Assembly: GCA_963851265.1 (NCBI GenBank)
Contig: CAWKNZ010000009.1
Location: 32,001 to 96,000 of the forward strand
Reading direction: 5' to 3'
Length of the DNA: 64,000 nt
DNA from: an uncultured Gemmatimonadales bacterium
GTDB taxonomy: Bacteria > Gemmatimonadota > Gemmatimonadetes > Gemmatimonadales > Gemmatimonadaceae
Part shown: in pieces, positions 1 through 64,000 of the stretch
How the letters are laid out: every line of letters begins with the position of its first letter
Numbering within the stretch: position 1 is the stretch's first letter
Made by a program: the position numbers and the translations under genes
The notes under the pieces: generated by a model
Database searches by the model: none
Seen by the model: the letters and a program-made list of their open reading frames with translations, nothing else
Told to the model about the DNA's origin: nothing

Positions 1-927
1 CTGCTCGAACGGCAGCACTACCCCGACCTGCGCGAGTACCCGGGCGGTCCGCCGAAGCGCCCCTACGACGTCACGGCGCACACGCTGCCGCTGCTCTACG
101 GTTTCGACGTCGCGTTCCTCCGCGACGCGCCGCCGGTCGTCGCCACCCCGCTCGCGCCGGTCCCCGCGACGCCCTGGGTGGCCGCAGGCCTCACCAGCGC
201 GGGACCCACCAACACCGCGACGCGGCGGATCGCGATCTACCGCAATTACCTGCCGTCGATGGACGAGGGGTGGACGCGGTGGGTGTTCGACCAGTACCAC
301 GTGCCGTACGCGGTGATCACGGCGAAGGACGTGCGCGCCGGCGGGTTGCGCACGCGCTTCGACGCCATCGTCCTCCCGGACCAGGGCGCGCGCCAGATCG
401 CCCGCGGGCCGACTGGCGCCTACCCGGACTCGCTCAAGGGCGGGCTCGGCGACGAAGGCGCGGCGCAGCTCCGCACGTTCGTCGACGGCGGTGGGACGCT
501 CGTCGCCTTCAACGAGGCGAGCGAGTACGCGATCGACGCGCTCTCGCTGCCGGTGCGCAACGTGCTGTCTGGCGTTAGGCCGAGCGAGTTCTACGCGCCG
601 GGCGCGCTGCTGCGTGTGGAACTCGACCGGGGCAGTCCGATCACGGCGGGCATGACGGCGCCGGAAGCGGCGGTCTGGTTCGAGAGCGGACCGGCGTTCG
701 AGGTGACCGACTCCGCGCGCGTCACGACCGTCGCGCGCTACCCCGCCGCGGGTGACCCGCTGCTGTCGGGTTGGCTGCTCGGCGGGTCGAGGCTGATCGG
801 CCGCGCGGCATTGGTCAGCGTGCAGAGTGGCCAGGGGCGCGTCGTGCTCTTCGGGTTCCGTCCGCAGTACCGCGGGCAGAGCATGGCGACATTTCCACTC
901 GTGTGGAACGCCTTACGTGAACGGTAG
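1..927 (+). CDS. M14-family zinc carboxypeptidase-like protein, C-terminal part with glutamine amidotransferase-like domain (5' partial)
   Basis: Frame is open from base 1 (LLERQHYPDLREYPGGPPKRPYDVTAHTLPL). PYDVTA.TLP, MDEGWTRWVFDQY and GRVVLFGFRPQYRGQ are typical of this family's C-terminus. Confidence 0.7.
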   Translation: MLERQHYPDLREYPGGPPKRPYDVTAHTLPLLYGFDVAFLRDAPPVVATPLAPVPATPWVAAGLTSAGPTNTATRRIAIYRNYLPSMDEGWTRWVFDQYHVPYAVITAKDVRAGGLRTRFDAIVLPDQGARQIARGPTGAYPDSLKGGLGDEGAAQLRTFVDGGGTLVAFNEASEYAIDALSLPVRNVLSGVRPSEFYAPGALLRVELDRGSPITAGMTAPEAAVWFESGPAFEVTDSARVTTVARYPAAGDPLLSGWLLGGSRLIGRAALVSVQSGQGRVVLFGFRPQYRGQSMATFPLVWNALRER

Positions 928-1277
928 AGGTTGCGTGACCGCCACGCGGCACGGACCGCGGGCAGCCGCAGCCTGTAGCGGCACCGCGCCGTCGTCGACG
1001 ACTGCACGCGGCAGGGCCGCGCGAGCGAGGGCCCCGGACTGGCGGTGGACGCCTCGCTTCCGAGCGGGTGCGTGATCGCGGACCCGCAGCGGCAGCGCGG
1101 GCGTCCAAGCGGCGGACGAGGCGAGATGCGTCGAGGCGCGGAGCGTCTCTCGAACCGAGGTCCGAAGGTATGTCCGCCGCCGCGGACCAGCACGCGCCTG
1201 CGGCGCGGCCGGCCCGGCCGTGACTCCTCCGCACGTCGGAGCGTCCGTGGTATGCCAGCGATCGGTCGTTCCCTCCC

Positions 1278-1823
1278 GTGCCTCTCACCGCGTTCGGTTC
1301 CGTGCGCTTCGACCGCTCCCGTCTATCCTCCGGCGCCGCACCGGTCCGCCGCGGGCGGAGCCTGCGCGTCGGAATGTCCCTCATCGAGGTGCTGGTCGCT
1401 CTCTCGCTGCTCGCGATCGCCGCGATGCTGACGATGCCGAAGGCGCTCGCGTTGCGACGGAGCGCGGCGACGGCCGCGGCGCGGCGTCAGATCGCGGCCG
1501 TCGCGGAAGCCGCGCGCGCGAGCGCGCTCCAGCGTCAACGTCCCGCGACCATACGGGTGACCGCTACGCGCACGGGCGCCACGCTGACGGCGAGCGTCGA
1601 CACCGGCGGGACGAGTCCCTACGTCGTATCGACACTCTCGGTCGCCGTCCCCGTCACCGAACGCCTGGCGGCGGACAGCCTCCTCACGTATGACGCGCGC
1701 GGCCTCCCGAGTCCGCGCCGGACGGCGATGATCGTGTACCTGCTCGGCGCGGCCACCGGCACGAAGGATTCCGTCTGCCTCTCGCCGTACGGCCACCTCC
1801 TGCCGCGGAACTGCGCACTGTGA
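1278..1823 (+). CDS. Type IV minor pilin, FimT/FimU/GspH-like
   Basis: Class III prepilin motif G|MSLIEVLVALSLLAI. Stop overlaps the next gene's start (GTGA). Start uncertain. Confidence 0.8.
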   Translation: MPLTAFGSVRFDRSRLSSGAAPVRRGRSLRVGMSLIEVLVALSLLAIAAMLTMPKALALRRSAATAAARRQIAAVAEAARASALQRQRPATIRVTATRTGATLTASVDTGGTSPYVVSTLSVAVPVTERLAADSLLTYDARGLPSPRRTAMIVYLLGAATGTKDSVCLSPYGHLLPRNCAL

Positions 1824-2224
1824 CCGGCACCGAGCGGTGCGCGCCGGGCGCGCGCGGGGCGCCTCGCGTGCGCGCCGGCCTGCGGCGCGGCGCGTCGTTG
1901 ATCGAGGTGATGATCGCGCTGTGCGTGGTCGCCGTCGGGGTGCTCGCGCTGGCCGGCATCGGGCCGGTGTTCGCGCGCCTACAGCGCAAGGGGAGCGGCT
2001 TCACGCAGGGCGCCGTCACCGCACAGTCGCGCTTCGATTCGCTGGCGTCCGTCCCCTGTCACACGATCCCGCTCAACGCGACCGTCGTCGCCGTCACACG
2101 CGGCGTCCGGGAACGGTGGACCGTGACGGCCGGGTACCAGGTCCTGAACGTGACCGACAGCGTCAAGGTGGCCGGCCTGGCGCGGTCTATCGGCTACCTC
2201 TCGGTGATCCCGTGTCGCAACTGA
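1820..2224 (+). CDS. Type IV minor pilin, PilV-like
   Basis: G|ASLIEVMIALCVVAVGVLAL prepilin motif; 134 aa; second in the cassette. Confidence 0.8.
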   Translation: MTGTERCAPGARGAPRVRAGLRRGASLIEVMIALCVVAVGVLALAGIGPVFARLQRKGSGFTQGAVTAQSRFDSLASVPCHTIPLNATVVAVTRGVRERWTVTAGYQVLNVTDSVKVAGLARSIGYLSVIPCRN

Positions 2225-3204
2225 GCGGTTCGCGCCGCCGGTGCGCCTCGCCACCCGCCGCGTCGCCGCGCGCGCGGCCGCGGCCGCACGGGTTCACCCT
2301 CATCGAGCTGCTCATCGCGCTCGTCCTCGCGGCGCTGTGCGGCACGATGCTGACCGTGCTGCTCGCGTCGCAGCAGCGGATGTACGCGGTGCTCGACACC
2401 CGCGTCCGCGTCCAGCGCAACCTGCGAACCGGCGTGAGCGTGCTCCCCGCCGACCTGCGATCCGCGTCCGTGTCGCAGCGCGACCTCGTGGCCCTGCAGG
2501 ACACGATGGTGGAGCTGCGCGCGACGATCGGCTCCAGCATCGTGTGCGGGATCCCGAACAAGTCGCAGATCGACCTGCCACCCCTCAACGCGTCGAAGAA
2601 CGTCCTCTCGACCTGGTATTCGGTTCCGGTCACCGGCGACACGGTGTGGGTCTACGACGAAAACGTGAAGCCCACGCCAGAGGACGACCGCTGGAGCCCG
2701 TACCGGATCACCGCGTTCGCCGTCGCGCCCACGTCCGGCGCCGTCGCGTGCGCCAACTCGGCGTTCCTCGATCCGACGCAGGACGCCGCCACCGCCAAAC
2801 CGCGGTACCGCGTGACCCTGTCCGACACCCTGACCGACTCGGTGCGCCTCGGGGCGGGCGTGCGGTTCACCCGGAGGGTGCGCTACAGCCTGTACACGCC
2901 CGCGGGCGCGAGCGCGGCGTATCTCGGCTACGCCGAGAGTTCGGCGAGCGGCTGGTCCGCGCCTAACGTGCTTGCCGGACCGTTCCACCGGCCCGCCGCG
3001 GCGGGCCGCGGCGGCATCGCGTTCGCCTACTTCGACTCGACCGGCGCGGCGATCGCGGCACCGGTCGCGACGGCGGACCTCGTGCGCGTCTCGCGCGTCG
3101 ACGTCACGCTCCGCTCGACCATGCAGCCGCCGCGCACCATCGACACGCTCCGCGCGATCCGCGACTCGGCCCGCGTCCGCGTCGCGCTGCGCAACCGCCA
3201 ATGA
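2212..3204 (+). CDS. Type IV minor pilin, PilW-like
   Basis: G|FTLIELLIALVL motif and C-terminal VRVALRN. I chose GTG 2212, which overlaps the previous gene, instead of the ORF-track start at 1837. Confidence 0.8.
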   Translation: MSQLSGSRRRCASPPAASPRARPRPHGFTLIELLIALVLAALCGTMLTVLLASQQRMYAVLDTRVRVQRNLRTGVSVLPADLRSASVSQRDLVALQDTMVELRATIGSSIVCGIPNKSQIDLPPLNASKNVLSTWYSVPVTGDTVWVYDENVKPTPEDDRWSPYRITAFAVAPTSGAVACANSAFLDPTQDAATAKPRYRVTLSDTLTDSVRLGAGVRFTRRVRYSLYTPAGASAAYLGYAESSASGWSAPNVLAGPFHRPAAAGRGGIAFAYFDSTGAAIAAPVATADLVRVSRVDVTLRSTMQPPRTIDTLRAIRDSARVRVALRNRQ

Positions 3205-4397
3205 TCCCGTATCCAGCCATTCCCCCCCGCCGTCCTGCGGCGCCCACCGCGGGCGCCCGCCGCGGGAGCGTGCTGCCGCTCTCGCTCGTGGTCCTCACGC
3301 TGGTCCTCGTCCTCGCGATGGGCGGGGCGGCGGCCATGACCCAGAGCTACCGCGGCGGACGCAACGTGCTCGTCGAGCAGCGGGCGTTCACCGTGGCGGA
3401 GTACGGACTGAACCGCGAGATCAGCGCGTGGCGTCGGAGCCGGAACCTCCCCGCGCCGACCGGAATGGCGATCGGCGCGACGGACGACAGCTCCGTCTAC
3501 GTGGCGGCCGGCGACACGGCGCGCGTGCGGATCACGCGCCTCACGCCGATGACGTTCTGGGTCGTCAGCGTCGGGCGGGCGTCGATCGGACGGCCGGCGA
3601 TCACGGCGCAGCGCACGACCAGCGCGTACGTGCGACTCGCCTACCCGACCATCATCCCGCGCGCCGCCATCGCGGTGGACGGGGGCGTCACGGTGTCGGG
3701 CAGCGCGCTCCTGAGCGGCACGAATACCACGCCCTCGGGGTGGACGCAGTGCGACTCGCTCGGCGGACCGAACGCGCCCGCGATCCTCGCGCCGCCCGGC
3801 TCGAGCGTCAGCTACAGGTCGCAGAACATCGCGAGCTCGCCGGCGGTGGTCTACGACACGGCGGCGGCGGACTCCAACAACTACGTCCGGTTCGGCACGG
3901 AGACGTGGACGTCGCTCCAGCAGAACGCGGACATCACGCTGCCATCAGGCGTGTACGGCTCGGCGATCGGACCCACGCGCACCGCGGGCGGCGCGTGCGA
4001 CGTCACGAACCAGTACAATTGGGGGGAGCCGACGCGCGGCACGGGCAGCGTCACGGTCTGTCAGACGTACTTCCCGATCATCTACGTCAACGGCGACCTC
4101 TCCATCAACGGCAACGGGTACGGCCAGGGCGTGTTGCTCGTGAACGGGAGCCTGAGCATCAACGGGAGGTTCCAGTTCGACGGCCTGGTGATCGTGCGCG
4201 ACGACATCAACAAGGGGAACGGAACGGCCACGGTGTTCGGATCGATGCTCGCGCGCAACGCGACGCTCAGCGACGGCAGTTCGATGATCAACGGGAACCA
4301 GACGGTCACGTACTCGACGTGCGCCGTCGCGAGCGCGCTTCGCGCGTCGGCGATCCTCGTACGGGTTCGCGACCGGTCGTGGGCGCAGATGTACTGA
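3201..4397 (+). CDS. PilX-like minor pilin
   Basis: G|SVLPLSLVVL prepilin-like segment lacking Glu5, then the RAFTVAEYGL helix typical of PilX N-termini. G/N-rich beta C-terminus. ATGA overlap with the previous gene. Confidence 0.75.
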   Translation: MIPYPAIPPRRPAAPTAGARRGSVLPLSLVVLTLVLVLAMGGAAAMTQSYRGGRNVLVEQRAFTVAEYGLNREISAWRRSRNLPAPTGMAIGATDDSSVYVAAGDTARVRITRLTPMTFWVVSVGRASIGRPAITAQRTTSAYVRLAYPTIIPRAAIAVDGGVTVSGSALLSGTNTTPSGWTQCDSLGGPNAPAILAPPGSSVSYRSQNIASSPAVVYDTAAADSNNYVRFGTETWTSLQQNADITLPSGVYGSAIGPTRTAGGACDVTNQYNWGEPTRGTGSVTVCQTYFPIIYVNGDLSINGNGYGQGVLLVNGSLSINGRFQFDGLVIVRDDINKGNGTATVFGSMLARNATLSDGSSMINGNQTVTYSTCAVASALRASAILVRVRDRSWAQMY

Positions 4398-4548
4398 CGG
4401 CGCCCGATCGTCGCGCCACGTACAACGGGGCCTAACGTCCGTCCGCGGTACCGTCGCGGTCTCGCCCGGCGTCGGGGTCTCATCGGCGTTAGTCGCGCTC
4501 GGGTCTGGGATGGGCGTCCGCGCGCGGCGCGGACGACGGTGAGCGCAC

Positions 4549-4968
4549 GTGCTCGCGTCAGGCCCGTCAAGGGTCGCGCGCCCGGCCCGCACAGCACGTC
4601 CGCGATGGCGTATCCGAGGTATCACTCGCCACCTTCGAGGCGCACGCCGGCGGCGACGACGTACCCCGACGCGCCAGGGGCGAGCGTGGCCAGGCGTCCG
4701 ACGAACGCCGGCGCCAATCGGCGGCCGCGGTCGGGAGCACGTCGCCCTCATCGAGTGGTCCGGCGACTGTTGGACGGGGTATCTGCGCCACGACCAGCGT
4801 GCGCGCTCCGTACACGAGGGGCGCGAGGCGACCTTCGTCCTCGTCGAGAACACGTCGCTCCAGCGGGCGATCGACGCCGAGCTCGAGGACGTGCCCACCC
4901 TGGCATCGCCGACCGCGGGTGAGCGGCAGGGCACGAACGGGAACGCGCAGGCGCGGCGGTCTGCCTAA
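4549..4968 (+). CDS. Hypothetical protein (start uncertain)
   Basis: Only the 3' half (EHVALIEWSGDCWTGYLRH...AIDAELEDV) reads as protein-like with GC3-biased codons. Confidence 0.35.
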   Translation: MLASGPSRVARPARTARPRWRIRGITRHLRGARRRRRRTPTRQGRAWPGVRRTPAPIGGRGREHVALIEWSGDCWTGYLRHDQRARSVHEGREATFVLVENTSLQRAIDAELEDVPTLASPTAGERQGTNGNAQARRSA

Positions 4969-5057
4969 CATACCGGCGCGCGGGTCCGTGAGCGTCCGGG
5001 AACGTGGGGCGCGTCAGGGCGCCCGAACCAAACGGTGTTCGCGAGGGGGGTACGGGC

Positions 5058-5074
5058 CCGGCATGTGCTTTGCT
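5058..5074 (+). promoter_or_regulatory. Putative sigma54 (-24/-12) promoter of cphA
   Basis: CCGGCATGTGCTTTGCT has GG-N10-GC with TTGC, about 70 nt upstream of the cphA ATG. Confidence 0.6.
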
Positions 5075-5145
5075 CCCAAATGAATCATCCTGCAGTCGAT
5101 CGCAGGCGTGCCCAGGACCTGATCTAACGCGCGCCCCCGCCACTG

Positions 5146-7827
5146 ATGGCCGTTTCCGTCGAGCTACCCGCACCGCCGGCCTCCACCGCCCCAGACCCGC
5201 GCGAGCTGGTGGTCACCCACGTCCGTGCCCTGCGCGGTCCCAACTACTGGCGCCTCGCGCCGGTCATCGCCTGCGACGTCCGGCTCGGCGCGCTCGAGCG
5301 GGTGACGTCCGCGGACATGGACGGCTTCGCCGACTGCCTCCTCGCGGCGATGCCGAGTCTCCACGAACACCCGTGCAGCCCCGGCCGCCCGGGCGGCTTC
5401 GTCGAGCGACTCGCCCGCGGCACGCACCTGCCGCACATTCTCGAGCACGCCGCGCTCGAGTTCCAGACGCTGGCCGGGAACGACGTGCACTTCGGGCGGG
5501 TCGTGCCGAGCGGCGATCCGGGCGTGTGCTGGGTGATCGTCGAGTACGACGAGGAGGAGGTCGGCCTCGAAAGCGTGCGCGAGGCGGCCGCGCTCGTGCG
5601 CGCCTGCATGGACGGCACGCCGTACGACATGGACGGCGTGGTGCGACGGCTCGTGCGGCTTCACGAGACCGCGCGTCTCGGACCCTCGACGTCGGCAATC
5701 GTCGAGGAGGCGCGGCGCCGGGGGATCCCGGTGCGCCGACTGAACGAGCGTTCGCTCGTGCAGTTGGGCCTCGGCCGCAACCTCCGGCGGCTTCGCGCCA
5801 CCGTCACCGGGTCCACATCGCTGATCGGCGCGGAGATCGCCCAGGACAAAGAGGACACGCGGCGCGCGCTCCAGAACGTCGGGCTGCCGGTGCCGCGGGG
5901 GGGTGTGGCCGATACGCTCGACGACGCGCTCGCGCTCGCAACGCGCGTCGGCTATCCCGTCATCCTGAAGCCGGTCAACCTGAATCACGGTCGGGGCATC
6001 TCCGACCGCCTCGACACGCCGGACGATCTCGCGGCCGCGTGGGAGGCGATGCCCGAGGAAGTCCATCGCGGGTCGTCGCGCGGGCTCATCGTCGAGCGGT
6101 TCGCCACGGGACGCGATCACCGAGTGCTCGTGGTGAACGGGCGGGTGGTGGCGTGCGCCGAGCGCGTACCGGCGCACGTGGTCGGCGACGGCGTGCGCAG
6201 CGTGAGGGCGCTCATCGAGGACGCGAACCGCGACCCGCGCCGAGGGCGCGGGCATGCCAAGGTGCTCACCTTCCTTCCCTGCGACTCGACGACGGAGGAG
6301 TACCTCGTCCGCCGCGGGCTCACGCTCGACAGCGTGCCGGCCGCGGGTGAGCCGGTGTTCCTGCGCGCGACGGCGAATCTGAGCACCGGCGGCACCGCGG
6401 TCGACCGCACCGAGGAGATGCACCCCGACAACGTGACCGCGTGCGAGATGGCGGCGGGGATCGTCGGGCTGGACGTGGCCGGGATCGACGTGCTCACCCC
6501 GGACATCTCGCGGCCGTTCCGCGAGACCGGCGCGGTTATCATCGAGGTGAATGCGGGGCCGGGGATCCGCATGCACACGCATCCGGCCGTCGGCACTCCG
6601 CGGAACGTCGCCGCGCCGATCGTCGACATGCTCTACGCCCCCGGGCAGCCGACGACGATCCCGGTAATCGCCGTCACCGGGACTAACGGCAAGACCACGA
6701 CGACTCGCCTCATCGCCCACCTCTTCCGCCACACGGGCGTCAACGTCGGCTTCACCACGACCGACGGCATCTACGTCAACAACCGCCTCGTGGCCGAGGG
6801 TGACATGACGGGGCCGTGGTCGGCGAACGTGATCCTCTCCAACCCGACGGTCGACGTGGCGGTGCTCGAGACCGCGCGCGGCGGGCTCCTGCGTGCGGGG
6901 CTCGGGTTCGACGAGTGCGACGTCGCGATCGTGATCAACGTCTCGGCCGACCACCTCGGGATCGGCGGAATCCATACGCTCGATCAGCTCGCGATGGTCA
7001 AGGGCGTCGTGCCCGCGGTCGCGAAGCGCGAGGGGCACGCGGTGCTCAACGCCGACGACCCGCTCGTCTTCGGGATGGCGGCGCGGACGAACGCCGACGT
7101 GGTGCTCTTCTCGACGCGCCCGGCCGGCGAGAATCCCGAGTTCGAGGCGCACCTCGCGCGCGGCGGGATCGGGGCGCGTATCGCGGACGACGCCTTCGTC
7201 GTGTGCCGCGGCAAACTGCGCATCCCGATCGCGGCCGTGCGCGACGTGCCGTTGATGTTAGGCGGCGCGGCGCGGTTCCAGGCGCAGAACGTGCTCGCCG
7301 CGGTGCTCGCCGCGTACGTGCGCGGCGTGCGGTACGACGACATCCGTGCCGGTCTGCTCACGTTCTTCCCGTCCACGGCGCTCACCCCCGGGCGCGTCAA
7401 CCTCCTGCGGCTCGGGCGCAAGCGCGTCCTCGTCGACTACGGGCACAACGCCGCCGCGGTGGAAGGCATCGTCGACGTCGCGCGGCACCTCGAGGCGCGG
7501 CGCCGCGTGGGCGTGGTGACCGGCCCGGGCGACCGCCGCGACGAGGACCTCCGCACGCTGGGGCGCCTCATGGCGCCGCTCGACCATGTCATCATCAAGG
7601 AGGACGTCGACCGCCGCGGCCGCCGGCCCGGCGAAATTGCCGCGCTCATCCGCGAGGGGCTTCTCGAAGGCGGGCTCGATCCGGCGCACCTCGAGGAGGT
7701 GCTCGACGAGCGTGCGGCCGTCCAGCGCGCGGTCGACATCCTCGACGACGGCGACCTCGCCCTGGTAGCCGCGGTCGACGTCCGCACCGTGCTCGACCTG
7801 CTCGGCGCTCTCGGCGCGCACGGGTGA
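5146..7827 (+). CDS. cphA: Cyanophycin synthetase
   Basis: 893 aa. N-domain ALRGPNYW, HILEHAALE, LGPST; ATP-grasp KPVNLNHGRG, ANLSTGG, IEVNAGPG; Mur-ligase domain VTGTNGKTTT, LETARGG, DYGHN. Confidence 0.95.
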   Translation: MAVSVELPAPPASTAPDPRELVVTHVRALRGPNYWRLAPVIACDVRLGALERVTSADMDGFADCLLAAMPSLHEHPCSPGRPGGFVERLARGTHLPHILEHAALEFQTLAGNDVHFGRVVPSGDPGVCWVIVEYDEEEVGLESVREAAALVRACMDGTPYDMDGVVRRLVRLHETARLGPSTSAIVEEARRRGIPVRRLNERSLVQLGLGRNLRRLRATVTGSTSLIGAEIAQDKEDTRRALQNVGLPVPRGGVADTLDDALALATRVGYPVILKPVNLNHGRGISDRLDTPDDLAAAWEAMPEEVHRGSSRGLIVERFATGRDHRVLVVNGRVVACAERVPAHVVGDGVRSVRALIEDANRDPRRGRGHAKVLTFLPCDSTTEEYLVRRGLTLDSVPAAGEPVFLRATANLSTGGTAVDRTEEMHPDNVTACEMAAGIVGLDVAGIDVLTPDISRPFRETGAVIIEVNAGPGIRMHTHPAVGTPRNVAAPIVDMLYAPGQPTTIPVIAVTGTNGKTTTTRLIAHLFRHTGVNVGFTTTDGIYVNNRLVAEGDMTGPWSANVILSNPTVDVAVLETARGGLLRAGLGFDECDVAIVINVSADHLGIGGIHTLDQLAMVKGVVPAVAKREGHAVLNADDPLVFGMAARTNADVVLFSTRPAGENPEFEAHLARGGIGARIADDAFVVCRGKLRIPIAAVRDVPLMLGGAARFQAQNVLAAVLAAYVRGVRYDDIRAGLLTFFPSTALTPGRVNLLRLGRKRVLVDYGHNAAAVEGIVDVARHLEARRRVGVVTGPGDRRDEDLRTLGRLMAPLDHVIIKEDVDRRGRRPGEIAALIREGLLEGGLDPAHLEEVLDERAAVQRAVDILDDGDLALVAAVDVRTVLDLLGALGAHG

Positions 7828-7859
7828 CGCGTCCTCGTCTCACACCGTAGCCGGCGCGG

Positions 7860-8741
7860 TCATCGCGTCCCGGCGAGCCGCTCCTCCGCCTTCCGGGCCG
7901 AGTGGCACGCCGGCGTGCGCCGGGCGAAGTCGAAGGTGTCACCCGTGTTGAGCAGGTGTAGCCGGAGGTCGAACACCGACAGCGTGCGGTCGCGCGCCTC
8001 GTCGACGAGGTTGCTGTGCGTCACGTCCCGGCCGTCGATCACGTACACGCCCCCTTCACCGAGTACCGTGAACGCGCGGCCGTCATCGCAGACGATCGCG
8101 GTGTCCTCGTCGATGCCGACTCCGAGCATGCGCGGGTTTTGCGCGACCGCGCCGATGAGGCGCCCGACGCGCCCCCGCTCGGCGAAGTGCTGGTCGACGA
8201 TCACGCCCGACAGGAATCCGAATCCCGGCGCCATCCGGAGTGCGTCGTCTACCCGCGGTGAGACCGAGCTGTTGCCGGTGACCAACATGGTCTCGCAGAC
8301 CACGGACGCCCCGGCCGAGGTGCCGGCCACGCACCCACCGCCCTCGTAGATCGCGCGGACGCGCTCGTAGATCGGGGTGTCGCCGAGCTGGCTGGTGAGC
8401 TTGAGCTGATTCCCACCCGTGAAGAACACCACGGCCGCGTCGTCGAGCACACCGAGGCGTTCGGCGTCGTGCGCCTCCTCGCGCGTGTCCACGTGCAGGT
8501 GGCGGACGTCGTGCACGCCGAGGTCGCGGAACACCGGCTCGTATTCGCCCCAGAGCTCGTCGGGAAGATTGCTCGCCGCCGTGACGACGACGAGTGCGCC
8601 GCGGTCGGCGTGGGCGGCGACGGCGCGTAGGATCAGGCAGTCGCCCTTCTTGTCCTCGTGTCCACCGATGATGATGAGCGTTCCGGTGGATGCGGCGGTC
8701 GGGCTGGAACCGTCCTGGTCGGATTGATCGTGGTGAGCCAT
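7860..8741 (-). CDS. cphB: Cyanophycinase (peptidase S51)
   Basis: LIIIGGHEDK, FFTGGNQ, catalytic GTSAGA, DQHFAERGR, GIDEDT. No signal peptide. ATG at 8741. Confidence 0.93.
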   Translation of the reverse strand: MAHHDQSDQDGSSPTAASTGTLIIIGGHEDKKGDCLILRAVAAHADRGALVVVTAASNLPDELWGEYEPVFRDLGVHDVRHLHVDTREEAHDAERLGVLDDAAVVFFTGGNQLKLTSQLGDTPIYERVRAIYEGGGCVAGTSAGASVVCETMLVTGNSSVSPRVDDALRMAPGFGFLSGVIVDQHFAERGRVGRLIGAVAQNPRMLGVGIDEDTAIVCDDGRAFTVLGEGGVYVIDGRDVTHSNLVDEARDRTLSVFDLRLHLLNTGDTFDFARRTPACHSARKAEERLAGTR

Positions 8742-8812
8742 CGGTGTCGTCGTTGGGCCGGTGATGTGGTCGCCTGCGGCGACCTCGGCGTGTGTCCGTT
8801 CGGTCTGGCTGG

Positions 8813-9961
8813 TCAGTGCCGCTGACCGACGAGATCGATGCGCCGGCGACTCGTCGCGAGAAAGCGTTCGCGTTCGACGAGGCGCCCGTCGTCCACGACG
8901 TGCCGCCCGCGGGCGAACACGTGCACGACCTCGAGCGAGTCGGCGCGGAGCACGAGCACGTCGGCGTCGCAGCCCCGAGCGAGGCGCCCCTTGTGCGGCA
9001 GCTTGAGCACCGACGCGGTGTTGCGCGTGATCAGCGGGAGCATGCGCGCGAGCGGGATCCCGTGGCGCACGACGCAGTCGCGCCACTCCGCGGCGAGCTG
9101 GCCCGGACTGCTCGTCCCGGTGTCTGACGAGATCGTGAGGCGGTCGGGATGGCCGCCGTGGTCGAACCAGTACGTCACCCACCGCGCGAGGTCACCCTCG
9201 ACGGTGTCGATGTCGGCGTGGGCGCCGCGCGCGACGAGGGCGATCGCCTCGTCCATGAGCGCCTCCGTGCGCTCGATGTGTGTGGGGTAGAGCATGTCGG
9301 GCGTCACCGGGTAGTCGCCGTCGAGCAGGTGGAACAGGCGGCGGAGCCGGTTTGCGTGCGCGCCGACGTGGAAGTGGGTGACGCCGGCCTTCCGACTCAG
9401 CATCCCGCCCACGTGCGTGTCGAGCACGAGCTTCGCGAGCTCGTCGGCCGACGGGTCGACGCCGCGGTGGTCGGCGATCGCGATCTCGCCCGCGCCGATC
9501 ACCTCGTCGATGAACAGCATGTCGTTGCGGATCGATCCGGTGACCGTGGTCGGCGGCACGTTGTAGCCGCCCGACCAGCAGTACGCCGTGAGCCCCTCCT
9601 CCTTGAGCCCCTTCACGCGGGCGAGCAGGCCGGCCATCGTCTTCATCGTCGTGTCGACGCCCAGCGCACCCACCACGGTCGTGATACCGTTAGGCACGAT
9701 CTCGCTCAGCACGACTTCGGGCGTCTGCGTCGCGTAGCCCTCCTCACCGCTGCCGCCGAGGAGGTGCTCGTGGGGGTCGATGAAGCCGGGGGTCGCGAAG
9801 CAGCCCGTCGCGTCGACGACGGCGAGGTCGAGCCCGGCAGCTTCGACGGCGCGCCGGTCCACGCGTCCGATCGTGCCGACCTTGTCCCCGACGAGGAGGA
9901 GGCTCGCCGTGCCGAGTGGCTCGGGGGCGAACACGTCGGCATTCTCGATCAGCGTGAGCAC
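8813..9961 (-). CDS. iadA: Beta-aspartyl (isoaspartyl) dipeptidase, amidohydrolase family
   Basis: PGFIDPHEHLLGGSGEEG, GITTVVG, GEIAIADHR, HFHVG, LYPTH, TISSD. GTG start at 9961. Lies next to cphB. Confidence 0.88.
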   Translation of the reverse strand: MLTLIENADVFAPEPLGTASLLLVGDKVGTIGRVDRRAVEAAGLDLAVVDATGCFATPGFIDPHEHLLGGSGEEGYATQTPEVVLSEIVPNGITTVVGALGVDTTMKTMAGLLARVKGLKEEGLTAYCWSGGYNVPPTTVTGSIRNDMLFIDEVIGAGEIAIADHRGVDPSADELAKLVLDTHVGGMLSRKAGVTHFHVGAHANRLRRLFHLLDGDYPVTPDMLYPTHIERTEALMDEAIALVARGAHADIDTVEGDLARWVTYWFDHGGHPDRLTISSDTGTSSPGQLAAEWRDCVVRHGIPLARMLPLITRNTASVLKLPHKGRLARGCDADVLVLRADSLEVVHVFARGRHVVDDGRLVERERFLATSRRRIDLVGQRH

Positions 9962-9999
9962 ACGATGCGGGGCGGATTGTTGGCGGCCAAATTGCTGGG

Positions 10000-10016
10000 G
10001 GCAATGGTCGTTCCAC
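10000..10016 (-). promoter_or_regulatory. Putative sigma54 (-24/-12) promoter of iadA-cphB
   Basis: Minus strand reads GTGGAACGACCATTGCC (TGGAACG-N4-TTGC), about 40 nt upstream of the iadA start. Confidence 0.6.
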
Positions 10017-10091
10017 TCGCGTATCCGCGTCGCGGTCTCCGCGTGGTGCGCGCACCGTCGCTCGGCGCACGAATTCCACGGTAACAGGGCC

Positions 10092-10421
10092 ATGAAGGCG
10101 ACCATCTACGACCGGCTACAAGGCGACCGGGTCGCGCACGTGGTGCCGCCTGCGTACCGCGACGTGCTCCCGTCGCCGCTCGATCCGGCGGCCTCGTACT
10201 CGGTGCTGTTGTTCGCGCACACGGCCCGGGACGTCGTCCCCTCGGCTGCGGTGCGGCGTGCGCTCCGGCGGCTCGGCGCGCCGGCCGCGGGCGGCATTCT
10301 CGCGGTCGGTACCGTGTTCACCGCCGAGGCGCTCGCACTGCTCGCCGAGCAGGGCGCGCAGGTCGTCGCGCAGCGGAAGGGCCGGTGGACCGATCAGAGC
10401 GCGCGCGAGCGACAGCCGTGA
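10092..10421 (+). CDS. Hypothetical protein (109 aa)
   Basis: MKATIYDRLQGD...; GC3-biased codons; GTGA overlap with the next gene. Confidence 0.6.
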   Translation: MKATIYDRLQGDRVAHVVPPAYRDVLPSPLDPAASYSVLLFAHTARDVVPSAAVRRALRRLGAPAAGGILAVGTVFTAEALALLAEQGAQVVAQRKGRWTDQSARERQP

Positions 10422-10771
10422 GCCGCGGAGCAGCGGACGAGGACGCGGGACGCGCGAACGTCGGCCATGCGCGAGGCGGACCCTGGCTGACCTACCGGTA
10501 CCGCTTCGCCGACGCGGCCGGGGCCGAGGCGAGCGGGACGATGAAAGCTCCTTCGTTCCTGAGCGCGGCGCGGCGCATTCTCGCGCGACGGCTGACCGGT
10601 GCGCTCGGACCCGAGCCCGCATACCTCCGACTCCGCGCCGCCGGCGAGGACGAGGTGCTGCTGCGCGTCGTGCAGACCCCGGCGGACGCTCCCGACGCGC
10701 CGCGTCTCGAGGTCGTGCCGGCGGACACGTACCGCTTCGTGTCGCACGGTCCTGCTTCCCCGGGCAGTTAG
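10418..10771 (+). CDS. Hypothetical protein
   Basis: GTG overlaps the upstream stop. PWLTYRYRF...LEVVPADTYRFV reads as protein-like. Confidence 0.55.
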   Translation: MSRGAADEDAGRANVGHARGGPWLTYRYRFADAAGAEASGTMKAPSFLSAARRILARRLTGALGPEPAYLRLRAAGEDEVLLRVVQTPADAPDAPRLEVVPADTYRFVSHGPASPGS

Positions 10772-10797
10772 ACGCGTCGCGTGCGGGTCGCCTCGAC

Positions 10798-10843
10798 CGC
10801 GTCGCCTCCAGCGCGTCGCCTCCAGCGCGTCGCCTCCAGCGCG
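10798..10843. repeat. Intergenic tandem repeat (CGCGTCGCCTCCAG)x3
   Basis: Three perfect 14-bp units plus a partial fourth, upstream of the M48 gene. Confidence 0.9.
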
Positions 10844-10943
10844 GTGACGCGCGTGTAGCGACCGATGCGGAGCGAGGCACGTAGCTTGTCGGGTGCGTGC
10901 GCGATCCCGCGCTCGTCCGTCCGCGTCTCGAGTCCCTACCCCG

Positions 10944-11819
10944 ATGTTCGAACACCGGCCGCGCCGTGCGTCGGCGCTCGCCGTTCGTTGGTGCGCGGCC
11001 CTTGCCCTCGCGGCGTCCGTCCTCGCGGCGTGCAGTCCCGTGTCACAGGATCAGGAGGTCCAGCTCGGCGCCCAATCCGCGCAGCAGATCAGCGCGCAGC
11101 TGCCGATCCTGACCGATCCGCTCGTCACCGCGTACGTGGACAGCCTCGGCCGCGCGATCGCACGGCACACGGCCCGGGCCGACCTCGACTGGCACTTCGC
11201 CGTGGTGAACACCGACGTCGTGAACGCGTTCGCCCTGCCCGGCGGCTACGTGTACGTCAACCGCGGCGTGCTCGCGCGGGCGACCACGATGAGCGAACTG
11301 GCCGGCGTGCTCGGGCACGAGATCGAGCACGTGGTGAGGCGACACTCGGTGCGTCAGATGCAGCAGACCCAGGAGGCCCAGACCGGCGTGGCGGTCGTGT
11401 GCATGCTCACGAAGGTCTGCACGCACGCGGCCGCGCAGGTCGGCATCAACCTCGCGGGCACGCTCGCGTTCGCGCGGTTCAGTCGGGCCGACGAATCGCA
11501 GGCCGACTCGGGCGGGTTCCAGAACGTGATCCGCGCCGGCATCGACCCGACCGGCATGCTCACCTTCTTCCAGACGCTCGCCGCGACGGAGCAGGCGGCG
11601 GGCGGCGGCCCGTCGCTCGTCTCCGCATGGTTCACCGACCACCCGGGCACGCAGCAGCGGATCGACGACATCCAGCGGATGCTCGCTACCCTGCCCCCCG
11701 GCGCGCGAGCCACCCTCGCGCGGGATGATCCGGCGTATCAGGACGTCCGCGCCCGGCTGCGCACGTTGCCGGCTCCCCCCGCGCCGGTCGACTCGACGCG
11801 CGCCGATGCGTCACGGTGA
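10944..11819 (+). CDS. M48 family (BepA/YfgC-like) zinc metalloprotease, lipoprotein
   Basis: Lipobox LAAC, VNAFALPGG, ELAGVLGHEIEH (HExxH), ESQAD, TDHP. Confidence 0.88.
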   Translation: MFEHRPRRASALAVRWCAALALAASVLAACSPVSQDQEVQLGAQSAQQISAQLPILTDPLVTAYVDSLGRAIARHTARADLDWHFAVVNTDVVNAFALPGGYVYVNRGVLARATTMSELAGVLGHEIEHVVRRHSVRQMQQTQEAQTGVAVVCMLTKVCTHAAAQVGINLAGTLAFARFSRADESQADSGGFQNVIRAGIDPTGMLTFFQTLAATEQAAGGGPSLVSAWFTDHPGTQQRIDDIQRMLATLPPGARATLARDDPAYQDVRARLRTLPAPPAPVDSTRADASR

Positions 11820-11916
11820 CCACCCGCGTCGCGATCTGCTCCGCGGCCCGACGCGCCGCGCTGGACCATGCCCGACGCGGTGCGTTGAACCAGAGGCGCG
11901 TTACACGACGGGCGCC

Positions 11917-12924
11917 TTACACCACCCAGGGCTGGGGCACCCACGCGTAGCCTCCACCTTCCGCGCGGACGTGGCCCAGACCGGGGAACGGCAGGTGGTA
12001 GCCCATGACCCGCGTGCGGCCGGCCGCGGCCTCGGCGAACAGCGCCCGCCGCGTGGTGACCGCCTGCGCCGGATGCGTGTCGAACGCCATCGTCCACTCG
12101 GGGCGCGCGAACTGGATCGCGTACTGGTGCACGGCGTCGCCGACGTGGAGTAGGGTCTCGCCGCCGACGGTGATGCGCACGGCCTGATGGCCGGGCGTGT
12201 GGCCCGGGGTCGGGACGTACGTCACCCCGGGAACCAGGGTGGTCCCGGCCGCGGCGCGCTCGAGCCGGGAGCCCACGCCGCCGAGGAACTTGCGCGCGGT
12301 GGCCGTGGCCTGGGTGCGGCCTGCGGGGGGCACGCGTGATCCGGTCCAGTCCTGCCGGTCGCTCGCCCAGAACGCCGCCTCGTCGGCCGCGACCAGCACG
12401 CGCGCGCCCGGGAAGGCCGGCGCGCCGTCGGCCCCCAGCAGGCCCGCCACGTGGTCGCCGTGGGCGTGCGTGATCACGACGGCCGCGATGTCGGCAGGTG
12501 CGACGCCGACCCGCGCCAGGCCGCGCGTCAGGCGGCCCGCCGTGGGGCCGAGCGCCGTGCCTCCGCCGGCATCGATCAGGACCGGCCCGCCGGGCAGCTT
12601 GACGAGCAGGACGTTCAGGCTGAGCGCAACGTGATCGGTCGGGAGGTACGCGTCCCGGAGCAGCTGCGCGACCTCCGCCGCGGGTGCTTCGGGCGCGATG
12701 ATCGACTGCACACCCGGGACGGTGAAGACGCCGTCGTGGATCACGAACGCGTCCGCGCCGCCCAACTGAAACGCGTAGACGTCCGGCTCGGCCGCCTCGG
12801 GCGGGGTGGCGGACGGATGTGGCGTGCGGGGCGCGGCGAAGGCAGGTCCCGCGGCAGCGGTTCCGGCGAGGAGGGCGGTGCCAGCGGCCGCGTGTCGAAG
12901 CAGGTCGCGTCGTGTGATCGTCAT
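11917..12924 (-). CDS. Tat-exported MBL-fold metallohydrolase (MPH/AHL-lactonase-like)
   Basis: TRRDLL Tat signal, THAHGDH, TPGHTPGH, GDAVH, YHLPFPGLG. Confidence 0.88.
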   Translation of the reverse strand: MTITRRDLLRHAAAGTALLAGTAAAGPAFAAPRTPHPSATPPEAAEPDVYAFQLGGADAFVIHDGVFTVPGVQSIIAPEAPAAEVAQLLRDAYLPTDHVALSLNVLLVKLPGGPVLIDAGGGTALGPTAGRLTRGLARVGVAPADIAAVVITHAHGDHVAGLLGADGAPAFPGARVLVAADEAAFWASDRQDWTGSRVPPAGRTQATATARKFLGGVGSRLERAAAGTTLVPGVTYVPTPGHTPGHQAVRITVGGETLLHVGDAVHQYAIQFARPEWTMAFDTHPAQAVTTRRALFAEAAAGRTRVMGYHLPFPGLGHVRAEGGGYAWVPQPWVV

Positions 12925-13192
12925 CGGTCGAGTGTCGGGGACCAGGGTGTCGGGCGCCGCTGTGTCAGGGGTCGAAGCGGTCGTAGATCGGCACTCAACG
13001 TTACACCGCGCGGATTGGTGCGCGGGTCGGGCGCGTAGCCGACGCGGCGGCGACCACGCGCGCGGCGGAGGTACGATCCGTACCCCTTGCGACCACTGGT
13101 TCGACCGGCGGGTGGGCCCGGCCGCTCGAGGATCCGCGAGCCGAGCACCCGGCGTCTCGCAGGACGGGGCGGGTGCGACCGCGTGGATACCG

Positions 13193-13999
13193 TTAGGCCG
13201 CTCGCGGGTCGCCGGCGAGGTACGTCCCCAACGCCTGCCGCACCGCGTCCGACGTACGCGCCCCGGCCACGCCGTCGACCTTCACGAACACGCCGGGGAG
13301 CGTGTTCAACCAGCGCTGCAGGGCCTCGGCCCGCTCGGCAACCGCGGGATCGGCGGGGCGTGCGGTCGCGTAGGGTACGAGCGGCGGCGCGCCCGCGGTC
13401 GGGGCCTGCTGGTCGGGGAACTCCATCACGGCGCGCTCGGCGAGCCGTCGCAGCAGCACCGCCGCCCCGCACTGCGTCGAGCGCGCCGTGGCCGACCACG
13501 TGCCGTCGGCCACGTACTTGCCGCTGTCGTACCAGTCGGAGAAGCTCCACAGGTACGGCGTGCGGACCTCGGGGTGGTACAGCCGGTAGCCGAACCCGTT
13601 GTATCCCTCGACGTGGTAGAGCGTGTCGGAGAGCCCCCACCCGCTTCCCGCGTTCAGCCCGCGGCACGCGAGCGCGTCGCCGGCGCTCGCCTCCCAGGTG
13701 AACGGCGGACTTCCGTTGGTCGGCCTCCCTTCCGGCACGTGCGCCGTGCGCGCCGTGAGCGGGTCGCCGTTGTGGAGGTGGCACCTGAAGCTGCGGTCCG
13801 ACTCCATGTTGTGGATCACCGCGACGACGTACCACGGCACGCCGGTCGTGGCCTGCACGGCCTCGTAGCGCGCGCGGTCGGCGAGGATGCCGTCGCACAC
13901 GCGGTCGACTTCCGCGGCGTGCTCCGGGCGCGGCTGACATCCGTTGAACAGCGCCTCGTACTCGTCGCCGAGGGTGGCGGTGAACGCGACGGTGGACAC
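13193..13999 (-). CDS. Lysozyme-family protein with C-terminal peptidoglycan-binding domain
   Basis: VPWYVVAVIHNMES, HLHNGDPL, EGYNGFGYR, PYLWS, GKYVADG; PG-binding LQRWLN...VDGVAGART. AAGGAGG RBS precedes the GTG. No signal peptide. Confidence 0.82.
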   Translation of the reverse strand: MSTVAFTATLGDEYEALFNGCQPRPEHAAEVDRVCDGILADRARYEAVQATTGVPWYVVAVIHNMESDRSFRCHLHNGDPLTARTAHVPEGRPTNGSPPFTWEASAGDALACRGLNAGSGWGLSDTLYHVEGYNGFGYRLYHPEVRTPYLWSFSDWYDSGKYVADGTWSATARSTQCGAAVLLRRLAERAVMEFPDQQAPTAGAPPLVPYATARPADPAVAERAEALQRWLNTLPGVFVKVDGVAGARTSDAVRQALGTYLAGDPRAA

Positions 14000-14084
14000 G
14001 GGATTGATCCTCCTTGGGGCGGGCGGGGAGGTGCGAAGCGGGCGAAGCGCGCGGAAGGCGCGGAGCTGCCGACCGCGGATGTGC

Positions 14085-15446
14085 CTAACGCAGCGTCGTC
14101 ACCTGCCAGTGCACGAGGTCCGGGTACTTCGCCGTGGCGTCCACCGGGCGCTCGGCGACCATCTGGTCGACCGCGGCCGCGAACGACTGCTGCATGGCGT
14201 CCGTCGGCGGGGCGGGCGTGCCGAGTTCGGCCGTCGGCGAGAGCGGGAGCGCGGGAGCGGGCGGGGGCGGCGCCGGGCGCGGCGTGCTTCGCGTCAGCGC
14301 CGCCGACACGCTCGCGATCCCCTGCGCCCGCCGCGCGTCGACGCTGTCGGAGTACGGCGTGCCGGGCGCGCCGAAGCGCTCGGCGAGGAATTGCAACACC
14401 GACGTGTGGTCGAGCGGCGCGTGGCAGACGCTCGCGGCGTCGACCAGCGGGGAGAGCACCACCGCCGGCACGCGCGGCCCCGTGCTCTCGAACACCCCCC
14501 CGGGCGCGCCCGCGACCGGCTGCCGCACGGGGAGCGGCGGGACGTGGTCCCAGAAGCCGCCGTGCTCGTCGTACGACACGACCATCACCGTCGTCGCCCA
14601 GCGCGCCGGATTGCCGACGAACGCGGCGTACGTGCGCCGGAGGAACGCCTCGCCGAAGCCCACCGGGAGCGGCGCGTGGTCGTCGTTCCCGTGGCGGCCT
14701 AACATCCGCTCGATCGAGTCGTACGCCGGCTCGACGACGATCACCTGCGGGAAGGTCGCGTCCGGCTCGGTGAGCACGTCGAGCGCGAGGCGGCTCGTCG
14801 GGGCGAAGTTCGGGCCGAAGACGTGGCCGAGCTGCCCCGTGTAGAGCGTGAAGAACGAGAAGCTCTCGTGGTACACGCGCCAGCGCACGCCCCGCGCCGT
14901 GAGCCAGTCGAGCACCGTCGGCCCCGCGTCGATCACCCCGGTGCCGGTGGTCGCGATCGGGCTCGCGCCGGTGAGCGCCATCGTCTTGTTGGGCTGCGTG
15001 CTCGTCGGCAGCGGCGCGAACCAGCGGTCGCACGTGCAGTAGCTGCGCGCGAAGAAGCTCGTCACCGGGACGTGGTCGGCTCGAACGAACGCCATCGGCT
15101 CGGCCTGGCTGCTCGCCACGCGGCAGCCGTCGGCCCTCGCGTACGCCTCGACGAATCCGTTCATCTCGTAGCGCCCCGTGACGTCGGACTTCGCGAGCTG
15201 CGTCGTGACGGCACCGGCTTCGTGCGGCAGGTCGCAGGAGAGCGTGCCGTCGTCGACCATCGGCCACGGGTGGTAGAGCGCGCCGTCGAGCGGATTCGCG
15301 TACCGGTCGCTCGCGAGCGGTTGCGTGAGGCCGTCGACGCCGGGTACCAGCCCGTCGAGGCTCAGGTGCCCGAGCATGTGGTCAAACGAGCGGTTCTCCA
15401 TCATCACGAGCACGACCGTCTGCACCAGCGTGCGTAGCTCCGGCAT
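14085..15446 (-). CDS. Phospholipase C / AcpA phosphoesterase family protein (no signal peptide)
   Basis: VVLVMMENRSFDH, TSTQPN, DDHAP, YDEHGGFWDHVPP, GPRVP, DHTSVL. ATG is coupled to the upstream stop (TGATG). Confidence 0.87.
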   Translation of the reverse strand: MPELRTLVQTVVLVMMENRSFDHMLGHLSLDGLVPGVDGLTQPLASDRYANPLDGALYHPWPMVDDGTLSCDLPHEAGAVTTQLAKSDVTGRYEMNGFVEAYARADGCRVASSQAEPMAFVRADHVPVTSFFARSYCTCDRWFAPLPTSTQPNKTMALTGASPIATTGTGVIDAGPTVLDWLTARGVRWRVYHESFSFFTLYTGQLGHVFGPNFAPTSRLALDVLTEPDATFPQVIVVEPAYDSIERMLGRHGNDDHAPLPVGFGEAFLRRTYAAFVGNPARWATTVMVVSYDEHGGFWDHVPPLPVRQPVAGAPGGVFESTGPRVPAVVLSPLVDAASVCHAPLDHTSVLQFLAERFGAPGTPYSDSVDARRAQGIASVSAALTRSTPRPAPPPPAPALPLSPTAELGTPAPPTDAMQQSFAAAVDQMVAERPVDATAKYPDLVHWQVTTLR

Positions 15447-16213
15447 CAGTTTCCCCCGGGATTGCAGGTGGCAGTGACCACGGCAGACAGCAACGCCGGC
15501 GGCGGGTGCTGCGGGTCGCCGATGATCTCGCCCTGCGCCAGGGCGGCGCGGAGCGTCCACGATCCGGCCACTGAAAGCCCCGTGAATGCGACGGACGGCG
15601 CGCCGCCGGCGCTGACCACCGCGTCGCGCCCGCCGTGCGAGACGGTCAGCGCGCGCCCCGCCGCCGCCACGCCGGCGACGCGCAGGTAGGCGGGCGCCTG
15701 GTCGTTCGGCACGGCGAACGTCGCCACGACACTGTCGCGCCCGAGCGGGGCCGTGCGCCCGCCGACGGGGCGCGTGAGGCGACCCGACGCGACCACCACC
15801 TCGGTCGGCGCGGACGCCGCGGTCCGCCCGAACCGCTCGGCCGTGAGGCGAAGGCGCACCGTGTCGGCGCGGCCGAGCGAGTCGGACGCCGCGCCGGGGT
15901 AGACGCGCATCGCGAGCGACGTCGCGCCGCGCGCGTTCCACCGGATCGGGATGGAGTCGCCGGCGCACACCACGCGCGGCGGCGGCACCAACTCGGCCTT
16001 CACGCAGCCGAGCGCGGGGGCGGCTGCGAGGGCGGTCGACACGGCGATGGGGATACGCGACGCGCGACACGCCGTCGCCGGGACCCGGATGTAACGGCCG
16101 GTCGGCGGGGCCGCGTCGTCGCGTTCACCCGTGGCACGCGAGGCATGCGTGGCGCGCGTGGCGCGCGTGGCGCGCACGTGGTCGGCGGCGCCGTGGCTGT
16201 TTGTGTCAGGCAC
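15446..16213 (-). CDS. Hypothetical protein, possible lipoprotein
   Basis: Overlaps both neighbours. Hydrophobic stretch ending ALGC, then a beta-rich domain. Confidence 0.6.
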   Translation of the reverse strand: MPDTNSHGAADHVRATRATRATHASRATGERDDAAPPTGRYIRVPATACRASRIPIAVSTALAAAPALGCVKAELVPPPRVVCAGDSIPIRWNARGATSLAMRVYPGAASDSLGRADTVRLRLTAERFGRTAASAPTEVVVASGRLTRPVGGRTAPLGRDSVVATFAVPNDQAPAYLRVAGVAAAGRALTVSHGGRDAVVSAGGAPSVAFTGLSVAGSWTLRAALAQGEIIGDPQHPPPALLSAVVTATCNPGGN

Positions 16214-17291
16214 TCGCCTGTCCGCCCCCGGCCGGCGACGCGGCCGCGACCGGCGTGCGACGCGGCTCCGGTCGCTGCCGATCGTCCGACGCCTCCTCGG
16301 GACTCTTCTCGTGCGGCTTCACGGTCGAGCGGATGACCATGAACTTGTTCAGCAGGTCGAACCAGAACGGGGCGCCGAACGAGACGGCGCACGCGGTGAG
16401 CAGCCACCCGACGATCGCAAGCGCGACGTCGGCCGGCGTCGCGGTGATCGACGCACGTGGCGACGCGGGCCCGCCCCCGAAGTGCTGGCGGGCGCCCACG
16501 ACGCCGGCCGCCCATCCGGCCTGCCAGCCGAGTGGGAGATCCAGTGTGTCGAGTTGGGCCACGACGTCCCCGAGCTTCGCCCGCAAGGCCGCCGAGTCCC
16601 GCGCGGTGCCGGTCGCGCTCGCGACGAGCGCCGCACGCGCGCCCTGGTCGTGGTAGAGGTACCGCGCGATCGTCACCGCGTTGGCGTTGACGGCGACGGC
16701 CGTCAGCAGCCCGAGTGCGAACAGGACCGCCTGGGTGCGTCGCTTGTACCACCCCGAGACCCGGTCCATACTCGCGTTGTACCAAGCCTCGACGTTCGCC
16801 CGCGCGCGGTCGAGATCGTCCTCGGCCATGTCGAGCGCGGAAAGCAGCGCACGCTGCACCGGCGGCACTCCGATCTTGGCGATTCCCGACCGCAGGTTGT
16901 CGACCGTGATCCGCGAGCTGTGCGCGTCCGCGGTGCCGCCGTCCTTCGCGTCGAGCCCGCGTGCGACGAGGTCGAACATGGCGACGGCGAAGTTCCCCGC
17001 CGGGATGTACGTCGGAAGATTGGTCGTCGCGAACGCGCCGCGGCTGGTGACCGTCGCCGGATCGTACTCGCCCTGATACAACCCGTACACCGACGGATGA
17101 TTGTACAGCGCGTTGACGAGGTGCGCTCCCGTCGCGTCGTGCAGCAGCTGCCGGAGGCCCTGCTCGAGGTACACCGCGCGCGTCTTGAACCACGCCTCCG
17201 CGAGCTCGCGGATCGCCGAACAGATGAGGCTCACGACGAGAAACACGAACACGAGACCGATCGCGACGTCGAGAATCTCCGAGCCGAACAT
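16206..17291 (-). CDS. Hypothetical membrane protein (about 3 TM segments)
   Basis: N-terminal TM (ILDVAIGLVFVFLVVSLICSAI), WYNASMDRVSGWYKR then a TM, LPLGW, GWLLTACAVSFGAPFWFDLLNK. Confidence 0.8.
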   Translation of the reverse strand: MFGSEILDVAIGLVFVFLVVSLICSAIRELAEAWFKTRAVYLEQGLRQLLHDATGAHLVNALYNHPSVYGLYQGEYDPATVTSRGAFATTNLPTYIPAGNFAVAMFDLVARGLDAKDGGTADAHSSRITVDNLRSGIAKIGVPPVQRALLSALDMAEDDLDRARANVEAWYNASMDRVSGWYKRRTQAVLFALGLLTAVAVNANAVTIARYLYHDQGARAALVASATGTARDSAALRAKLGDVVAQLDTLDLPLGWQAGWAAGVVGARQHFGGGPASPRASITATPADVALAIVGWLLTACAVSFGAPFWFDLLNKFMVIRSTVKPHEKSPEEASDDRQRPEPRRTPVAAASPAGGGQASA

Positions 17292-17803
17292 CGTGTCCCC
17301 CGGGTGTGGGCTTCCGGACGCCGGACGACCTGGCGCGCCGTCGCGCCGTCCGGATGGTCCGGTACGCGAGACGGCCACCGCCTAACCAACGGCGGCGGGT
17401 CGGGGGCGCCGAGCTGCCGGCGAGTGAAACGCCTCCATAGTGCCCGGCGCTATAGTGCTACACGCGATAAATTCGTGCAAGCCGCGGAAACGCATGAGTG
17501 CGATCGCGCCGTTGCGCGACGATGTCCGGGCGACTCGGCGGCCGCTCGCGGCGTGCGTCGGGCCGAGCCGCTGCTTCCGGCGTACCCCGAGCAACCCGAA
17601 CGCGTGACAGATTCGCGACCGCCGCGCAGCCGTTCGGTGACAATGGTGGCGTACGCTGGCGCCGATGGCCTCCCGGCGGGGCGCGCCGGTCGGCCGGTTC
17701 GCCGACGTGTGCGCACGGTCCGCCCCGTTCCCCGCGTCCGCGGGCGCCGCCGTGCGGGCGGTCGCGCGCGTCGCCCCGTCCCACGCCCCGAACACCATCC
17801 CCC

Positions 17804-20800
17804 ATGCGCCTAACGTTCTGGCCGGCCGCGGCCGGCGCCCTCGCACTCGCCGCCGCGGTCCCGTCGCGCGCGCAGATCACGACCACGGCGTCGCTCGCGG
17901 GCCGCGTGACCGTCGCGGCCGGCGCCGCGCCGCTCGGCTCCGCGCAGGTCGTCGCCGTGCACCGCCCGTCGGGCACGACGTACCGCGGGACGACGCGCGC
18001 CGACGGCCGCTTCACGATCCAGGGGATGCGCGTCGGGGGGCCGTATCAGGTCACCGTGCGGGCCCTCGGGTACGCGCCGACGGTCCGCGACAACGTCACG
18101 CTCGACCTCGGGACGGAGGTCGACCTCGCGTTCGTGCTGTCCCCCGTCGCGGCGCGCCTCACGACCGTCGAGGTGCAGGCGACGACCGCCGGCGCGCTCG
18201 ACGCGGCCCGGACGGGTGCCGCCACGAACGTCGAGCGCGCGACGATCGCGACGCTGCCGACCATCAGCCGCACCATCAACGACTTCACGCGCCTGACGCC
18301 GCAGGCGTCCTCGTCGGGCAACTCGTTCGCGGGGCAGGACTCGCGGTTCAACAACACGACCGTCGACGGCGCGTTCTTCAACAACAACTTCGGCCTCGGC
18401 ACCGGCCAGCCCGGCGGGCGGACCAACGTCGCGCCGATCCCGCTCGACGCGATCGACCAGATCCAGGTGAACGTGGCGCCGTACGACGTGCGGCAGGGCT
18501 ACTTCACCGGGGCGGGCGTGAACGCGGTCACGCGCAGCGGGACCAACAACATCGAGGGCTCGCTCTACTACTTCGGGCGCAACCAGAGCTTCGTGGGTCG
18601 CGAGGCGGCCGGCCAGCGCTTCGACCCGGGCACGTTCAAGTTCGGGCAGGGCGGCGCGCGCCTCGGCGGACCGATCCTGCGCGACCGGCTGTTCTTCTTC
18701 GCCAACTACGAGGACGACCGCCAGACGCAGCCCGGCAACACCTACCTCCCGAGCGCCGCCGGCCAGACCGCGGGCGGCAACACCACGCGCGTGCTCTCGA
18801 CCGACGTGCAGCGCGTGAGCGACTTCCTGCTGCAGAAGTTCAACTACCAGACGGGCCCCGTCACGGGCTACAGCGCCGCGACGCCGTCGCGGCGGTTCCT
18901 CGGCAAGCTCGACTTCAACGCGAACGACCAGAACAAGCTCAGCCTGCGCTACATCGCGCTCAACTCGTCGTCCGACTTCCCGGCGTCGAATTCCAACTCG
19001 TTAGGCTTCGGCAACCGGCGGAGCAACCTCACGTCGCTGAGCTACGCCAACTCGGGCTACTCGATCGACGAGAACATCCGGTCGGTCGTCGGCGAGTGGA
19101 ATTCGCAGCTCGCGGGCGGGCGGTTCGCGAACAACTTCATCGGCGGGTACACGAGCAACGACGAGAGCCGCGGCTACAAGGGTGCGATCTTCCCGACGGT
19201 CGACATCCTGCAGCAGGGGACCACGTACCTGAACTTCGGGTTCGAGCCGTTCACGCCCGACAACCAGCTGCGCTACAACACGTTCCAGCTCCAGGACAAC
19301 GTGACGGCGTACGCCGGCGCGCACGAGCTCACCGTCGGCGCGCAGTTCGAGCGCTACCACTCGGAGAACGTCTTCTTCCCGGGCTCGCAGAGCGTCTACG
19401 TCTACAACTCGATCGACGACTTCTTCGCCGACGCCAACGGCTACCTGGCGAACCCCAACCGCACGACGTCGCCGGTGAGCGTGCGGCGGTTCCAGGTCCG
19501 CTACAACAACATCCCCGGGCAGGCCGAGCCGCTGCAGCCGCTTCGCGTGCAGACGTACGGCGCGTACGCGCAGGACCAGTGGCGCGCGGCCCCCGGACTG
19601 CAGCTGACGCTCGGGGTGCGCGTCGACGTGCCGAAGTTCCAGCCGACGGGCTTCATCAACCCGCAGGCCAACGCCCTCACCTTCCGCGACGACGCCGGTG
19701 CGGCGGTGCAGTACCAGACGCAGAAGCTCCCCGACGCCAACGTGCTGTTCTCGCCCCGGCTCGGCTTCAACTGGGACGTGCGCGGCGACCGCTCGACGCA
19801 GCTCCGCGGGGGCACCGGCATCTTCAGCGGGCAGCCCGCGTACGTCTGGATCTCGAACCAGATCGGGCAGAACGGCATCCAGACCGGGTTCGACCAGTTC
19901 GACAACACCACGGCGCGCCCGTTCAACCCCAACCCCGACGCGTACAAGCCCGCGACGGTGACCGGGGCGCCGGCGGCCTCGTACGAGCTCGACTTCACCG
20001 ACCCGCGCTTCAAGTTCCCGCAGCAGTGGCGGAGCAGCGTCGCGGTCGACCAGCGGCTGCCCGGTGGCGTGGTCGCGACGGGCGAGTTCCTCTACGGGCG
20101 CGACGTCAACGGCGTGTACTACATCAACGCCAACCTGCCGGCGCCGCAGGGCAAGTTCACCGGCGCGGACCAACGACCGCGCTGGCTGGCGACGACGCCG
20201 GGCGTCAACCCGACGCGCATCAACCAGAACATCACCGCGGCGTACGTGCTCAAGAACGAGAACGTCGGCCGCAACTACGACGCCGCGGTCTCGCTCGAGA
20301 AGTCGTTCCGGGCGGGCGTGTACGTGAAGGCCGGTTACAACTACGCCGTCGCGAAGAACACGATCGACCCCGGCTCGATCGCCTCGGGGAGCTGGAGCGG
20401 CAACCCGGTCGCCCGCGATCCGAACAACCCGGGGCTCGGGTACTCGCAGTACTCGCCGGGGAGCCGCGCCTTCCTCGCGGTCTCGCTCCGCCGCGAATAC
20501 TTCCGCTTCGGCGCCACGACGCTCTCGATCTTCGGGGACTACTCCACGCAGGGCAATGCGAGCTACGTGTTCGGCGGCGACCTGAACGGCGACGGCGCGG
20601 TCGGCAACGACCTGATCTACGTCCCGCGCGACCGCTCGGAGATGAACTTCGCGCCGATCGCCGCGACGGCCTCCGCGCCCGCCTTCACCGTGCAGCAGCA
20701 GCAGGACGCGTGGGAGCACTACATCACCCAGGACGCGTACCTGCGCGGACGCCGCGGCCAGTACGCCGAGCGGAACGCGGTGTTCCTGCCGATGGTGTTC

Positions 20801-21097
20801 CGCGCCGACGCGAGCCTCGCGCAGGACGTGTTCCGTCCGATCGCGGGGAAGCGCAACACGGTGCAGCTCCGCCTCGACGTGTTCAACCTCACCAACCTGC
20901 TGAGCCACAGCTGGGGCGTGGGGCAGCAGATCGTGACCACGCAGCCGCTGGTCGCCGCCGGCGCCGACGCCAACGGCGCCGCGCTCTACCGGCTCCGAGT
21001 CGTCAACAACCAGCTGCTTTCCAGCACCTACCAGCGCACGGCGGGGCTCGGCGACGTGTACCGCATGCAACTCGGGGTGCGGTACACGTTTCAGTGA
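17804..21097 (+). CDS. TonB-dependent receptor, Oar-like
   Basis: Signal peptide, carboxypeptidase-regulatory-like N-domain, plug (NNTTVDG, PYDVRQG, NAVTRSGTN), SPRLGFNWD, C-terminal QLGVRYTF. 1097 aa. Confidence 0.92.
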   Translation: MRLTFWPAAAGALALAAAVPSRAQITTTASLAGRVTVAAGAAPLGSAQVVAVHRPSGTTYRGTTRADGRFTIQGMRVGGPYQVTVRALGYAPTVRDNVTLDLGTEVDLAFVLSPVAARLTTVEVQATTAGALDAARTGAATNVERATIATLPTISRTINDFTRLTPQASSSGNSFAGQDSRFNNTTVDGAFFNNNFGLGTGQPGGRTNVAPIPLDAIDQIQVNVAPYDVRQGYFTGAGVNAVTRSGTNNIEGSLYYFGRNQSFVGREAAGQRFDPGTFKFGQGGARLGGPILRDRLFFFANYEDDRQTQPGNTYLPSAAGQTAGGNTTRVLSTDVQRVSDFLLQKFNYQTGPVTGYSAATPSRRFLGKLDFNANDQNKLSLRYIALNSSSDFPASNSNSLGFGNRRSNLTSLSYANSGYSIDENIRSVVGEWNSQLAGGRFANNFIGGYTSNDESRGYKGAIFPTVDILQQGTTYLNFGFEPFTPDNQLRYNTFQLQDNVTAYAGAHELTVGAQFERYHSENVFFPGSQSVYVYNSIDDFFADANGYLANPNRTTSPVSVRRFQVRYNNIPGQAEPLQPLRVQTYGAYAQDQWRAAPGLQLTLGVRVDVPKFQPTGFINPQANALTFRDDAGAAVQYQTQKLPDANVLFSPRLGFNWDVRGDRSTQLRGGTGIFSGQPAYVWISNQIGQNGIQTGFDQFDNTTARPFNPNPDAYKPATVTGAPAASYELDFTDPRFKFPQQWRSSVAVDQRLPGGVVATGEFLYGRDVNGVYYINANLPAPQGKFTGADQRPRWLATTPGVNPTRINQNITAAYVLKNENVGRNYDAAVSLEKSFRAGVYVKAGYNYAVAKNTIDPGSIASGSWSGNPVARDPNNPGLGYSQYSPGSRAFLAVSLRREYFRFGATTLSIFGDYSTQGNASYVFGGDLNGDGAVGNDLIYVPRDRSEMNFAPIAATASAPAFTVQQQQDAWEHYITQDAYLRGRRGQYAERNAVFLPMVFRADASLAQDVFRPIAGKRNTVQLRLDVFNLTNLLSHSWGVGQQIVTTQPLVAAGADANGAALYRLRVVNNQLLSSTYQRTAGLGDVYRMQLGVRYTFQ

Positions 21098-21121
21098 CGC
21101 GGGGGCGGAGCGGGTCCGGCG

Positions 21122-21517
21122 TTAGGCGGTGGCGCGCGTGACGCCCGCCGCCGACGGCGTCCGGCGCGGGTTCGGCGTCCTGCGCGCGCGCTCCACCACG
21201 GCGGCCTGGTACGCGTGCCCGGTCACGCGCCAGAGGTAGAGCAGGAGTGCGACCGCCTGCGGCTCGTCGTCACGCGCGCCGGCCGCGTGCGGCGCGCCCC
21301 CGCGCTGCGATTCCGCGAGGTCGCTGACGAGGGCCAGCAGGTCGTCGAATTCGAGACCGGCATCGCAGGCCGTACGGCCGAGGACCGCGGCCGCGGCTTC
21401 GAGGTCGGCGAGTGCAGGGGGTGAGAACTCGCCATGATCGGCGGCACGGGCGAGGGCGTGCGAGGTGGCCGCGGCGGGGGCGGCGAGCGGGCCGGCGACG
21501 GGCAGGTGGAAAGCCAT
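21122..21517 (-). CDS. Hypothetical protein
   Basis: Helical, protein-like sequence (LEFDDLLALVSDL...LLLYLWRV) with normal codon bias. Confidence 0.5.
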   Translation of the reverse strand: MAFHLPVAGPLAAPAAATSHALARAADHGEFSPPALADLEAAAAVLGRTACDAGLEFDDLLALVSDLAESQRGGAPHAAGARDDEPQAVALLLYLWRVTGHAYQAAVVERARRTPNPRRTPSAAGVTRATA

Positions 21518-21888
21518 GACACTGACGCTAGTGCGGGCGGCGCGGCGCGCCGCCCGCACGGCCGTCGCGAGTCGGCGACAAATACGTCACGGCGGCAGGC
21601 CCGACCGGCGTGGCGGACCGTCCGCGATGCGCCGTCCCGCTCGCGACGCGTCCTCCCGCACCGCGTCGCGACGGCGCGGTCCGGATGGCCGCGACGACGT
21701 TAGCTCGCGCCGACGCACGGGGCCGTCCCGGCCCGTACGACCGCGTATGTCGACGGCACAAAGAACTGTCCCGAGGGGCAATCCGTGACCGGGCGGTAGC
21801 GATGACGTGACACCACGCCGCGAGCGTGGCGTTCGGTCCTGCGGGCGAGTGCCCGTGCGGACCCCACCTGCCGTCGTGAGGTCGTCGC

Positions 21889-23457
21889 ATGCCCCGCTCC
21901 CGCAGTCGTGTCCCGACGCTGCTCACCGCCTGCGCGAGCGCCGCGCTGGCCGCCTGCGCCGACGCGCCCTCCGCGCCGGCTGCACTCGCGCGCACCGATG
22001 GCGAGACGCCGCAGGCGACCGCCGCGGCCATCACGCACGTGCTGCTGCTCAGCATCGACGGCATGCACCAGGCCGACCTCGACCGGTACGTCCGCCTCAA
22101 CCCGACGTCGGCGCTCGCGCAGCTCGCCGCATCGGGCCTGACCTACACGAGCGCGGCGACCAGCCGGCCGTCGGACTCGTTCCCCGGACTGCTGTCGATG
22201 GTCACCGGCGGATCGCCGCTGTCGACCGGCGTCTACTACGACGACTCGTACGACCGCCGGCTCGCCGCGCCGGGGTCGGACTGCTCGGTGCGCGGGACGG
22301 AGGTCGTCTACGACGAGTCGATCGACGTCAACTCCAACGCCCTCGACGCCGGCGGCGGCATCGACCCGTCCGCGCTGCCGCGCGACCCCGACCGCGGGTG
22401 CGCCCCGGTCTACCCGCACCAGTTCGTCCGCGTCAACAACATCTTCGAGGTCGCCAAGGCGGCGGGGCTCCGCACGGCGTGGTCGGACAAGCACCCGGCG
22501 TACGACATCCTCAACGGCCCGTCCGGCACGGGCGTCGACGATCTGTACAACCCCGAGATCGCCGCGGCCGGCGGCGTGTTCACCGCCGACGTGGCCGACG
22601 CGGTCCACTACGACACGCGCAAGGTCAAGGCGATCCTGAACGAGATCGACGGCCTCGACCACACCGGCGCGCGGCAGGTCGGCGTGCCGGCGCTGTTCGG
22701 GATGAACTTCCAGGCGGTGAGCGTCGGCCAGAAGACCGGCGGCTACACCGACGCGTCCGCGACGCCCACGGCCACGCTCGCCTCCGCGCTCGCGCGCACC
22801 GACGCCTCGATCGGGCAGATGCTCGCCGAGTTGACGGCGCAGGGGATCCGCTCGCAGACGTTGGTCATCGTCACGGCGAAGCACGGCCAGGCGCCGCTCA
22901 ACACGGCGATCCGCACCATCGTCAGCAACCGGCTGGTCCCGGCCATCGTCAACGGCGTCTCGGCCGGCCTCGTGGCCCAATCGACCGAGGACGACGTCGC
23001 CCTCCTCTGGCTCGCCGACCAGACGAAGACGCAGGCCGCGGTCGACGCGCTCAACGCGGCCCCCGCGAACGTCGGCGTCGCGTCGGTGCTGTCGGGCGGG
23101 GCGCTCGTCGCGCAGTTCGGGAACCCGCTCACCGACAGCCGGACCCCGGACGCGATCGTCATCACGCAGCCGGGCGTGATCTACGCGGGAGCGACGGCCA
23201 CGAAGACCGCCGAGCACGGCGGGTTCTCCGACGACGACGTGCACGTCCCGATCCTCGTGTCGGCCCCGGGGATCGCGGCCGCGCAGATCGGCAGCCCGGT
23301 CACCACCACGCAGATCGCGCCGAGCATCCTGCAGGCGCTCGGGCTGAACCCGCAGGCGCTCCAGGCCGTGCAGCGCGAGGGCACGTCGCTGCTGCCCGCG
23401 CTCGGCGCTGCGTTAGGCAGCCGCACGTCCGCCGCGTCCGCCGCGCGCGCGCGGTGA
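21889..23457 (+). CDS. Alkaline phosphatase superfamily (type I phosphodiesterase-like) lipoprotein
   Basis: LAAC lipobox, VLLLSIDG, PSDSFPG nucleophile region, IVTAKHG, AEHGG. Confidence 0.82.
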   Translation: MPRSRSRVPTLLTACASAALAACADAPSAPAALARTDGETPQATAAAITHVLLLSIDGMHQADLDRYVRLNPTSALAQLAASGLTYTSAATSRPSDSFPGLLSMVTGGSPLSTGVYYDDSYDRRLAAPGSDCSVRGTEVVYDESIDVNSNALDAGGGIDPSALPRDPDRGCAPVYPHQFVRVNNIFEVAKAAGLRTAWSDKHPAYDILNGPSGTGVDDLYNPEIAAAGGVFTADVADAVHYDTRKVKAILNEIDGLDHTGARQVGVPALFGMNFQAVSVGQKTGGYTDASATPTATLASALARTDASIGQMLAELTAQGIRSQTLVIVTAKHGQAPLNTAIRTIVSNRLVPAIVNGVSAGLVAQSTEDDVALLWLADQTKTQAAVDALNAAPANVGVASVLSGGALVAQFGNPLTDSRTPDAIVITQPGVIYAGATATKTAEHGGFSDDDVHVPILVSAPGIAAAQIGSPVTTTQIAPSILQALGLNPQALQAVQREGTSLLPALGAALGSRTSAASAARAR

Positions 23458-23513
23458 CCGCCCCGCCGCCGTCCGTCCGTCGTCCTTCCGCCACCTCTCG
23501 TCAGGGATTTGAC

Positions 23514-24170
23514 ATGCGTCACTCTTTCGTCCGACACGTCGCCGGCCTCACCGCGACTCGTCTCGGCGCCGTGGTCGGTGCCGCCTTCGCCGGTGCCGCC
23601 GTTCTGGGCGCCGCACGTCCCGCCGCCGCGCAGGCGTCGAGCCAGTGCGCCGCCGTCGCGGGCAATCTCGTCGCGAACTGCGGCTTCGAGTCCGGCGGGT
23701 TCGACGGCTACACGCTCGCCGGCAACACCGCGAACAGTGGCGTCGACGCGTTCTCCGCGCACAGCGGCGGCTACGGCGCGTACGTGGGCAACCGCGGTGC
23801 CGCGCAGACGATCACCCAGACGCTCGCCACGACCGCGGGCGGGCGCTACACGTTCAGCTTCTTCCTGCTGAGCGAGGAGGCGCTCGGCGGCACGGCGTTC
23901 TTCCGCGCGTTCCTCGGCGGGCAGCAGGTGCTCGACCTCGAGAGCCAGGCGCCGCTCGCGTACACGCGCTATAGCTTCACTACGACGGCGACCGGCCCGG
24001 CGACCGACCTCCGGTTCGTCGTCCAGAACGACCTCTCGTTCTACGACCTCGACGACCTGAGCGTCGCGCCGGCCGCCACGACGACGCCCGAGCCCGCGGG
24101 CGTGGTGCTCGTCGGGGTCGGACTCCTCTCGCTCGCGGCGGCCGCACGCCGCCGGACGTCGCGGGCCTAA
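23514..24170 (+). CDS. PEP-CTERM-type exported protein with carbohydrate-binding-like domain
   Basis: Signal peptide, NLVANCGFESG, LDDLSV, TPEP + TM + RRR. Confidence 0.82.
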   Translation: MRHSFVRHVAGLTATRLGAVVGAAFAGAAVLGAARPAAAQASSQCAAVAGNLVANCGFESGGFDGYTLAGNTANSGVDAFSAHSGGYGAYVGNRGAAQTITQTLATTAGGRYTFSFFLLSEEALGGTAFFRAFLGGQQVLDLESQAPLAYTRYSFTTTATGPATDLRFVVQNDLSFYDLDDLSVAPAATTTPEPAGVVLVGVGLLSLAAAARRRTSRA

Positions 24171-24192
24171 CATCCTCGGCTGAGCGCCCCTC

Positions 24193-25611
24193 ATGCGTCA
24201 TCACGACCGCGCCGCCGCCGCGGCGGTCTCGCGCCGGGAGTTCCTCGCCGGCTCGGCCCTCGCGGCCGCCGCCGTTTCGTTAGGCTGCACGCGCACCCCG
24301 GAAGGGGTCCTCGCGCCCTCGGTGGGGGCGGCGGCCGCCGCCCGGGCGCGGTCCGCGGCCCTGGCGCTGCCGGCGCCCGCGCAGGCGGGCATCGACCACG
24401 TCGTCGTGGTGATGATGGAGAACCGCTCCTTCGACCACCTGCTCGGCTGGGTGCCCGGGGCGGACGGCCGCCAGGCCGGGCTCGCGTACGCCGACAAGGC
24501 AGGCGCGGTCCACGCCACGCACGCGCTCGCCCCCGACTTCCAGGGCTGCGGGCACCCCGACCCCGACCACTCGTACGACGGCGCGCGCGTCGCGTACGAC
24601 GGCGGCCGCTGCGACGGGTGGCTGCGGGCCGGGTCGAACGACAACTTCTCCATCGGCTACTATCAGCAGCAGGACCTCGCGTTCCTCGGCCGCGCGGTGC
24701 CCGACTGGGCGACCTCCGACCGCTACTTCGCGGCGATCCTCGGGCCCACGTTCCCGAACCGGATGTACCAGCACGCGGCGCAGACCGACCGGACGGGCGA
24801 CACGTTCGCGATCTCGAAGCTGCCGACGATCTGGGACCGGCTCGCGGCGCGCGGCCTCACGGGACGGTACTACTACACCGACCTGCCCTTCGTCGCGCTC
24901 TGGGGCTTCAAGTACCTATCCATCGCGCGCCCCGCCGGCGACTTCTTCGCGGCGTGCGCGTCGGGTAACCTGCCCCAGGTCTCGTTCCTCGACCAGAGCT
25001 TCGTCGGCGAGTTCACCGGGACCGGCAGCGACGATCATCCGCACGCCGACGTGCGCGCGGGCGAGCACTTCCTGAACACCGTCTATCAGGCGGTGACGCA
25101 GGGGCCGGCGTGGCAGCGCACGCTCCTCGTGATCAACTTCGACGAGTGGGGCGGGTTCTTCGACCACGTGCCGCCGCCCGTCGCGCCGGTGCCGGCCGCG
25201 GACCGCGCGGCCGGCTTCACGGACGGTCTTCGCGGCTTCCGCACGCCGCTCGTCGTCGTCTCGCCGTACGCGCGGCGCGGGTACGTCGGCCACGACGTGC
25301 TGGACCACACGTCGGTGCTGCGCTTCATCGAATGGCGCTGGAATCTGGACCCGCTCACGGTGCGCGACGCCGGCGCGACCAACTTGGCCACGCTACTCGA
25401 CTTCGCAAACCCGAACGCGCACGCGCCGCAGTACACGGTGCCGAACGTCACCGGGAAGGTCTGCTTCGACCTGCCGTTCCTCGCGCGGACGGCCGAAGCG
25501 GGCGGGCCGCCGGCCGACGTGGGCGCATCGGTCGCCGGCGTGCGGGGGGCGGAGCAGCGGGCGGCGTTCCGCGCGCTCGCCGAGTCGCACGGGTTCGCGA
25601 CCGGCGGGTGA
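24193..25611 (+). CDS. Tat-exported phospholipase C / phosphoesterase
   Basis: SRREFL Tat motif, MMENRSFDH, GPTFPNR, DDHPH, FDEWGGFFDHVPPP. Confidence 0.9.
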   Translation: MRHHDRAAAAAVSRREFLAGSALAAAAVSLGCTRTPEGVLAPSVGAAAAARARSAALALPAPAQAGIDHVVVVMMENRSFDHLLGWVPGADGRQAGLAYADKAGAVHATHALAPDFQGCGHPDPDHSYDGARVAYDGGRCDGWLRAGSNDNFSIGYYQQQDLAFLGRAVPDWATSDRYFAAILGPTFPNRMYQHAAQTDRTGDTFAISKLPTIWDRLAARGLTGRYYYTDLPFVALWGFKYLSIARPAGDFFAACASGNLPQVSFLDQSFVGEFTGTGSDDHPHADVRAGEHFLNTVYQAVTQGPAWQRTLLVINFDEWGGFFDHVPPPVAPVPAADRAAGFTDGLRGFRTPLVVVSPYARRGYVGHDVLDHTSVLRFIEWRWNLDPLTVRDAGATNLATLLDFANPNAHAPQYTVPNVTGKVCFDLPFLARTAEAGGPPADVGASVAGVRGAEQRAAFRALAESHGFATGG

Positions 25612-25664
25612 CGGCGTGAGCGGCCTCGAACACGCGTCGGCGGTGGCCGCGTGCGCGAGGCCGC

Positions 25665-28646
25665 TCACGCGGCCACGGCCGCCGCGGGCTCCGTCGGCCC
25701 GGTCAGGAGCGCGCGCGCGTCGGCAGCGCTGAGCGGCCGCGCGAACAGGTATCCCTGCCCGAGCGCGCAGCCCAGCGCGGTCAGCGCCGCGTGTTGGGCC
25801 GCCGTCTCGACCCCCTCGGCCACCGTGGTGAGGCCGAGGGTCTGCCCGAGCGCGACGACCGTGCGGGCCAGCGCCGCGTCCGCGCCGCCGCGCGCGACGT
25901 GGTCGACGAAGCTCTTGTCGATCTTGAGCACGTCGACCGGAAACCGCTGCAGGTAGCTCAGCGACGAGTACCCGGTCCCGAAATCGTCGATCGCCAGCCG
26001 CACGCCGAGCGCCTTGAGGGCGTGGAGCACGTCGAGCGTGCGCGCGGTGTCGCGCATGAGCGCCGTCTCGGTGACTTCGAGCGTCACCCGGCCCGGCGCG
26101 ACGCCCGAGTCGGCGAGCGTCGCCTCCACGTCGGCCACGAGGTCCGGATCTTCGAGCTGCCGCCCGGAGACGTTGACGGCGAGGTGCACGGCGCTGCGCG
26201 GCACGTTCCCCGGCGCGGCCGTGACGGCGTCGTCCCAGGCGCGGAGCTGCCGGCACGCCGCGCGCAGCACCCACCGGCCGAGCGGGACGATGAGCCCGGT
26301 CTCTTCGGCCAGCGGAATGAATCGCGCGGGACTCACCACACCGCGGTGCGGGTGGTGCCACCGGAGCAGCGCCTCGAACTTGACCACGGCCCCGGTGTCG
26401 AGCGCGACGACGGGCTGGAACACGAGGTGGAAGTCGCCCGCGCGGGCGTCGCCGGCGTCCGGTGCCGCGTCCGCGACCGGTCCGTCGGCGCCGACGGCGG
26501 CGCGCAAATCCTGCTCGAGCGCGACGCGGTCGAGCATGGAGTCGCGCATCGCGGGCGCGAACGTCGCCGAACGGCCCTTCCCCGCCCCCTTGGCCGCATA
26601 CATCGCGGTGTCGGCGTCGCGCAGGACCTCGTCGGCGGTCACCCCGGGCTCGGCGTGCACCAGGCCCAGGCTGGCGCGGACCACCGTGGCGCCGCCGTCG
26701 AACACGAGGGGTTCGGCCAGGGCACGCGTGATGCGCGCGACCACGACGTCGGTGTCCTCGGGCGTGCTCAGGCCTTCCAGCAGGACCGCGAACTCGTCCC
26801 CGCCGAGCCGCGCCACCGTGTCGAAGCCGCGTGTCACCCGCCGCAGCCGGTCGGCCACGGCGACCAGGAGCGCGTCGCCGGCCGCGTGCCCGCGCGTGTC
26901 GTTGATCTGCTTGAAGTCGTCGAGGTCGAGGGCGACGACCGCGACGTGTTCGGCGGCATGCCCCACCCGCCCCGAGTGGGCGCGCGCGAGGGCGTGCGTG
27001 ACGCGGTCCTGGAACTTCGCCCGGTTCGCGAGACCGGTGAGCGCGTCGTGATACGCCTGGTGCGCGAGCTCGGCTTCGAGCGCGGCGCGCTCCGAGACGT
27101 CGCGCACGGTGAGCACCACGCCGCGGACGGCCGGCTCGCCGCTGAGGTCGACCGCGATCGTCTCGGCCTGGCGCCACGCGCCGTCGGCGCGCCGCACGCG
27201 GTGCCGCAGGGTGACCGCCTCGCCCGGCCGCGCGCAGAGCGCGGCGATCCCGGCCCGCACGCCGCCGACGTCGTCCGGGTGGAGCACGTCGGAGAGCGGG
27301 CGGCCGACGAGCGCCTCGGGCGCGTGCCCGTACTGCGCCAGGAGCGACGCACTCACGTCGCACACGCGGGCGTCTCCGTCGGGGTCGCGGTGCACGACGA
27401 ACGTCACGTCGGAGGCGTGTTGCACCAGCGCGCGGAATCGCGCCTCGCTGTCGCGGAGCGCGTGCTCCGCCCGACGCGCGGCGGTGACGTCTCGGAAGCT
27501 GAAGACGCGCCCCACCACCGCGCCGTTCAGGAGCTGCGGCTGCGAGTGCCGTTCGACGACGCGCCCGTCCGTCAGGTGGAGCACGTCGTCGAACTCCATG
27601 TCGGGCGTGGCGGCAGCGCGGCGGATCGTGGCAGCGAACGCGTCGGGGTCGGCCAGCTGCGCGGTCACGTGCCGCATGACGGCCGGCGTGTCACCCGACG
27701 CCGCCAGCTCGGCGGAGAGCGCCCACATCTCGAGCAGCTGCGGATTGTACTGCACCGGACGGCCGGCCGGGTCGATCACCAGGATCGCGTCCGCGGTGGC
27801 ATCGAGCGTGGCCTCGAGCAGGGCACGCGTCCGCTCGCGCTCGCGCTCGGCCGTGCGGTAGGCGGTCACGTCGCGCAGGACGGTGAGAATTGCCGGTAGG
27901 CGCTCGTGGATCGTGCGGACGGACACCGCTTCGACCTCGCGCCAGGTGCCGTCGAAGGCCCGGAAGCGGTAGTCGGCCCGCACGGCGTCTCCGGGCGCGG
28001 CGTCGGCCGCGTCCGCACGGGTTTCGAGGATGGCGAGCCGCGAAGCGAAGCGCGCGCGGTCGGCGGGGTCGAGCCAGGCAATGAGTGGGCGCCCGAGCAC
28101 GGCGATCTGCGTCGACGCGCCGACCAGGTGGAGGTGCGCCGGATTCGCGTACAGGACGACCCCCGCCCGGTGCACCACGATCGCTTCCGGCGAGCGCTCG
28201 ACGAGCTGCCGGTAGTGTGCCTCGCTCTGTCGGAGCGCCGAGTCCCGGATCTCGGCGTCGCGCCGGGCCTCGACGTGACGCAGCACGTCCGTGTGGAGCG
28301 CGGCCTGTCGCGCGAGCGCGAGTCGCGCACAGAGCCCCGCGGCCGCGGCCCCGACCGCGATCGTGATCGCGTGCGACTGCCAGAGCGTGAGGTGCGGGAG
28401 GAGCGCGGTCTTGCTCGCCTCGTAGATGAAGAGGATGAGCGCCGCGGCGACCGTGACGCGACCGGCGGCGCCGCCAGCGTCACGACCGGGGTGCGGCGGC
28501 GAGGAGGATACCGACGGACGGGGCGCGGCGGCGTCGACGGCGGGTACGGGCACGGAAGGCGAGATGCGCGGGAGGAACAGGAAGGGAGCGCGCCTCGATG
28601 ACGCGCGCGGCAGGAACGGCGGCCCGGGCGTCACGACGTTGCGCAC
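25665..28646 (-). CDS. Membrane-anchored PAS/GGDEF/EAL diguanylate cyclase-phosphodiesterase
   Basis: Two N-terminal TMs, three PAS-like domains, [39 protein letters not shown]. True start is probably somewhat downstream. Confidence 0.92.
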
Positions 28647-29004
28647 GTCAGCGACGACCGCGTGCGCGCGCGGAAACGCGAACGCGTGACCGTCGGCCCC
28701 ATCGTTACGATGGCGGTCCGATCGCCGAACGCGTGACGGAACCGCGGAGGGCTGGCGTGCCGCCCGGGGTGCCTAACGTTTCCGCGGCGCGTGCCGGCCG
28801 CGAGGCCGACCGGCGGGACGGCGCTGGGGGGCCGCGCTCCCGCCGCCGTAGCGCAATCGTGACGCGGCGGCCGGCGCGCGGCGGCCGCCGCCGCGTATGG
28901 TTTGTCGGCCCGGCACATCTTCGTGCGGCACGGGGCCAGGTGGCTGCGCGATCACCCCGATCCGCGGCGCCGGTCGCACGCCATCCTCGGAACGGGAAAG
29001 ACTC

Positions 29005-30555
29005 ATGTGGTCTCGGTTCACGATGCTCGGTACGCCGCTCGCCGCCGCCCTCGGTCTGGCCGCGTCGGCGCACGCTCAGCCGCAGCTGATCGTCTCGCGC
29101 ACCGTCTACCCGACCGGGGTGGCGATCCCGTCGATCACCCCCGGCCAGACCGTGTTGCCCAACGGCGCGCTCGCCACGGGTGACGGCAACTTCGCCAACG
29201 TGTTCAAGAACGAGACGCCGGACCCGTCGTTCGGCGTGGCCACCCCGATCATCATCGATCGACGCACCCTCACGGGCGCGATCGTCTCGAGCTACTCGCC
29301 CGGGGCGGGCACCTCACTGGTGACCAGCTTCTCGTCGAAGTCGGAGCTCGGCCTCAACGTGTCGCAGGACGGCCGGTACGTCAGCTTCATGGGTTATGCG
29401 GCGCCGCTCAACACGCTGGACGCGTCCAATGCCAACACGGCGTACTTCACCGACCCGAGCAACCCGGTCACCAACGTGGCCAACCGGATGCCGACCGTCG
29501 CGCGCGCGATCGGCGTGTTCGACCTCAGCACCGGCGCGATCGCGGCGACGCCGGTCAACGCGTACAGCGGCAACAACGGCCGCGCCGCCGTGCTGGCGTC
29601 CAACGGCAACTTCTACATGGCCGGGAACGCGGGGAACTCGAGCAACACGCCCGCGGCGATCGCCGGGTCGGTGTTCAGCAATCTGAGCGACAACACCGGC
29701 GTCCAGATGATCGCCCGGGGGAGCAGCGGCAACACGACCGTCGTGGGTGCGGTCAACGGCACGTTCGGCAGCGCGAACGGGTATCAACGCGGCTTCTCGA
29801 TCGCGCAGCTCGGCGTCGCCGCGGACAAGACTGGGAAGGACGACAACTTCCGCGGTATGACCCTCTACAACAACACGCTGTACGTCACCAAGGGGAGTGG
29901 TGGGAACGGCGTGAACACCGTGTACCAGGTGGGCGCGGCGGGCACGCTGCCCACGGCCGCGACGGCCGGGACGACCCCGATCTCGATCCTCCCCGGCTTT
30001 CCCACGCTGACCGCCGCGGGCGCGCCGAGCACGCTCACGCACCCGTTCGGGCTGTGGTTCGGCAACGCGAGCACGCTGTTCGTCGCCGACGAGGGTGACG
30101 GCACGATGAGCGGCGGCGCGAACGCCGGACTCGGCGAGTACAAGCTGCAGGCTGGCGTGTGGAACAAGATCGCGAACTTCACCAACGGGCTGATCGGCCA
30201 GGCGAGCTACTCCCAGGGGCTGCCCTGGAACGTCTTCACCGACGGGCTGCGCAACCTCACCGGCCTGGCGAACCCGGACGGCTCGTTCCAGCTCTGGGCG
30301 ACGACGGCAACGACCTCGAACGACACCGGGCACGATCTGGGCGCCGATCCGAACGAGCTGGTCACGATCACCGTGAACGCCGACGGCTCGGCCTCGCCGT
30401 TCAACATTCTTGAGACCGCGGCCGCCGGCGAGCGCATCGGCGGTGTGGCGATCGTGGACGCGGCGGTCGTTCCGGAACCGGAGACGTACGCGCTCATGCT
30501 GACCGGTCTCGCGGCGACAGGGGTGCTGGTGCGGAGGCGGCGGCAGCAGTCCTGA
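29005..30555 (+). CDS. PEP-CTERM surface protein (probable beta-propeller)
   Basis: Signal peptide ending AHA-Q, G/N/T-rich body, VPEPETYALMLTGL-TM-RRRR. Confidence 0.88.
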   Translation: MWSRFTMLGTPLAAALGLAASAHAQPQLIVSRTVYPTGVAIPSITPGQTVLPNGALATGDGNFANVFKNETPDPSFGVATPIIIDRRTLTGAIVSSYSPGAGTSLVTSFSSKSELGLNVSQDGRYVSFMGYAAPLNTLDASNANTAYFTDPSNPVTNVANRMPTVARAIGVFDLSTGAIAATPVNAYSGNNGRAAVLASNGNFYMAGNAGNSSNTPAAIAGSVFSNLSDNTGVQMIARGSSGNTTVVGAVNGTFGSANGYQRGFSIAQLGVAADKTGKDDNFRGMTLYNNTLYVTKGSGGNGVNTVYQVGAAGTLPTAATAGTTPISILPGFPTLTAAGAPSTLTHPFGLWFGNASTLFVADEGDGTMSGGANAGLGEYKLQAGVWNKIANFTNGLIGQASYSQGLPWNVFTDGLRNLTGLANPDGSFQLWATTATTSNDTGHDLGADPNELVTITVNADGSASPFNILETAAAGERIGGVAIVDAAVVPEPETYALMLTGLAATGVLVRRRRQQS

Positions 30556-30582
30556 GCTGTCGGGAACCGCGATCGGGGGCGA

Positions 30583-30607
30583 CCCGCGGTCACGGCGTGA
30601 CCGCGGG
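30583..30607. terminator. Strong inverted repeat downstream of the PEP-CTERM gene
   Basis: CCCGCGGTCAC-GGC-GTGACCGCGGG, with an outer CGATCGG/CCGATCG pair. No U-tract, so terminator function is uncertain. Confidence 0.45.
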
Positions 30608-30736
30608 CCGATCGGTGGACGGAGTGGCGTCTGGATCACGCCTGGCGCGGGCGTGCGCGCGCGCGCATCATGGCCCCGCTCCGCGGGCACGCTGACCGGC
30701 GGCGCGCCGCTCCCGCCACCCACGCTCGGAGGTTCC

Positions 30737-32111
30737 GTGCACCAGCCCCGCGTTTCGCGCCGCACCTTTCTCGGTGCCGGCGTCGCCGCCGGCGTGACGC
30801 TCGTGGGGGAGCGTGTGGGGGCGAGCCGGCCCCGGCCACGTGCGGCCGGTTTCCGGCCCGGCGTCACCGCGGGCCGGCGCGCCGAGCGACCGCGTGCGCT
30901 TCGGCGTCATCGGCGTCGGCATGCAGGGCTCCGGCCTGCTCGGCAGCGCCATCGCGCTGCCGCACGTGGAGTGCGCGGCCGCGTGCGACGTGTACGACGG
31001 TCGCCACACGCTCGCGCGCGAGATCGCCGGGCCGGGCCTGCGCGTCACCCGCCGCTACCAGGACCTCTTGGACGACAAGACCATCGACTGCGTGATCGCC
31101 GCCGTGCCCGACCACTGGCACCGGCAGATCGTGGTCGACGCGGTGCGCGCGGGGAAGGACGTGTACTGCGAGAAGCCGATGTCCCACACGCCCGACGACG
31201 GCGTGGCGATGCTCGACGCGGTACAGGGATCCGGGCGCATCGTCCAGGTGGGCTCGCAGCGCGTGAGCTCCGAGATCTGTGCGCGCGCGCGCGACCTCCT
31301 CGCGCGCGGCACCATCGGCGAGCTCACCCTCGTCGAGGGGTGGATCGGGCGCAACGACCCGACGGGCGCCTGGGAATACCCGCCGCCGCCCGACCTCTCG
31401 CCTCAGACCCTGGACTGGGACACCTGGCAGGGACGCGCCCCGCGGCGGGCCTTCGACCCGAAGGCGTTCGCGCGCTGGCGGGCGTACCGCGAGTACGGCA
31501 CCGGCGTCGCGGGAGACCTGCTGGTCCACCTCGTCAGCGGCCTGATGTTCATGCTCGGCGTCTCCGACCCGCCCTCGCGCGCGATGGCGGTCGGCGGCGT
31601 CCGGCGGTGGAAGGACGGCCGCACGTGGCCCGACGTCCTCGCCGTGACCTTCGACTACGGCGGGCTTCCCGTCTACATGCGGCTCAACCTCGGCACCGCG
31701 GCCGCGGAGACCTACCGGTTCCAGGGCGCGAAGGGGGTGCTCGAGGTGACCAACGGCGACACGGTGACGGTGACGCCGCAGACGGGGGAGGATTCGGGCC
31801 CGAGCTATTACGCCGAGAACAGCTACCCGCGCGCGATGCTCCAGGCGTACGAGCGGCACTGGCACGAGGAGAACGACGCGCGCCTTGCGCGCGAGGCGGT
31901 GTCGGAGGTGACGACGATTCGCGGGCCCAACTACGACGACCGCTCGCCCCACCTGGCGACGTTCTTCAACGCCGTGAGGTCGCGGCAGCCCGTCGTCGAG
32001 GACGCGCGGTTCGGCCACCACGCGGCGCTCGCGTGCCACATGGCGAACGCGTCGTACTTCGCGCACGGCGCCGCGACGTGGGACGCGTCCGCTCGGCGCG
32101 TGCGGAGCTGA
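30737..32111 (+). pseudogene. Tat-exported Gfo/Idh/MocA oxidoreductase, apparently frameshifted near 30820-30880
   Basis: GGAGG RBS and GTG 30737 give VHQPRVSRRTFLGAG (Tat). The catalytic body (GVIGVGMQG, VPDHWH, YCEKPM) is in another frame. Confidence 0.75.
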
Positions 32112-32374
32112 CGCCGGGCGGCGCGGGCGGCGCGGGCGGCGCTGGTCGAACGCGCGCCCGCCGTTAGGCCGGTTCGGCGCGTGCCCGCGAGCGCGGGCGC
32201 GGGCGGGCGGGCGACGCCCGCCGGTGTGATGGTCGTCCCCCGACTCGGGCCGAGCTGCGTGCGTGCGCGCCCACCCTGGCGCTGTCGTGACGGCGGCGGT
32301 ACTGTAGCGCGCCGGCGGCGTCTGCCGGCGGGTCCACCGCCCGGGCCCATTCCCATCCGAACACGGAGAGTCTC

Positions 32375-34689
32375 ATGGTCGGCGCCCAGCGGCCGACGGC
32401 CGCAGGCTGCAGCTCGTGGCCTCGGTCGCGGGGTCCGCTCGCGACCCGGTGCCGGCTCGCCGCAATCGCCGCGTTCGCCGCCGTCCCGGCGGTCAGCTGC
32501 ATGACAGGCGACGCGAGACCGGCCGCGCCCGAGGTGATCGACGTGGGGCGGGCGCGGTCGGTCGTGGTCACCGGCGCCGCCGCGTCGATGCCGGGCGGCG
32601 CGGTCGTATTCGTCCGGAACCCCGGTCCGGGCCCGCGCCGCGTGCGCGCGGTACTCGCGGCGGTGAGCGGCGAGGGCAAGGGCCTAACGGATTCCGCAAG
32701 AGCAGCCGCCGGGCCCGCCCGCGGGCGCGACAGCCGCACGCACAGCCGCACGCACAGCCGCACGCGCAGCCGCACGCGCAGCCGCACGCAGAGCAGGATG
32801 TACCCGCCAGCGCGGGCTCGGCTGGGCCGGACGGCCCGCGCGTTCTCGGGATCGACACGGTCGTGAGTGTGGCCGAGCGCGACAGCGTCGCGCTTCGCGT
32901 CAGGCTCGGCGGCGACCTTGCGCGGGGGAAGGTCGCGCGCGCCGCCCTCGTGCTCCGCGACACGGCGGACGCCCGGCCGCGCGCCGCAGCGGCCGCGCCC
33001 GCCGCCCGCGCGGACACGCACGCGGTGCTCGTCGTCGGAACCGGCCTGACCGCGGCCGCGAGGTGGTCGACGACCGCCGTGCGCCTGGCTCCGTTAGGCG
33101 ACGCGCCGCTCTGGGTCCTGCGCGACGTCGTCCCCCTGCCGTCCGGCGTCGCGCCCGCGGCGTACCTCCCCACCTGCGCGGCCGCGCGTTCTCCCCTCCA
33201 CCCCGGCGGCTCGACGCCAAAGGACGGGATCGCGTTCGCGTGCGTCGCGTCGGTCGACACCGCTGCGGGGCCCGGATTGCGGCTCGCGGTGGACGGCGTC
33301 TCGGGCGTGGGGGAGTACGAGGGCACCCTGCCGGTTTTCACCCCGACCGCGGCCGACACCCTGGCGCTCCGGGTGCGAGTCACGGACCTTCCTGTCTGGC
33401 CACTGCTGGTGCTGTCGGCGGGACTCCTGCTCGCGCTCGCGTCGCGGCGCTACACCGGTGTGCGACGCGCGCAGTGGCAGTTGCGGCGCCGCGCGCTCCT
33501 CCTGCGCCCGGCGTTCGCGTCGGCGCAGGGGGCGTTCATGGCCGGGTTGAATCGCGCGACGTCGGCCGCGGCGGGTGCGCCGGGTGCCCCCGCCCCGCAC
33601 GACGACTCGAAGCACACGCCATCGATCGCCGCGGATTTCTACGCGCAGGCCGACGCACTCGTCGACCGCGTGCAGACAGCCGCGCTTCCGGTGCTCGGGT
33701 CGTGGGACGTGAGCGACCCGACGTACAAGGCGCTCTCGGACGCGGCCGGCATGCTCGAGGCGACCCTGGTCGATTGGGGGGCGTTCGGACATCAGCTCCG
33801 CAGCCTCCGCGCGGCCGCGAAGGTCGCGTCCGCGGCGGCGACGCGGCTCCCGCCGCTCGTGACCGACCCCCCGCGTCAGGCACCGCAGGGCGTCATCGAC
33901 GCGCGTGCGATCGGCGCGCCCGGCAACCTCACGCTCGAGGCGTTCGCCGCGCGCAAGAAGGGCGTCGACGCCGCGACCGCGTTTCTCGCCACGCTCGCCG
34001 ACGAGATCACGCGTGCGGTGCGCACACGCGACTGGATCGACCAGCTGCGCCCGGCGCCGGGCGCGGCAGCCGGGGCCGCCCCGGCGCTCGCGGCGACGGT
34101 GGACGCGCAGCTCCGGCAGGTCATACTCGACGTCTGGGAGGCGCGTGACGCGGCCGACCTCGGTGTCCGCGCGACCGCGACCACGCTGCTGCAACTCGAG
34201 CACGCCCTCGCCGCGGCCACGGTGCCGCGCGGGGACCGGCTCGCCCTCGCGGCGCCTTCGCCCGCCGCGAAGCAACTGCGCTTCCGCACCGTGGCGGCGC
34301 TCGACGCCGCGCAGCACGTCGCCGCGCGCCGGGTGCTTCGCGCCGTCCCACCGTCGCCGGCCGAGGTCGCGGCACGGAACCGCCGGACCGCGCAGTCGCT
34401 GCTCGCCGCCCTGGGCCGGACCGACTGGCGGTACGCCGCGCTCGCCTGGGTCGTCGCGGTGCTCGGCTGGCTCTCTAAGTCGTACCTCGGCCAGTCGTTC
34501 GGAACGCTCGCCGACTATATCGGCGCGTTCACGTGGGGCTTCGGCGCGTCGGTCGGGCTCGACTTTCTGCAAACCACGCTCGGAAAGCTCGGCGCATCGA
34601 CGTGGGGCGCGACGGCCGCACCGCAAGCGTCGGCGTCCGCGGCGGTCGCGAATGCCGTGACCGCGGTGACGGCCGCGCGAACTCCGTAG
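32375..34689 (+). pseudogene. Large hypothetical membrane/lipoprotein, apparently frameshifted at about 32690-32730
   Basis: ATG 32375 (GGAG RBS) gives a signal-like segment ending AVSC in one frame. The QPHA repeat, central TM and C-terminal TMs (FGTLADYIGAFTWGFG) are in another frame ending at 34689. Confidence 0.55.
32731..32790 (+). repeat. Coding tandem repeat (CAGCCGCACGCR)x5 = (QPHA)5
   Basis: Five 12-bp units that vary only at the Ala wobble position. Confidence 0.92.
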
Positions 34690-34767
34690 CGCCGATCGCG
34701 CGGCACTTCCAGGCGCGTGGTCGACACGCGCGAGCCTCCACGTATCACCAACCGAGGAGCGTTGGGC

Positions 34768-35265
34768 ATGGCAGCCATCTCGCAGACGGTGCACTTCGAC
34801 CCGGCAGGCGGCCCGCTGTCCGCCCGGCTGCGGTGTGACTTCGCGAACGCCGGGAGCTTCGGGCTGCTGCTGCTCGAGCACGACCGGGTCACGATCGTCG
34901 AGGAGTTCAGGGACGACTTCTCCAGTCCGCCCCAGAACACGCATCAGCTGCCCGGCGCGGCTGCCGATCAGGACGGTCGCGTGCTGGATTTCGTCGCCAC
35001 GGTCGGCATCCTCGATGCGAGCGGCGCGTTCGCCGTCGCCATGACGATCGTGCAGGACGGCCGCGAGCTCGCGACGGCAGCTACCGATCCGAAGACGTCC
35101 ACCAGCCAGACGGAGAATTGCGAGCTCGCCGTCGCACTGTCTGCGACACCGGCGCTGGCGATGATGAGCCGTTCGGTGGAGCGGTTGCTCGCGGCTCGTC
35201 CGACGCAGAAGACGAAGCGGGTGCCGGGCAACGCCGGCGCGCCGCGGCCGCGAGCCGGGCGATGA
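34768..35265 (+). CDS. Hypothetical protein
   Basis: GAGGAG RBS, beta-rich 165 aa, ATGA overlap with the next gene. Confidence 0.7.
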   Translation: MAAISQTVHFDPAGGPLSARLRCDFANAGSFGLLLLEHDRVTIVEEFRDDFSSPPQNTHQLPGAAADQDGRVLDFVATVGILDASGAFAVAMTIVQDGRELATAATDPKTSTSQTENCELAVALSATPALAMMSRSVERLLAARPTQKTKRVPGNAGAPRPRAGR

Positions 35266-36416
35266 GCGTCGCCCACAGCGCGGGCCGTCGCGCGCGGGTG
35301 GCGGCCGCGTGCGCCGCGCTCGCCGCCTGCGCGGGCTCGGCGCGCGCGCAGGCGAACGCGGCCGCACTCGCGACGCCTAACGACGCGACGCCTGGCACGG
35401 CGAAGCTGCTGCAGGCCGACTACGCCGTCCCGGAGGTCCCCGCGCTGAAGATGCTCGACCTGGACCAGAGCCGGCTCGTACGGCCGTACAGCGCGCGGGC
35501 GCTCGCGACGGGGTTCACCAGCGCCACGGGCGGCTCCGTGTACGTCCCCTCCGGGCTCGGCGTCGAGTTCTCGCCGCTGTTGCTCGTGTACGGCCGCCAG
35601 CTGTCCATCGCCGACTACGAGGCCGCCCCGTGGAAGTACCGGCTTCGCACGTCCTTCGCCGCCCGGCGCGACTCGACCACGTCGCGGCGCACGCTGCTCG
35701 CCGGGGCGCTCCGCATCAGCCTGCAGGACCAGTCGGACCTCCGCACCAACCGCGCGTTCCGCCGCGCGCTGACCTCGCTCACGCGGGCGCGGCGCGACAG
35801 CATACTGCTGGTGCGCGAGGCGTGGTCGCGCGCGGGGGTGCCGCTCGTCGGCGACCGAACGCCGGCGCAGGACAGCCTCGCGCGCGCGGTCGAGCGCGGG
35901 GTCGGCGCGCGGCTCGTCACCGGGTACGGCATCCAGCTCGACTCGCTCGACGAGCTGGTCAAGGCGGCCAAGGAGGAGGCGCTGTGGAACGCCGACGTGT
36001 TCGACGTCGCGCTCGGCGTGCGCAGCTCCGCACGCGACTCGCTGGCCGGCGGCATGCGCTTCGACGGGGTGGCGGGGTGGCTCACCAAGGGGTGGGCTCC
36101 GCGGTGGCTCCCGGGGCAGTTCCTGGTCGGCACGCGCGGGGCGTACGAGCGCGACTCGACCGGCCGGGATCTGCGCGGCACGGGCGACGCCATCGCACGC
36201 GTCTACGTCGGCCGGAACGCCTACCGGGTGCACGCCGACGTACAAGGGACGGGGCGGGGCTCGTCGCGTCCGAGTTGGCTCGTCGGTGGTGGCGGCGAGT
36301 TCCGGGCGGCTACCGGGTTCTGGGTGGATCTCGCGGCGAACTGGCGGGCGACGGGCGCGCTCGGGACCGGGCGCCTGCTGCACTCGGTGAAGCTGAAGTT
36401 CTCGCCGCCCGGCTGA
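35262..36416 (+). CDS. Hypothetical exported protein, possible outer-membrane beta-barrel
   Basis: Signal peptide (ARA-Q) and amphipathic beta-strand pattern in the C-terminal half ending SVKLKFSPPG. Confidence 0.68.
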   Translation: MSVAHSAGRRARVAAACAALAACAGSARAQANAAALATPNDATPGTAKLLQADYAVPEVPALKMLDLDQSRLVRPYSARALATGFTSATGGSVYVPSGLGVEFSPLLLVYGRQLSIADYEAAPWKYRLRTSFAARRDSTTSRRTLLAGALRISLQDQSDLRTNRAFRRALTSLTRARRDSILLVREAWSRAGVPLVGDRTPAQDSLARAVERGVGARLVTGYGIQLDSLDELVKAAKEEALWNADVFDVALGVRSSARDSLAGGMRFDGVAGWLTKGWAPRWLPGQFLVGTRGAYERDSTGRDLRGTGDAIARVYVGRNAYRVHADVQGTGRGSSRPSWLVGGGGEFRAATGFWVDLAANWRATGALGTGRLLHSVKLKFSPPG

Positions 36417-36462
36417 CCGCGCAACGCGCGCGGCCGGCTGGCGAACGACTCCGTGCTCGTAC

Positions 36463-37713
36463 TCAGCCGGTCGGCACCGTGATCTGCACGCTGTCGCGGG
36501 CGGTCTTGGTCGTGCCCTCGACACTGTAGAAGTCCACACGGACGCCCCCCGGCGACACGCGCACGAGTAGGTAGCCGTACCCACCGTACGACGCGTCGAA
36601 CGAATGGTCGCCCGTGACCTGCCCCGATGCCGGACCGATCGGGGCGAGGCCGTGCCCGCCCCCGCCCGCGACGAGGAAGGGGATCTGGCGCGCGACGCCG
36701 CCCACCGTGAGACGCCGCGTGTAGCGCTGGTAATTGTGCGAGTGCGCGGACAGCACGAGGTCGGGCCACACGTCGCCGGCCGAGCGGCACGCGTCGTCGA
36801 TGTCGGCGAGCATCTCGGGACTCCCGGCGTGCCCTCCGCTGCTGAAGGGCGGGTGGTGCGTGACGACGATGAGCGCCTTCCGCGGTGTCGCGCCGCGGGA
36901 GGGCGGGGTGCTGGGATGGCCGGCGTGCGCGTGGCCCGCCCCGGTGCGCGCGGACCCGATCGCACGCAGGGTCGCGACGAGCCAGTCCTTCTGCACCGAC
37001 CCGGCGGTCGGCCCCGAGAGAAAGCCCGGATTCTCGGCCGTGTTGGAGTAGAGCCCGATGATCTGGACGAACGGTGCGTCGAGCAGCCAGTAGACGCCCG
37101 GCAGCGTCATCGTCTGGCGAAAGACTGTGCCCGCGACCGGCGGCACCTGCGCCGTAGTCGCGCAGAAGTTGGCGAGGAACGCCCGCAGGCTGGCCGGGTC
37201 GGTCGGCGGCAGCACCTCGCCGTCGTGGTTGCCCGCGATCGCGACGATCTTGCCCGGGTAGCCGCGGTTCGGGACGTAAAACTGGTCTCGGTAGGTCGCG
37301 TCCTTGTTGGGGCCGTACACGACGTCGCCCAGGTGGAGCCAGAACGCGGGCGAGTGGGCGGGGTCACCCAACTGGTAGTCCTGCGCCATCGCGGCGGCGA
37401 CGTCGCTCTGCGGCGAGTGGTCGCCGTGCCCGGTGTCGCCGACGGCGTGGAAGACCATCGCGCCCGCGGCCTCGATCTGCGCCACGCCGGCCGCGCCGAT
37501 GATGCCGTCGAGCGGGACCGGCGCGTCGCTCCGCGCGCGCGGGATCGGTTCGACGCGCGACTGCACGAAGGCGAGCAGGGCGTCGTCCGCTGCGGCCGAG
37601 GCGTCGAGTTCGACGCGCGCGTCGGCGGGGCGGCCGTCGCCGCCGAGCGCCGTCGGGAGCGGGAAGGCGAAGCGCAGCGGATCGCCGGGCGCAGAGCGCG
37701 CGTCGTCGGACAT
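36463..37713 (-). CDS. Calcineurin-like metallophosphoesterase (purple acid phosphatase-like)
   Basis: VGDTG, LGDVVY, GNHD, HHP, SAHSHNY motifs. Confidence 0.87.
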   Translation of the reverse strand: MSDDARSAPGDPLRFAFPLPTALGGDGRPADARVELDASAAADDALLAFVQSRVEPIPRARSDAPVPLDGIIGAAGVAQIEAAGAMVFHAVGDTGHGDHSPQSDVAAAMAQDYQLGDPAHSPAFWLHLGDVVYGPNKDATYRDQFYVPNRGYPGKIVAIAGNHDGEVLPPTDPASLRAFLANFCATTAQVPPVAGTVFRQTMTLPGVYWLLDAPFVQIIGLYSNTAENPGFLSGPTAGSVQKDWLVATLRAIGSARTGAGHAHAGHPSTPPSRGATPRKALIVVTHHPPFSSGGHAGSPEMLADIDDACRSAGDVWPDLVLSAHSHNYQRYTRRLTVGGVARQIPFLVAGGGGHGLAPIGPASGQVTGDHSFDASYGGYGYLLVRVSPGGVRVDFYSVEGTTKTARDSVQITVPTG

Positions 37714-37808
37714 GGCTCGGGGGCTCGGAGGGAACGACGTGACGTTAGGCAGCACCGCCGCCCCGCGAATACCGCGCCGCAGGCGCGCGCTGCGGCCGTC
37801 CCGGTGCC

Positions 37809-39917
37809 CTACCGCGGGATCACGGGCAGCGTCACGTGCGACGGGTGCGCCGCGTCGTGCACGAGCCGCTGGTGCGCGACCACGAACGTGCTGTCCCGCT
37901 CGTTATTCGCCCCCGTGTTCAGGTTGCGGTCGTACTTCGGAAAGAGCGCCGACGACACGCTCACCCGCAGCCGGTGGCCGGGCTCGAACACGCGCGACGT
38001 GAACCAGAGGTCGAGGTCGTACCGCTCGACGCGCCCCGGCGTGAGCGGCACGCTGCGGTCGAACCCCCGGCGGAAGCGCGCCCGCGCCACGCCGTCCTGC
38101 ACGCGCTCGGCGTGCCCGTCGGGGAAGACGTCCAGCAGCATCACGTCCCAGTCGGTGTCGCGGGCGTCGGTCGCGGCCCAGAGCGTGGCCGACATCTGCC
38201 CCGTCACCTCGACCGGCTTCGCGAGCGGCGCCGACGTGAACACGAGCGCGTCGTGCCGCGCGGCGTTGAGCGCCGTGTAGTCCTCGTTGAGCGAGGTCTC
38301 GAGTTCGCGCGAGTCGATGAGGAAGGGCGTCGGGTCCGCGGGGTCGTAGGTGAACGCGTCGGCCGGCGCGCCGCGCGGCGGGAGCGTGTCGAGCACCCCG
38401 TCGCCGGCGCTCGTGTTGGCCCGGCCGCCGGACGACAGATACCAGTTGGTGCGCACCGCCCGCGCGAGCGGCCACGCCGCCTCGTGGCGCCAGACGTCGT
38501 CCCCGAAGACGAACACGTCGACCGGGCGCTCGCGGTCGACGCCGTTGGGCTTGCCGAGCAGGTAGTGGTCGAACCAGCGGAGCTGCAGGCGCCGGGTGTC
38601 GACGCGCGACTGCGGCCCGAACTCGCCGGCCACGTAGTCGACCCCCTTGTGCGCACCGGGCCCCATCACGAGCCGGACCAACGGGTGCCCCGGCACGCGG
38701 TTCAGCGCGTCGGTGTAGTCGATCGGCCCGCGCGAGTCGTCGTACCAGCCGGAGATCTGCAGCACCGGCGCGCGCACCTTCGCGATGTTGGTCGTCACCG
38801 CGTGCGCGCGCCAGTACGCGTCGAGCGTGGGGTGCGCGATCCACCGGTCCCACAGCGGCACGTCGCCGCAGCCGAGCCGCCGGGGCAGGTCGGTGAGCGG
38901 CAGGTGCATGAGCGCCGGACCGATGTCCAACTCGCTCACGTCCTGCAGCGTGCGGGCGCGCATCAGGCAGGCCCACGCCACGTTGATCGGCGAGAACACC
39001 ATGTCCTCGTACGGCACGATGCGCCACGGATCGCCGGTCGCCGCCGACGGCGCGATGGCCGCGAGATGCGGCGGCGCGCTCACCGCGGCGTACCACGCGA
39101 GCCGGCCCTCGTCGGAGTGACCGATCATGCCGACGCGGCCGTTGGCGCCGGGCAGTCGGGCCGCCCACTCGACGGCGTCGTAGCCGTCGCGCACGTCGGT
39201 GTCGTAATCGCCGAAGTCGCGCCCCGACGAGACGTCGCGCCCGCGCACGTGCTGCGCGACGAAGATGTACCCGCGCGAGGCCCAGTACCGGCCGGCCGCG
39301 TGCAGGATGCGGGTGTAGGGCGTGCGCTGCAGCACGACGCCGAACGGCCCCGCGCCGACCGGACGGGCGACGTAGCTCGCCAGCCGCGCCCCGTCGCGCG
39401 TCGGCATGAACACCAGGGTGTCCTCCGTGACGGCGTACGCGGAGTCGGACACGGGCCCCGGCCAGAGCGCGTAGGCGCGCTCCACGACGAACGGCGTCGC
39501 GCGGCGGACGAAGCGGATCTGCCGGCCGGCCGGCCGGCCGTTCACCAGCATGACGCCCGTGAGGGTGTCGCCGCGCCACGCGGCGGCGACGGACTCATCG
39601 CCCGCGCCACTCAACGTCACCGAGTCGCCCCGCGCGGCGACGCGGGTGACGTCGAGGATCGGCTCCCCGGTGCGCCGGCGGATCGGCCCCGCGACCCCCG
39701 ACTCGCGCAGGACGAAGTGGGCGAACCCCATCCGCCGCCACCCCTGGAAGCCGGGGCGCGCCGTCGAACCGCTCGCCAGGTAGACGTCCCAATCGCCCTC
39801 TAGCGCGGGGGGACCGGCCGGGCGGGCGAACGCCGTCGTGACGCCGACGGCGAGGAGCGCGGCGAACGCGCGCGCGCCGCGCGATAGTCGCGATAGTACA
39901 GTGACGTGACCAAACAT
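37809..39917 (-). CDS. CocE/NonD family serine hydrolase, exported
   Basis: MPTRDGARL, LQRTPY, DGYDAVEW, GHSDEG nucleophile elbow, GWYD, and a PepX C-terminal domain (YDPADPTP, FEPGHRLRV, FPKYDRNLNTG). Confidence 0.88.
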   Translation of the reverse strand: MFGHVTVLSRLSRGARAFAALLAVGVTTAFARPAGPPALEGDWDVYLASGSTARPGFQGWRRMGFAHFVLRESGVAGPIRRRTGEPILDVTRVAARGDSVTLSGAGDESVAAAWRGDTLTGVMLVNGRPAGRQIRFVRRATPFVVERAYALWPGPVSDSAYAVTEDTLVFMPTRDGARLASYVARPVGAGPFGVVLQRTPYTRILHAAGRYWASRGYIFVAQHVRGRDVSSGRDFGDYDTDVRDGYDAVEWAARLPGANGRVGMIGHSDEGRLAWYAAVSAPPHLAAIAPSAATGDPWRIVPYEDMVFSPINVAWACLMRARTLQDVSELDIGPALMHLPLTDLPRRLGCGDVPLWDRWIAHPTLDAYWRAHAVTTNIAKVRAPVLQISGWYDDSRGPIDYTDALNRVPGHPLVRLVMGPGAHKGVDYVAGEFGPQSRVDTRRLQLRWFDHYLLGKPNGVDRERPVDVFVFGDDVWRHEAAWPLARAVRTNWYLSSGGRANTSAGDGVLDTLPPRGAPADAFTYDPADPTPFLIDSRELETSLNEDYTALNAARHDALVFTSAPLAKPVEVTGQMSATLWAATDARDTDWDVMLLDVFPDGHAERVQDGVARARFRRGFDRSVPLTPGRVERYDLDLWFTSRVFEPGHRLRVSVSSALFPKYDRNLNTGANNERDSTFVVAHQRLVHDAAHPSHVTLPVIPR

Positions 39918-40042
39918 GCGGCAGACCGGGTGGGACGGTGGACGGTCGGTACGGGGGGCGTTCGCTCGGCGATCGTCGTCCTCCGCGCGACCGGACGAGC
40001 GCGTAAGTTGACGGCTCACCTGTCCCCGGAGCCAGCGACGCC

Positions 40043-40753
40043 GTGCGCATCAGCGACATGAACTGGATGCAGGTGGAGGAATACCTGCAACGCGACGACC
40101 GCGCCGTGCTGCCGCTCGGCAGCACCGAGCAGCACAGCCATCTGCGGCTCACGGTGGACTGTATCCTCCCCGAGCGCGTGGCCGCAGAGGCGGCGGAGCC
40201 GCTCGGCGTCCCGGTGTTCCCGGTGCTGCCGTACGGGGTCACCCCCTACTTCCGCGACTTCCCGGGGTCGATCTCGCTCCGCGTCGAGACGCACCTGCGC
40301 GTGGTGCGCGACATCCTCGACGGCATGGCGCACAGCGGGTTTCGTCGCATCCTGATCGTCAACGGGCATGGGGGCAACGGCGCGGCGCAGCAGTTCGTGC
40401 AGGAGTGGGCCGCCGACCACGCCGGCTGCCGGGTGATCTTCCACAACTGGTGGAGCGCGCCGCGCACCTGGGCCAGGGTGCAGGCCACCGACGCCGTCGC
40501 GTCGCACGGGTCGTGGATGGAGAACTTCCCCTGGACGCGCCTGCCCAACGTCGAGGTGCCTGCGGAACGGCGGCCGATGGTCGACCTCGCCCGCGTGCGC
40601 GCGCTCGACCCGGCGGCGCTCCGCGAGTACCTCGGCGACGGCAACTTCGGCGGCTGGCACCAGCGCCCCGACGAGGACATGCTCGCGATCTGGCAGGTGG
40701 CGGTCGACGAGACGCGCGAGTTGCTCGCGGGCTCGTGGGGCGAAGCGGTCTGA
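40043..40753 (+). CDS. Creatininase / creatinine amidohydrolase family protein
   Basis: LPLGSTEQH, VNGHGGN, SHGSWME. Confidence 0.9.
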   Translation: MRISDMNWMQVEEYLQRDDRAVLPLGSTEQHSHLRLTVDCILPERVAAEAAEPLGVPVFPVLPYGVTPYFRDFPGSISLRVETHLRVVRDILDGMAHSGFRRILIVNGHGGNGAAQQFVQEWAADHAGCRVIFHNWWSAPRTWARVQATDAVASHGSWMENFPWTRLPNVEVPAERRPMVDLARVRALDPAALREYLGDGNFGGWHQRPDEDMLAIWQVAVDETRELLAGSWGEAV

Positions 40754-40767
40754 CGGCGCGGGCGACG

Positions 40768-41808
40768 ATGCGATGTCTGGTGTGGGGCGCGGGCGCGATC
40801 GGCGGCACCATGGGCGCGCACCTCGCGCGGGCCGGGCACGACGTCACGTTCGTCGACGCGGTCGGCGAGCACGTCGACGCGATCGGCCGAGACGGGATCC
40901 GGATCACCGGCCCGCTCGCGGCCTTCACCGTGCGGGCGCCCGCCTTCACCCCCGAGCGGGTGCGCGGCGCGTGGGACACGATCATCCTGGCGACCAAGGC
41001 ACAGCACACCGAATCCGCCACGCGCGCGCTGCGCCCCCACCTGAGCGCCGGCGGCTGCGTGATTTCGGCGCAGAATGGACTCAACGAGCTCGCCATCGCC
41101 GAGGTCGTCGGCCCGGACCGCACGGTCGGCGCCTTCGTCAACTTCGGCGCGGACTACCTCGAGCCCGGCGTGATTCATTACGGCGGCCGCGGCGCGGTGG
41201 TCGTGGGCGAGATCGACGGACGCCTCACGCCGCGGGCGGTCGCGGTGCGCGACGCGTGGCGCGACTTCGACGACCGCGCGGTCGCGACGCCCAACGTCTG
41301 GGGCTATCTCTGGGGCAAGGAGGCCTACGGCGCCATGCTCTTCGCCACCGCCCTGACCAACGAATCCATCGCCGACGCCCTCGCGCTGCCGGAGTACCGC
41401 GGCCTCTACATCGCGCTCGCGCGCGAGATGCTGGCCGTGGCCGCCGCGCGCGGGGTGACGCCCGAAGCGTTCGACGGGTTCGATCCGGCGGCCTATCTGC
41501 CGTCGGCCCCTCCCGGCGCCGCGGCGCGCTCGCTCGACGACCTCGTCGCCTTCAACCGCCGGTCGGCCAAGACGCACAGCGGGATCTGGCGCGACCTCGC
41601 CGTGCGTAGGCGTCCCACCGAGGTCGACGCGCAACTCGGGATCGTCGCCGCGCTCGGCCGGCAGGCGGGCGTGCCGACGCCGCTCACCGAGCGGCTCGTC
41701 GCGCTCGTCCACGACGTCGAGCGCGGCGCGCGCCCGCAGTCGCTCGACACGCTGGCGGCGCTCGCCGCCGCGCGCCCCGCGGCGCCTAACGATACGGCCG
41801 GCGGATGA
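40768..41808 (+). CDS. Ketopantoate reductase (ApbA/PanE) family oxidoreductase
   Basis: WGAGAIGG, LATK, SAQNGL, LWGK, RDL..RRPTEVD. Confidence 0.85.
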   Translation: MRCLVWGAGAIGGTMGAHLARAGHDVTFVDAVGEHVDAIGRDGIRITGPLAAFTVRAPAFTPERVRGAWDTIILATKAQHTESATRALRPHLSAGGCVISAQNGLNELAIAEVVGPDRTVGAFVNFGADYLEPGVIHYGGRGAVVVGEIDGRLTPRAVAVRDAWRDFDDRAVATPNVWGYLWGKEAYGAMLFATALTNESIADALALPEYRGLYIALAREMLAVAAARGVTPEAFDGFDPAAYLPSAPPGAAARSLDDLVAFNRRSAKTHSGIWRDLAVRRRPTEVDAQLGIVAALGRQAGVPTPLTERLVALVHDVERGARPQSLDTLAALAAARPAAPNDTAGG

Positions 41809-42569
41809 CCGTCCCCGCCGGTAGGACGGCCGTCGTCACGGGCGCCGCGCACGGCTTCGGACGCGCGATCGCCGTCGCGCTCGCGGCGCGCGGGGCGCGC
41901 GTGTGGGCCTGCGACGTGCTCGCGGACGAACTGCCCGAGACGCGGCGGCTGTGCGAAGCGGCGGGCGGCGCGTGCGCGGTGCGTGCGGTGGACGTGCGCG
42001 ACAAGGGCGCCGTCGACGCGTTCGTCGCGGAGGCTGCCGCGGCGACGGGGCGTGTCGACATCCTCGTGAACAACGCCGGCGGCGTTCTCGGGCAGGTAGG
42101 CCGCCCGCTGGAGGAGGTGACCGCGCCCGAGTGGCAGAGCATCTTCGACGTGAACGTGGGCGGCGCGTTCTACTGCGCGCAGGCGGTCGCGCCGGGGATG
42201 AAGGCCGCGCGCTGGGGCCGCATCGTGAACATTTCGAGCGGCGCCGGCCTCGGGATCAGCCTCACCGGCATCCAGGCGTACGCGTCGGCGAAGGCCGCGC
42301 AGATCGGGCTCACGCGGCAGCTCGCGCACGAGTTGGGCCCGTGGGGGATCACGGTCAACAACGTCGCGCCAGGCTTCGTCCGCTCCAACGCGGCGACCGA
42401 GCGCCAGTGGGAGTCGTACGGCGAGGAGGGCCAGCGCGCCCTCGTCGAGCGGATCGCGCTGCGGCGCCTGGGTACGCCCGCCGACATCGCCCATGGCGTG
42501 CTCTTCTTCGCGTCCGACGAGGCCGGGTGGATCACCGGCCAGGTGCTCTCGATCGACGGCGGCCGCTGA
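41805..42569 (+). CDS. SDR family oxidoreductase (FabG-like)
   Basis: VTGAAHGFG, NNAG, YASAK, VAPG, ITGQVLSIDGG. Confidence 0.92.
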   Translation: MTVPAGRTAVVTGAAHGFGRAIAVALAARGARVWACDVLADELPETRRLCEAAGGACAVRAVDVRDKGAVDAFVAEAAAATGRVDILVNNAGGVLGQVGRPLEEVTAPEWQSIFDVNVGGAFYCAQAVAPGMKAARWGRIVNISSGAGLGISLTGIQAYASAKAAQIGLTRQLAHELGPWGITVNNVAPGFVRSNAATERQWESYGEEGQRALVERIALRRLGTPADIAHGVLFFASDEAGWITGQVLSIDGGR

Positions 42570-44038
42570 TGACCCGGAACGGGACGGCCGGCGAGTCCGG
42601 CGCCCCCCCGGCGCCGACGACGCCGCCGACGACGGCGCTCGCGCGGGCCGAGGCGCGCGTGGAGGCGCACAGCGCCGCCCTGAAGAAGGAGCTGGGCGTG
42701 GGCGACCTCGTGCTCACGCAGATCCTCTTCATCGTCGGCCTGTCGTGGATCGGCGTGGCGGGCAAGCTCGGGCCGCCGCACGTCATGTTCTGGCTGTTCG
42801 CGATCGTCCTGTTCTACCTGCCGTCGGCCGCGGTCGTGATGTACCTCAGCCGCCTGATGCCGCTCGAGGGCGGGCTGTACCAGTGGGCGAAGCTCGGCTT
42901 CAGCGAGACGGTCGGCTTCCTGCTCGCGTGGAACCTGTGGCTGTACGTGATCGTGCACACGTCCGAGATCGGGCTGGAGTGCGCCACGTATCTCTCGTAC
43001 GCGCTGGGGCCCGGCGCGGCGTGGATGACGACGAGCACGTGGTTCGTCGCGCTGGCGACGGCGGTGCTGCTCGCACTCATGGTGGTCGCGTCGACGGTCG
43101 GGCTCGCGGTCGGCAAGTGGGTGCACAACGCGGGCGGCATCGTGATGCTGCTCGTCTTCGGCCTGCTGGTCGTGCTTCCCGTGCTCGGTCTCGCCACCGG
43201 CCACCTGCGCGAGTACCACCCGCTGCGGACGAGCGTCCCGCCCTTCACGCTCTACAACCTGAACATCCTCGGCAAGATGGGGTTCGGGGCGCTCGGCGGG
43301 TTCGAGTACGTCGCGATCCTCGCGGGCGAGACGCGGTCGCCCGCGCGGGCCGTCCGGCGGTCGGTGGTGATCGCGGCGCCGGTCATCGCGCTCATGTTCA
43401 TCCTGGGCACGAGCACCGTGGTCGCGTACATCCCGACGCGCGACATCGACTTGGTGGGGCCGCTGCCGCAGGTGCTGCGCGCGGGGTTCGGGCCGTTCGG
43501 GATCGCCGGGCAGCTGGTGACGGTCGCGATCCTGATGTCGCTCGCGATGCGCGTCGCGCAGACCAACGTGAGCTTCACCGCGGTGGCGCGCCTGCCGATG
43601 GTGGCCGGGTGGGACCGGCTGCTGCCGGAGTGGTTCAGCCGACTGCACGCGACCTACCGGACGCCGGTCAACTCGATCGTGCTGGTCGGCGTGTGCGCGT
43701 TCGGCGTCGCGCTGCTGAGCCTCGTCGGCGTCGGACAGGCGGAGGCGTTCCAGCTGCTGTTCAACGCGAGCGGCATCTTCTACGCGCTGACGTACGTGGT
43801 GATGTTCGCGATCCCGCTGTTCGGGCTGCGCGGCGTGTCGCCGCGTCCGCCGGCGTGGCTCAAGGTGGCGTCGCTGTCGGGGCTGCTGATGACGCTGCTC
43901 AACGTCGTGCTGTCGGTGATCCCGATCATCGACGTGAAGAGCGTCGCGGCATTCGCGTTCAAGATCACGCTCGTGATCGTGGTGGCGAACCTGCTGGGGG
44001 TCGGCATCCTCGTGTCGGCGCGGCGACGGTCGGCCTGA
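42569..44038 (+). CDS. APC family amino acid permease
   Basis: About 12 TMs, PLEGGLYQW, GFEY..ILAGE. TGATG coupling to the SDR gene. Confidence 0.88.
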   Translation: MTRNGTAGESGAPPAPTTPPTTALARAEARVEAHSAALKKELGVGDLVLTQILFIVGLSWIGVAGKLGPPHVMFWLFAIVLFYLPSAAVVMYLSRLMPLEGGLYQWAKLGFSETVGFLLAWNLWLYVIVHTSEIGLECATYLSYALGPGAAWMTTSTWFVALATAVLLALMVVASTVGLAVGKWVHNAGGIVMLLVFGLLVVLPVLGLATGHLREYHPLRTSVPPFTLYNLNILGKMGFGALGGFEYVAILAGETRSPARAVRRSVVIAAPVIALMFILGTSTVVAYIPTRDIDLVGPLPQVLRAGFGPFGIAGQLVTVAILMSLAMRVAQTNVSFTAVARLPMVAGWDRLLPEWFSRLHATYRTPVNSIVLVGVCAFGVALLSLVGVGQAEAFQLLFNASGIFYALTYVVMFAIPLFGLRGVSPRPPAWLKVASLSGLLMTLLNVVLSVIPIIDVKSVAAFAFKITLVIVVANLLGVGILVSARRRSA

Positions 44039-44089
44039 CGCCGGACGCTGCCTGATGCGTGTCGTCGCCGCCGGGACCGTGCGGCAGGT

Positions 44090-47000
44090 CTAGCGGGACT
44101 CGGCGCGCTCGCGCGGCCGCGGCTCCCGGTCGCGCGCCGGTGCCGACCCGCCAATCCGGAAGAGGTCGTCCAGCGCCGCCGCGATCTCCTCTTCGAGCGC
44201 GGCGCGGTCGACCAGCGCGGCCGCCCCGATCCGCCGCCCGATCCGCGCCAGCACCGCCTCCCGCGCCTCGTCGAGCAGCTCGTACACCGTCGGCACGACG
44301 AGCAGCGTGAGAAGCGTGCTCGTGAGCGTGCCGCCGATCACCGCGATGCCCAACGGCGCGCGGAACTGCGCCCCCTCGCCGGACCCCAGCGCGACCGGGA
44401 TCATCCCCGCGATGAGGGCGAAGGTGGTCATGAGGATCGGCCGCAGCCGCGTCGCGCCGGCGTCGACGAGCGCCGCGCGCAGCCCGAGCTGCCGCTCCTC
44501 GCGCGCCGACTTGGCGAAGTCGATGAGCAGGATCGCGTTCTTGGCCACGATGCCGCAGAGGAGCATCACGCCGATCAGGCTCATGATGTTGATCGTGTCG
44601 CCCGTGACCGCGAGCGCGAACATCACGCCGACCAGCGACAGCGGCAGCGAGAGCATGATCGCGATCGGGTCGAGGAAGGAGCCGAACTGCAGGACGAGGA
44701 TCAGGTACATCAGGAGCACCGCGGTGCCGAGCGCCGCGCCGATCTCGCCGAACACCTCGTCCTGGTCCTTCGACTCGCCGCCCATCGTGACGCGCACGCC
44801 CGGCGGGAGGGCGAGCGCGCGGACCTTGCCCTCGACCTCCGCCGAGACGTCGCCGCTCGGCCGGCCGGCGGTGTTGGCCTCGACCGTGACCACGAGGTCG
44901 CGGTCGAGGTGGTCGATCACGGCGGGGCCGACGCTGCGCGTGACGCGGGCGACCTGGCCCAACGGCACCGTGGCCGCGCCGTCCGGGCCCGCGACGGCGA
45001 GCGGCAGCTCGGCGACGTCGGCGGCGCGGGCGCGCGCGCCGGGGGTGAGGCGCACCTGGACGTCGCGCATCCGGCCGCCCGGGTCCTGCCAGTCGCCGGC
45101 CTTGATCCCCGCGAAGGCGGGGCGCAGCGCCTGCGCGACCTGCCCCGCCGTGACGCCGAGCACGCCGGCGACGCCGCGGTCGAGCACTACGTTCAGCTCG
45201 GGCTTCTGTCCCTTGGTCGAGAGGCCCACGTCGACCGCGCCGGGCACGCCGCGCACCGCGGCCGCGACCTGCTCGGCCGCCCGCGAGAGCGTGGCGAGGT
45301 CCGCGCCGCGCAGCTGGAGCTGCAACTGCTTCTGCCCGCCGTCGAGGTCGTTGGTGAACACGGAGAACGTCGCGCCCGCGAGCCGCGACGTCTCACGCCG
45401 CAGCTCGGCCGCGACCGCCTCGGCGTCCTTCGCGCGGCGCTCCTTCGGGACGAGGCGGACGTAGACGTTCCCCTCGTCGACGCTCCCGCCCGCGCCGCCG
45501 CCTAACGTGACGTACGTGTAGCGCACTTCGGGGTGCGCGCGCGCGATCCGGACGGCCTCCTCGGCCTTCTCGCGCGTGTAGGCGAGGTTGGAGCCCGGCG
45601 GCGTCTCGATGGCCATCGTGAACTCCGAGCGGTCGTCGGTCGGGAAGAAGCTGACGCCGACCGGACGCCAGGCGGGCACCAGCTGCGGCCCGACAGCGAA
45701 CACCGCGACGCCGAGCGCCCCGAGGCCGAGGCGGGCGGCGACCGGCGCGCGCGCGAGGGTGAGCGCGCCGACGACCAGGCCGATCCCGGCGAGCGCGACG
45801 CCGAGCCCGGTGAGTCCCGCGGAGGGGAGGACGAAGGAGGCGAGGAAGCTGCCCACCGCCACGGTGATCATGACCGCGCGGTGGTCGAGCGCCCACGCGA
45901 TCACGTCGCGGTAGCGTTCCGACTGCCGGTCGAACCACGCGTTGAAGCGGTCGAGCGCGCGCGTGAGGCGCGATTTCTCGTCCTCGCGCACGTGCGGGTC
46001 GGGCCAGTAGGCCGAGAGCATCGGGTCGAGCGAGAAGCTGACGAACAGCGAGACGAGCACCGCGCACGCGATCGTGAGCGCGAAGGGCTTGAACCACTGC
46101 CCGCCGACCCCCGGCATGAAGCCGATCGGCACGAAGACGGCGAGGATCGAGAACGTGGTCGCGGCCACGGCGAGCCCGATCTCGTCGGTGCCCTCGTGCG
46201 CGGCCGCCACGTGGTCCTTCCCCATCTCGACGTGACGCACGATGTTCTCGCGCACGACGATCGCGTCGTCGATCAGGATCCCGATGGCGAGCGAGAGCCC
46301 GAGCAGCGACATCGTTTCGAGCTTGAAGCCGAGCAGCCAGACGGCGATGAACGAGGCGAGCACGCTCACCGGCAGCGCGAGCCCGGTGATGATCGTCGAG
46401 CGCCACGAGTTGAGGAAGACGAACACGACGAGTACGGTGAGCACGGCGCCCTCGACGAGCGCCTCCTCGACGTTCCGCACGGCGGCATCGACGCGCGTGC
46501 CGGCGTCGCGCACGAGCTCGAGCCGGGTGCCCGGCGGCAGGCGGCGCTGGATCGCGGCGACGCGCTCGCGGACCCGCTCGCCCACGTCGGTCGTGCTGTA
46601 GCCCTGCCCCTTCTTGATGTCGATGCCGACGGCCTCGCGCCCGTCGTAGAGGGCGAGCGAGCGCGCCTCCTCGGTGCCGTCGCCGACGTCGGCCACGGCG
46701 CCGAGCCGGACGAGGGCGCCGTTGCGCTGCGCGACGACGAGGTCGGCGAACTCGCGCGGGTCGACGAAGCGGCCCTTGAGCCGGATGCTGCGCTCGTCGA
46801 GTGCGCCCTCGACGCGCCCCACGGGGGCGGCGAGGTTCTGCGCCTGCAGCGCCTGGACGACGTCGCTCACGCTCACCCCGTTCGCCCTGAGCGCGTCGGG
46901 CTTGAGCAGCACCGAGATCTCGCGCACGGCCTTCCCGAACACCTGCACCTCGGCCACGCCCGGGATCGCGCGCAGCTCGCGCGTGATGCCCGGGTCGACG

Positions 47001-47467
47001 ATCGACGTGAGCGCGGCCTGCGACTGCGACGTGCTGGCGAGGGCGAGCGAGACGATCGGGCGATCGGTGTCGGAGAGCTTCTTGATCTGCGGCTCCTTCA
47101 TCTCCGCCGGCAGGTCGGCGCGGATGCCCGAGATCGCGTCGCGGATCTCCTGCGACGCCTCGTTCAGGTCCTTGCCGTACTGGAACTCGACCTGGACGCT
47201 TGCGTAGCCGTCGTAGGCCTTCCCCTGCACCTCCTTCACGCCGGCGATCGTCGCGATGTGTTCCTCGATCGGGTCGACGATCTCCTTCTCGACGCCGTCG
47301 GGCGAGGCGCCGGGATAGGCGATGTTGACCGCGACGACCACGGGCGAGACGTCGGGGTACTCGTCGGTCTTGAGCTTGAGCAGCGCGACGAGCCCGACGA
47401 GGGCGAGCGAGACCATCGCCACGAGCGTGACGAGCGGGCGCCGGATGGCGAAATCGGAGATGACCAT
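44090..47467 (-). CDS. RND efflux permease (AcrB/AcrD/AcrF family)
   Basis: ISDFAIRRP, GILIDDAIVVRENI, VAKNAILL, RLRPILMTT. Confidence 0.93.
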   Translation of the reverse strand: MVISDFAIRRPLVTLVAMVSLALVGLVALLKLKTDEYPDVSPVVVAVNIAYPGASPDGVEKEIVDPIEEHIATIAGVKEVQGKAYDGYASVQVEFQYGKDLNEASQEIRDAISGIRADLPAEMKEPQIKKLSDTDRPIVSLALASTSQSQAALTSIVDPGITRELRAIPGVAEVQVFGKAVREISVLLKPDALRANGVSVSDVVQALQAQNLAAPVGRVEGALDERSIRLKGRFVDPREFADLVVAQRNGALVRLGAVADVGDGTEEARSLALYDGREAVGIDIKKGQGYSTTDVGERVRERVAAIQRRLPPGTRLELVRDAGTRVDAAVRNVEEALVEGAVLTVLVVFVFLNSWRSTIITGLALPVSVLASFIAVWLLGFKLETMSLLGLSLAIGILIDDAIVVRENIVRHVEMGKDHVAAAHEGTDEIGLAVAATTFSILAVFVPIGFMPGVGGQWFKPFALTIACAVLVSLFVSFSLDPMLSAYWPDPHVREDEKSRLTRALDRFNAWFDRQSERYRDVIAWALDHRAVMITVAVGSFLASFVLPSAGLTGLGVALAGIGLVVGALTLARAPVAARLGLGALGVAVFAVGPQLVPAWRPVGVSFFPTDDRSEFTMAIETPPGSNLAYTREKAEEAVRIARAHPEVRYTYVTLGGGAGGSVDEGNVYVRLVPKERRAKDAEAVAAELRRETSRLAGATFSVFTNDLDGGQKQLQLQLRGADLATLSRAAEQVAAAVRGVPGAVDVGLSTKGQKPELNVVLDRGVAGVLGVTAGQVAQALRPAFAGIKAGDWQDPGGRMRDVQVRLTPGARARAADVAELPLAVAGPDGAATVPLGQVARVTRSVGPAVIDHLDRDLVVTVEANTAGRPSGDVSAEVEGKVRALALPPGVRVTMGGESKDQDEVFGEIGAALGTAVLLMYLILVLQFGSFLDPIAIMLSLPLSLVGVMFALAVTGDTINIMSLIGVMLLCGIVAKNAILLIDFAKSAREERQLGLRAALVDAGATRLRPILMTTFALIAGMIPVALGSGEGAQFRAPLGIAVIGGTLTSTLLTLLVVPTVYELLDEAREAVLARIGRRIGAAALVDRAALEEEIAAALDDLFRIGGSAPARDREPRPRERAESR

Positions 47468-47718
47468 GGCCGCGTCGTGAAGGCGGGGTCGAACGGGGGA
47501 GGGACGGACTGCTGTCCCTGGACGATCGTCCGCCGATCCGGTCCCACGGCGGGGAGCGACTGACACGAGAACGTGGTCGCAGGCGCGCGGGCGCGGCCTA
47601 ACAGCGCGCGCCCGCCGCGGCCCGCGCCGGGGGCGCGGGCCAGCCTTCCGGGCCGTCGCGCTGTCTCAATCCGTATCCCGTTGTAACGCGCCGCCCCGCT
47701 GTTCCGTACATTCGAGTC

Positions 47719-49803
47719 ATGACCCACTCCGACGGCGACCCGACTGCCGACGACGGCTTCGGCGAGGCGCTCGCCGCGGCGCTCGCCCCTGCCCTCGAGC
47801 TCGAACGCGAGCTGGCCGGCGGCGCCATGGCGCGCGTGTTCGTCGCCCGCGAGGTGGCCCTCGACCGGCGCGTGGTCGCCAAGGTCCTCCCCCCGATGCT
47901 CGCCGCGGGCATCAACCGCGACCGGTTCCGCCGCGAGATCCAGCTCGCCGCGCAGCTGCAGCACCCGCACGTCGTGCCGCTCCTGGCCGCCGGCGAGGTC
48001 GGGCCCGCGACGGGCCCGGCGGCCGCCGGGGCGGTGGGCTCGCTCTACTACACGATGCCCTTCATCGAGGGCGAGTCGCTGCGGGCGGAGCTGGCCGCGC
48101 GTGCGGCGCGCGGTGCGCCATTCACCTGGCGCGAGGTGCTCCGCATCCTCCGCGACGTGGCCGAGGCGCTCGGGTACGCCCACGCGCGGGGCGTGGTCCA
48201 CCGCGACGTGAAGCCGGGCAACGTGCTGCTGCTGCACGGGCACGCCCTGGTCACCGACTTCGGAGTCGCGAAGGCGCTCGCGTCGGCATTGTCCCCGTCA
48301 CCGGCGGCCACGATGACCACGCTCGGCATGGCCATCGGCACGCCCGCCTACATGGCGCCCGAGCAGCTCGCGGCCGATCCGGCGGCCGACCACCGGATGG
48401 ACCTCTACGCCGCCGGGCTGGTCGCCTACGAGATGCTGAGCGGGGAGTCGCCGTTCGCCGCGGCGTCGCCGCAGGCCACGCTCGCCGCGCAGCTCACGCG
48501 CGTGCCGGCAGACCTCGCCGCGCTCCGCCCCGACATCCCGCCCGCGCTCGCGGCGGCGGTGATGCAGTGTCTCGCGAAGGACCCGGCCGAGCGCCCCCCT
48601 ACGGCCACCGCGCTGGTGGCCATGCTCGACGCGGTGGTGGAGGTGCCCGGCGGCGCGGCGGCCAGCGGCACCTCGCCCGCTCGCGCGGTGCGGGCGGCGC
48701 GGTGGTCCGCGCCGTCCCGCGCACGGGTGGGCGGCCTCGCTGCGGCGGTCGCGGTCGCGCTGGCGGCGGCCGGCGGTGCATGGGTCGCGCGTGGGCCCGA
48801 CCGCACCGCGGGTGTCGCGACCGCCGCGTCCATCGTGCCCGCCGCGGCGGGAGCCGCCGGACCGCGTGGCGTGGCCGGCCCGGTCGGCGCGGGGGCAGGC
48901 GGGGCGGGCGTAGTCGACGCCGGCCTCCCCGGCGCTGCGAACGGCACGCCCGGCCGCGCGGCCCTGTCGCGCGCCGACTCCGCCGCCATCGCCGCCGCGG
49001 TCGAACGCGAGTTCGAGCGGGCGGCCGTCCGGCACGCGCGCCCACCGGCCGACGAGCCGGGCGCGCCGCCGCGCTCCGTCGCCGCGCCCCCCGCGGCGAC
49101 GGTCGGGGACACCGCCGATCTGCGCCGCGCGGCGCGCACGATGGTCGCTGATTCGCTCGTCCGCATGGGCGATCGCTGGTCGCACCTCCCCCCCGAAATG
49201 GTGCGGGCGCTCGTCGGGCGGCTCGCGGCCGATGCGCCGCACGGGCCGCGCACCGGGCGGACCCGTGACCTCGACGGCGGGCAGGGGGGCCCGACGCCCG
49301 ACGACCTCGACGCGTTCGCGCCGCCGTCGGCACGCGGGCGCGCGGGCGCGTTCGCGAGCATGGCGGCCGCGCTCCCGCCCCCGACGCCGGGCGCGCGTCG
49401 CGTGGTGCTCGTGATGCTGCACGACGGCACCGGGACCCCGGCGCTCCGCGGGGTCGCGCCGTTGGTCGATGCCGCGTTGCGCGCGCAGCTCCGCACTCTG
49501 GGCACGTTCGATCTCACGGACGTCGGCCTCGGCGCGGTCATCCGGCACGAGCACGTCCCGGACGGCGAGGTCGCGCGCGCGGCGAACGCGTCCGCGGTGC
49601 TGCACGGGACCGTGATCACGGCCGGCGATCGCGTGCGGGCCATGCTCGTCGTCTACGACGCGCGGCGCGGCGTGCCGGCGATGGTCCAGGCCGACGCGCC
49701 GATCGGGAGTGCGTCGACGCCCCCCTCGCTCGCCGACGCGCTCGCCGCGCCGCTGGCGCGCGCCGTCGCGAGCGCGCTCGATGCCACGTCCGCGGGGCGC
49801 TGA
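47719..49803 (+). CDS. Ser/Thr protein kinase with TM and C-terminal extracellular domain
   Basis: GGAMARVF, HRDVKPGN, DFG, GTPAYMAPEQ, then a TM helix. Confidence 0.9.
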   Translation: MTHSDGDPTADDGFGEALAAALAPALELERELAGGAMARVFVAREVALDRRVVAKVLPPMLAAGINRDRFRREIQLAAQLQHPHVVPLLAAGEVGPATGPAAAGAVGSLYYTMPFIEGESLRAELAARAARGAPFTWREVLRILRDVAEALGYAHARGVVHRDVKPGNVLLLHGHALVTDFGVAKALASALSPSPAATMTTLGMAIGTPAYMAPEQLAADPAADHRMDLYAAGLVAYEMLSGESPFAAASPQATLAAQLTRVPADLAALRPDIPPALAAAVMQCLAKDPAERPPTATALVAMLDAVVEVPGGAAASGTSPARAVRAARWSAPSRARVGGLAAAVAVALAAAGGAWVARGPDRTAGVATAASIVPAAAGAAGPRGVAGPVGAGAGGAGVVDAGLPGAANGTPGRAALSRADSAAIAAAVEREFERAAVRHARPPADEPGAPPRSVAAPPAATVGDTADLRRAARTMVADSLVRMGDRWSHLPPEMVRALVGRLAADAPHGPRTGRTRDLDGGQGGPTPDDLDAFAPPSARGRAGAFASMAAALPPPTPGARRVVLVMLHDGTGTPALRGVAPLVDAALRAQLRTLGTFDLTDVGLGAVIRHEHVPDGEVARAANASAVLHGTVITAGDRVRAMLVVYDARRGVPAMVQADAPIGSASTPPSLADALAAPLARAVASALDATSAGR

Positions 49804-49843
49804 GCGGATCGCCTCGCGCGAACGCGTGACGCGATCGTGCGGG

Positions 49844-50434
49844 CTACGGTTCGAGCGTCGCGCCGGGTGAGGGGTCGGGCGCGCGCCGTGCGCGTACCGT
49901 CAGATAGGCCACCGTGTCCCACGCGTTGTGGATGCCGATGCAGAGCAGGACCAGCGTCATGGCCGCGACCACGAAGAGCGCGGCGTGGGGATCGCGCACC
50001 AGCCCCGCCGCGACGGCGACCCCGGCGTATGCACCCGCCGGCAGCCCCACGTGCCAGATCCAGTCTTCCAACACGGGCTGGTAGACGGTCTGGCGACGCG
50101 TACGGCGGAGAACGATGCCGACGTACCCTACCCCGATGAGCCCCGCCGCGACGAGCACGAGACGCACACCGGCGAGCGAGGGCCACGGGGCACTCAGGCC
50201 GGCCGAGAAGAGAAGCGCCGCGGCGAAATGCACCACCGTCGGCGTTCCGAACGCCGCGACGGTGTGCTCGGCGTTCCCGTCGATCGGCGTCGGCACCGAC
50301 GCCTGCCCGATGAGCGTCTGCACGACGAACTGCAACCCGGTCAGCGCCGCGGCAGCCGACCCCGTGATGACGTAGTAGTTCGCCCACGGTTCGAGCAGGG
50401 CGTGCGCCAGCTCGGGCCCGGTCACCGGCGTCAC
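49844..50434 (-). CDS. Hypothetical membrane protein
   Basis: WANYYVITGSAAAALTGLQFV, about 5 TMs, GIHNAWD. Starts directly after the AKR stop. Confidence 0.75.
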   Translation of the reverse strand: MTPVTGPELAHALLEPWANYYVITGSAAAALTGLQFVVQTLIGQASVPTPIDGNAEHTVAAFGTPTVVHFAAALLFSAGLSAPWPSLAGVRLVLVAAGLIGVGYVGIVLRRTRRQTVYQPVLEDWIWHVGLPAGAYAGVAVAAGLVRDPHAALFVVAAMTLVLLCIGIHNAWDTVAYLTVRARRAPDPSPGATLEP

Positions 50435-50435
50435 G

Positions 50436-54640
<4,205 letters not shown>

Positions 54641-54830
54641 GGGGCGTCCGTGATAGGGCCGGCGTGGAAGCGGAAGCGCTACACGCCTCGGCCACAACAA
54701 TACGCATCGCGTGTCACACCGCGAGTGAGGATCGGGTGAGGATCGGGTGATCGCGCCGCGCGATAGTCGCGTCGCCGCGTCGGACACCCCGGTTCTGCTG
54801 CGGCTCGTCCCCGACTCCTGGTGTGTACCG

Positions 54831-55790
54831 ATGCGATTCCTGAGTTTCCCCGGGCGTACGCCGCGCGAGGCACGTTGCACGCTCGGCGCGCTCGCCGTGG
54901 GCGCGCTCGCGCTCGGCGCCTGCGCCGATGGCCCCGGCGCGACGGCGCCGTCGCCGGCCGCGGCGATCGTCGCGCCGTGCGCGGCCAACCGCGCCAACCA
55001 GTCGCAGCTGCAGTTGGTGTGCAGCGCGGGGGTGACCGACGCCGTGCAGACCGGGCACGCACCGGGCGGCTCGATCTTCCGCACCGGCTTCGAGCCGCCC
55101 ACCTACACCGCAGGCCCGCTGACCGGTCAGGACGGCTGGCTCAGCATCACCCACGACGCGGCCGCGACGGTCTCCGCGGACCGGCCGCGTGAGGGCCGCC
55201 AGTCCATGCACATCGATGGCCGGCTCGTCGTGCCGATTCCGGGGCAGGACGCGACCGGTAGCGTGAACTTCCGCAATCTGTTCTACGACACCGGTGCGGC
55301 GGGAACGCCGATCGTCGACGTGCAGGCGGACGTGCGACTCGACGGGCCCCGGACGTACAGCGACGATCCCAACGACGACGCGGTCAGCGCCCGTCTCGTG
55401 GCGATCGGCCTCGACCCGGATGGTGCGCGCCGGCGCCTGGGCTTCGCCGTGGTGTCGTCGGTCGGCGCGTTTCACGCCGAAGCCGACGGTGGCCGGATCG
55501 TCGCGGCCGCGCCGACCACGCTGGGCCACGCGCACACCGTCCGGATGCGGTGCGATTTCGCGCGTCGCACCATCGAGTTCTTCCTCGACGGCCGCTCGTT
55601 AGGCACCTGGCCGTTCTTCGACGCCGCCGCCACGTCCACCGTACTCGCGAACGTGCGGCTCGACCTGCGGGCCGAGAGCACCCCGCAGTACGACGCCGCG
55701 CCATACCAGGCCTCCTTCGACAAGCTCGCCGTGCGGGTCGCGCGGCCGGGGGCAGAGCGCCCCGACCCGGACGACGACGACGGACGGTGA
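54831..55790 (+). CDS. Hypothetical lipoprotein (beta-sandwich)
   Basis: LGAC lipobox, FRTGFEPPTY..GPLTGQDGW, beta-rich body. Confidence 0.7.
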   Translation: MRFLSFPGRTPREARCTLGALAVGALALGACADGPGATAPSPAAAIVAPCAANRANQSQLQLVCSAGVTDAVQTGHAPGGSIFRTGFEPPTYTAGPLTGQDGWLSITHDAAATVSADRPREGRQSMHIDGRLVVPIPGQDATGSVNFRNLFYDTGAAGTPIVDVQADVRLDGPRTYSDDPNDDAVSARLVAIGLDPDGARRRLGFAVVSSVGAFHAEADGGRIVAAAPTTLGHAHTVRMRCDFARRTIEFFLDGRSLGTWPFFDAAATSTVLANVRLDLRAESTPQYDAAPYQASFDKLAVRVARPGAERPDPDDDDGR

Positions 55791-55966
55791 GCACCGTCGG
55801 TCGACGGTGGCGTGGGGTCACGCCGGTTCCACCCGGGCCGCCCCGGCGCGGGCCGGCGTCGGGCGCGCCGGGTCCGCGTTCCCGGCCGCGCGACTCGCGC
55901 GGAGGCCCGCCCGACGTTTGCGCGGTCGCGACCGTCGTCGTATCCTGGGCGCGGGTCCGGGACGGC

Positions 55967-56368
55967 GTGAACACCCGTGGAGAAGAGAATGGGCACGGTC
56001 AGGGGTTCGGGCACTTTCTGTTTTGGACCGGCACGCAGCTCCGGAACGTCGAGGGGCGCACGTTCCTCGTCACCCTCGTCAGGCGCGACGACCATGGGAC
56101 GTTCAACGAGTACCTGATCCGAAGGACGGTCGAGAACGACCTGGCGCGCATGGGCGCGGTGCGAGTGGCCGCCGGACGCATCCCGTCGCGCGTGCTCGCC
56201 ACGATGAGCGACGTCGACGAGCAGAGCCTCGGCGCGGGGCTCGGCGACGCCTGGAACGATCCGGTCCAGACGTGGCGGGTCCGGCGCCCGACCGGCGACC
56301 TCTGGGTGCAGTACACGGACAACTCGGCCGAGGCCTCGCCGGCGGTGGTCGAGGCGCGGCCCGACTGA
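55967..56368 (+). CDS. Hypothetical protein or gene fragment
   Basis: FLFWTG..VEG, NEYLIRR, GLGDAWNDPVQTW.VRR..GDLWVQ reads as protein-like. Start uncertain; no signal peptide. Confidence 0.5.
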   Translation: MNTRGEENGHGQGFGHFLFWTGTQLRNVEGRTFLVTLVRRDDHGTFNEYLIRRTVENDLARMGAVRVAAGRIPSRVLATMSDVDEQSLGAGLGDAWNDPVQTWRVRRPTGDLWVQYTDNSAEASPAVVEARPD

Positions 56369-56438
56369 CCGGTTCGCGGTCCGGCGCGCGTGAACCCGTC
56401 CGGCCGCACCGAGCGCGACGTCCCGAGCAGAATCAGCC

Positions 56439-57359
56439 ATGACACACACGAACGGTCACGCGAGCGCCGACAACGCGTCGCCGGCGCGTGACGCGTGACG
56501 CCCGGCGCGTGACGCGCCGACGCTCGCCGCATCGGACCCATTCACGTCGTTCAAGGCCGCCCAGCGCGACGTGTGGGCCGGCTTCGCCGTGAACGAGGCG
56601 GCGACCACGCCTCCTGCCGCTGCCCTCGTCGGGTTCGCCGCGGTGCGCCCGGGCGAGACGGTGCTCGACGTGGGGTGCGGCACGGGTGTCGTGGCGCTCA
56701 CCGCGGCCCGCGTCGGCGCGCACGCAACGGGGCTCGACCTCACGCCCGCCCTGCTCGAGCGCGCCCGCGAGCACGCCCGGATCGTACAGCTCGCCGTCAC
56801 GTTCGACGAGGGTGATGCCGAGTCGCTCCCCTACCCCGACGCGGCGTTCGACGTGGTGCTCAGCCAGTTCGGCCACATGTTCGCGCCACGACCCGAGGTC
56901 GCGACCGCAGAGATGCTCCGCGTGCTGAAGCCCGGCGGGCGGATCGCCTTCTCGACCTGGCCGCCGGAACACGGGATGGGCCAGCTGTTCGCCCTGCTCG
57001 GTCGGTACCAGCAGCTGCTGCAGCCGCCCGCCCCCGGCGCGCCTCCCCCCGGCGCGCCCGCCCCCGCCGCGCCGGCGCGGTGGGGCGACCCGGCCGTCGT
57101 ACGCGAGCGGCTCGGCGAGGCCGTGACCGACCTGCGGTTCGACCGGGGCGTGATGGCGACTCCGGCGCTCAGCCCCCGGCATGCGCTGGCCTTTCTCGGC
57201 GCCACGTTCGGCCCGCTCGTCCGGATCGTCGCCGGGCTGGACGCGCAACCGGAGCGCGTCGCGCAGCTGCGCGACGAGGTCCTCGCGCTGCTGGACGGGA
57301 TCTTCGTCGACAACACGCTGCGGCAGCATTTCCTGATGACACGCGCCCTCAAGCGCTAA
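56439..57359 (+). CDS. Class I SAM-dependent methyltransferase (in-frame TGA at 56496-56498 if ATG 56439 is the start)
   Basis: VLDVGCGTG, GDAESLPY, FDVVLSQFGHMF, RVLKPGG. The DPF..FKAAQ..W segment lies upstream of the GTG at 56571. Confidence 0.8.
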
Positions 57360-57508
57360 CGCCCGCCCCCCGGTCGGCGCTCGTCCGACCGCGTCTGCAC
57401 GTCCTGCTCGAAGGGGCGCGTCACGTCGTCGGCAGCCACAGGCGTGGCAATGCCTGGCAGACGGACTGCGGCCGGTCGATTTGACGCGACTCGTCGACCG
57501 GTCGACGC

Positions 57509-58363
57509 ATGCGGGCGAACCTGCGGCTCCTGAAACGCCATGCCACGCGATTGGAGGACTTCGATGTCCGCACCACCACGCCCACTGTCTCCGACCCACC
57601 GCGACGGTCGGTGGGAGCTCGTCGTCCATCGGACACCGCCGGTGCCCGAGCCGTGAGGGGCGCCGCGCTCTGGAGCATGGTCGCCGCACTCGCGCCTGCG
57701 GCGCTCGTGGCGCAGGCGACTCCGCCGCGCGCCGGTGCGCTCGGCGTGCCGTCGGCATCGGACGAGGTACGGTGCGTGGATCCGGCGGCGGCTGTCCCGC
57801 GCCCGGCGTACGGCTGCTTCAACGTCGGCCACCGCGCCGGCCTGACGTTCGCCGACACGCTCGTCGTCTGGCGCCTGTATCGCTTCGCGGACCGCGCCGC
57901 CGCCGAGGCGGCCCGCAGCCCGCGCGGCGTGGTGGCGGAGGTCGCAGACACCGTGTGGCTGAGTGAACTCGCGGAGCAGGGGGCGCCGCCGGCGCGCGCG
58001 GCCGGCGGCGCCCTCGCGCTGGAGAGCGGTCCGCTGGTGCTACCCCCGGCGCCCAGCTACGAGGCGAGCCTGGCGTACGCGGTCTTCCGCCCCGGGATGC
58101 GCTCGCGCGTGCACGTGCACGCCGGGCCCGAGGCGTTCTACGTGCTCGCGGGCGCGCAGTGCGTCGAAACGCCCGCCGGCGTCGTCCGCACCGCGGCCGG
58201 CGGGACGACCGTGCTTGCAGCCGGCACCCCGATGGCGCTCGCCGCGGCAGGCGACGGAGAGCGCCGCGCGTTCGCGATCGTCGTGCACGACGCGCGGCGC
58301 CCGCAGGCGGAGGCCACGCCGTGGCGCCCCGCGGGCGCGTGTGGCGGCACGACGGGACGTTAG
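57509..58363 (+). CDS. Exported cupin-domain protein
   Basis: HVHAGPEAFYVLAG cupin motif and a signal-like segment. Start is probably 57653 or 57677. Confidence 0.72.
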   Translation: MRANLRLLKRHATRLEDFDVRTTTPTVSDPPRRSVGARRPSDTAGARAVRGAALWSMVAALAPAALVAQATPPRAGALGVPSASDEVRCVDPAAAVPRPAYGCFNVGHRAGLTFADTLVVWRLYRFADRAAAEAARSPRGVVAEVADTVWLSELAEQGAPPARAAGGALALESGPLVLPPAPSYEASLAYAVFRPGMRSRVHVHAGPEAFYVLAGAQCVETPAGVVRTAAGGTTVLAAGTPMALAAAGDGERRAFAIVVHDARRPQAEATPWRPAGACGGTTGR

Positions 58364-58755
58364 GCAGATGCACGCATGCTCACCGTCCCGGGCGTCCGCG
58401 CGTCGGGTCGATAACACCCGTTAGGCCGGCGCGGTCGTGAGGTCCGCCGCGTGGCGGGTGCCGTGCGGGCCGGTGACACCCGGCCCGCACGCCGAGGCGT
58501 GGACACGGCCCCGGTCGGGCGCGCCGACGCGCGCCGCCACGCGTGTTCCCGATGGCGCAGCGTCCACGCTACGCCGTCGCACGACGTCGATCGACGGAGA
58601 CCGTGTCGCGTGCGCCCGGACGTCCCCGTTGCGCGTGCGATTTGTTGCGTCACAATGTAATGTGTGAGATCCGAACGGAGCACGACGGCGCCCGCACACC
58701 GGGCGCGCGCGCGCCTCCGTGCCTGGACACCGTGCATCCGACGCCGCCGCCTCGA

Positions 58756-60639
58756 ATGTCCGTATTCGCCACCGCGCGTCCTCGACACGCCGCCGTCGGC
58801 GTGGTCCCGCGCCCTCGCACCCTGGCGCTTCTCGCCGGGCTTCTGTTGGCCGGCGCCTGCGTGCGCGAACGGGAACGCGCGCCCGCCGCCGAAGCGGCGC
58901 GGTCCCCCGCCCTCCCCAGCGGCCCGCGCGCGAGTGCGGTCCTCGACGCCGAAGACGGCCAGTGGACGCGGCCCGCCAAGAGCTACTCGTCGCTGCGCTA
59001 CAGCCAGCTCGGCGAGATCACGACGGCCAACGTGCGCGGCCTGCGGCCAGCGTGGACGTTCTCGACCGCGGTGCTGCGCGGGCACGAGGAGCCGCCGCTC
59101 GTCGTGAACAACACGATGTACGTGCTCACGCCGTTCCCGAACCTGCTCTACGCGCTGGACCTGACGCAGCCGGGCGCGCCGGTGAAGTGGACGTACACGC
59201 CCAAGCCCGAGCCGGCGTCGCAGGGCGTCGCCTGCTGCGACGTCGTGAACCGCGGGCCGGTCTACGACAACGGCCGCATCTTCTACAACACGCTCGACGA
59301 CCACGTCGTCGCGGTGGACGCGGCCACGGGCAGGGAGGTCTGGAAGACCAAGGTCGGCGAGATCAACCTCGGCGAGACCATGACCATGGCGCCGCTCGTC
59401 GTGAAGGGGAAGGTGCTGGTCGGCGATTCGGGCGGCGAGATGGGCGTGCGCGGGTGGATCAAGGCGCTCGACGCCGGGACCGGGAAGGTGGTCTGGACGG
59501 CGTACAACACCGGACCCGACAAGGACGTGCTGATCGGGCCGCGTTTCAAGGCGTTCTATCCCAAGGATCAGGGGAAGGACCTCGGCGTGAACTCGTGGCC
59601 CGGCACGCAGTGGCAGATCGGCGGCGGCACGGTGTGGGGGTGGCTGTCGTACGACCCCGAGCTGAACCTGGTCTACTACGGCAGCGGCAACCCCGGGCCG
59701 TGGAACCCGTCGCAGCGGCCGGGCGACAACAAGTGGACGTCGACCGTGTTCGCGCGCGACCCCGACACGGGTGAGGCGGTGTGGGCCTACCAGGTGAGTC
59801 CGCACGACATGCACGACTACGACGAGGTCAACGAGTCGTTGCTCCTCACGGTGCCGTGGAAGGGACGGCAGCGCCGCGTGCTGCTGCGCCCCGGGCGCAA
59901 CGGCTACGTGTACCTCATCGACCGGACCAACGGCGAGGTGCTGTCGGCGGAGCCCTTCGTGCACATCACGACGACGAAGGGCGTCGACCTGAAGACAGGG
60001 CAGCTGCTGTACGAGCCGACGCAGGAGCCGCAGGTGGGCCGGGTGGTGCGCGACGCCTGCCCCGCAGCGCCGGGCGGCAAGGACTGGCAGCCGTCGGCGT
60101 TCTCGCCGCGCACGGGGCTCGCGTACCTGCCGCACCAGAACCTCTGCCAGGACGTCGAGGGGCTCGAGGCCAACTACATCGCCGGCACGCCGTACGTCGG
60201 GATGAACGTGCGCATGAAGGCGGGCCCGGGCGGCCACCGCGGCGAGTTCACGGCGTGGGACCCGGTCGCGGCGCGCCCGGTCTGGACGATCAAGGAGCGC
60301 TTCCCGGTGTGGAGCGGCGCGCTCGTCACGGCGGGCGACGTCGCCTTCTACGGCACGATGGACGGCTGGTTCAAGGCGGTCGACGCGCGCACGGGCCGGG
60401 AGCTGTGGAAGTTCAAGTGCGGCTCGGGGATCATCGGCCAGCCGGTGACCTACCGCGGGCCGGACGGGAAGCAGTACGTCGCGATCGCGTCCGGCGTGGG
60501 CGGGTGGTCGGGCGCGATCGTCTCGGGCGGCCTCGACCCGCGCGACTCGACGATCGCGTTAGGCTTCGGCGCCGCGATGGCCGACCTGCCGCAGGCGACC
60601 ACGAAGGGGGGCACGATCTACGTGTTCGCGCTGCCGTGA
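58756..60639 (+). CDS. xoxF: PQQ-dependent methanol/alcohol dehydrogenase, lanthanide-type (XoxF-like)
   Basis: LRGHEEPPLVV, vicinal ACCDVVNRG, GGEMGVRG, GNPGPWN, RPGDNKW, HDMHDYDEVNE (D-x-D), SGIIGQP, GVGGW. Confidence 0.85.
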   Translation: MSVFATARPRHAAVGVVPRPRTLALLAGLLLAGACVRERERAPAAEAARSPALPSGPRASAVLDAEDGQWTRPAKSYSSLRYSQLGEITTANVRGLRPAWTFSTAVLRGHEEPPLVVNNTMYVLTPFPNLLYALDLTQPGAPVKWTYTPKPEPASQGVACCDVVNRGPVYDNGRIFYNTLDDHVVAVDAATGREVWKTKVGEINLGETMTMAPLVVKGKVLVGDSGGEMGVRGWIKALDAGTGKVVWTAYNTGPDKDVLIGPRFKAFYPKDQGKDLGVNSWPGTQWQIGGGTVWGWLSYDPELNLVYYGSGNPGPWNPSQRPGDNKWTSTVFARDPDTGEAVWAYQVSPHDMHDYDEVNESLLLTVPWKGRQRRVLLRPGRNGYVYLIDRTNGEVLSAEPFVHITTTKGVDLKTGQLLYEPTQEPQVGRVVRDACPAAPGGKDWQPSAFSPRTGLAYLPHQNLCQDVEGLEANYIAGTPYVGMNVRMKAGPGGHRGEFTAWDPVAARPVWTIKERFPVWSGALVTAGDVAFYGTMDGWFKAVDARTGRELWKFKCGSGIIGQPVTYRGPDGKQYVAIASGVGGWSGAIVSGGLDPRDSTIALGFGAAMADLPQATTKGGTIYVFALP

Positions 60640-61211
60640 CGCGCGCGTCGACGCGACCGCTCGTGATCGCCGCGCTGCTCGCGCTGGTCGGCTGCGAGCG
60701 CGAGCAGCGCGAGTTCCGCGAATCGCCGCCGAGCGCGATGCCGGCCGGGATCGTGCGGGTGAGCGCGCTGCAGCCCGGGCCGACGCTCGACTCGACCCAC
60801 GTGCGCAACCCCGACGAGGCGCGCGCCTACGACGTGAGCGAGGGGCAGCGGCTGTTCGCGTGGTACAACTGCAGCGGCTGCCACTCCAACGGCGGCGGCG
60901 GCATGGGGCCCGCGCTCATCGACGACACGTGGATCTACGGGAGCGCGCCGGAGAACATCTACGAGACCATCGTGCAGGGGCGGCCCAACGGCATGCCCTC
61001 CTTCGGCTCGCGCATCCCGACCCCGCAGGTGTGGCAGCTCGTCGCCTACGTGCGTTCGCTCGGCGGCCTGACGTCGGTGACCGTCAACTCGGCGCGCACC
61101 GACCACATGATGTACCAGCCCGGCTCGCAGGCTGTCCCGCAACCGCAGCCCGGTTCGGGGCCCGCTAAGGGGCAGGGGTCGAGCCGCCCGCCGGCGTCCG
61201 AGATGCCGTGA
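60636..61211 (+). CDS. c-type cytochrome lipoprotein (XoxG/cytochrome cL-like)
   Basis: LVGC lipobox, NCSGCH haem motif, GMGPALIDDTWIYG. GTGA overlap with xoxF. Confidence 0.85.
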   Translation: MTRASTRPLVIAALLALVGCEREQREFRESPPSAMPAGIVRVSALQPGPTLDSTHVRNPDEARAYDVSEGQRLFAWYNCSGCHSNGGGGMGPALIDDTWIYGSAPENIYETIVQGRPNGMPSFGSRIPTPQVWQLVAYVRSLGGLTSVTVNSARTDHMMYQPGSQAVPQPQPGSGPAKGQGSSRPPASEMP

Positions 61212-61227
61212 GGGAGATGCCGTGAGG
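61200..61227. repeat. Tandem duplication (GAGATGCCGTGAGG)x2
   Basis: Two perfect 14-bp units spanning the cytochrome stop codon and the coxB RBS region. Confidence 0.85.
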
Positions 61228-61235
61228 GACGTCCC

Positions 61236-62189
61236 GTGAATCCGCATTCGGTGCTCGACCCCGTCGGCCCGCAGGCGGCGCGCGTCGCGAAACTGTGGTG
61301 GTTTTCGTTCGCGACGGCGACCGCGGTCTACGTGCTGACCATCGGCACGCTGCTGTGGGCCGCGTGGCGCGCGTGGCGCCGCACGCGCGAGGGCGCGGTG
61401 GTCGCCGCGGACGGAGAGCGGCGCATGACGCGCGCGGTCGCGACGGCGACCGGCGTCACGGTCGCCGTCCTGCTCGTCTTTCTCGTCTACGACCTCACGG
61501 TCGGGCGCGCCATGACGCCGGCGCCGGTGAAGCGGCCGCTGACGATCGAGGTGACGGGGCACCAGTGGTGGTGGGAGGTGCAGTACGCCGACACGTCGCC
61601 GCACGGGCGGTTCACGACCGCGAACGAGGTGCACGTGCCGGTGGGCGTGCCGGTCGTGTTCCTGCTCACCGCGCGCGACGTGATCCACAGCTTCTGGGTG
61701 CCCAACCTCGGCGGCAAGAAGGACCTGATCCCCGGCTACACGCAGAGCGTCTGGTTCCAGGCCGACACGCCGGGCGTGTACCGCGGGCAGTGCGCGGAGT
61801 TCTGCGGCCTGCAGCACGCGAAGATGGGGCTGCTCGTCGTGGCGGATCCGCCCGACCGCTACGCCGCGTGGGTCAGGGGGATGCAGCAGCCGGCCGCCAC
61901 GCCGGTGGACTCCGCCGCGCGGCGCGGCGAGGCGGTCTTCATGAACGGCACCTGCGTGATGTGTCACGCGATCGAGGGCACGCGCGCGCGGTCGGTCGCG
62001 GGGCCCGACCTCACGCACCTCGCCAGCCGCCGCACGATCGCCGCGGCCACGCTGCCCAACAACCGCGGCAACCTCGGCGGGTGGATCGTCGACCCGCAGC
62101 GCATCAAGCCCGGCACGCACATGCCGCCCAACGGCCTGCCCGCGCAGGAGCTGGACGCGCTGCTGACCTACCTCCAGACCCTTCGCTGA
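61236..62189 (+). CDS. coxB: Cytochrome c oxidase subunit II with fused cytochrome c (caa3-type)
   Basis: Two TMs, GHQWWW, DVIHSFW, CuA motif CAEFCGLQHAKM, C-terminal CVMCH. Confidence 0.93.
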   Translation: MNPHSVLDPVGPQAARVAKLWWFSFATATAVYVLTIGTLLWAAWRAWRRTREGAVVAADGERRMTRAVATATGVTVAVLLVFLVYDLTVGRAMTPAPVKRPLTIEVTGHQWWWEVQYADTSPHGRFTTANEVHVPVGVPVVFLLTARDVIHSFWVPNLGGKKDLIPGYTQSVWFQADTPGVYRGQCAEFCGLQHAKMGLLVVADPPDRYAAWVRGMQQPAATPVDSAARRGEAVFMNGTCVMCHAIEGTRARSVAGPDLTHLASRRTIAAATLPNNRGNLGGWIVDPQRIKPGTHMPPNGLPAQELDALLTYLQTLR

Positions 62190-62202
62190 CCGGAGCGACG
62201 TC

Positions 62203-64000
62203 GTGACCGCATCCGCGATTCCCGTCCCCACGACCGCGCCGCCCGGCGCGGCCGAGCGCGACGACGCCGAGCTGGCGGCGCTGCGGCGCACGTGGCGCGC
62301 GCCGGGCGGACTCTGGGGGTGGCTCACCTCGGTCGATCACAAGGACATCGGGCGTCGCTACGCGGCGACCGCGTTCCTGTGGTTTCTGCTCGCCGGGGTC
62401 AACGCGCTGCTGATGCGCCTGCAGCTCGCGCGGCCCGAGGGCCACGTGTTGGGCCCCGACCAGTACGACCAGGCGTTCACCACGCACGGCACGGCGATGA
62501 TGTTCCTCTTCGCCGTGCCCACGATGGCCGCGATCGCGCTGTACCTCGTGCCGCTCATGGTCGGCACGCGCAACGTCGCGTACCCGCGGCTCAACGCGTT
62601 CGGCTACTACGTGTTCCTGATCGGCGGGCTGTTCCTCTTCACCTCGCTGTACCTCAACACCGGGCCGGACACCGGGTGGTTCGCCTACGTCCCGCTGTCG
62701 GGCCCGGAGTACTCGCCGGGGAAGCGCGTCGACGTGTGGGCGCAGGTGGTGACGTTCACCGAGATCGCGGGACTCGTCTCGGCGGTCGAGGTGATCGCGA
62801 CCGTGCTCAAGCTGCGCGCGCCGGGGATGTCGCTCAACCGCATCCCGCTCTACGTGTGGTCGGCGTTCGTGATCTCGGTGATGATCATCTTCGCGATGCC
62901 CGCGATCGCCACGGCGAGCACGCTGATGCTCGCGATGGACCGGCTCGTCGCGACGCACTTCTTCAACCCCGCCGAGGGGGGCGACGCGCTGCTCTGGCAG
63001 CACATGTTCTGGTTCTTCGGGCACCCGGAGGTCTACATCATGTTCCTCCCCGGGCTCGGCTTCGCGTCGGCGGTGATCGAGACGTTCACGGGGCGGCGCA
63101 TCTTCGGATATCCGGTGATGGTACTGTCGCTCTTCCTCACCGGGTTCGTGGCGTTCGGGCTCTGGGTGCACCACATGTTCGCCACGCCGCTGCCGCAGCT
63201 CGGGCAGAGCTTCTTCACGGCGGCGAGCGTGCTGATCGCGATCCCGACCGGCGTGCAGATCTTCTGCTGGATCGCGACGATCTGGGCCGGGCGCCCGCGC
63301 TTCACGACGTCGATGCTCTTCGCCCTCGGCTTCCTCGTCGTGTTCGTGATCGGCGGGCTCACGGGGGTGATGATCGCCTCGGTCCCGTTCGACCTGCAGG
63401 TGCACGACACCTACTTCATCGTCGCGCACTTCCACTACGTGATCCTCGGCGGCGTGGTCTTCCCGATCTTCGCCGCGACGTACCTGTGGTACCCGAAGGC
63501 GGTCGGGCGCATGCTCGACGAGCGGTTGGGGCGATGGCACTTCTGGCTGTTCTTCGTCGGCGTCAACGTGACGTTCTTCCCGATGCACCTGCTCGGGTTC
63601 GCCGGCATGCCGCGCCGCGTCTACACGTACCTGCCCGAGATGGGGTGGGGCAACCTGAACCTGCTCGCGACGGTGGGGTCGTGGATCATCACCGCGAGCA
63701 TCGTCGTCTTCCTCGTCAACGTCGTGCGGAGCGCGCGCAGGGGGGCGGTCGCGGGCCCGAATCCGTGGGGCGCGCCGTCGCTCGAGTGGGCGGCCGCGTC
63801 GCCGCCGGAGCCGTGGAACTTCCGGCAGCTGCCGACGGTCGAGAGCCACACGCCGCTGTGGACGGCCGCCGAGCGCGGGGAACTGCCCGTGCTCACCGGG
63901 CTGCGCACCGACCGCCGCGAGGTGCTCGTGACGAGTTCGCTCGACGCGGTCCCCGACAACCGGCACGAGCACCCGCGCGAGTCGATCTGGCCGCTGGTGA
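62203..64000 (+). CDS. ctaD: Cytochrome c oxidase subunit I (3' partial)
   Basis: Read manually from GTG 62203: SVDHKDIG, FWFFGHPEVY (A1-type), WVHHMF, HDTYFIVAHFHYV, GMPRR. Open to the window end. Confidence 0.93.
   Translation, partial: MTASAIPVPTTAPPGAAERDDAELAALRRTWRAPGGLWGWLTSVDHKDIGRRYAATAFLWFLLAGVNALLMRLQLARPEGHVLGPDQYDQAFTTHGTAMMFLFAVPTMAAIALYLVPLMVGTRNVAYPRLNAFGYYVFLIGGLFLFTSLYLNTGPDTGWFAYVPLSGPEYSPGKRVDVWAQVVTFTEIAGLVSAVEVIATVLKLRAPGMSLNRIPLYVWSAFVISVMIIFAMPAIATASTLMLAMDRLVATHFFNPAEGGDALLWQHMFWFFGHPEVYIMFLPGLGFASAVIETFTGRRIFGYPVMVLSLFLTGFVAFGLWVHHMFATPLPQLGQSFFTAASVLIAIPTGVQIFCWIATIWAGRPRFTTSMLFALGFLVVFVIGGLTGVMIASVPFDLQVHDTYFIVAHFHYVILGGVVFPIFAATYLWYPKAVGRMLDERLGRWHFWLFFVGVNVTFFPMHLLGFAGMPRRVYTYLPEMGWGNLNLLATVGSWIITASIVVFLVNVVRSARRGAVAGPNPWGAPSLEWAAASPPEPWNFRQLPTVESHTPLWTAAERGELPVLTGLRTDRREVLVTSSLDAVPDNRHEHPRESIWPLV

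What the first reader, a model, noticed from the sequence alone, without database searches (positions are those of the whole stretch)
574..60564. Strand-symmetric, non-palindromic word GCCTAAC(G/A) about every 2 kb: candidate DNA uptake sequence or chromosome-marking motif
Seen: 31 exact copies of GCCTAAC, 16 on + and 15 on -. The next base is G in 25 copies, A in 5 and C in 1. A hand estimate from base composition alone predicts about 5, and fewer given how scarce TAA/TTA/CTA are elsewhere here. Copies occur intergenically and in several reading frames of unrelated genes (LG, PN, LT, VR). Known: Chi and KOPS are strand-polarised and cyanobacterial HIP1 is palindromic, whereas Neisseriaceae DUS and Pasteurellaceae USS are non-palindromic, unpolarised and dense. 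Inference: this may be an uptake-signal-like sequence, or the site of a nucleoid protein or methylation/repair system. I know of no description of it in this lineage.
Basis: partly seen in the sequence, partly recalled or inferred. Interest (0 to 1): 0.9.

Follow-up and report, generated by a model that had tools for sequence, protein, structure and literature searches.

The report
Hyper-abundant GCCTAACG word in Gemmatimonadaceae
A soil bacterium and many of its relatives have written one eight-letter DNA word into genes, stop codons and spacers about once every few thousand letters, against their own codon habits, in the manner of the "self tags" that Neisseria and Haemophilus use when taking up DNA, but what reads the word is still unknown.

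Summary
The window holds 31 copies, against 1.7 expected. The genome holds 1762, 14 to 28 times a Markov expectation and 16 times a codon-shuffled one.

The word is (C/T)GCCTAACG with no conserved flanks. It sits wherever coding allows: G-TTA-GGC, CCT-AAC, TAA and TAG stops, and spacers. It shows no replication polarity once codons are controlled.

It is gained step by step, mainly CTG to TTG to TTA, and copies avoid each other within 500 nt.

The same word is dense in 36 of 151 family genomes and in the cultured Gemmatirosa kalamazoonensis. Its published methylome does not list the word.

- **Chi-like reading:** rejected. There is no polarity, no RecC, and AddB occurs in only 14 of 151 genomes.
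- **Integron integrase:** its presence is unrelated to the word, although the word equals the attC core.
- **Methylation or repair drive:** disfavoured.

ComEC, a ComEA-PilB pair and type IV pilins are present, but none tracks the word.

My best reading, at about 45%, is a DUS/USS-like self tag for DNA exchange whose reader is unknown. This scan had already reported the same word from other windows. I found no paper describing it.

The parts
574..580 (-). copy GCCTAACG; gene strand reads GTT-AGG-CCG (Val-Arg-Pro)
2961..2967 (+). copy GCCTAACG; GCG-CCT-AAC (Ala-Pro-Asn) in a pilin-like gene
4430..4436 (+). copy GCCTAACG in a spacer
4963..4969 (+). copy GCCTAACA in a spacer upstream of the cyanophycin-synthetase-like gene
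7257..7263 (-). copy GCCTAACA; gene strand ATG-TTA-GGC (Met-Leu-Gly)
9689..9695 (-). copy GCCTAACG; GTG-CCT-AAC (Val-Pro-Asn) in a minus-strand gene
13192..13198 (-). copy GCCTAACG; supplies the TAA stop of gene 13193-13999 (-)
14083..14089 (+). copy GCCTAACG; its complement supplies the TAG stop of gene 14085-16070 (-)
14697..14703 (+). copy GCCTAACA; gene strand ATG-TTA-GGC (Met-Leu-Gly)
17380..17386 (+). copy GCCTAACC in a divergent spacer
17808..17814 (+). copy GCCTAACG; CGC-CTA-ACG (Arg-Leu-Thr) in the outer-membrane barrel gene
19000..19006 (-). copy GCCTAACG; gene strand TCG-TTA-GGC (Ser-Leu-Gly)
21121..21127 (-). copy GCCTAACG; supplies the TAA stop of gene 21122-21559 (-)
23412..23418 (-). 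copy GCCTAACG; gene strand GCG-TTA-GGC (Ala-Leu-Gly)
24165..24171 (+). copy GCCTAACA; supplies the TAA stop of ORF 23514-24170 (CBM_4_9, weak PEP-CTERM); not an attC arm
24279..24285 (-). copy GCCTAACG; gene strand TCG-TTA-GGC (Ser-Leu-Gly) in the signal peptide of gene 24193-25611
28771..28777 (+). copy GCCTAACG in a spacer
32163..32169 (-). copy GCCTAACG in a spacer
32682..32688 (+). copy GCCTAACG; GGG-CCT-AAC (Gly-Pro-Asn)
33093..33099 (-). copy GCCTAACG; gene strand CCG-TTA-GGC (Pro-Leu-Gly)
35375..35381 (+). copy GCCTAACG; ACG-CCT-AAC (Thr-Pro-Asn)
37744..37750 (-). copy GCCTAACG; CTG-CCT-AAC (Leu-Pro-Asn) in a minus-strand gene
41784..41790 (+). copy GCCTAACG; GCG-CCT-AAC (Ala-Pro-Asn)
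45500..45506 (+). copy GCCTAACG; gene strand ACG-TTA-GGC (Thr-Leu-Gly) in the AcrB-like gene
47596..47602 (+). copy GCCTAACA in a divergent spacer
50805..50811 (+). copy GCCTAACG between called genes
51558..51564 (+). copy GCCTAACG; its complement supplies the TAG stop of kinase gene 51560-55102 (-)
55598..55604 (-). copy GCCTAACG; gene strand TCG-TTA-GGC (Ser-Leu-Gly)
58359..58365 (-). copy GCCTAACG; supplies the TAG stop of gene 57509-58363 (+)
58420..58426 (-). copy GCCTAACG in a spacer
60558..60564 (-). copy GCCTAACG; gene strand GCG-TTA-GGC (Ala-Leu-Gly) in the PQQ-dehydrogenase-like gene

Best explanation
(C/T)GCCTAACG is a double-strand DNA-level 'self tag'. An unidentified sequence-specific protein of the DNA-exchange machinery reads it, most likely during natural transformation through type IV pili, ComEA and ComEC.

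DNA that carries the word would be taken up or recombined preferentially. Point mutations that create the word, or bring a site one step closer to it, would then be fixed more often than mutations that destroy it. The word would therefore accumulate wherever coding tolerates it, until about one copy per 0.7 to 2.6 kb.

**Shown:**
- the abundance of the word
- the override of codon usage
- orientation neutrality
- stepwise synonymous gain
- mutual avoidance of copies within 500 nt
- the same word in many genera and on megaplasmids
- the presence of competence genes

**Inferred:**
- that uptake or recombination is the biased step
- that a dedicated reader exists
For: **Abundance**
- 1762 copies against 63 to 160 expected, and 16 times a synonymous-codon-shuffle null.
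- 889 of 1250 TTA codons lie in G-TTA-GGC.
- 122 of 402 TAA stops and 72 of 732 TAG stops lie in the word.

**Placement by tolerance, not by strand**
- The word fills 9.0% of X-Leu-Gly sites, 13.7% of X-Pro-Asn sites, 4.3% of x-Leu-Thr sites and 1.0% of Val-Arg-x sites.
- Spacer density is 0.46 to 0.60 per kb in all four spacer types, against 0.31 per kb in genes.

**No polarity**.

**Stepwise, directional gain**
- In G-[Leu]-GGC contexts, 53 word-poor relatives (1.05 Mb) have CTG 27%, TTG 2.5% and TTA 0.4%.
- G000 has 8.5%, 7.9% and 17.4%, while CTC is unchanged at 63% against 65%.
- The same shift is seen in G001 and in Gemmatirosa.
- Over 103 kb of aligned sequence, 19 of 37 G000 sites are shared with G001. 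The commonest counterpart is the one-step GCCCAAC.

**Saturation**
- 46 gaps under 200 nt are seen against 130 expected, and 193 gaps under 500 nt against 307.
- The direction is the same in four other data sets.

**Same word across lineages**
- The word is identical in all bearers.
- It is dense in 36 and intermediate in 18 of 151 family genomes.

**Machinery present**
- ComEC is present in all 36 dense genomes. The 12 genomes without it are 10 poor and 2 intermediate.
- A ComEA-like gene lies directly upstream of a PilB-type ATPase.
- PilA-like pilins and minor-pilin clusters are present.

**Not a methylation mark**
- The word is not among the m6A motifs of word-rich Gemmatirosa kalamazoonensis.

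**Recombination in soil populations**
- Homologous recombination and ComEC loci are reported as common in soil populations, Gemmatimonadetes species among them (PMC7305173, passages read).
Against: - No reader was found. ComP_DUS matches only at E 0.07 and 0.18, below the cut-off.
- ComEC (as a Pfam family), the PilA-like pilin and the PilX-like protein occur in word-rich and word-poor genomes alike. The small ComEA-like protein is found in only 13 of 151 genomes, rich and poor, and is missing from most word-rich ones.
- Transformation has not been shown for any Gemmatimonadota in the papers I could search.
- The word is only 7 to 8 bases long, so it would discriminate weakly.
- Only 6 inverted pairs within 40 nt exist among 1750 adjacent pairs. 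The abstract of bioRxiv 10.1101/2025.10.24.684340 reports about half of DUS and USS copies in terminators.
- One-mismatch variants are not enriched overall: 7350 observed against 7522 expected.
- In 400 kb of G001, the part that aligns to G000 is no richer than the whole stretch, 0.68 against 0.72 per kb.
- Distribution is patchy even within a genus. In g56, two genomes have about 4000 copies and one has 66.
- The dominant frames use the rarest codons. USS frames correlate with preferred codons (abstract of PMC2817400).
Confidence: 0.45

Rival explanations
1. The word is the binding site of a chromosome-associated protein, such as a nucleoid-structuring, segregation or self-marking factor. Weak selection keeps it at roughly even density on all replicons.
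For: - Copies avoid each other within 500 nt.
- The word is orientation-neutral.
- It is equally dense on Gemmatirosa megaplasmids.
- A 45-kb word-free stretch surrounds parA and parB and two copies of a parS-like palindrome. Its orthologous region is also word-poor in G001 (3 copies in 27 kb) and G004 (9 in 38 kb).
Against: - There is no candidate protein.
- The word is dispensable in 97 of 151 family genomes and differs within one genus.
- G012 has no such desert.
- G001 and G004 carry copies within 1 to 2 kb of the parAB genes.
Confidence: 0.2
2. The word is read by the integron system. It is the R box of attC and attI sites. The copies would serve as docking, secondary or decoy sites for an integron integrase or a derived tyrosine recombinase.
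For: - The word fits R'' RYYYAAC and R' GTTRRRY exactly, and is the R'' of the aadB attC (PMC12901181, passages read).
- attC sites of order relatives G021 and G023, and of G000 itself, carry GCCTAAC(G/A)...(C/T)GTTAGGC. This includes the eighth-base preference of the dispersed copies.
- Integron integrases are common in the order: 18 of 31 genomes score over the cut-off.
Against: - IntI at E <= 1e-60 is found in 24 of 36 dense, 11 of 18 intermediate and 58 of 97 poor genomes (Fisher p 0.55).
- It is split in G000, fragmentary in G001 and in pieces in G012.
- Only about 10 convergent pairs at 60 to 150 nt exist in G000, so over 98% of copies are solitary with no L box.
- The window pair 24165/24279 does not fold better than shuffles (z -0.38).
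- By my reasoning, precise insertion and excision leaves no footprint, so the integrase cannot write the word.
Confidence: 0.1
3. The word is a Chi-like signal for a helicase-nuclease, or a KOPS-like orienting signal.
For: - A 7-mer is a usual length for AddAB-type Chi sites (recalled, not from a call).
- G000 has an AddAB-like operon at C3:244574-251686.
- In two strongly gene-biased regions of contig C2, 131 of 183 copies have GTTAGGC on the presumed leading strand.
Against: - That bias follows gene strand alone. Occupancy is 8.3% against 7.6% for X-Leu-Gly, and 8.3% against 8.3% for X-Pro-Asn, in co- and counter-oriented genes.
- Spacer copies split 112 against 97.
- There is no link to GC skew (rho -0.02).
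- RecC was not found.
- This AddB is found in 14 of 151 genomes, and not in word-rich G001, G004 or G012.
Confidence: 0.05
4. The word is driven by a methyltransferase with biased mismatch repair, as proposed for HIP1, or is the target of a restriction or BREX-type system.
For: - Non-palindromic 6 to 7-mers are typical targets of MmeI/Eco57I-type enzymes (recalled).
- G000 has such a 1141-aa protein.
- HIP1 shows that a hyper-abundant word can be tied to orphan methylases (abstracts listed).
Against: - That enzyme is family-core, found in 145 of 151 genomes, word-poor ones included.
- No PF00145 or PF01555 was found in G000.
- The two N6_Mtase genes are in pieces.
- The G. kalamazoonensis SMRT methylome lists only RGATCY, ATGCAC and CCAGN7TCA.
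- Repair of a single mismatch type cannot create all seven positions, least of all the TAA core in a 73% GC genome (reasoning).
Confidence: 0.07

Closest known systems
DNA uptake-enhancing sequences: DUS of Neisseriaceae and USS of Pasteurellaceae
   Same: - One short non-palindromic word in about 1000 to 8000 copies per genome.
- Found on both strands, in genes and in spacers.
- Placed in particular reading frames (in DUS and USS the frames of lowest cost; here only four frames are open).
- Shared by related species.
- Type IV pilus and ComEC genes are present.

Uptake-sequence counts of 1471, 765 and 1892 per genome, with 34 to 65% in ORFs, appear in the table fragments of PMC2817400. Here 68% of copies lie inside called genes.
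   Different: - It is 7 to 8 bases long, not 9 to 12.
- It is almost never in inverted pairs or terminators.
- One word serves many genera with no dialects, yet most of the family lacks it, with contrasts inside a genus.
- It is written with the rarest codons.
- No ComP-type receptor was found.
- Uptake bias is untested.
- It occurs in a different phylum.
HIP1 (GCGATCGC) of cyanobacteria
   Same: - A hyper-abundant octamer, reported as 15- to 300-fold over-represented.
- Written into genes, with quasi-periodic spacing.
- Its function was long unknown and is now being linked to transformation and gene transfer.

Sources are the abstract starts of PMC5861425, PMC13756078 and bioRxiv 10.1101/2024.09.10.611283, as listed.
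   Different: HIP1 is palindromic and is recognised by orphan methylases. This word is non-palindromic and is not among the methylated motifs of G. kalamazoonensis.
Integron attC/attI core sites (R'' RYYYAAC, R' GTTRRRY)
   Same: The letters are identical, including the eighth base seen in this order's own attC sites.
   Different: Over 98% of copies are solitary, lie inside ordinary genes and have no partner arm. Integrase presence is unrelated to the word's density.
Chi and KOPS
   Same: Short over-represented chromosomal words kept by weak pressure.
   Different: The word has no replication polarity, and no co-distributed RecBCD or AddAB.

Membership tests
DUS/USS uptake-enhancing sequences | one short non-palindromic word, hyper-abundant genome-wide | tested here: met
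   1762 copies. It is the top-ranked 7-mer, at 14 to 28 times expectation.
DUS/USS uptake-enhancing sequences | no strand or replication polarity | tested here: met
DUS/USS uptake-enhancing sequences | a large share in inverted pairs or terminators | tested here: not met
   Only 6 inverted pairs within 40 nt among 1750 adjacent pairs. Three hairpin cases were seen.
DUS/USS uptake-enhancing sequences | word or dialects distributed along the family phylogeny | tested here: inconclusive
   The word is the same in all bearers. However, 97 of 151 genomes are poor, and genus g56 is split. No species tree was built.
DUS/USS uptake-enhancing sequences | competence machinery present | tested here: met
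   ComEC, a ComEA-like gene beside PilB, and pilins are present. DprA was not searched.
DUS/USS uptake-enhancing sequences | sequence-specific receptor (minor pilin ComP; ComN predicted) | tested here: inconclusive
   ComP_DUS matches only below the cut-off. Two pilus proteins tested do not track the word. The other minor pilins were not tested.
DUS/USS uptake-enhancing sequences | word-dependent DNA uptake or transformation | not testable with these tools
   This needs assays, for example in G. kalamazoonensis KBS708.
Chi | co-orientation with replication | tested here: not met
Chi | cognate RecBCD or AddAB co-distributed with the word | tested here: not met
   RecC was not found. AddB is found in 14 of 151 genomes: 1 dense, 3 intermediate and 10 poor.
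Integron attC site | R'' and R' core letters | tested here: met
Integron attC site | two inverted cores 50 to 150 nt apart that fold, with L boxes | tested here: not met
   About 10 such pairs exist in G000. The window pair does not fold better than shuffles.
Integron attC site | association with an integron integrase | tested here: not met
   24 of 36 dense genomes against 58 of 97 poor ones, p 0.55.
HIP1-like methylated word | palindrome recognised by orphan methylases | tested here: not met
   The word is non-palindromic and is not in the published methylome. No PF00145 or PF01555 was found. m5C was not assessed by that method.

The most novel reading that the evidence does not exclude
The transformation machinery of these Gemmatimonadaceae has a DNA receptor tuned to the integron attC R box. 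It would preferentially harvest gene cassettes from environmental DNA, since each attC carries the word twice. The thousands of chromosomal copies would be the by-product of that uptake bias acting on the cell's own DNA. This would couple natural transformation to integron cassette capture.
Probability: 0.1. Interest if true: 0.92.

Novelty: new variant of a known kind. Interest (0 to 1): 0.78.

Why it matters
Sequence-specific DNA uptake tags are known from only two proteobacterial families, and HIP1 remains a puzzle after three decades.

A third word of this kind would show that self-tagging of DNA is more widespread than thought. This one occurs in an abundant but little-studied soil phylum, is strong enough to fill half of all compatible Pro-Asn sites with a rare codon, and has been switched on and off within genera.

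The question is directly testable, because the cultured, fully sequenced Gemmatirosa kalamazoonensis carries the word.

The identity with the integron recombination core raises a possible link between transformation and cassette capture.

Tried and rejected
**Phyletic profiling for a reader over 151 family genomes.** None of these tracks the word:
- ComEC
- the PilA-like pilin of C1
- the PilX-like protein of the window
- the small ComEA-like protein
- AddB
- the Eco57I/MmeI-like enzyme
- the integron integrase

**Other leads that failed:**
- **Counts of convergent pairs 70 to 100 nt apart.** They simply scale with word density.
- **Runs of '+' matches in the listing.** They looked like polarity but are an artefact of listing order. 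G121:C1 has 46 + and 40 -, and G063:C2 has 30 + and 42 -.
- **Lower word density in lower-GC stretches.** This looked like foreign DNA, but those stretches hold housekeeping operons and gene-free gaps of rRNA size. I draw no island argument from it.
- **A canonical parS consensus.** It found nothing at 2 or fewer mismatches.
- **A possible second word in locus L051.** It is a local tandem heptamer.
- **Public reads.** One run held 0.30 of the words, and only as short contigs. Nothing usable lay at the word sites.
- **Gemmatirosa records CP007127 and CP007131.** They are not in the collections.

Full report
**Observation**

GCCTAAC occurs 31 times in the window, 16 on + and 15 on -. Dinucleotide-preserving shuffles give a mean of 1.74, and none of 100 reaches 31. 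The next base is G in 25 copies, A in 5 and C in 1.

The window is G000:C9:32001-96000, part of a 4.60 Mb, 12-contig assembly with 73% GC. Genome-wide figures:
- There are 1762 copies, 877 on + and 885 on -.
- This is by far the most over-represented 7-mer. Markov orders 1 to 3 expect 96 to 160 copies, and 63.5 after masking the word itself.
- GCCTAA is followed by C in 1762 of 1794 cases. The eighth base is G in 79%. The base before the word is C in 54% and T in 22%. Nothing else within 14 bases either side is conserved, beyond codon periodicity.
- The word holds 29% of all TAA/TTA trinucleotides in the genome.

**Codon-aware tests**

I called 3240 genes covering 84% of the genome with a codon log-odds caller of my own. 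It is approximate. For example, it missed ORF 23514-24170 in the window.

Of the 1762 copies, 1191 lie inside called genes, 180 overlap a gene end and 391 lie between genes. Only four reading frames are open. The other two would be stop codons. The four frames hold:

| Frame | Peptide | Copies |
|---|---|---|
| xxG-TTA-GGC | X-Leu-Gly | 889 |
| xxG-CCT-AAC | X-Pro-Asn | 193 |
| xGC-CTA-ACx | x-Leu-Thr | 75 |
| GTT-AGG-Cxx | Val-Arg-x | 34 |

- 889 of the 1250 TTA codons in called genes are in G-TTA-GGC.
- 122 of 402 TAA stops read GCC-TAA-C, and 72 of 732 TAG stops read GT-TAG-GC.
- Twenty shuffles of synonymous codons within genes give 34.5 sense and 40.4 antisense copies on average (largest total 94). 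The observed counts are 268 and 924.
- The excess on the antisense strand of genes reflects how common Leu-Gly is. The word fills 9.0% of compatible X-Leu-Gly sites and 13.7% of X-Pro-Asn sites.
- Spacers hold 0.46 to 0.60 copies per kb whatever the orientation of their flanking genes. Genes hold 0.31 per kb.

**Polarity**

Equal totals on + and - do not test replication polarity, so I tested it three ways.
- Over 50-kb bins, the strand difference of the word does not follow GC skew (rho -0.02, p 0.87). It does follow gene strand (rho -0.56).
- In regions where at least 75% of the neighbouring coding sequence is on one strand, occupancy of X-Leu-Gly sites is 88 of 1056 in co-oriented genes and 12 of 157 in counter-oriented genes. 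For X-Pro-Asn it is 11 of 132 and 2 of 24.
- In spacers between co-directional genes, GTTAGGC lies on the genes' coding strand 112 times and GCCTAAC 97 times (p 0.33).

The word is therefore orientation-neutral. Power against a weak bias is limited.

**How it is written**

I aligned 400 kb of a congener (G001) to G000. This gave 103 kb of blocks at 78 to 93% identity. They hold 37 sites in G000 and 70 in G001, of which 19 are shared. The commonest counterpart of an unshared site is GCCCAAC, that is G-TTG-GGC. GCCCAGC and (G/C)CCGAGC follow, that is CTG and CTC codons.

The Leu codon used in the context G-[Leu]-GGC differs as follows:

| Data set | CTC | CTG | TTG | TTA |
|---|---|---|---|---|
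| 53 word-poor related loci (1.05 Mb) | 62.7% | 27.1% | 2.5% | 0.4% |
| G000 | 65.0% | 8.5% | 7.9% | 17.4% |
| G001 | 55.8% | 9.5% | 7.4% | 26.2% |
| Gemmatirosa plasmids | 61.8% | 10.3% | 6.6% | 20.6% |

- The word is thus gained mainly from CTG through TTG by two transitions, with the one-step intermediate itself enriched. This explains why GCCCAAC is the only strongly enriched abundant neighbour (1393 against 622 expected). The 21 one-mismatch neighbours together are at expectation, 7350 against 7522.
- For X-Pro-Asn, CCT is 0.8% in the controls, 18% in G000, 44% in G001 and 53% in Gemmatirosa.
- This points to point mutation plus a strong directional fixation bias. It argues against block insertion, element footprints or templated multi-base conversion.

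**Spacing and distribution**

- Gaps between copies are near exponential overall (mean 2592, CV 1.07).
- Close neighbours are scarce. Gaps under 200 nt number 46 against 130 expected, and gaps under 500 nt number 193 against 307.
- The same direction is seen in G001, G012, G121+G063 and Gemmatirosa.
- All 12 contigs carry the word at 0.33 to 0.55 per kb.
- Density rises with local GC and with codon typicality. The lower-GC, word-poor stretches hold housekeeping operons such as nusA-infB and secDF, and gene-free gaps of rRNA size. I read this as the cost of rare codons in such genes, not as evidence about foreign DNA.

**Who has it**

Record titles place the relatives in Gemmatimonadaceae. All 80 related loci come from metagenome-assembled genomes. 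Nine of them carry 8 or more copies and 62 carry none.

In 151 family genomes from 77 genera, I classed GCCTAACG density as follows (my classes):
- dense, at least 0.15 per kb: 36 genomes
- intermediate: 18 genomes
- poor: 97 genomes

The highest density is 1.3 per kb. One genus is split: g56 has 3896 and 4141 copies in two genomes and 66 in a third.

In 251 genomes of the phylum, the only enrichment outside the family is in some species of one genus of a second family (g110). None was seen in 84 genomes of ten further families.

The word is the same in every bearer, with no dialects.

These tallies include flagged unpublished genomes as rows only: G011, G049, G050 and G148 in the family survey, and G011, G203, G232 and G304 in the phylum survey. 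No specific claim rests on them.

The cultured type strain Gemmatirosa kalamazoonensis KBS708 has 42 copies in each of two 50-kb samples of its megaplasmids. That is 27 to 34 times a Markov-2 expectation.

**Tests of readings**

*Chi or KOPS.*
- There is no polarity.
- RecC was not found.
- G000 has an AddAB-like operon. Its AddB is found in only 14 of 151 genomes, and not in word-rich G001, G004 or G012.

*Integron.*
- The word equals the attC cores R'' RYYYAAC and R' GTTRRRY (PMC12901181, passages read).
- Real attC sites in G021, in G023 and in G000 itself carry it with the same eighth base. In G000 they lie at C10:188.9-203.8 kb, and at C6:1592-1708 beside a split intI.
- However, G000 has only about 10 convergent pairs at attC-like spacing, and the window's one such pair is not a hairpin.
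- Integrase presence is unrelated to density: 24 of 36, 11 of 18 and 58 of 97 genomes, p 0.55.

*Methylation or repair.*
- G000 has a 1141-aa Eco57I/MmeI-type protein, which is family-core (145 of 151 genomes).
- It also has two fragmented N6_Mtase genes.
- No PF01555 or PF00145 was found.
- The G. kalamazoonensis SMRT methylome reports only RGATCY, ATGCAC and CCAGN7TCA (PMC3974934, whole text read). That method does not see m5C well.

*Uptake.*
- ComEC is in 139 of 151 genomes, including all 36 dense ones. The 12 without it are 10 poor and 2 intermediate. Related genomes are not independent, so this is weak support.
- G000 also has a ComEA-like gene directly upstream of a PilB-type ATPase, two PilA-like pilins and several minor-pilin clusters, one of them in this window.
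- None of the five competence or pilus genes tested tracks the word.
- ComP_DUS matches only below the cut-off.

**Literature**

- No paper in the library holds the word, apart from an integron paper and an unrelated one.
- None links Gemmatimonadota or Gemmatimonadetes with uptake sequences.
- Comparison texts seen:
  - abstracts and outlines of PMC3630211, PMC2817400 and bioRxiv 10.1101/2025.10.24.684340
  - passages of PMC7305173
  - search listings only for the HIP1 papers and for bioRxiv 10.1101/2025.06.16.659825
- Earlier notes of this scan had already reported the same word from other windows of this genome and from other genomes, with the same DUS/USS-like reading.

**Verdict**

The feature is real, genome-wide and lineage-wide. 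It is a DNA-level word kept by a strong, stepwise, saturating and orientation-blind bias.

| Reading | My estimate |
|---|---|
| Self tag for DNA exchange, DUS/USS-like, reader unknown | about 45% |
| Site for a chromosome-associated protein | about 20% |
| Integron-related reader | about 10% |
| Methylation or repair drive | about 7% |
| Chi-like signal | about 5% |
| Unknown | the rest |

Noticed in passing
window 1278-4397: A cluster of pilin-like genes. N_methyl motifs lie at about 1371, 1883 and 2281, and there is a 398-aa protein with a weak PilX_N match. The 398-aa protein has relatives of 50% identity or more in other genera, but only 29 to 31% matches in congeners G001 and G004. The cluster therefore looks accessory.
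   Followed up: partly
window 23514-24170: An ORF that my gene caller missed. It has a CBM_4_9 domain and a weak PEP-CTERM tail, and its TAA stop lies inside a copy of the word.
   Followed up: partly
G000:C1:182876-227962 (outside the window): A 45-kb stretch without the word, at normal GC. It holds parA- and parB-like genes, an mnmE-like gene, and the only two genomic copies of the palindrome TGTGGCACGTGCCACA, at 192709 and 195715. The orthologous region is also word-poor in G001 and G004, but not in G012. dnaA, at C1:12048-12530, lies in another 15-kb gap.
   Followed up: partly
G000:C6:1-8000 and C10:186001-206000: An integron integrase is split into two pieces about 2 kb apart (C6:3005-3166 and 5244-6044), with an attC at C6:1592-1708. 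Four isolated attC sites on C10 lie in a stretch with 22 copies of the word in 20 kb.
   Followed up: partly
G000:C7:582086-585511: A 1141-aa Eco57I/MmeI-type methyltransferase-like protein, conserved in 145 of 151 family genomes at about 50% identity. It may be the enzyme behind the ATGCAC methylation reported for G. kalamazoonensis, but that is an inference only.
   Followed up: partly
G000:C7:771474-772495 and C9:923-1858: Two N6_Mtase genes match the family in several pieces on different frames. They are either broken genes or carry assembly frameshifts.
   Followed up: no
G000:C2:11190-11240 and C2:116118-116148: Two perfect hairpins carry the word in both arms, between genes. These are the rare DUS-like terminator-style arrangement.
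   Followed up: no
G000:C2 around 1.36 Mb: Gene strand switches sharply from + to -, which looks like a terminus. A Xer-like recombinase gene lies at C2:1346667-1347503.
   Followed up: no
L051:13575-13858: Two inverted arrays of the tandem heptamer CCTAATC, of 3 and 4 units, lie about 235 nt apart in a word-poor relative.
   Followed up: no
G000:C3:244574-251686: An AddAB-like helicase-nuclease operon that is accessory in the family. Its AddB was found in 14 of 151 genomes and in neither of the two congeners searched (G001, G004).
   Followed up: partly

Follow-up and report, generated by a model that had tools for sequence, protein, structure and literature searches.

YGTTAGGC, an apparently undescribed genome-wide DNA word in Gemmatimonadaceae with a lineage-specific GC halo

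Why should a GC-rich bacterial genome place a rare leucine codon almost always in front of one glycine codon? The question is raised by a 64-kb stretch (G000:C9:32001-96000; hereafter the window, meaning the whole stretch analysed) of a 4.60-Mb, 73% GC genome (G000). A sequence-only reading of the window had listed ten genes in which TTA appears as TTA GGC inside a motif, and had proposed that selection or molecular drive acts on the DNA word through synonymous changes, as described for uptake sequences. Relatives of the genome by MiaB, at 71-82% identity, are Gemmatimonadaceae or Gemmatimonadales. GTTAGGC or its complement is present 31 times in the window, 16 times within genes, 6 on stop codons and 9 between genes:

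7256..7263, plus strand: ATG TTA GGC in a cyanophycin synthetase gene (Pfam)
14697..14704, minus strand: ATG TTA GGC in a phosphoesterase gene (Pfam)
18999..19006, plus strand: TCG TTA GGC in an outer-membrane barrel gene (Pfam)
23411..23418, plus strand: GCG TTA GGC in a phosphodiesterase/sulfatase gene (Pfam)
24278..24285, plus strand: TCG TTA GGC in a second phosphoesterase gene (Pfam)
33092..33099, plus strand: CCG TTA GGC in gene 32863-34689, no Pfam family
45500..45507, minus strand: ACG TTA GGC in an RND transporter gene (Pfam)
50805..50812, minus strand: CCG TTA GGC in an aldo-keto reductase gene (Pfam)
55597..55604, plus strand: TCG TTA GGC in gene 54831-55790, no Pfam family
60557..60564, plus strand: GCG TTA GGC in a PQQ dehydrogenase gene (Pfam)
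573..580, plus strand: GTT AGG (Val-Arg), the frame least used in coding sequence
17808..17815, minus strand: template-strand copy where the barrel gene starts, read as CGC CTA ACG
2961, 9689, 35375 and 41784 (span 2961..41791): four template-strand copies, x-Pro-Asn
13192, 14083, 21121, 24165, 51558 and 58359 (span 13192..58365): six copies overlapping the stop-codon end of a gene
4430, 4963, 17380, 28771, 32163, 32682, 37744, 47596 and 58420 (span 4430..58426): nine intergenic copies by our own gene calls

The ten sites named earlier are all in-frame TTA GGC within GTTAGGC, and they make up 10 of the 11 TTA codons in the window by our own gene calls. Their gene labels found family-level support in seven of ten cases (Pfam, cut-off for window genes E 1e-6), the label "xoxF" is backed as a PQQ dehydrogenase, and the genes starting at 32863 and 54831 belong to no family. 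CTA and AGG codons had also been described as forced by the word. This is so in frame at 17808 (CTA) and 574 (AGG), but the effect is minor overall: 1 of 15 CTA codons in the window and 72 of 1,022 genome-wide lie inside the word, as do 1 of 26 and 23 of 1,115 AGG codons. The CTA placed at 32682 sits in a doubtful ORF (32375-32866) that our gene caller rejected and that has no Pfam match.

Across G000, the core GTTAGGC occurs 1,762 times on both strands together, against 96-160 copies expected from Markov models of order 1-3, a density of about one copy per 2.6 kb. The core is preceded by C in 79% of copies and by T in 14%, giving the word YGTTAGGC, and no base is fixed in the flanks beyond. 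Genes were called with our own dicodon-model caller (3,754 genes), and leucine codons were tabulated in the 3,510 genes of at least 100 amino acids. In that table GGC directly follows TTA in 997 of 1,269 cases (79%), compared with 2.0-9.6% for the remaining leucine codons (CTC, 6,412/75,281; CTG, 881/43,345; TTG, 478/4,989; CTA, 35/1,016; CTT, 99/2,681), so that the tie between TTA and GGC proposed from the window clearly holds genome-wide.

The word is not confined to one frame or strand. It occupies 935 of the 7,320 compatible [ATPSLVM]-Leu-Gly sites (13%) and, read on the opposite strand as x-Pro-Asn, 180 of 1,069 sites (17%); the [CGRS]-Leu-Thr frame is occupied at 64 of 1,847 sites and the Val-Arg frame (GTT AGG), the rarest in coding sequence, at 22 of 3,015. 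It supplies 115 of 406 TAA and 80 of 696 TAG stop codons, and all 209 of its 209 contacts with gene edges genome-wide are at gene ends. Copies are placed evenly along genes, orientation in G000 is balanced (817 forward, 822 reverse, with replichores unmapped), and the intergenic copies are balanced between strands as well. Because several frames, both strands and stop codons are captured, the force acts on double-stranded DNA and not on translation: selection or drive acts on the DNA word via the choice of synonymous codons and of stop codons. The alternative in which TTA works as a translational control codon, as it does with bldA in Streptomyces, would draw on the rarity of TTA (1.0% of leucine codons) and on the presence of a tRNA-Leu(TAA) gene in G000. 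However, 78% of TTA codons share one fixed DNA context, template-strand capture is as frequent as Leu-Gly capture, and stops, intergenic regions and all parts of genes carry copies. Translational control is already contradicted by the template-strand and non-coding copies, and we give it practically no chance.

Capture of compatible sites rises with gene GC3, from 3% below 0.86 to 21% above 0.96. An Rfam search gave no match, only the codon period was strong at fine scale in G000, and no dif site was found there; on contig C2, word orientation tracks gene direction.

Comparison with relatives indicates that the word itself is conserved. A set of 169 orthologues from 420 kb of G154, with 82% identity in amino acids and 65% at four-fold sites, retains 38 of G000's 61 copies and lacks 7 under the same peptide; conversely, G000 lacks 34 of the 104 copies in G154 under the same peptide. 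At conserved Leu-Gly sites the codon is kept for TTA in 32 of 38 cases, for TTG in 2 of 17, for CTG in 1 of 16 and for CTC in 106 of 131, and TTA is conserved only inside the word. Switches between CTC, CTG or TTG GGC and TTA GGC under an unchanged peptide, which the sequence-only reading had suggested looking for, are found. Word-poor relatives at G000 word sites that are still Leu-Gly use mostly CTC or CTG GGx. An effect on the amino acids themselves was rejected, since poor relatives retain Leu-Gly at 15 of 27 word sites and at 76 of 161 others (p 0.53).

Neighbouring copies also avoid each other. In G000, 46 neighbour gaps are shorter than 200 bp vs 130 expected, and among Leu-Gly-frame copies, compared with 500 draws from compatible sites, none lie within 100 bp of each other vs 23.7 +/- 4.6 and 6 within 200 bp vs 45.8. 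Pair density falls to 0.2-0.65 at 50-300 bp in both orientations, against about 1 or above for controls, and inverted pairs closer than 40 bp account for just 6 of 1,750 neighbour gaps. Four relatives, in the stretches analysed, have 3, 6, 1 and 2 gaps of 30-100 bp vs 9.4, 9.7, 5.7 and 10.9 expected. The short-range avoidance is clear only below 100 bp in G154, G151 and G161, and among the four it extends past 100 bp only in Gemmatirosa kalamazoonensis.

The word is patchy within the order. All four other genomes of the genus of G000 are word-rich, and G161 carries 7,189 copies. Of 150 genomes drawn evenly across the phylum (including the unpublished G057 and G097, both word-poor), only 4 reach 100 words/Mb; among 55 family genomes outside the genus (including the unpublished, word-poor G160), 10 stand at 100 words/Mb or above and 39 under 40. 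Dispersed copies were seen in sampled stretches of three families, and plasmids of the named species G. kalamazoonensis hold 32-44 copies per 50 kb. The variant YGTTGGGC occurs at 213 against 52 per Mb, and the variant CGTTAGGT was seen in G176 and G161; no other dialect word turned up in 80-140 kb each of the poor G177, G067, G016 and G131.

Base composition changes around the copies. Third-position A/T in G000 is 3.5% within 60 bp of the word, 7.0% at 0.8-1.2 kb and 8.8% at 5-10 kb, so that silent A/T near the word is about half its level away (from ~8% to 3.5%). Around a control word encoding the same peptide it is nearly flat at 6.2-7.8%. Within 404 genes the near-minus-far difference in A/T is -0.0236 vs -0.0088 +/- 0.0016 in 200 permutations (lowest -0.0127), and at unoccupied compatible sites it is -0.0035. 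This GC halo is equal on the 5' and 3' sides, reduces both A and T, and is slight at first and second codon positions. C/G divergence near the word is flat, at 0.29-0.32 out to 2.5 kb.

In each lineage the halo goes with the word. Pooling the orthologues of G154 and G151 (A/T given as G000/other) gives 3.9/2.3% near shared copies and 7.7/6.3% far from both, 6.5/3.2% near copies found only in the other genome and 5.3/5.8% near copies found only in G000. No A/T dip at G000 word positions appeared in 21 word-poor miaB loci. Calling genes with a cruder finder leaves a clear halo in G154 and G151 and a weak one in G161, the plasmids of G. kalamazoonensis and other rich genomes. Population reads from a single run, with shallow contigs, gave no variant at word sites among 34 listed differences, an uninformative result.

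What, then, reads the word? There is one candidate in the genus of G000:

G000:C4:24564-24953: basic protein of 129 residues, candidate reader, with a 55-residue conserved domain and a Lys/Ala tail

Its promoter is the densest word cluster outside the cassette array, with seven strong and weak sites in 150 bp; G151, G153 and G154 retain weak sites along with one strong site and an inverted pair. Elsewhere, a similar run is present in G195 and fewer sites in G241 and G240, and in the five g124 carriers the promoter shows a single weak site at most, strong copies being absent within 260 bp. The N-terminal domain is 90-97% identical across the genus, and the family is small (18 representatives, 2 of them apparently spurious). 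A profile search recovered the candidate in 11 of 300 family genomes, G000 aside. Ten of these 11 carriers have 222-1,125 words/Mb, against a background in which 100/Mb or more is reached by 10 of the 55 family genomes from outside the genus; the other carrier, G240, has only 30 words/Mb. The Fisher p of 1.3e-5 for this association is overstated because the carriers fall in only four genera. Single-sequence and profile searches did not find the candidate in the rich genomes G161, G140, G094, G104, G157, G173, G176, G148, G182 and G184, and a match in G178 was dismissed as a chance match.

The structure model of the candidate (pLDDT 74) predicts a helix at residues 4-13, an extended segment at 14-20 and helices at 21-30 and 37-54, and the 55-residue domain may be a ribbon-helix-helix fold. 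A ribbon-helix-helix match in the Atlas (0.88) is a lead only, and neither a Pfam search with the protein nor a Foldseek search with the model gave a match. Ribbon-helix-helix proteins can bind non-palindromic heptads in mixed orientation (excerpt of PMC9499535). The candidate gene could also be a target of the true reader instead of the reader.

Our preferred reading, at a probability of roughly 0.4, is that YGTTAGGC is bound inside the cell by a sequence-specific protein. Such a protein would occupy the chromosome at spaced word copies, and a second site close by would add little, which would produce the spacing. Once bound, it would alter the local balance between G:C and A:T changes, either by protecting against or helping to repair G:C to A:T damage or by favouring G/C in conversion, and the halo would follow. 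In the literature covered, we found no precedent for local GC being raised by a binding protein. The 129-residue protein would be the reader for the genus of G000, and other rich genera would need a different or very diverged one. An intracellular binder would account for the short range of avoidance, the promoter stack and the richness of the carriers, but not for the rich genera in which the gene was not found. The full scheme, in which a self-regulated, histone-tailed protein reads attC-like words placed by the thousand in genes and its bound sites tilt mutation or repair to G:C over a few hundred bases, we regard as unlikely to hold as a whole. If true, a sequence-addressed chromosome coat would have rewritten codon usage and base composition.

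A close rival, possible though to us the less probable, is that the word serves as a tag for uptake or recombination, like DUS or USS, preferred in transformation, which would lead to enrichment, spacing, focused recombination and higher local GC. Like DUS and USS, the word is non-palindromic, lies on both strands, is evenly spaced and has thousands of copies (excerpts of PMC1939737 and PMC2397512); its rise in capture with gene GC3 fits scarcity in newly acquired genes (excerpt of PMC2817400), and the symmetric halo with flat C/G divergence fits such a tag too. In 82% of 146 species GC rises with the rate of recombination, a relation ascribed there to selection (excerpt of PMC11879095). G000 also has competence genes, namely ComEC and, by motif, ComEA-like genes and three minor-pilin clusters. 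However, comEC occurs in word-poor relatives as well (41 of 48 miaB loci, 44 of the 48 being classed as poor), and the one minor-pilin cluster examined of the three does not track the word. This cluster, in the window, was rejected as the receptor: it has no close orthologue in G151 or G154 and is present in the poor G177, G092 and G136. No receptor going with the word was found. The avoidance range of 100-300 bp is also far shorter than neisserial conversion fragments of 1.1-1.7 kb (excerpt of PMC2397512), close inverted pairs are scarce, unlike neisserial terminators, the encoded tripeptides show no clear excess, unlike DUS, and the promoter stack of the candidate is left unexplained. Of the proposal that synonymous drive acts on an uptake sequence, the drive on a DNA word stands and the uptake part stays putative: no receptor was found, word-poor relatives have competence genes too, and the candidate intracellular DNA-binding protein points away from it.

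The word could instead be a methylation-linked signal like HIP1, marked by a methyltransferase and created, kept and surrounded with GC by methyl-directed repair or recombination. HIP1 is reportedly tied to two methyltransferases and to transformation, type IIG-like methyltransferases read asymmetric sites, and one core gene pair consists of a SNF2 helicase next to an intact, type IIG-like adenine methyltransferase. That methyltransferase, the only candidate enzyme found, is however order-wide: 75 of 80 genomes have it whether they are rich or poor in the word, and no residue separates its 11 rich from its 15 poor rows, so that its occurrence does not track the word. PF01555, PF00145 and PF02086 have no match in G000 or G151. 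Overall we judge a methylation signal improbable. Methylome tables in supplements, which lay outside our literature search, could bear on this explanation.

A tie to integrons, through an integrase or an attC-core-reading factor acting on chromosomal copies, is suggested by the letters of the word. The attC consensus has the core GTTRRRY and the inverse core RYYYAAC (excerpt of PMC3053210), and the word fits the former, as do the variants YGTTGGGC and CGTTAGGT (G176, G161); it is also the core of G000's own cassette array and of arrays in the poor G001 and G004. Dispersed copies have no inverse core partner, though, and an inverse core and a core 57-141 bp apart downstream of a gene occur only in the C10/C6 array of G000. 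The gene intI is found in 55 of 80 genomes, rich and poor alike, was not found in the rich G104, G157 and G173, and is split by an insertion in G000. IntI was rejected as the reader because it does not track rich vs poor, and we hold the integron explanation to be more doubtful still than methylation.

Other readers fared no better. The largest word-free gap in G000 (45 kb, expected number 6e-5) spans parAB and a parS site assigned from its consensus. In 10 genomes 199 copies were observed vs 305 expected within 60 kb of parS, a broad fall; a ParB roadblock was rejected, as relatives carry copies within 1-5 kb of parS. HU/IHF was rejected as well, since the second copy is present in the poor G177 and was not found in the rich G161. 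For an AP2 domain, PF00847 had no match in five genomes, where the control was equally silent, and a motif scan of G000 found none. A search of other genera for tandem runs marking a reader promoter returned short tandem repeats and one sigma-factor promoter, and no small basic gene.

YGTTAGGC is a real genome-wide DNA word with a lineage-specific GC halo, and apparently an undescribed one: literature searches on the word, alone or with the taxon, on over-represented motifs in Gemmatirosa and on methylation motifs in the taxon gave no description of it among the matches listed, most subscription papers and all supplements being outside their scope. Few genome-wide iterated words have been described in bacteria (DUS, USS and HIP1), and this one carries a measurable, lineage-specific footprint on base composition. 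Whatever the reader, it offers a site-level test, in bacteria, of the GC debate among recombination, biased conversion, repair and selection: there are rich and poor sister genera, and the plasmids of the named species G. kalamazoonensis carry the word.

In its genomic pattern the word resembles DUS/USS or HIP1, and we assign it to neither. It differs from Chi and KOPS in that the halo is equal on both sides and orientation follows genes on C2, replichores being unmapped. HIP1 is a palindrome said to be tied to its two methyltransferases, whereas YGTTAGGC is asymmetric and none of the methyltransferases searched for tracks it. HIP1 of cyanobacteria is likewise an octamer under codon-independent selection, with non-random spacing and a proposed role in chromosome structure or maintenance (excerpt of PMC5861425). 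With the attC core (excerpt of PMC3053210) the word shares identical letters, and G000 has true attC sites with the word as core, whereas the dispersed copies are single, mostly genic and without a paired inverse core and hairpin. Among ribbon-helix-helix heptad binders, ParB/omega of pSM19035 is a small dimer that reads a 7-bp word in direct and inverted orientation, comparable to the candidate promoter (excerpt of PMC9499535). Its sites, however, are a few plasmid arrays as opposed to thousands of single chromosomal copies, and the candidate, whose ribbon-helix-helix fold is only putative, bears a Lys/Ala tail.

Closest in pattern are DUS of Neisseriaceae and USS of Pasteurellaceae, which also have thousands of short, non-palindromic, evenly spaced copies on both strands, genic with a frame bias, conserved beyond codon need and scarce in atypical genes (excerpts of PMC2817400, PMC2397512 and PMC1939737). 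The word shares with them a strong excess, no orientation bias, more-even-than-chance spacing and competence machinery, the last not specific to rich genomes. DUS and USS favour frames with preferred codons (excerpt of PMC2817400), whereas YGTTAGGC uses the rarest codon. It is also another word in another phylum, patchy within its family, with almost no terminator pairs and no receptor found, and it is surrounded by a GC halo, of which we found no literature description for DUS.

Around parS, out to about 50 kb, the density of the word in 10 relatives is about 0.65 times the genome-wide mean. In the genus of the source genome (G000), parS is a GC-shifted perfect palindrome that lies next to mnmG-parAB. 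A parA-parB-rep cluster lies elsewhere in the source genome.

G000:C1:192709 and 195715, parS sites adjoining mnmG-parAB
G000:C8:256200-260526 (L152), parA-parB-rep cluster

Three further features concern a methyltransferase-helicase pair, the window itself and the integron.

G000:C7:579717-585511 (L197), type IIG-like adenine methyltransferase and SNF2 helicase
Window 1374-4397, minor type IV pilin cluster, one of three
G000:C10:188900-215025 and C6:1-6100, long integron cassette array

The methyltransferase, whose NPPW motif is intact in the source genome, forms with the helicase a single-copy core pair present in 75 of the 80 sampled genomes, a sample drawn nearly entirely from the order. 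The PilX-like gene of the window's pilin cluster has close orthologues in scattered genera and none in the word-rich relatives G151 and G154.

The word itself varies in other word-rich genomes: in G176 (L178-L182) copies that end in T roughly equal the C form in number, and in G161 (L163-L166) such copies are frequent. In G148, a word-rich genome from a different family, four copies stand immediately upstream of a sigma-factor-like ORF (L268, G148:C115:1881-1931). Richer genomes also carry short tandem repeats of the word with units of 10-18 bp, often directly after stop codons (L193:5342, L195:8094, L270-L293).

Word-like sites also occur upstream of other genes of the source genome: three precede the first gene below, and two of the three tailed proteins have them.

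G000:C10:154939-155450, small gene resembling a light-harvesting subunit (judged by eye)
G000:C2:38635, C2:317990 and C3:194320, three more proteins with histone-H1-like Lys/Ala tails

The cassette array contains many small and toxin-antitoxin-like genes. It also has two IS110-like copies, with the complement of the word on their flanks. At the end of the array, intI is cut into two parts by an insertion carrying a serine-recombinase-like ORF.

The Rep of the parA-parB-rep cluster matches only both Gemmatirosa kalamazoonensis megaplasmids, and word copies are few around the cluster, in the source genome as well as on both megaplasmids.
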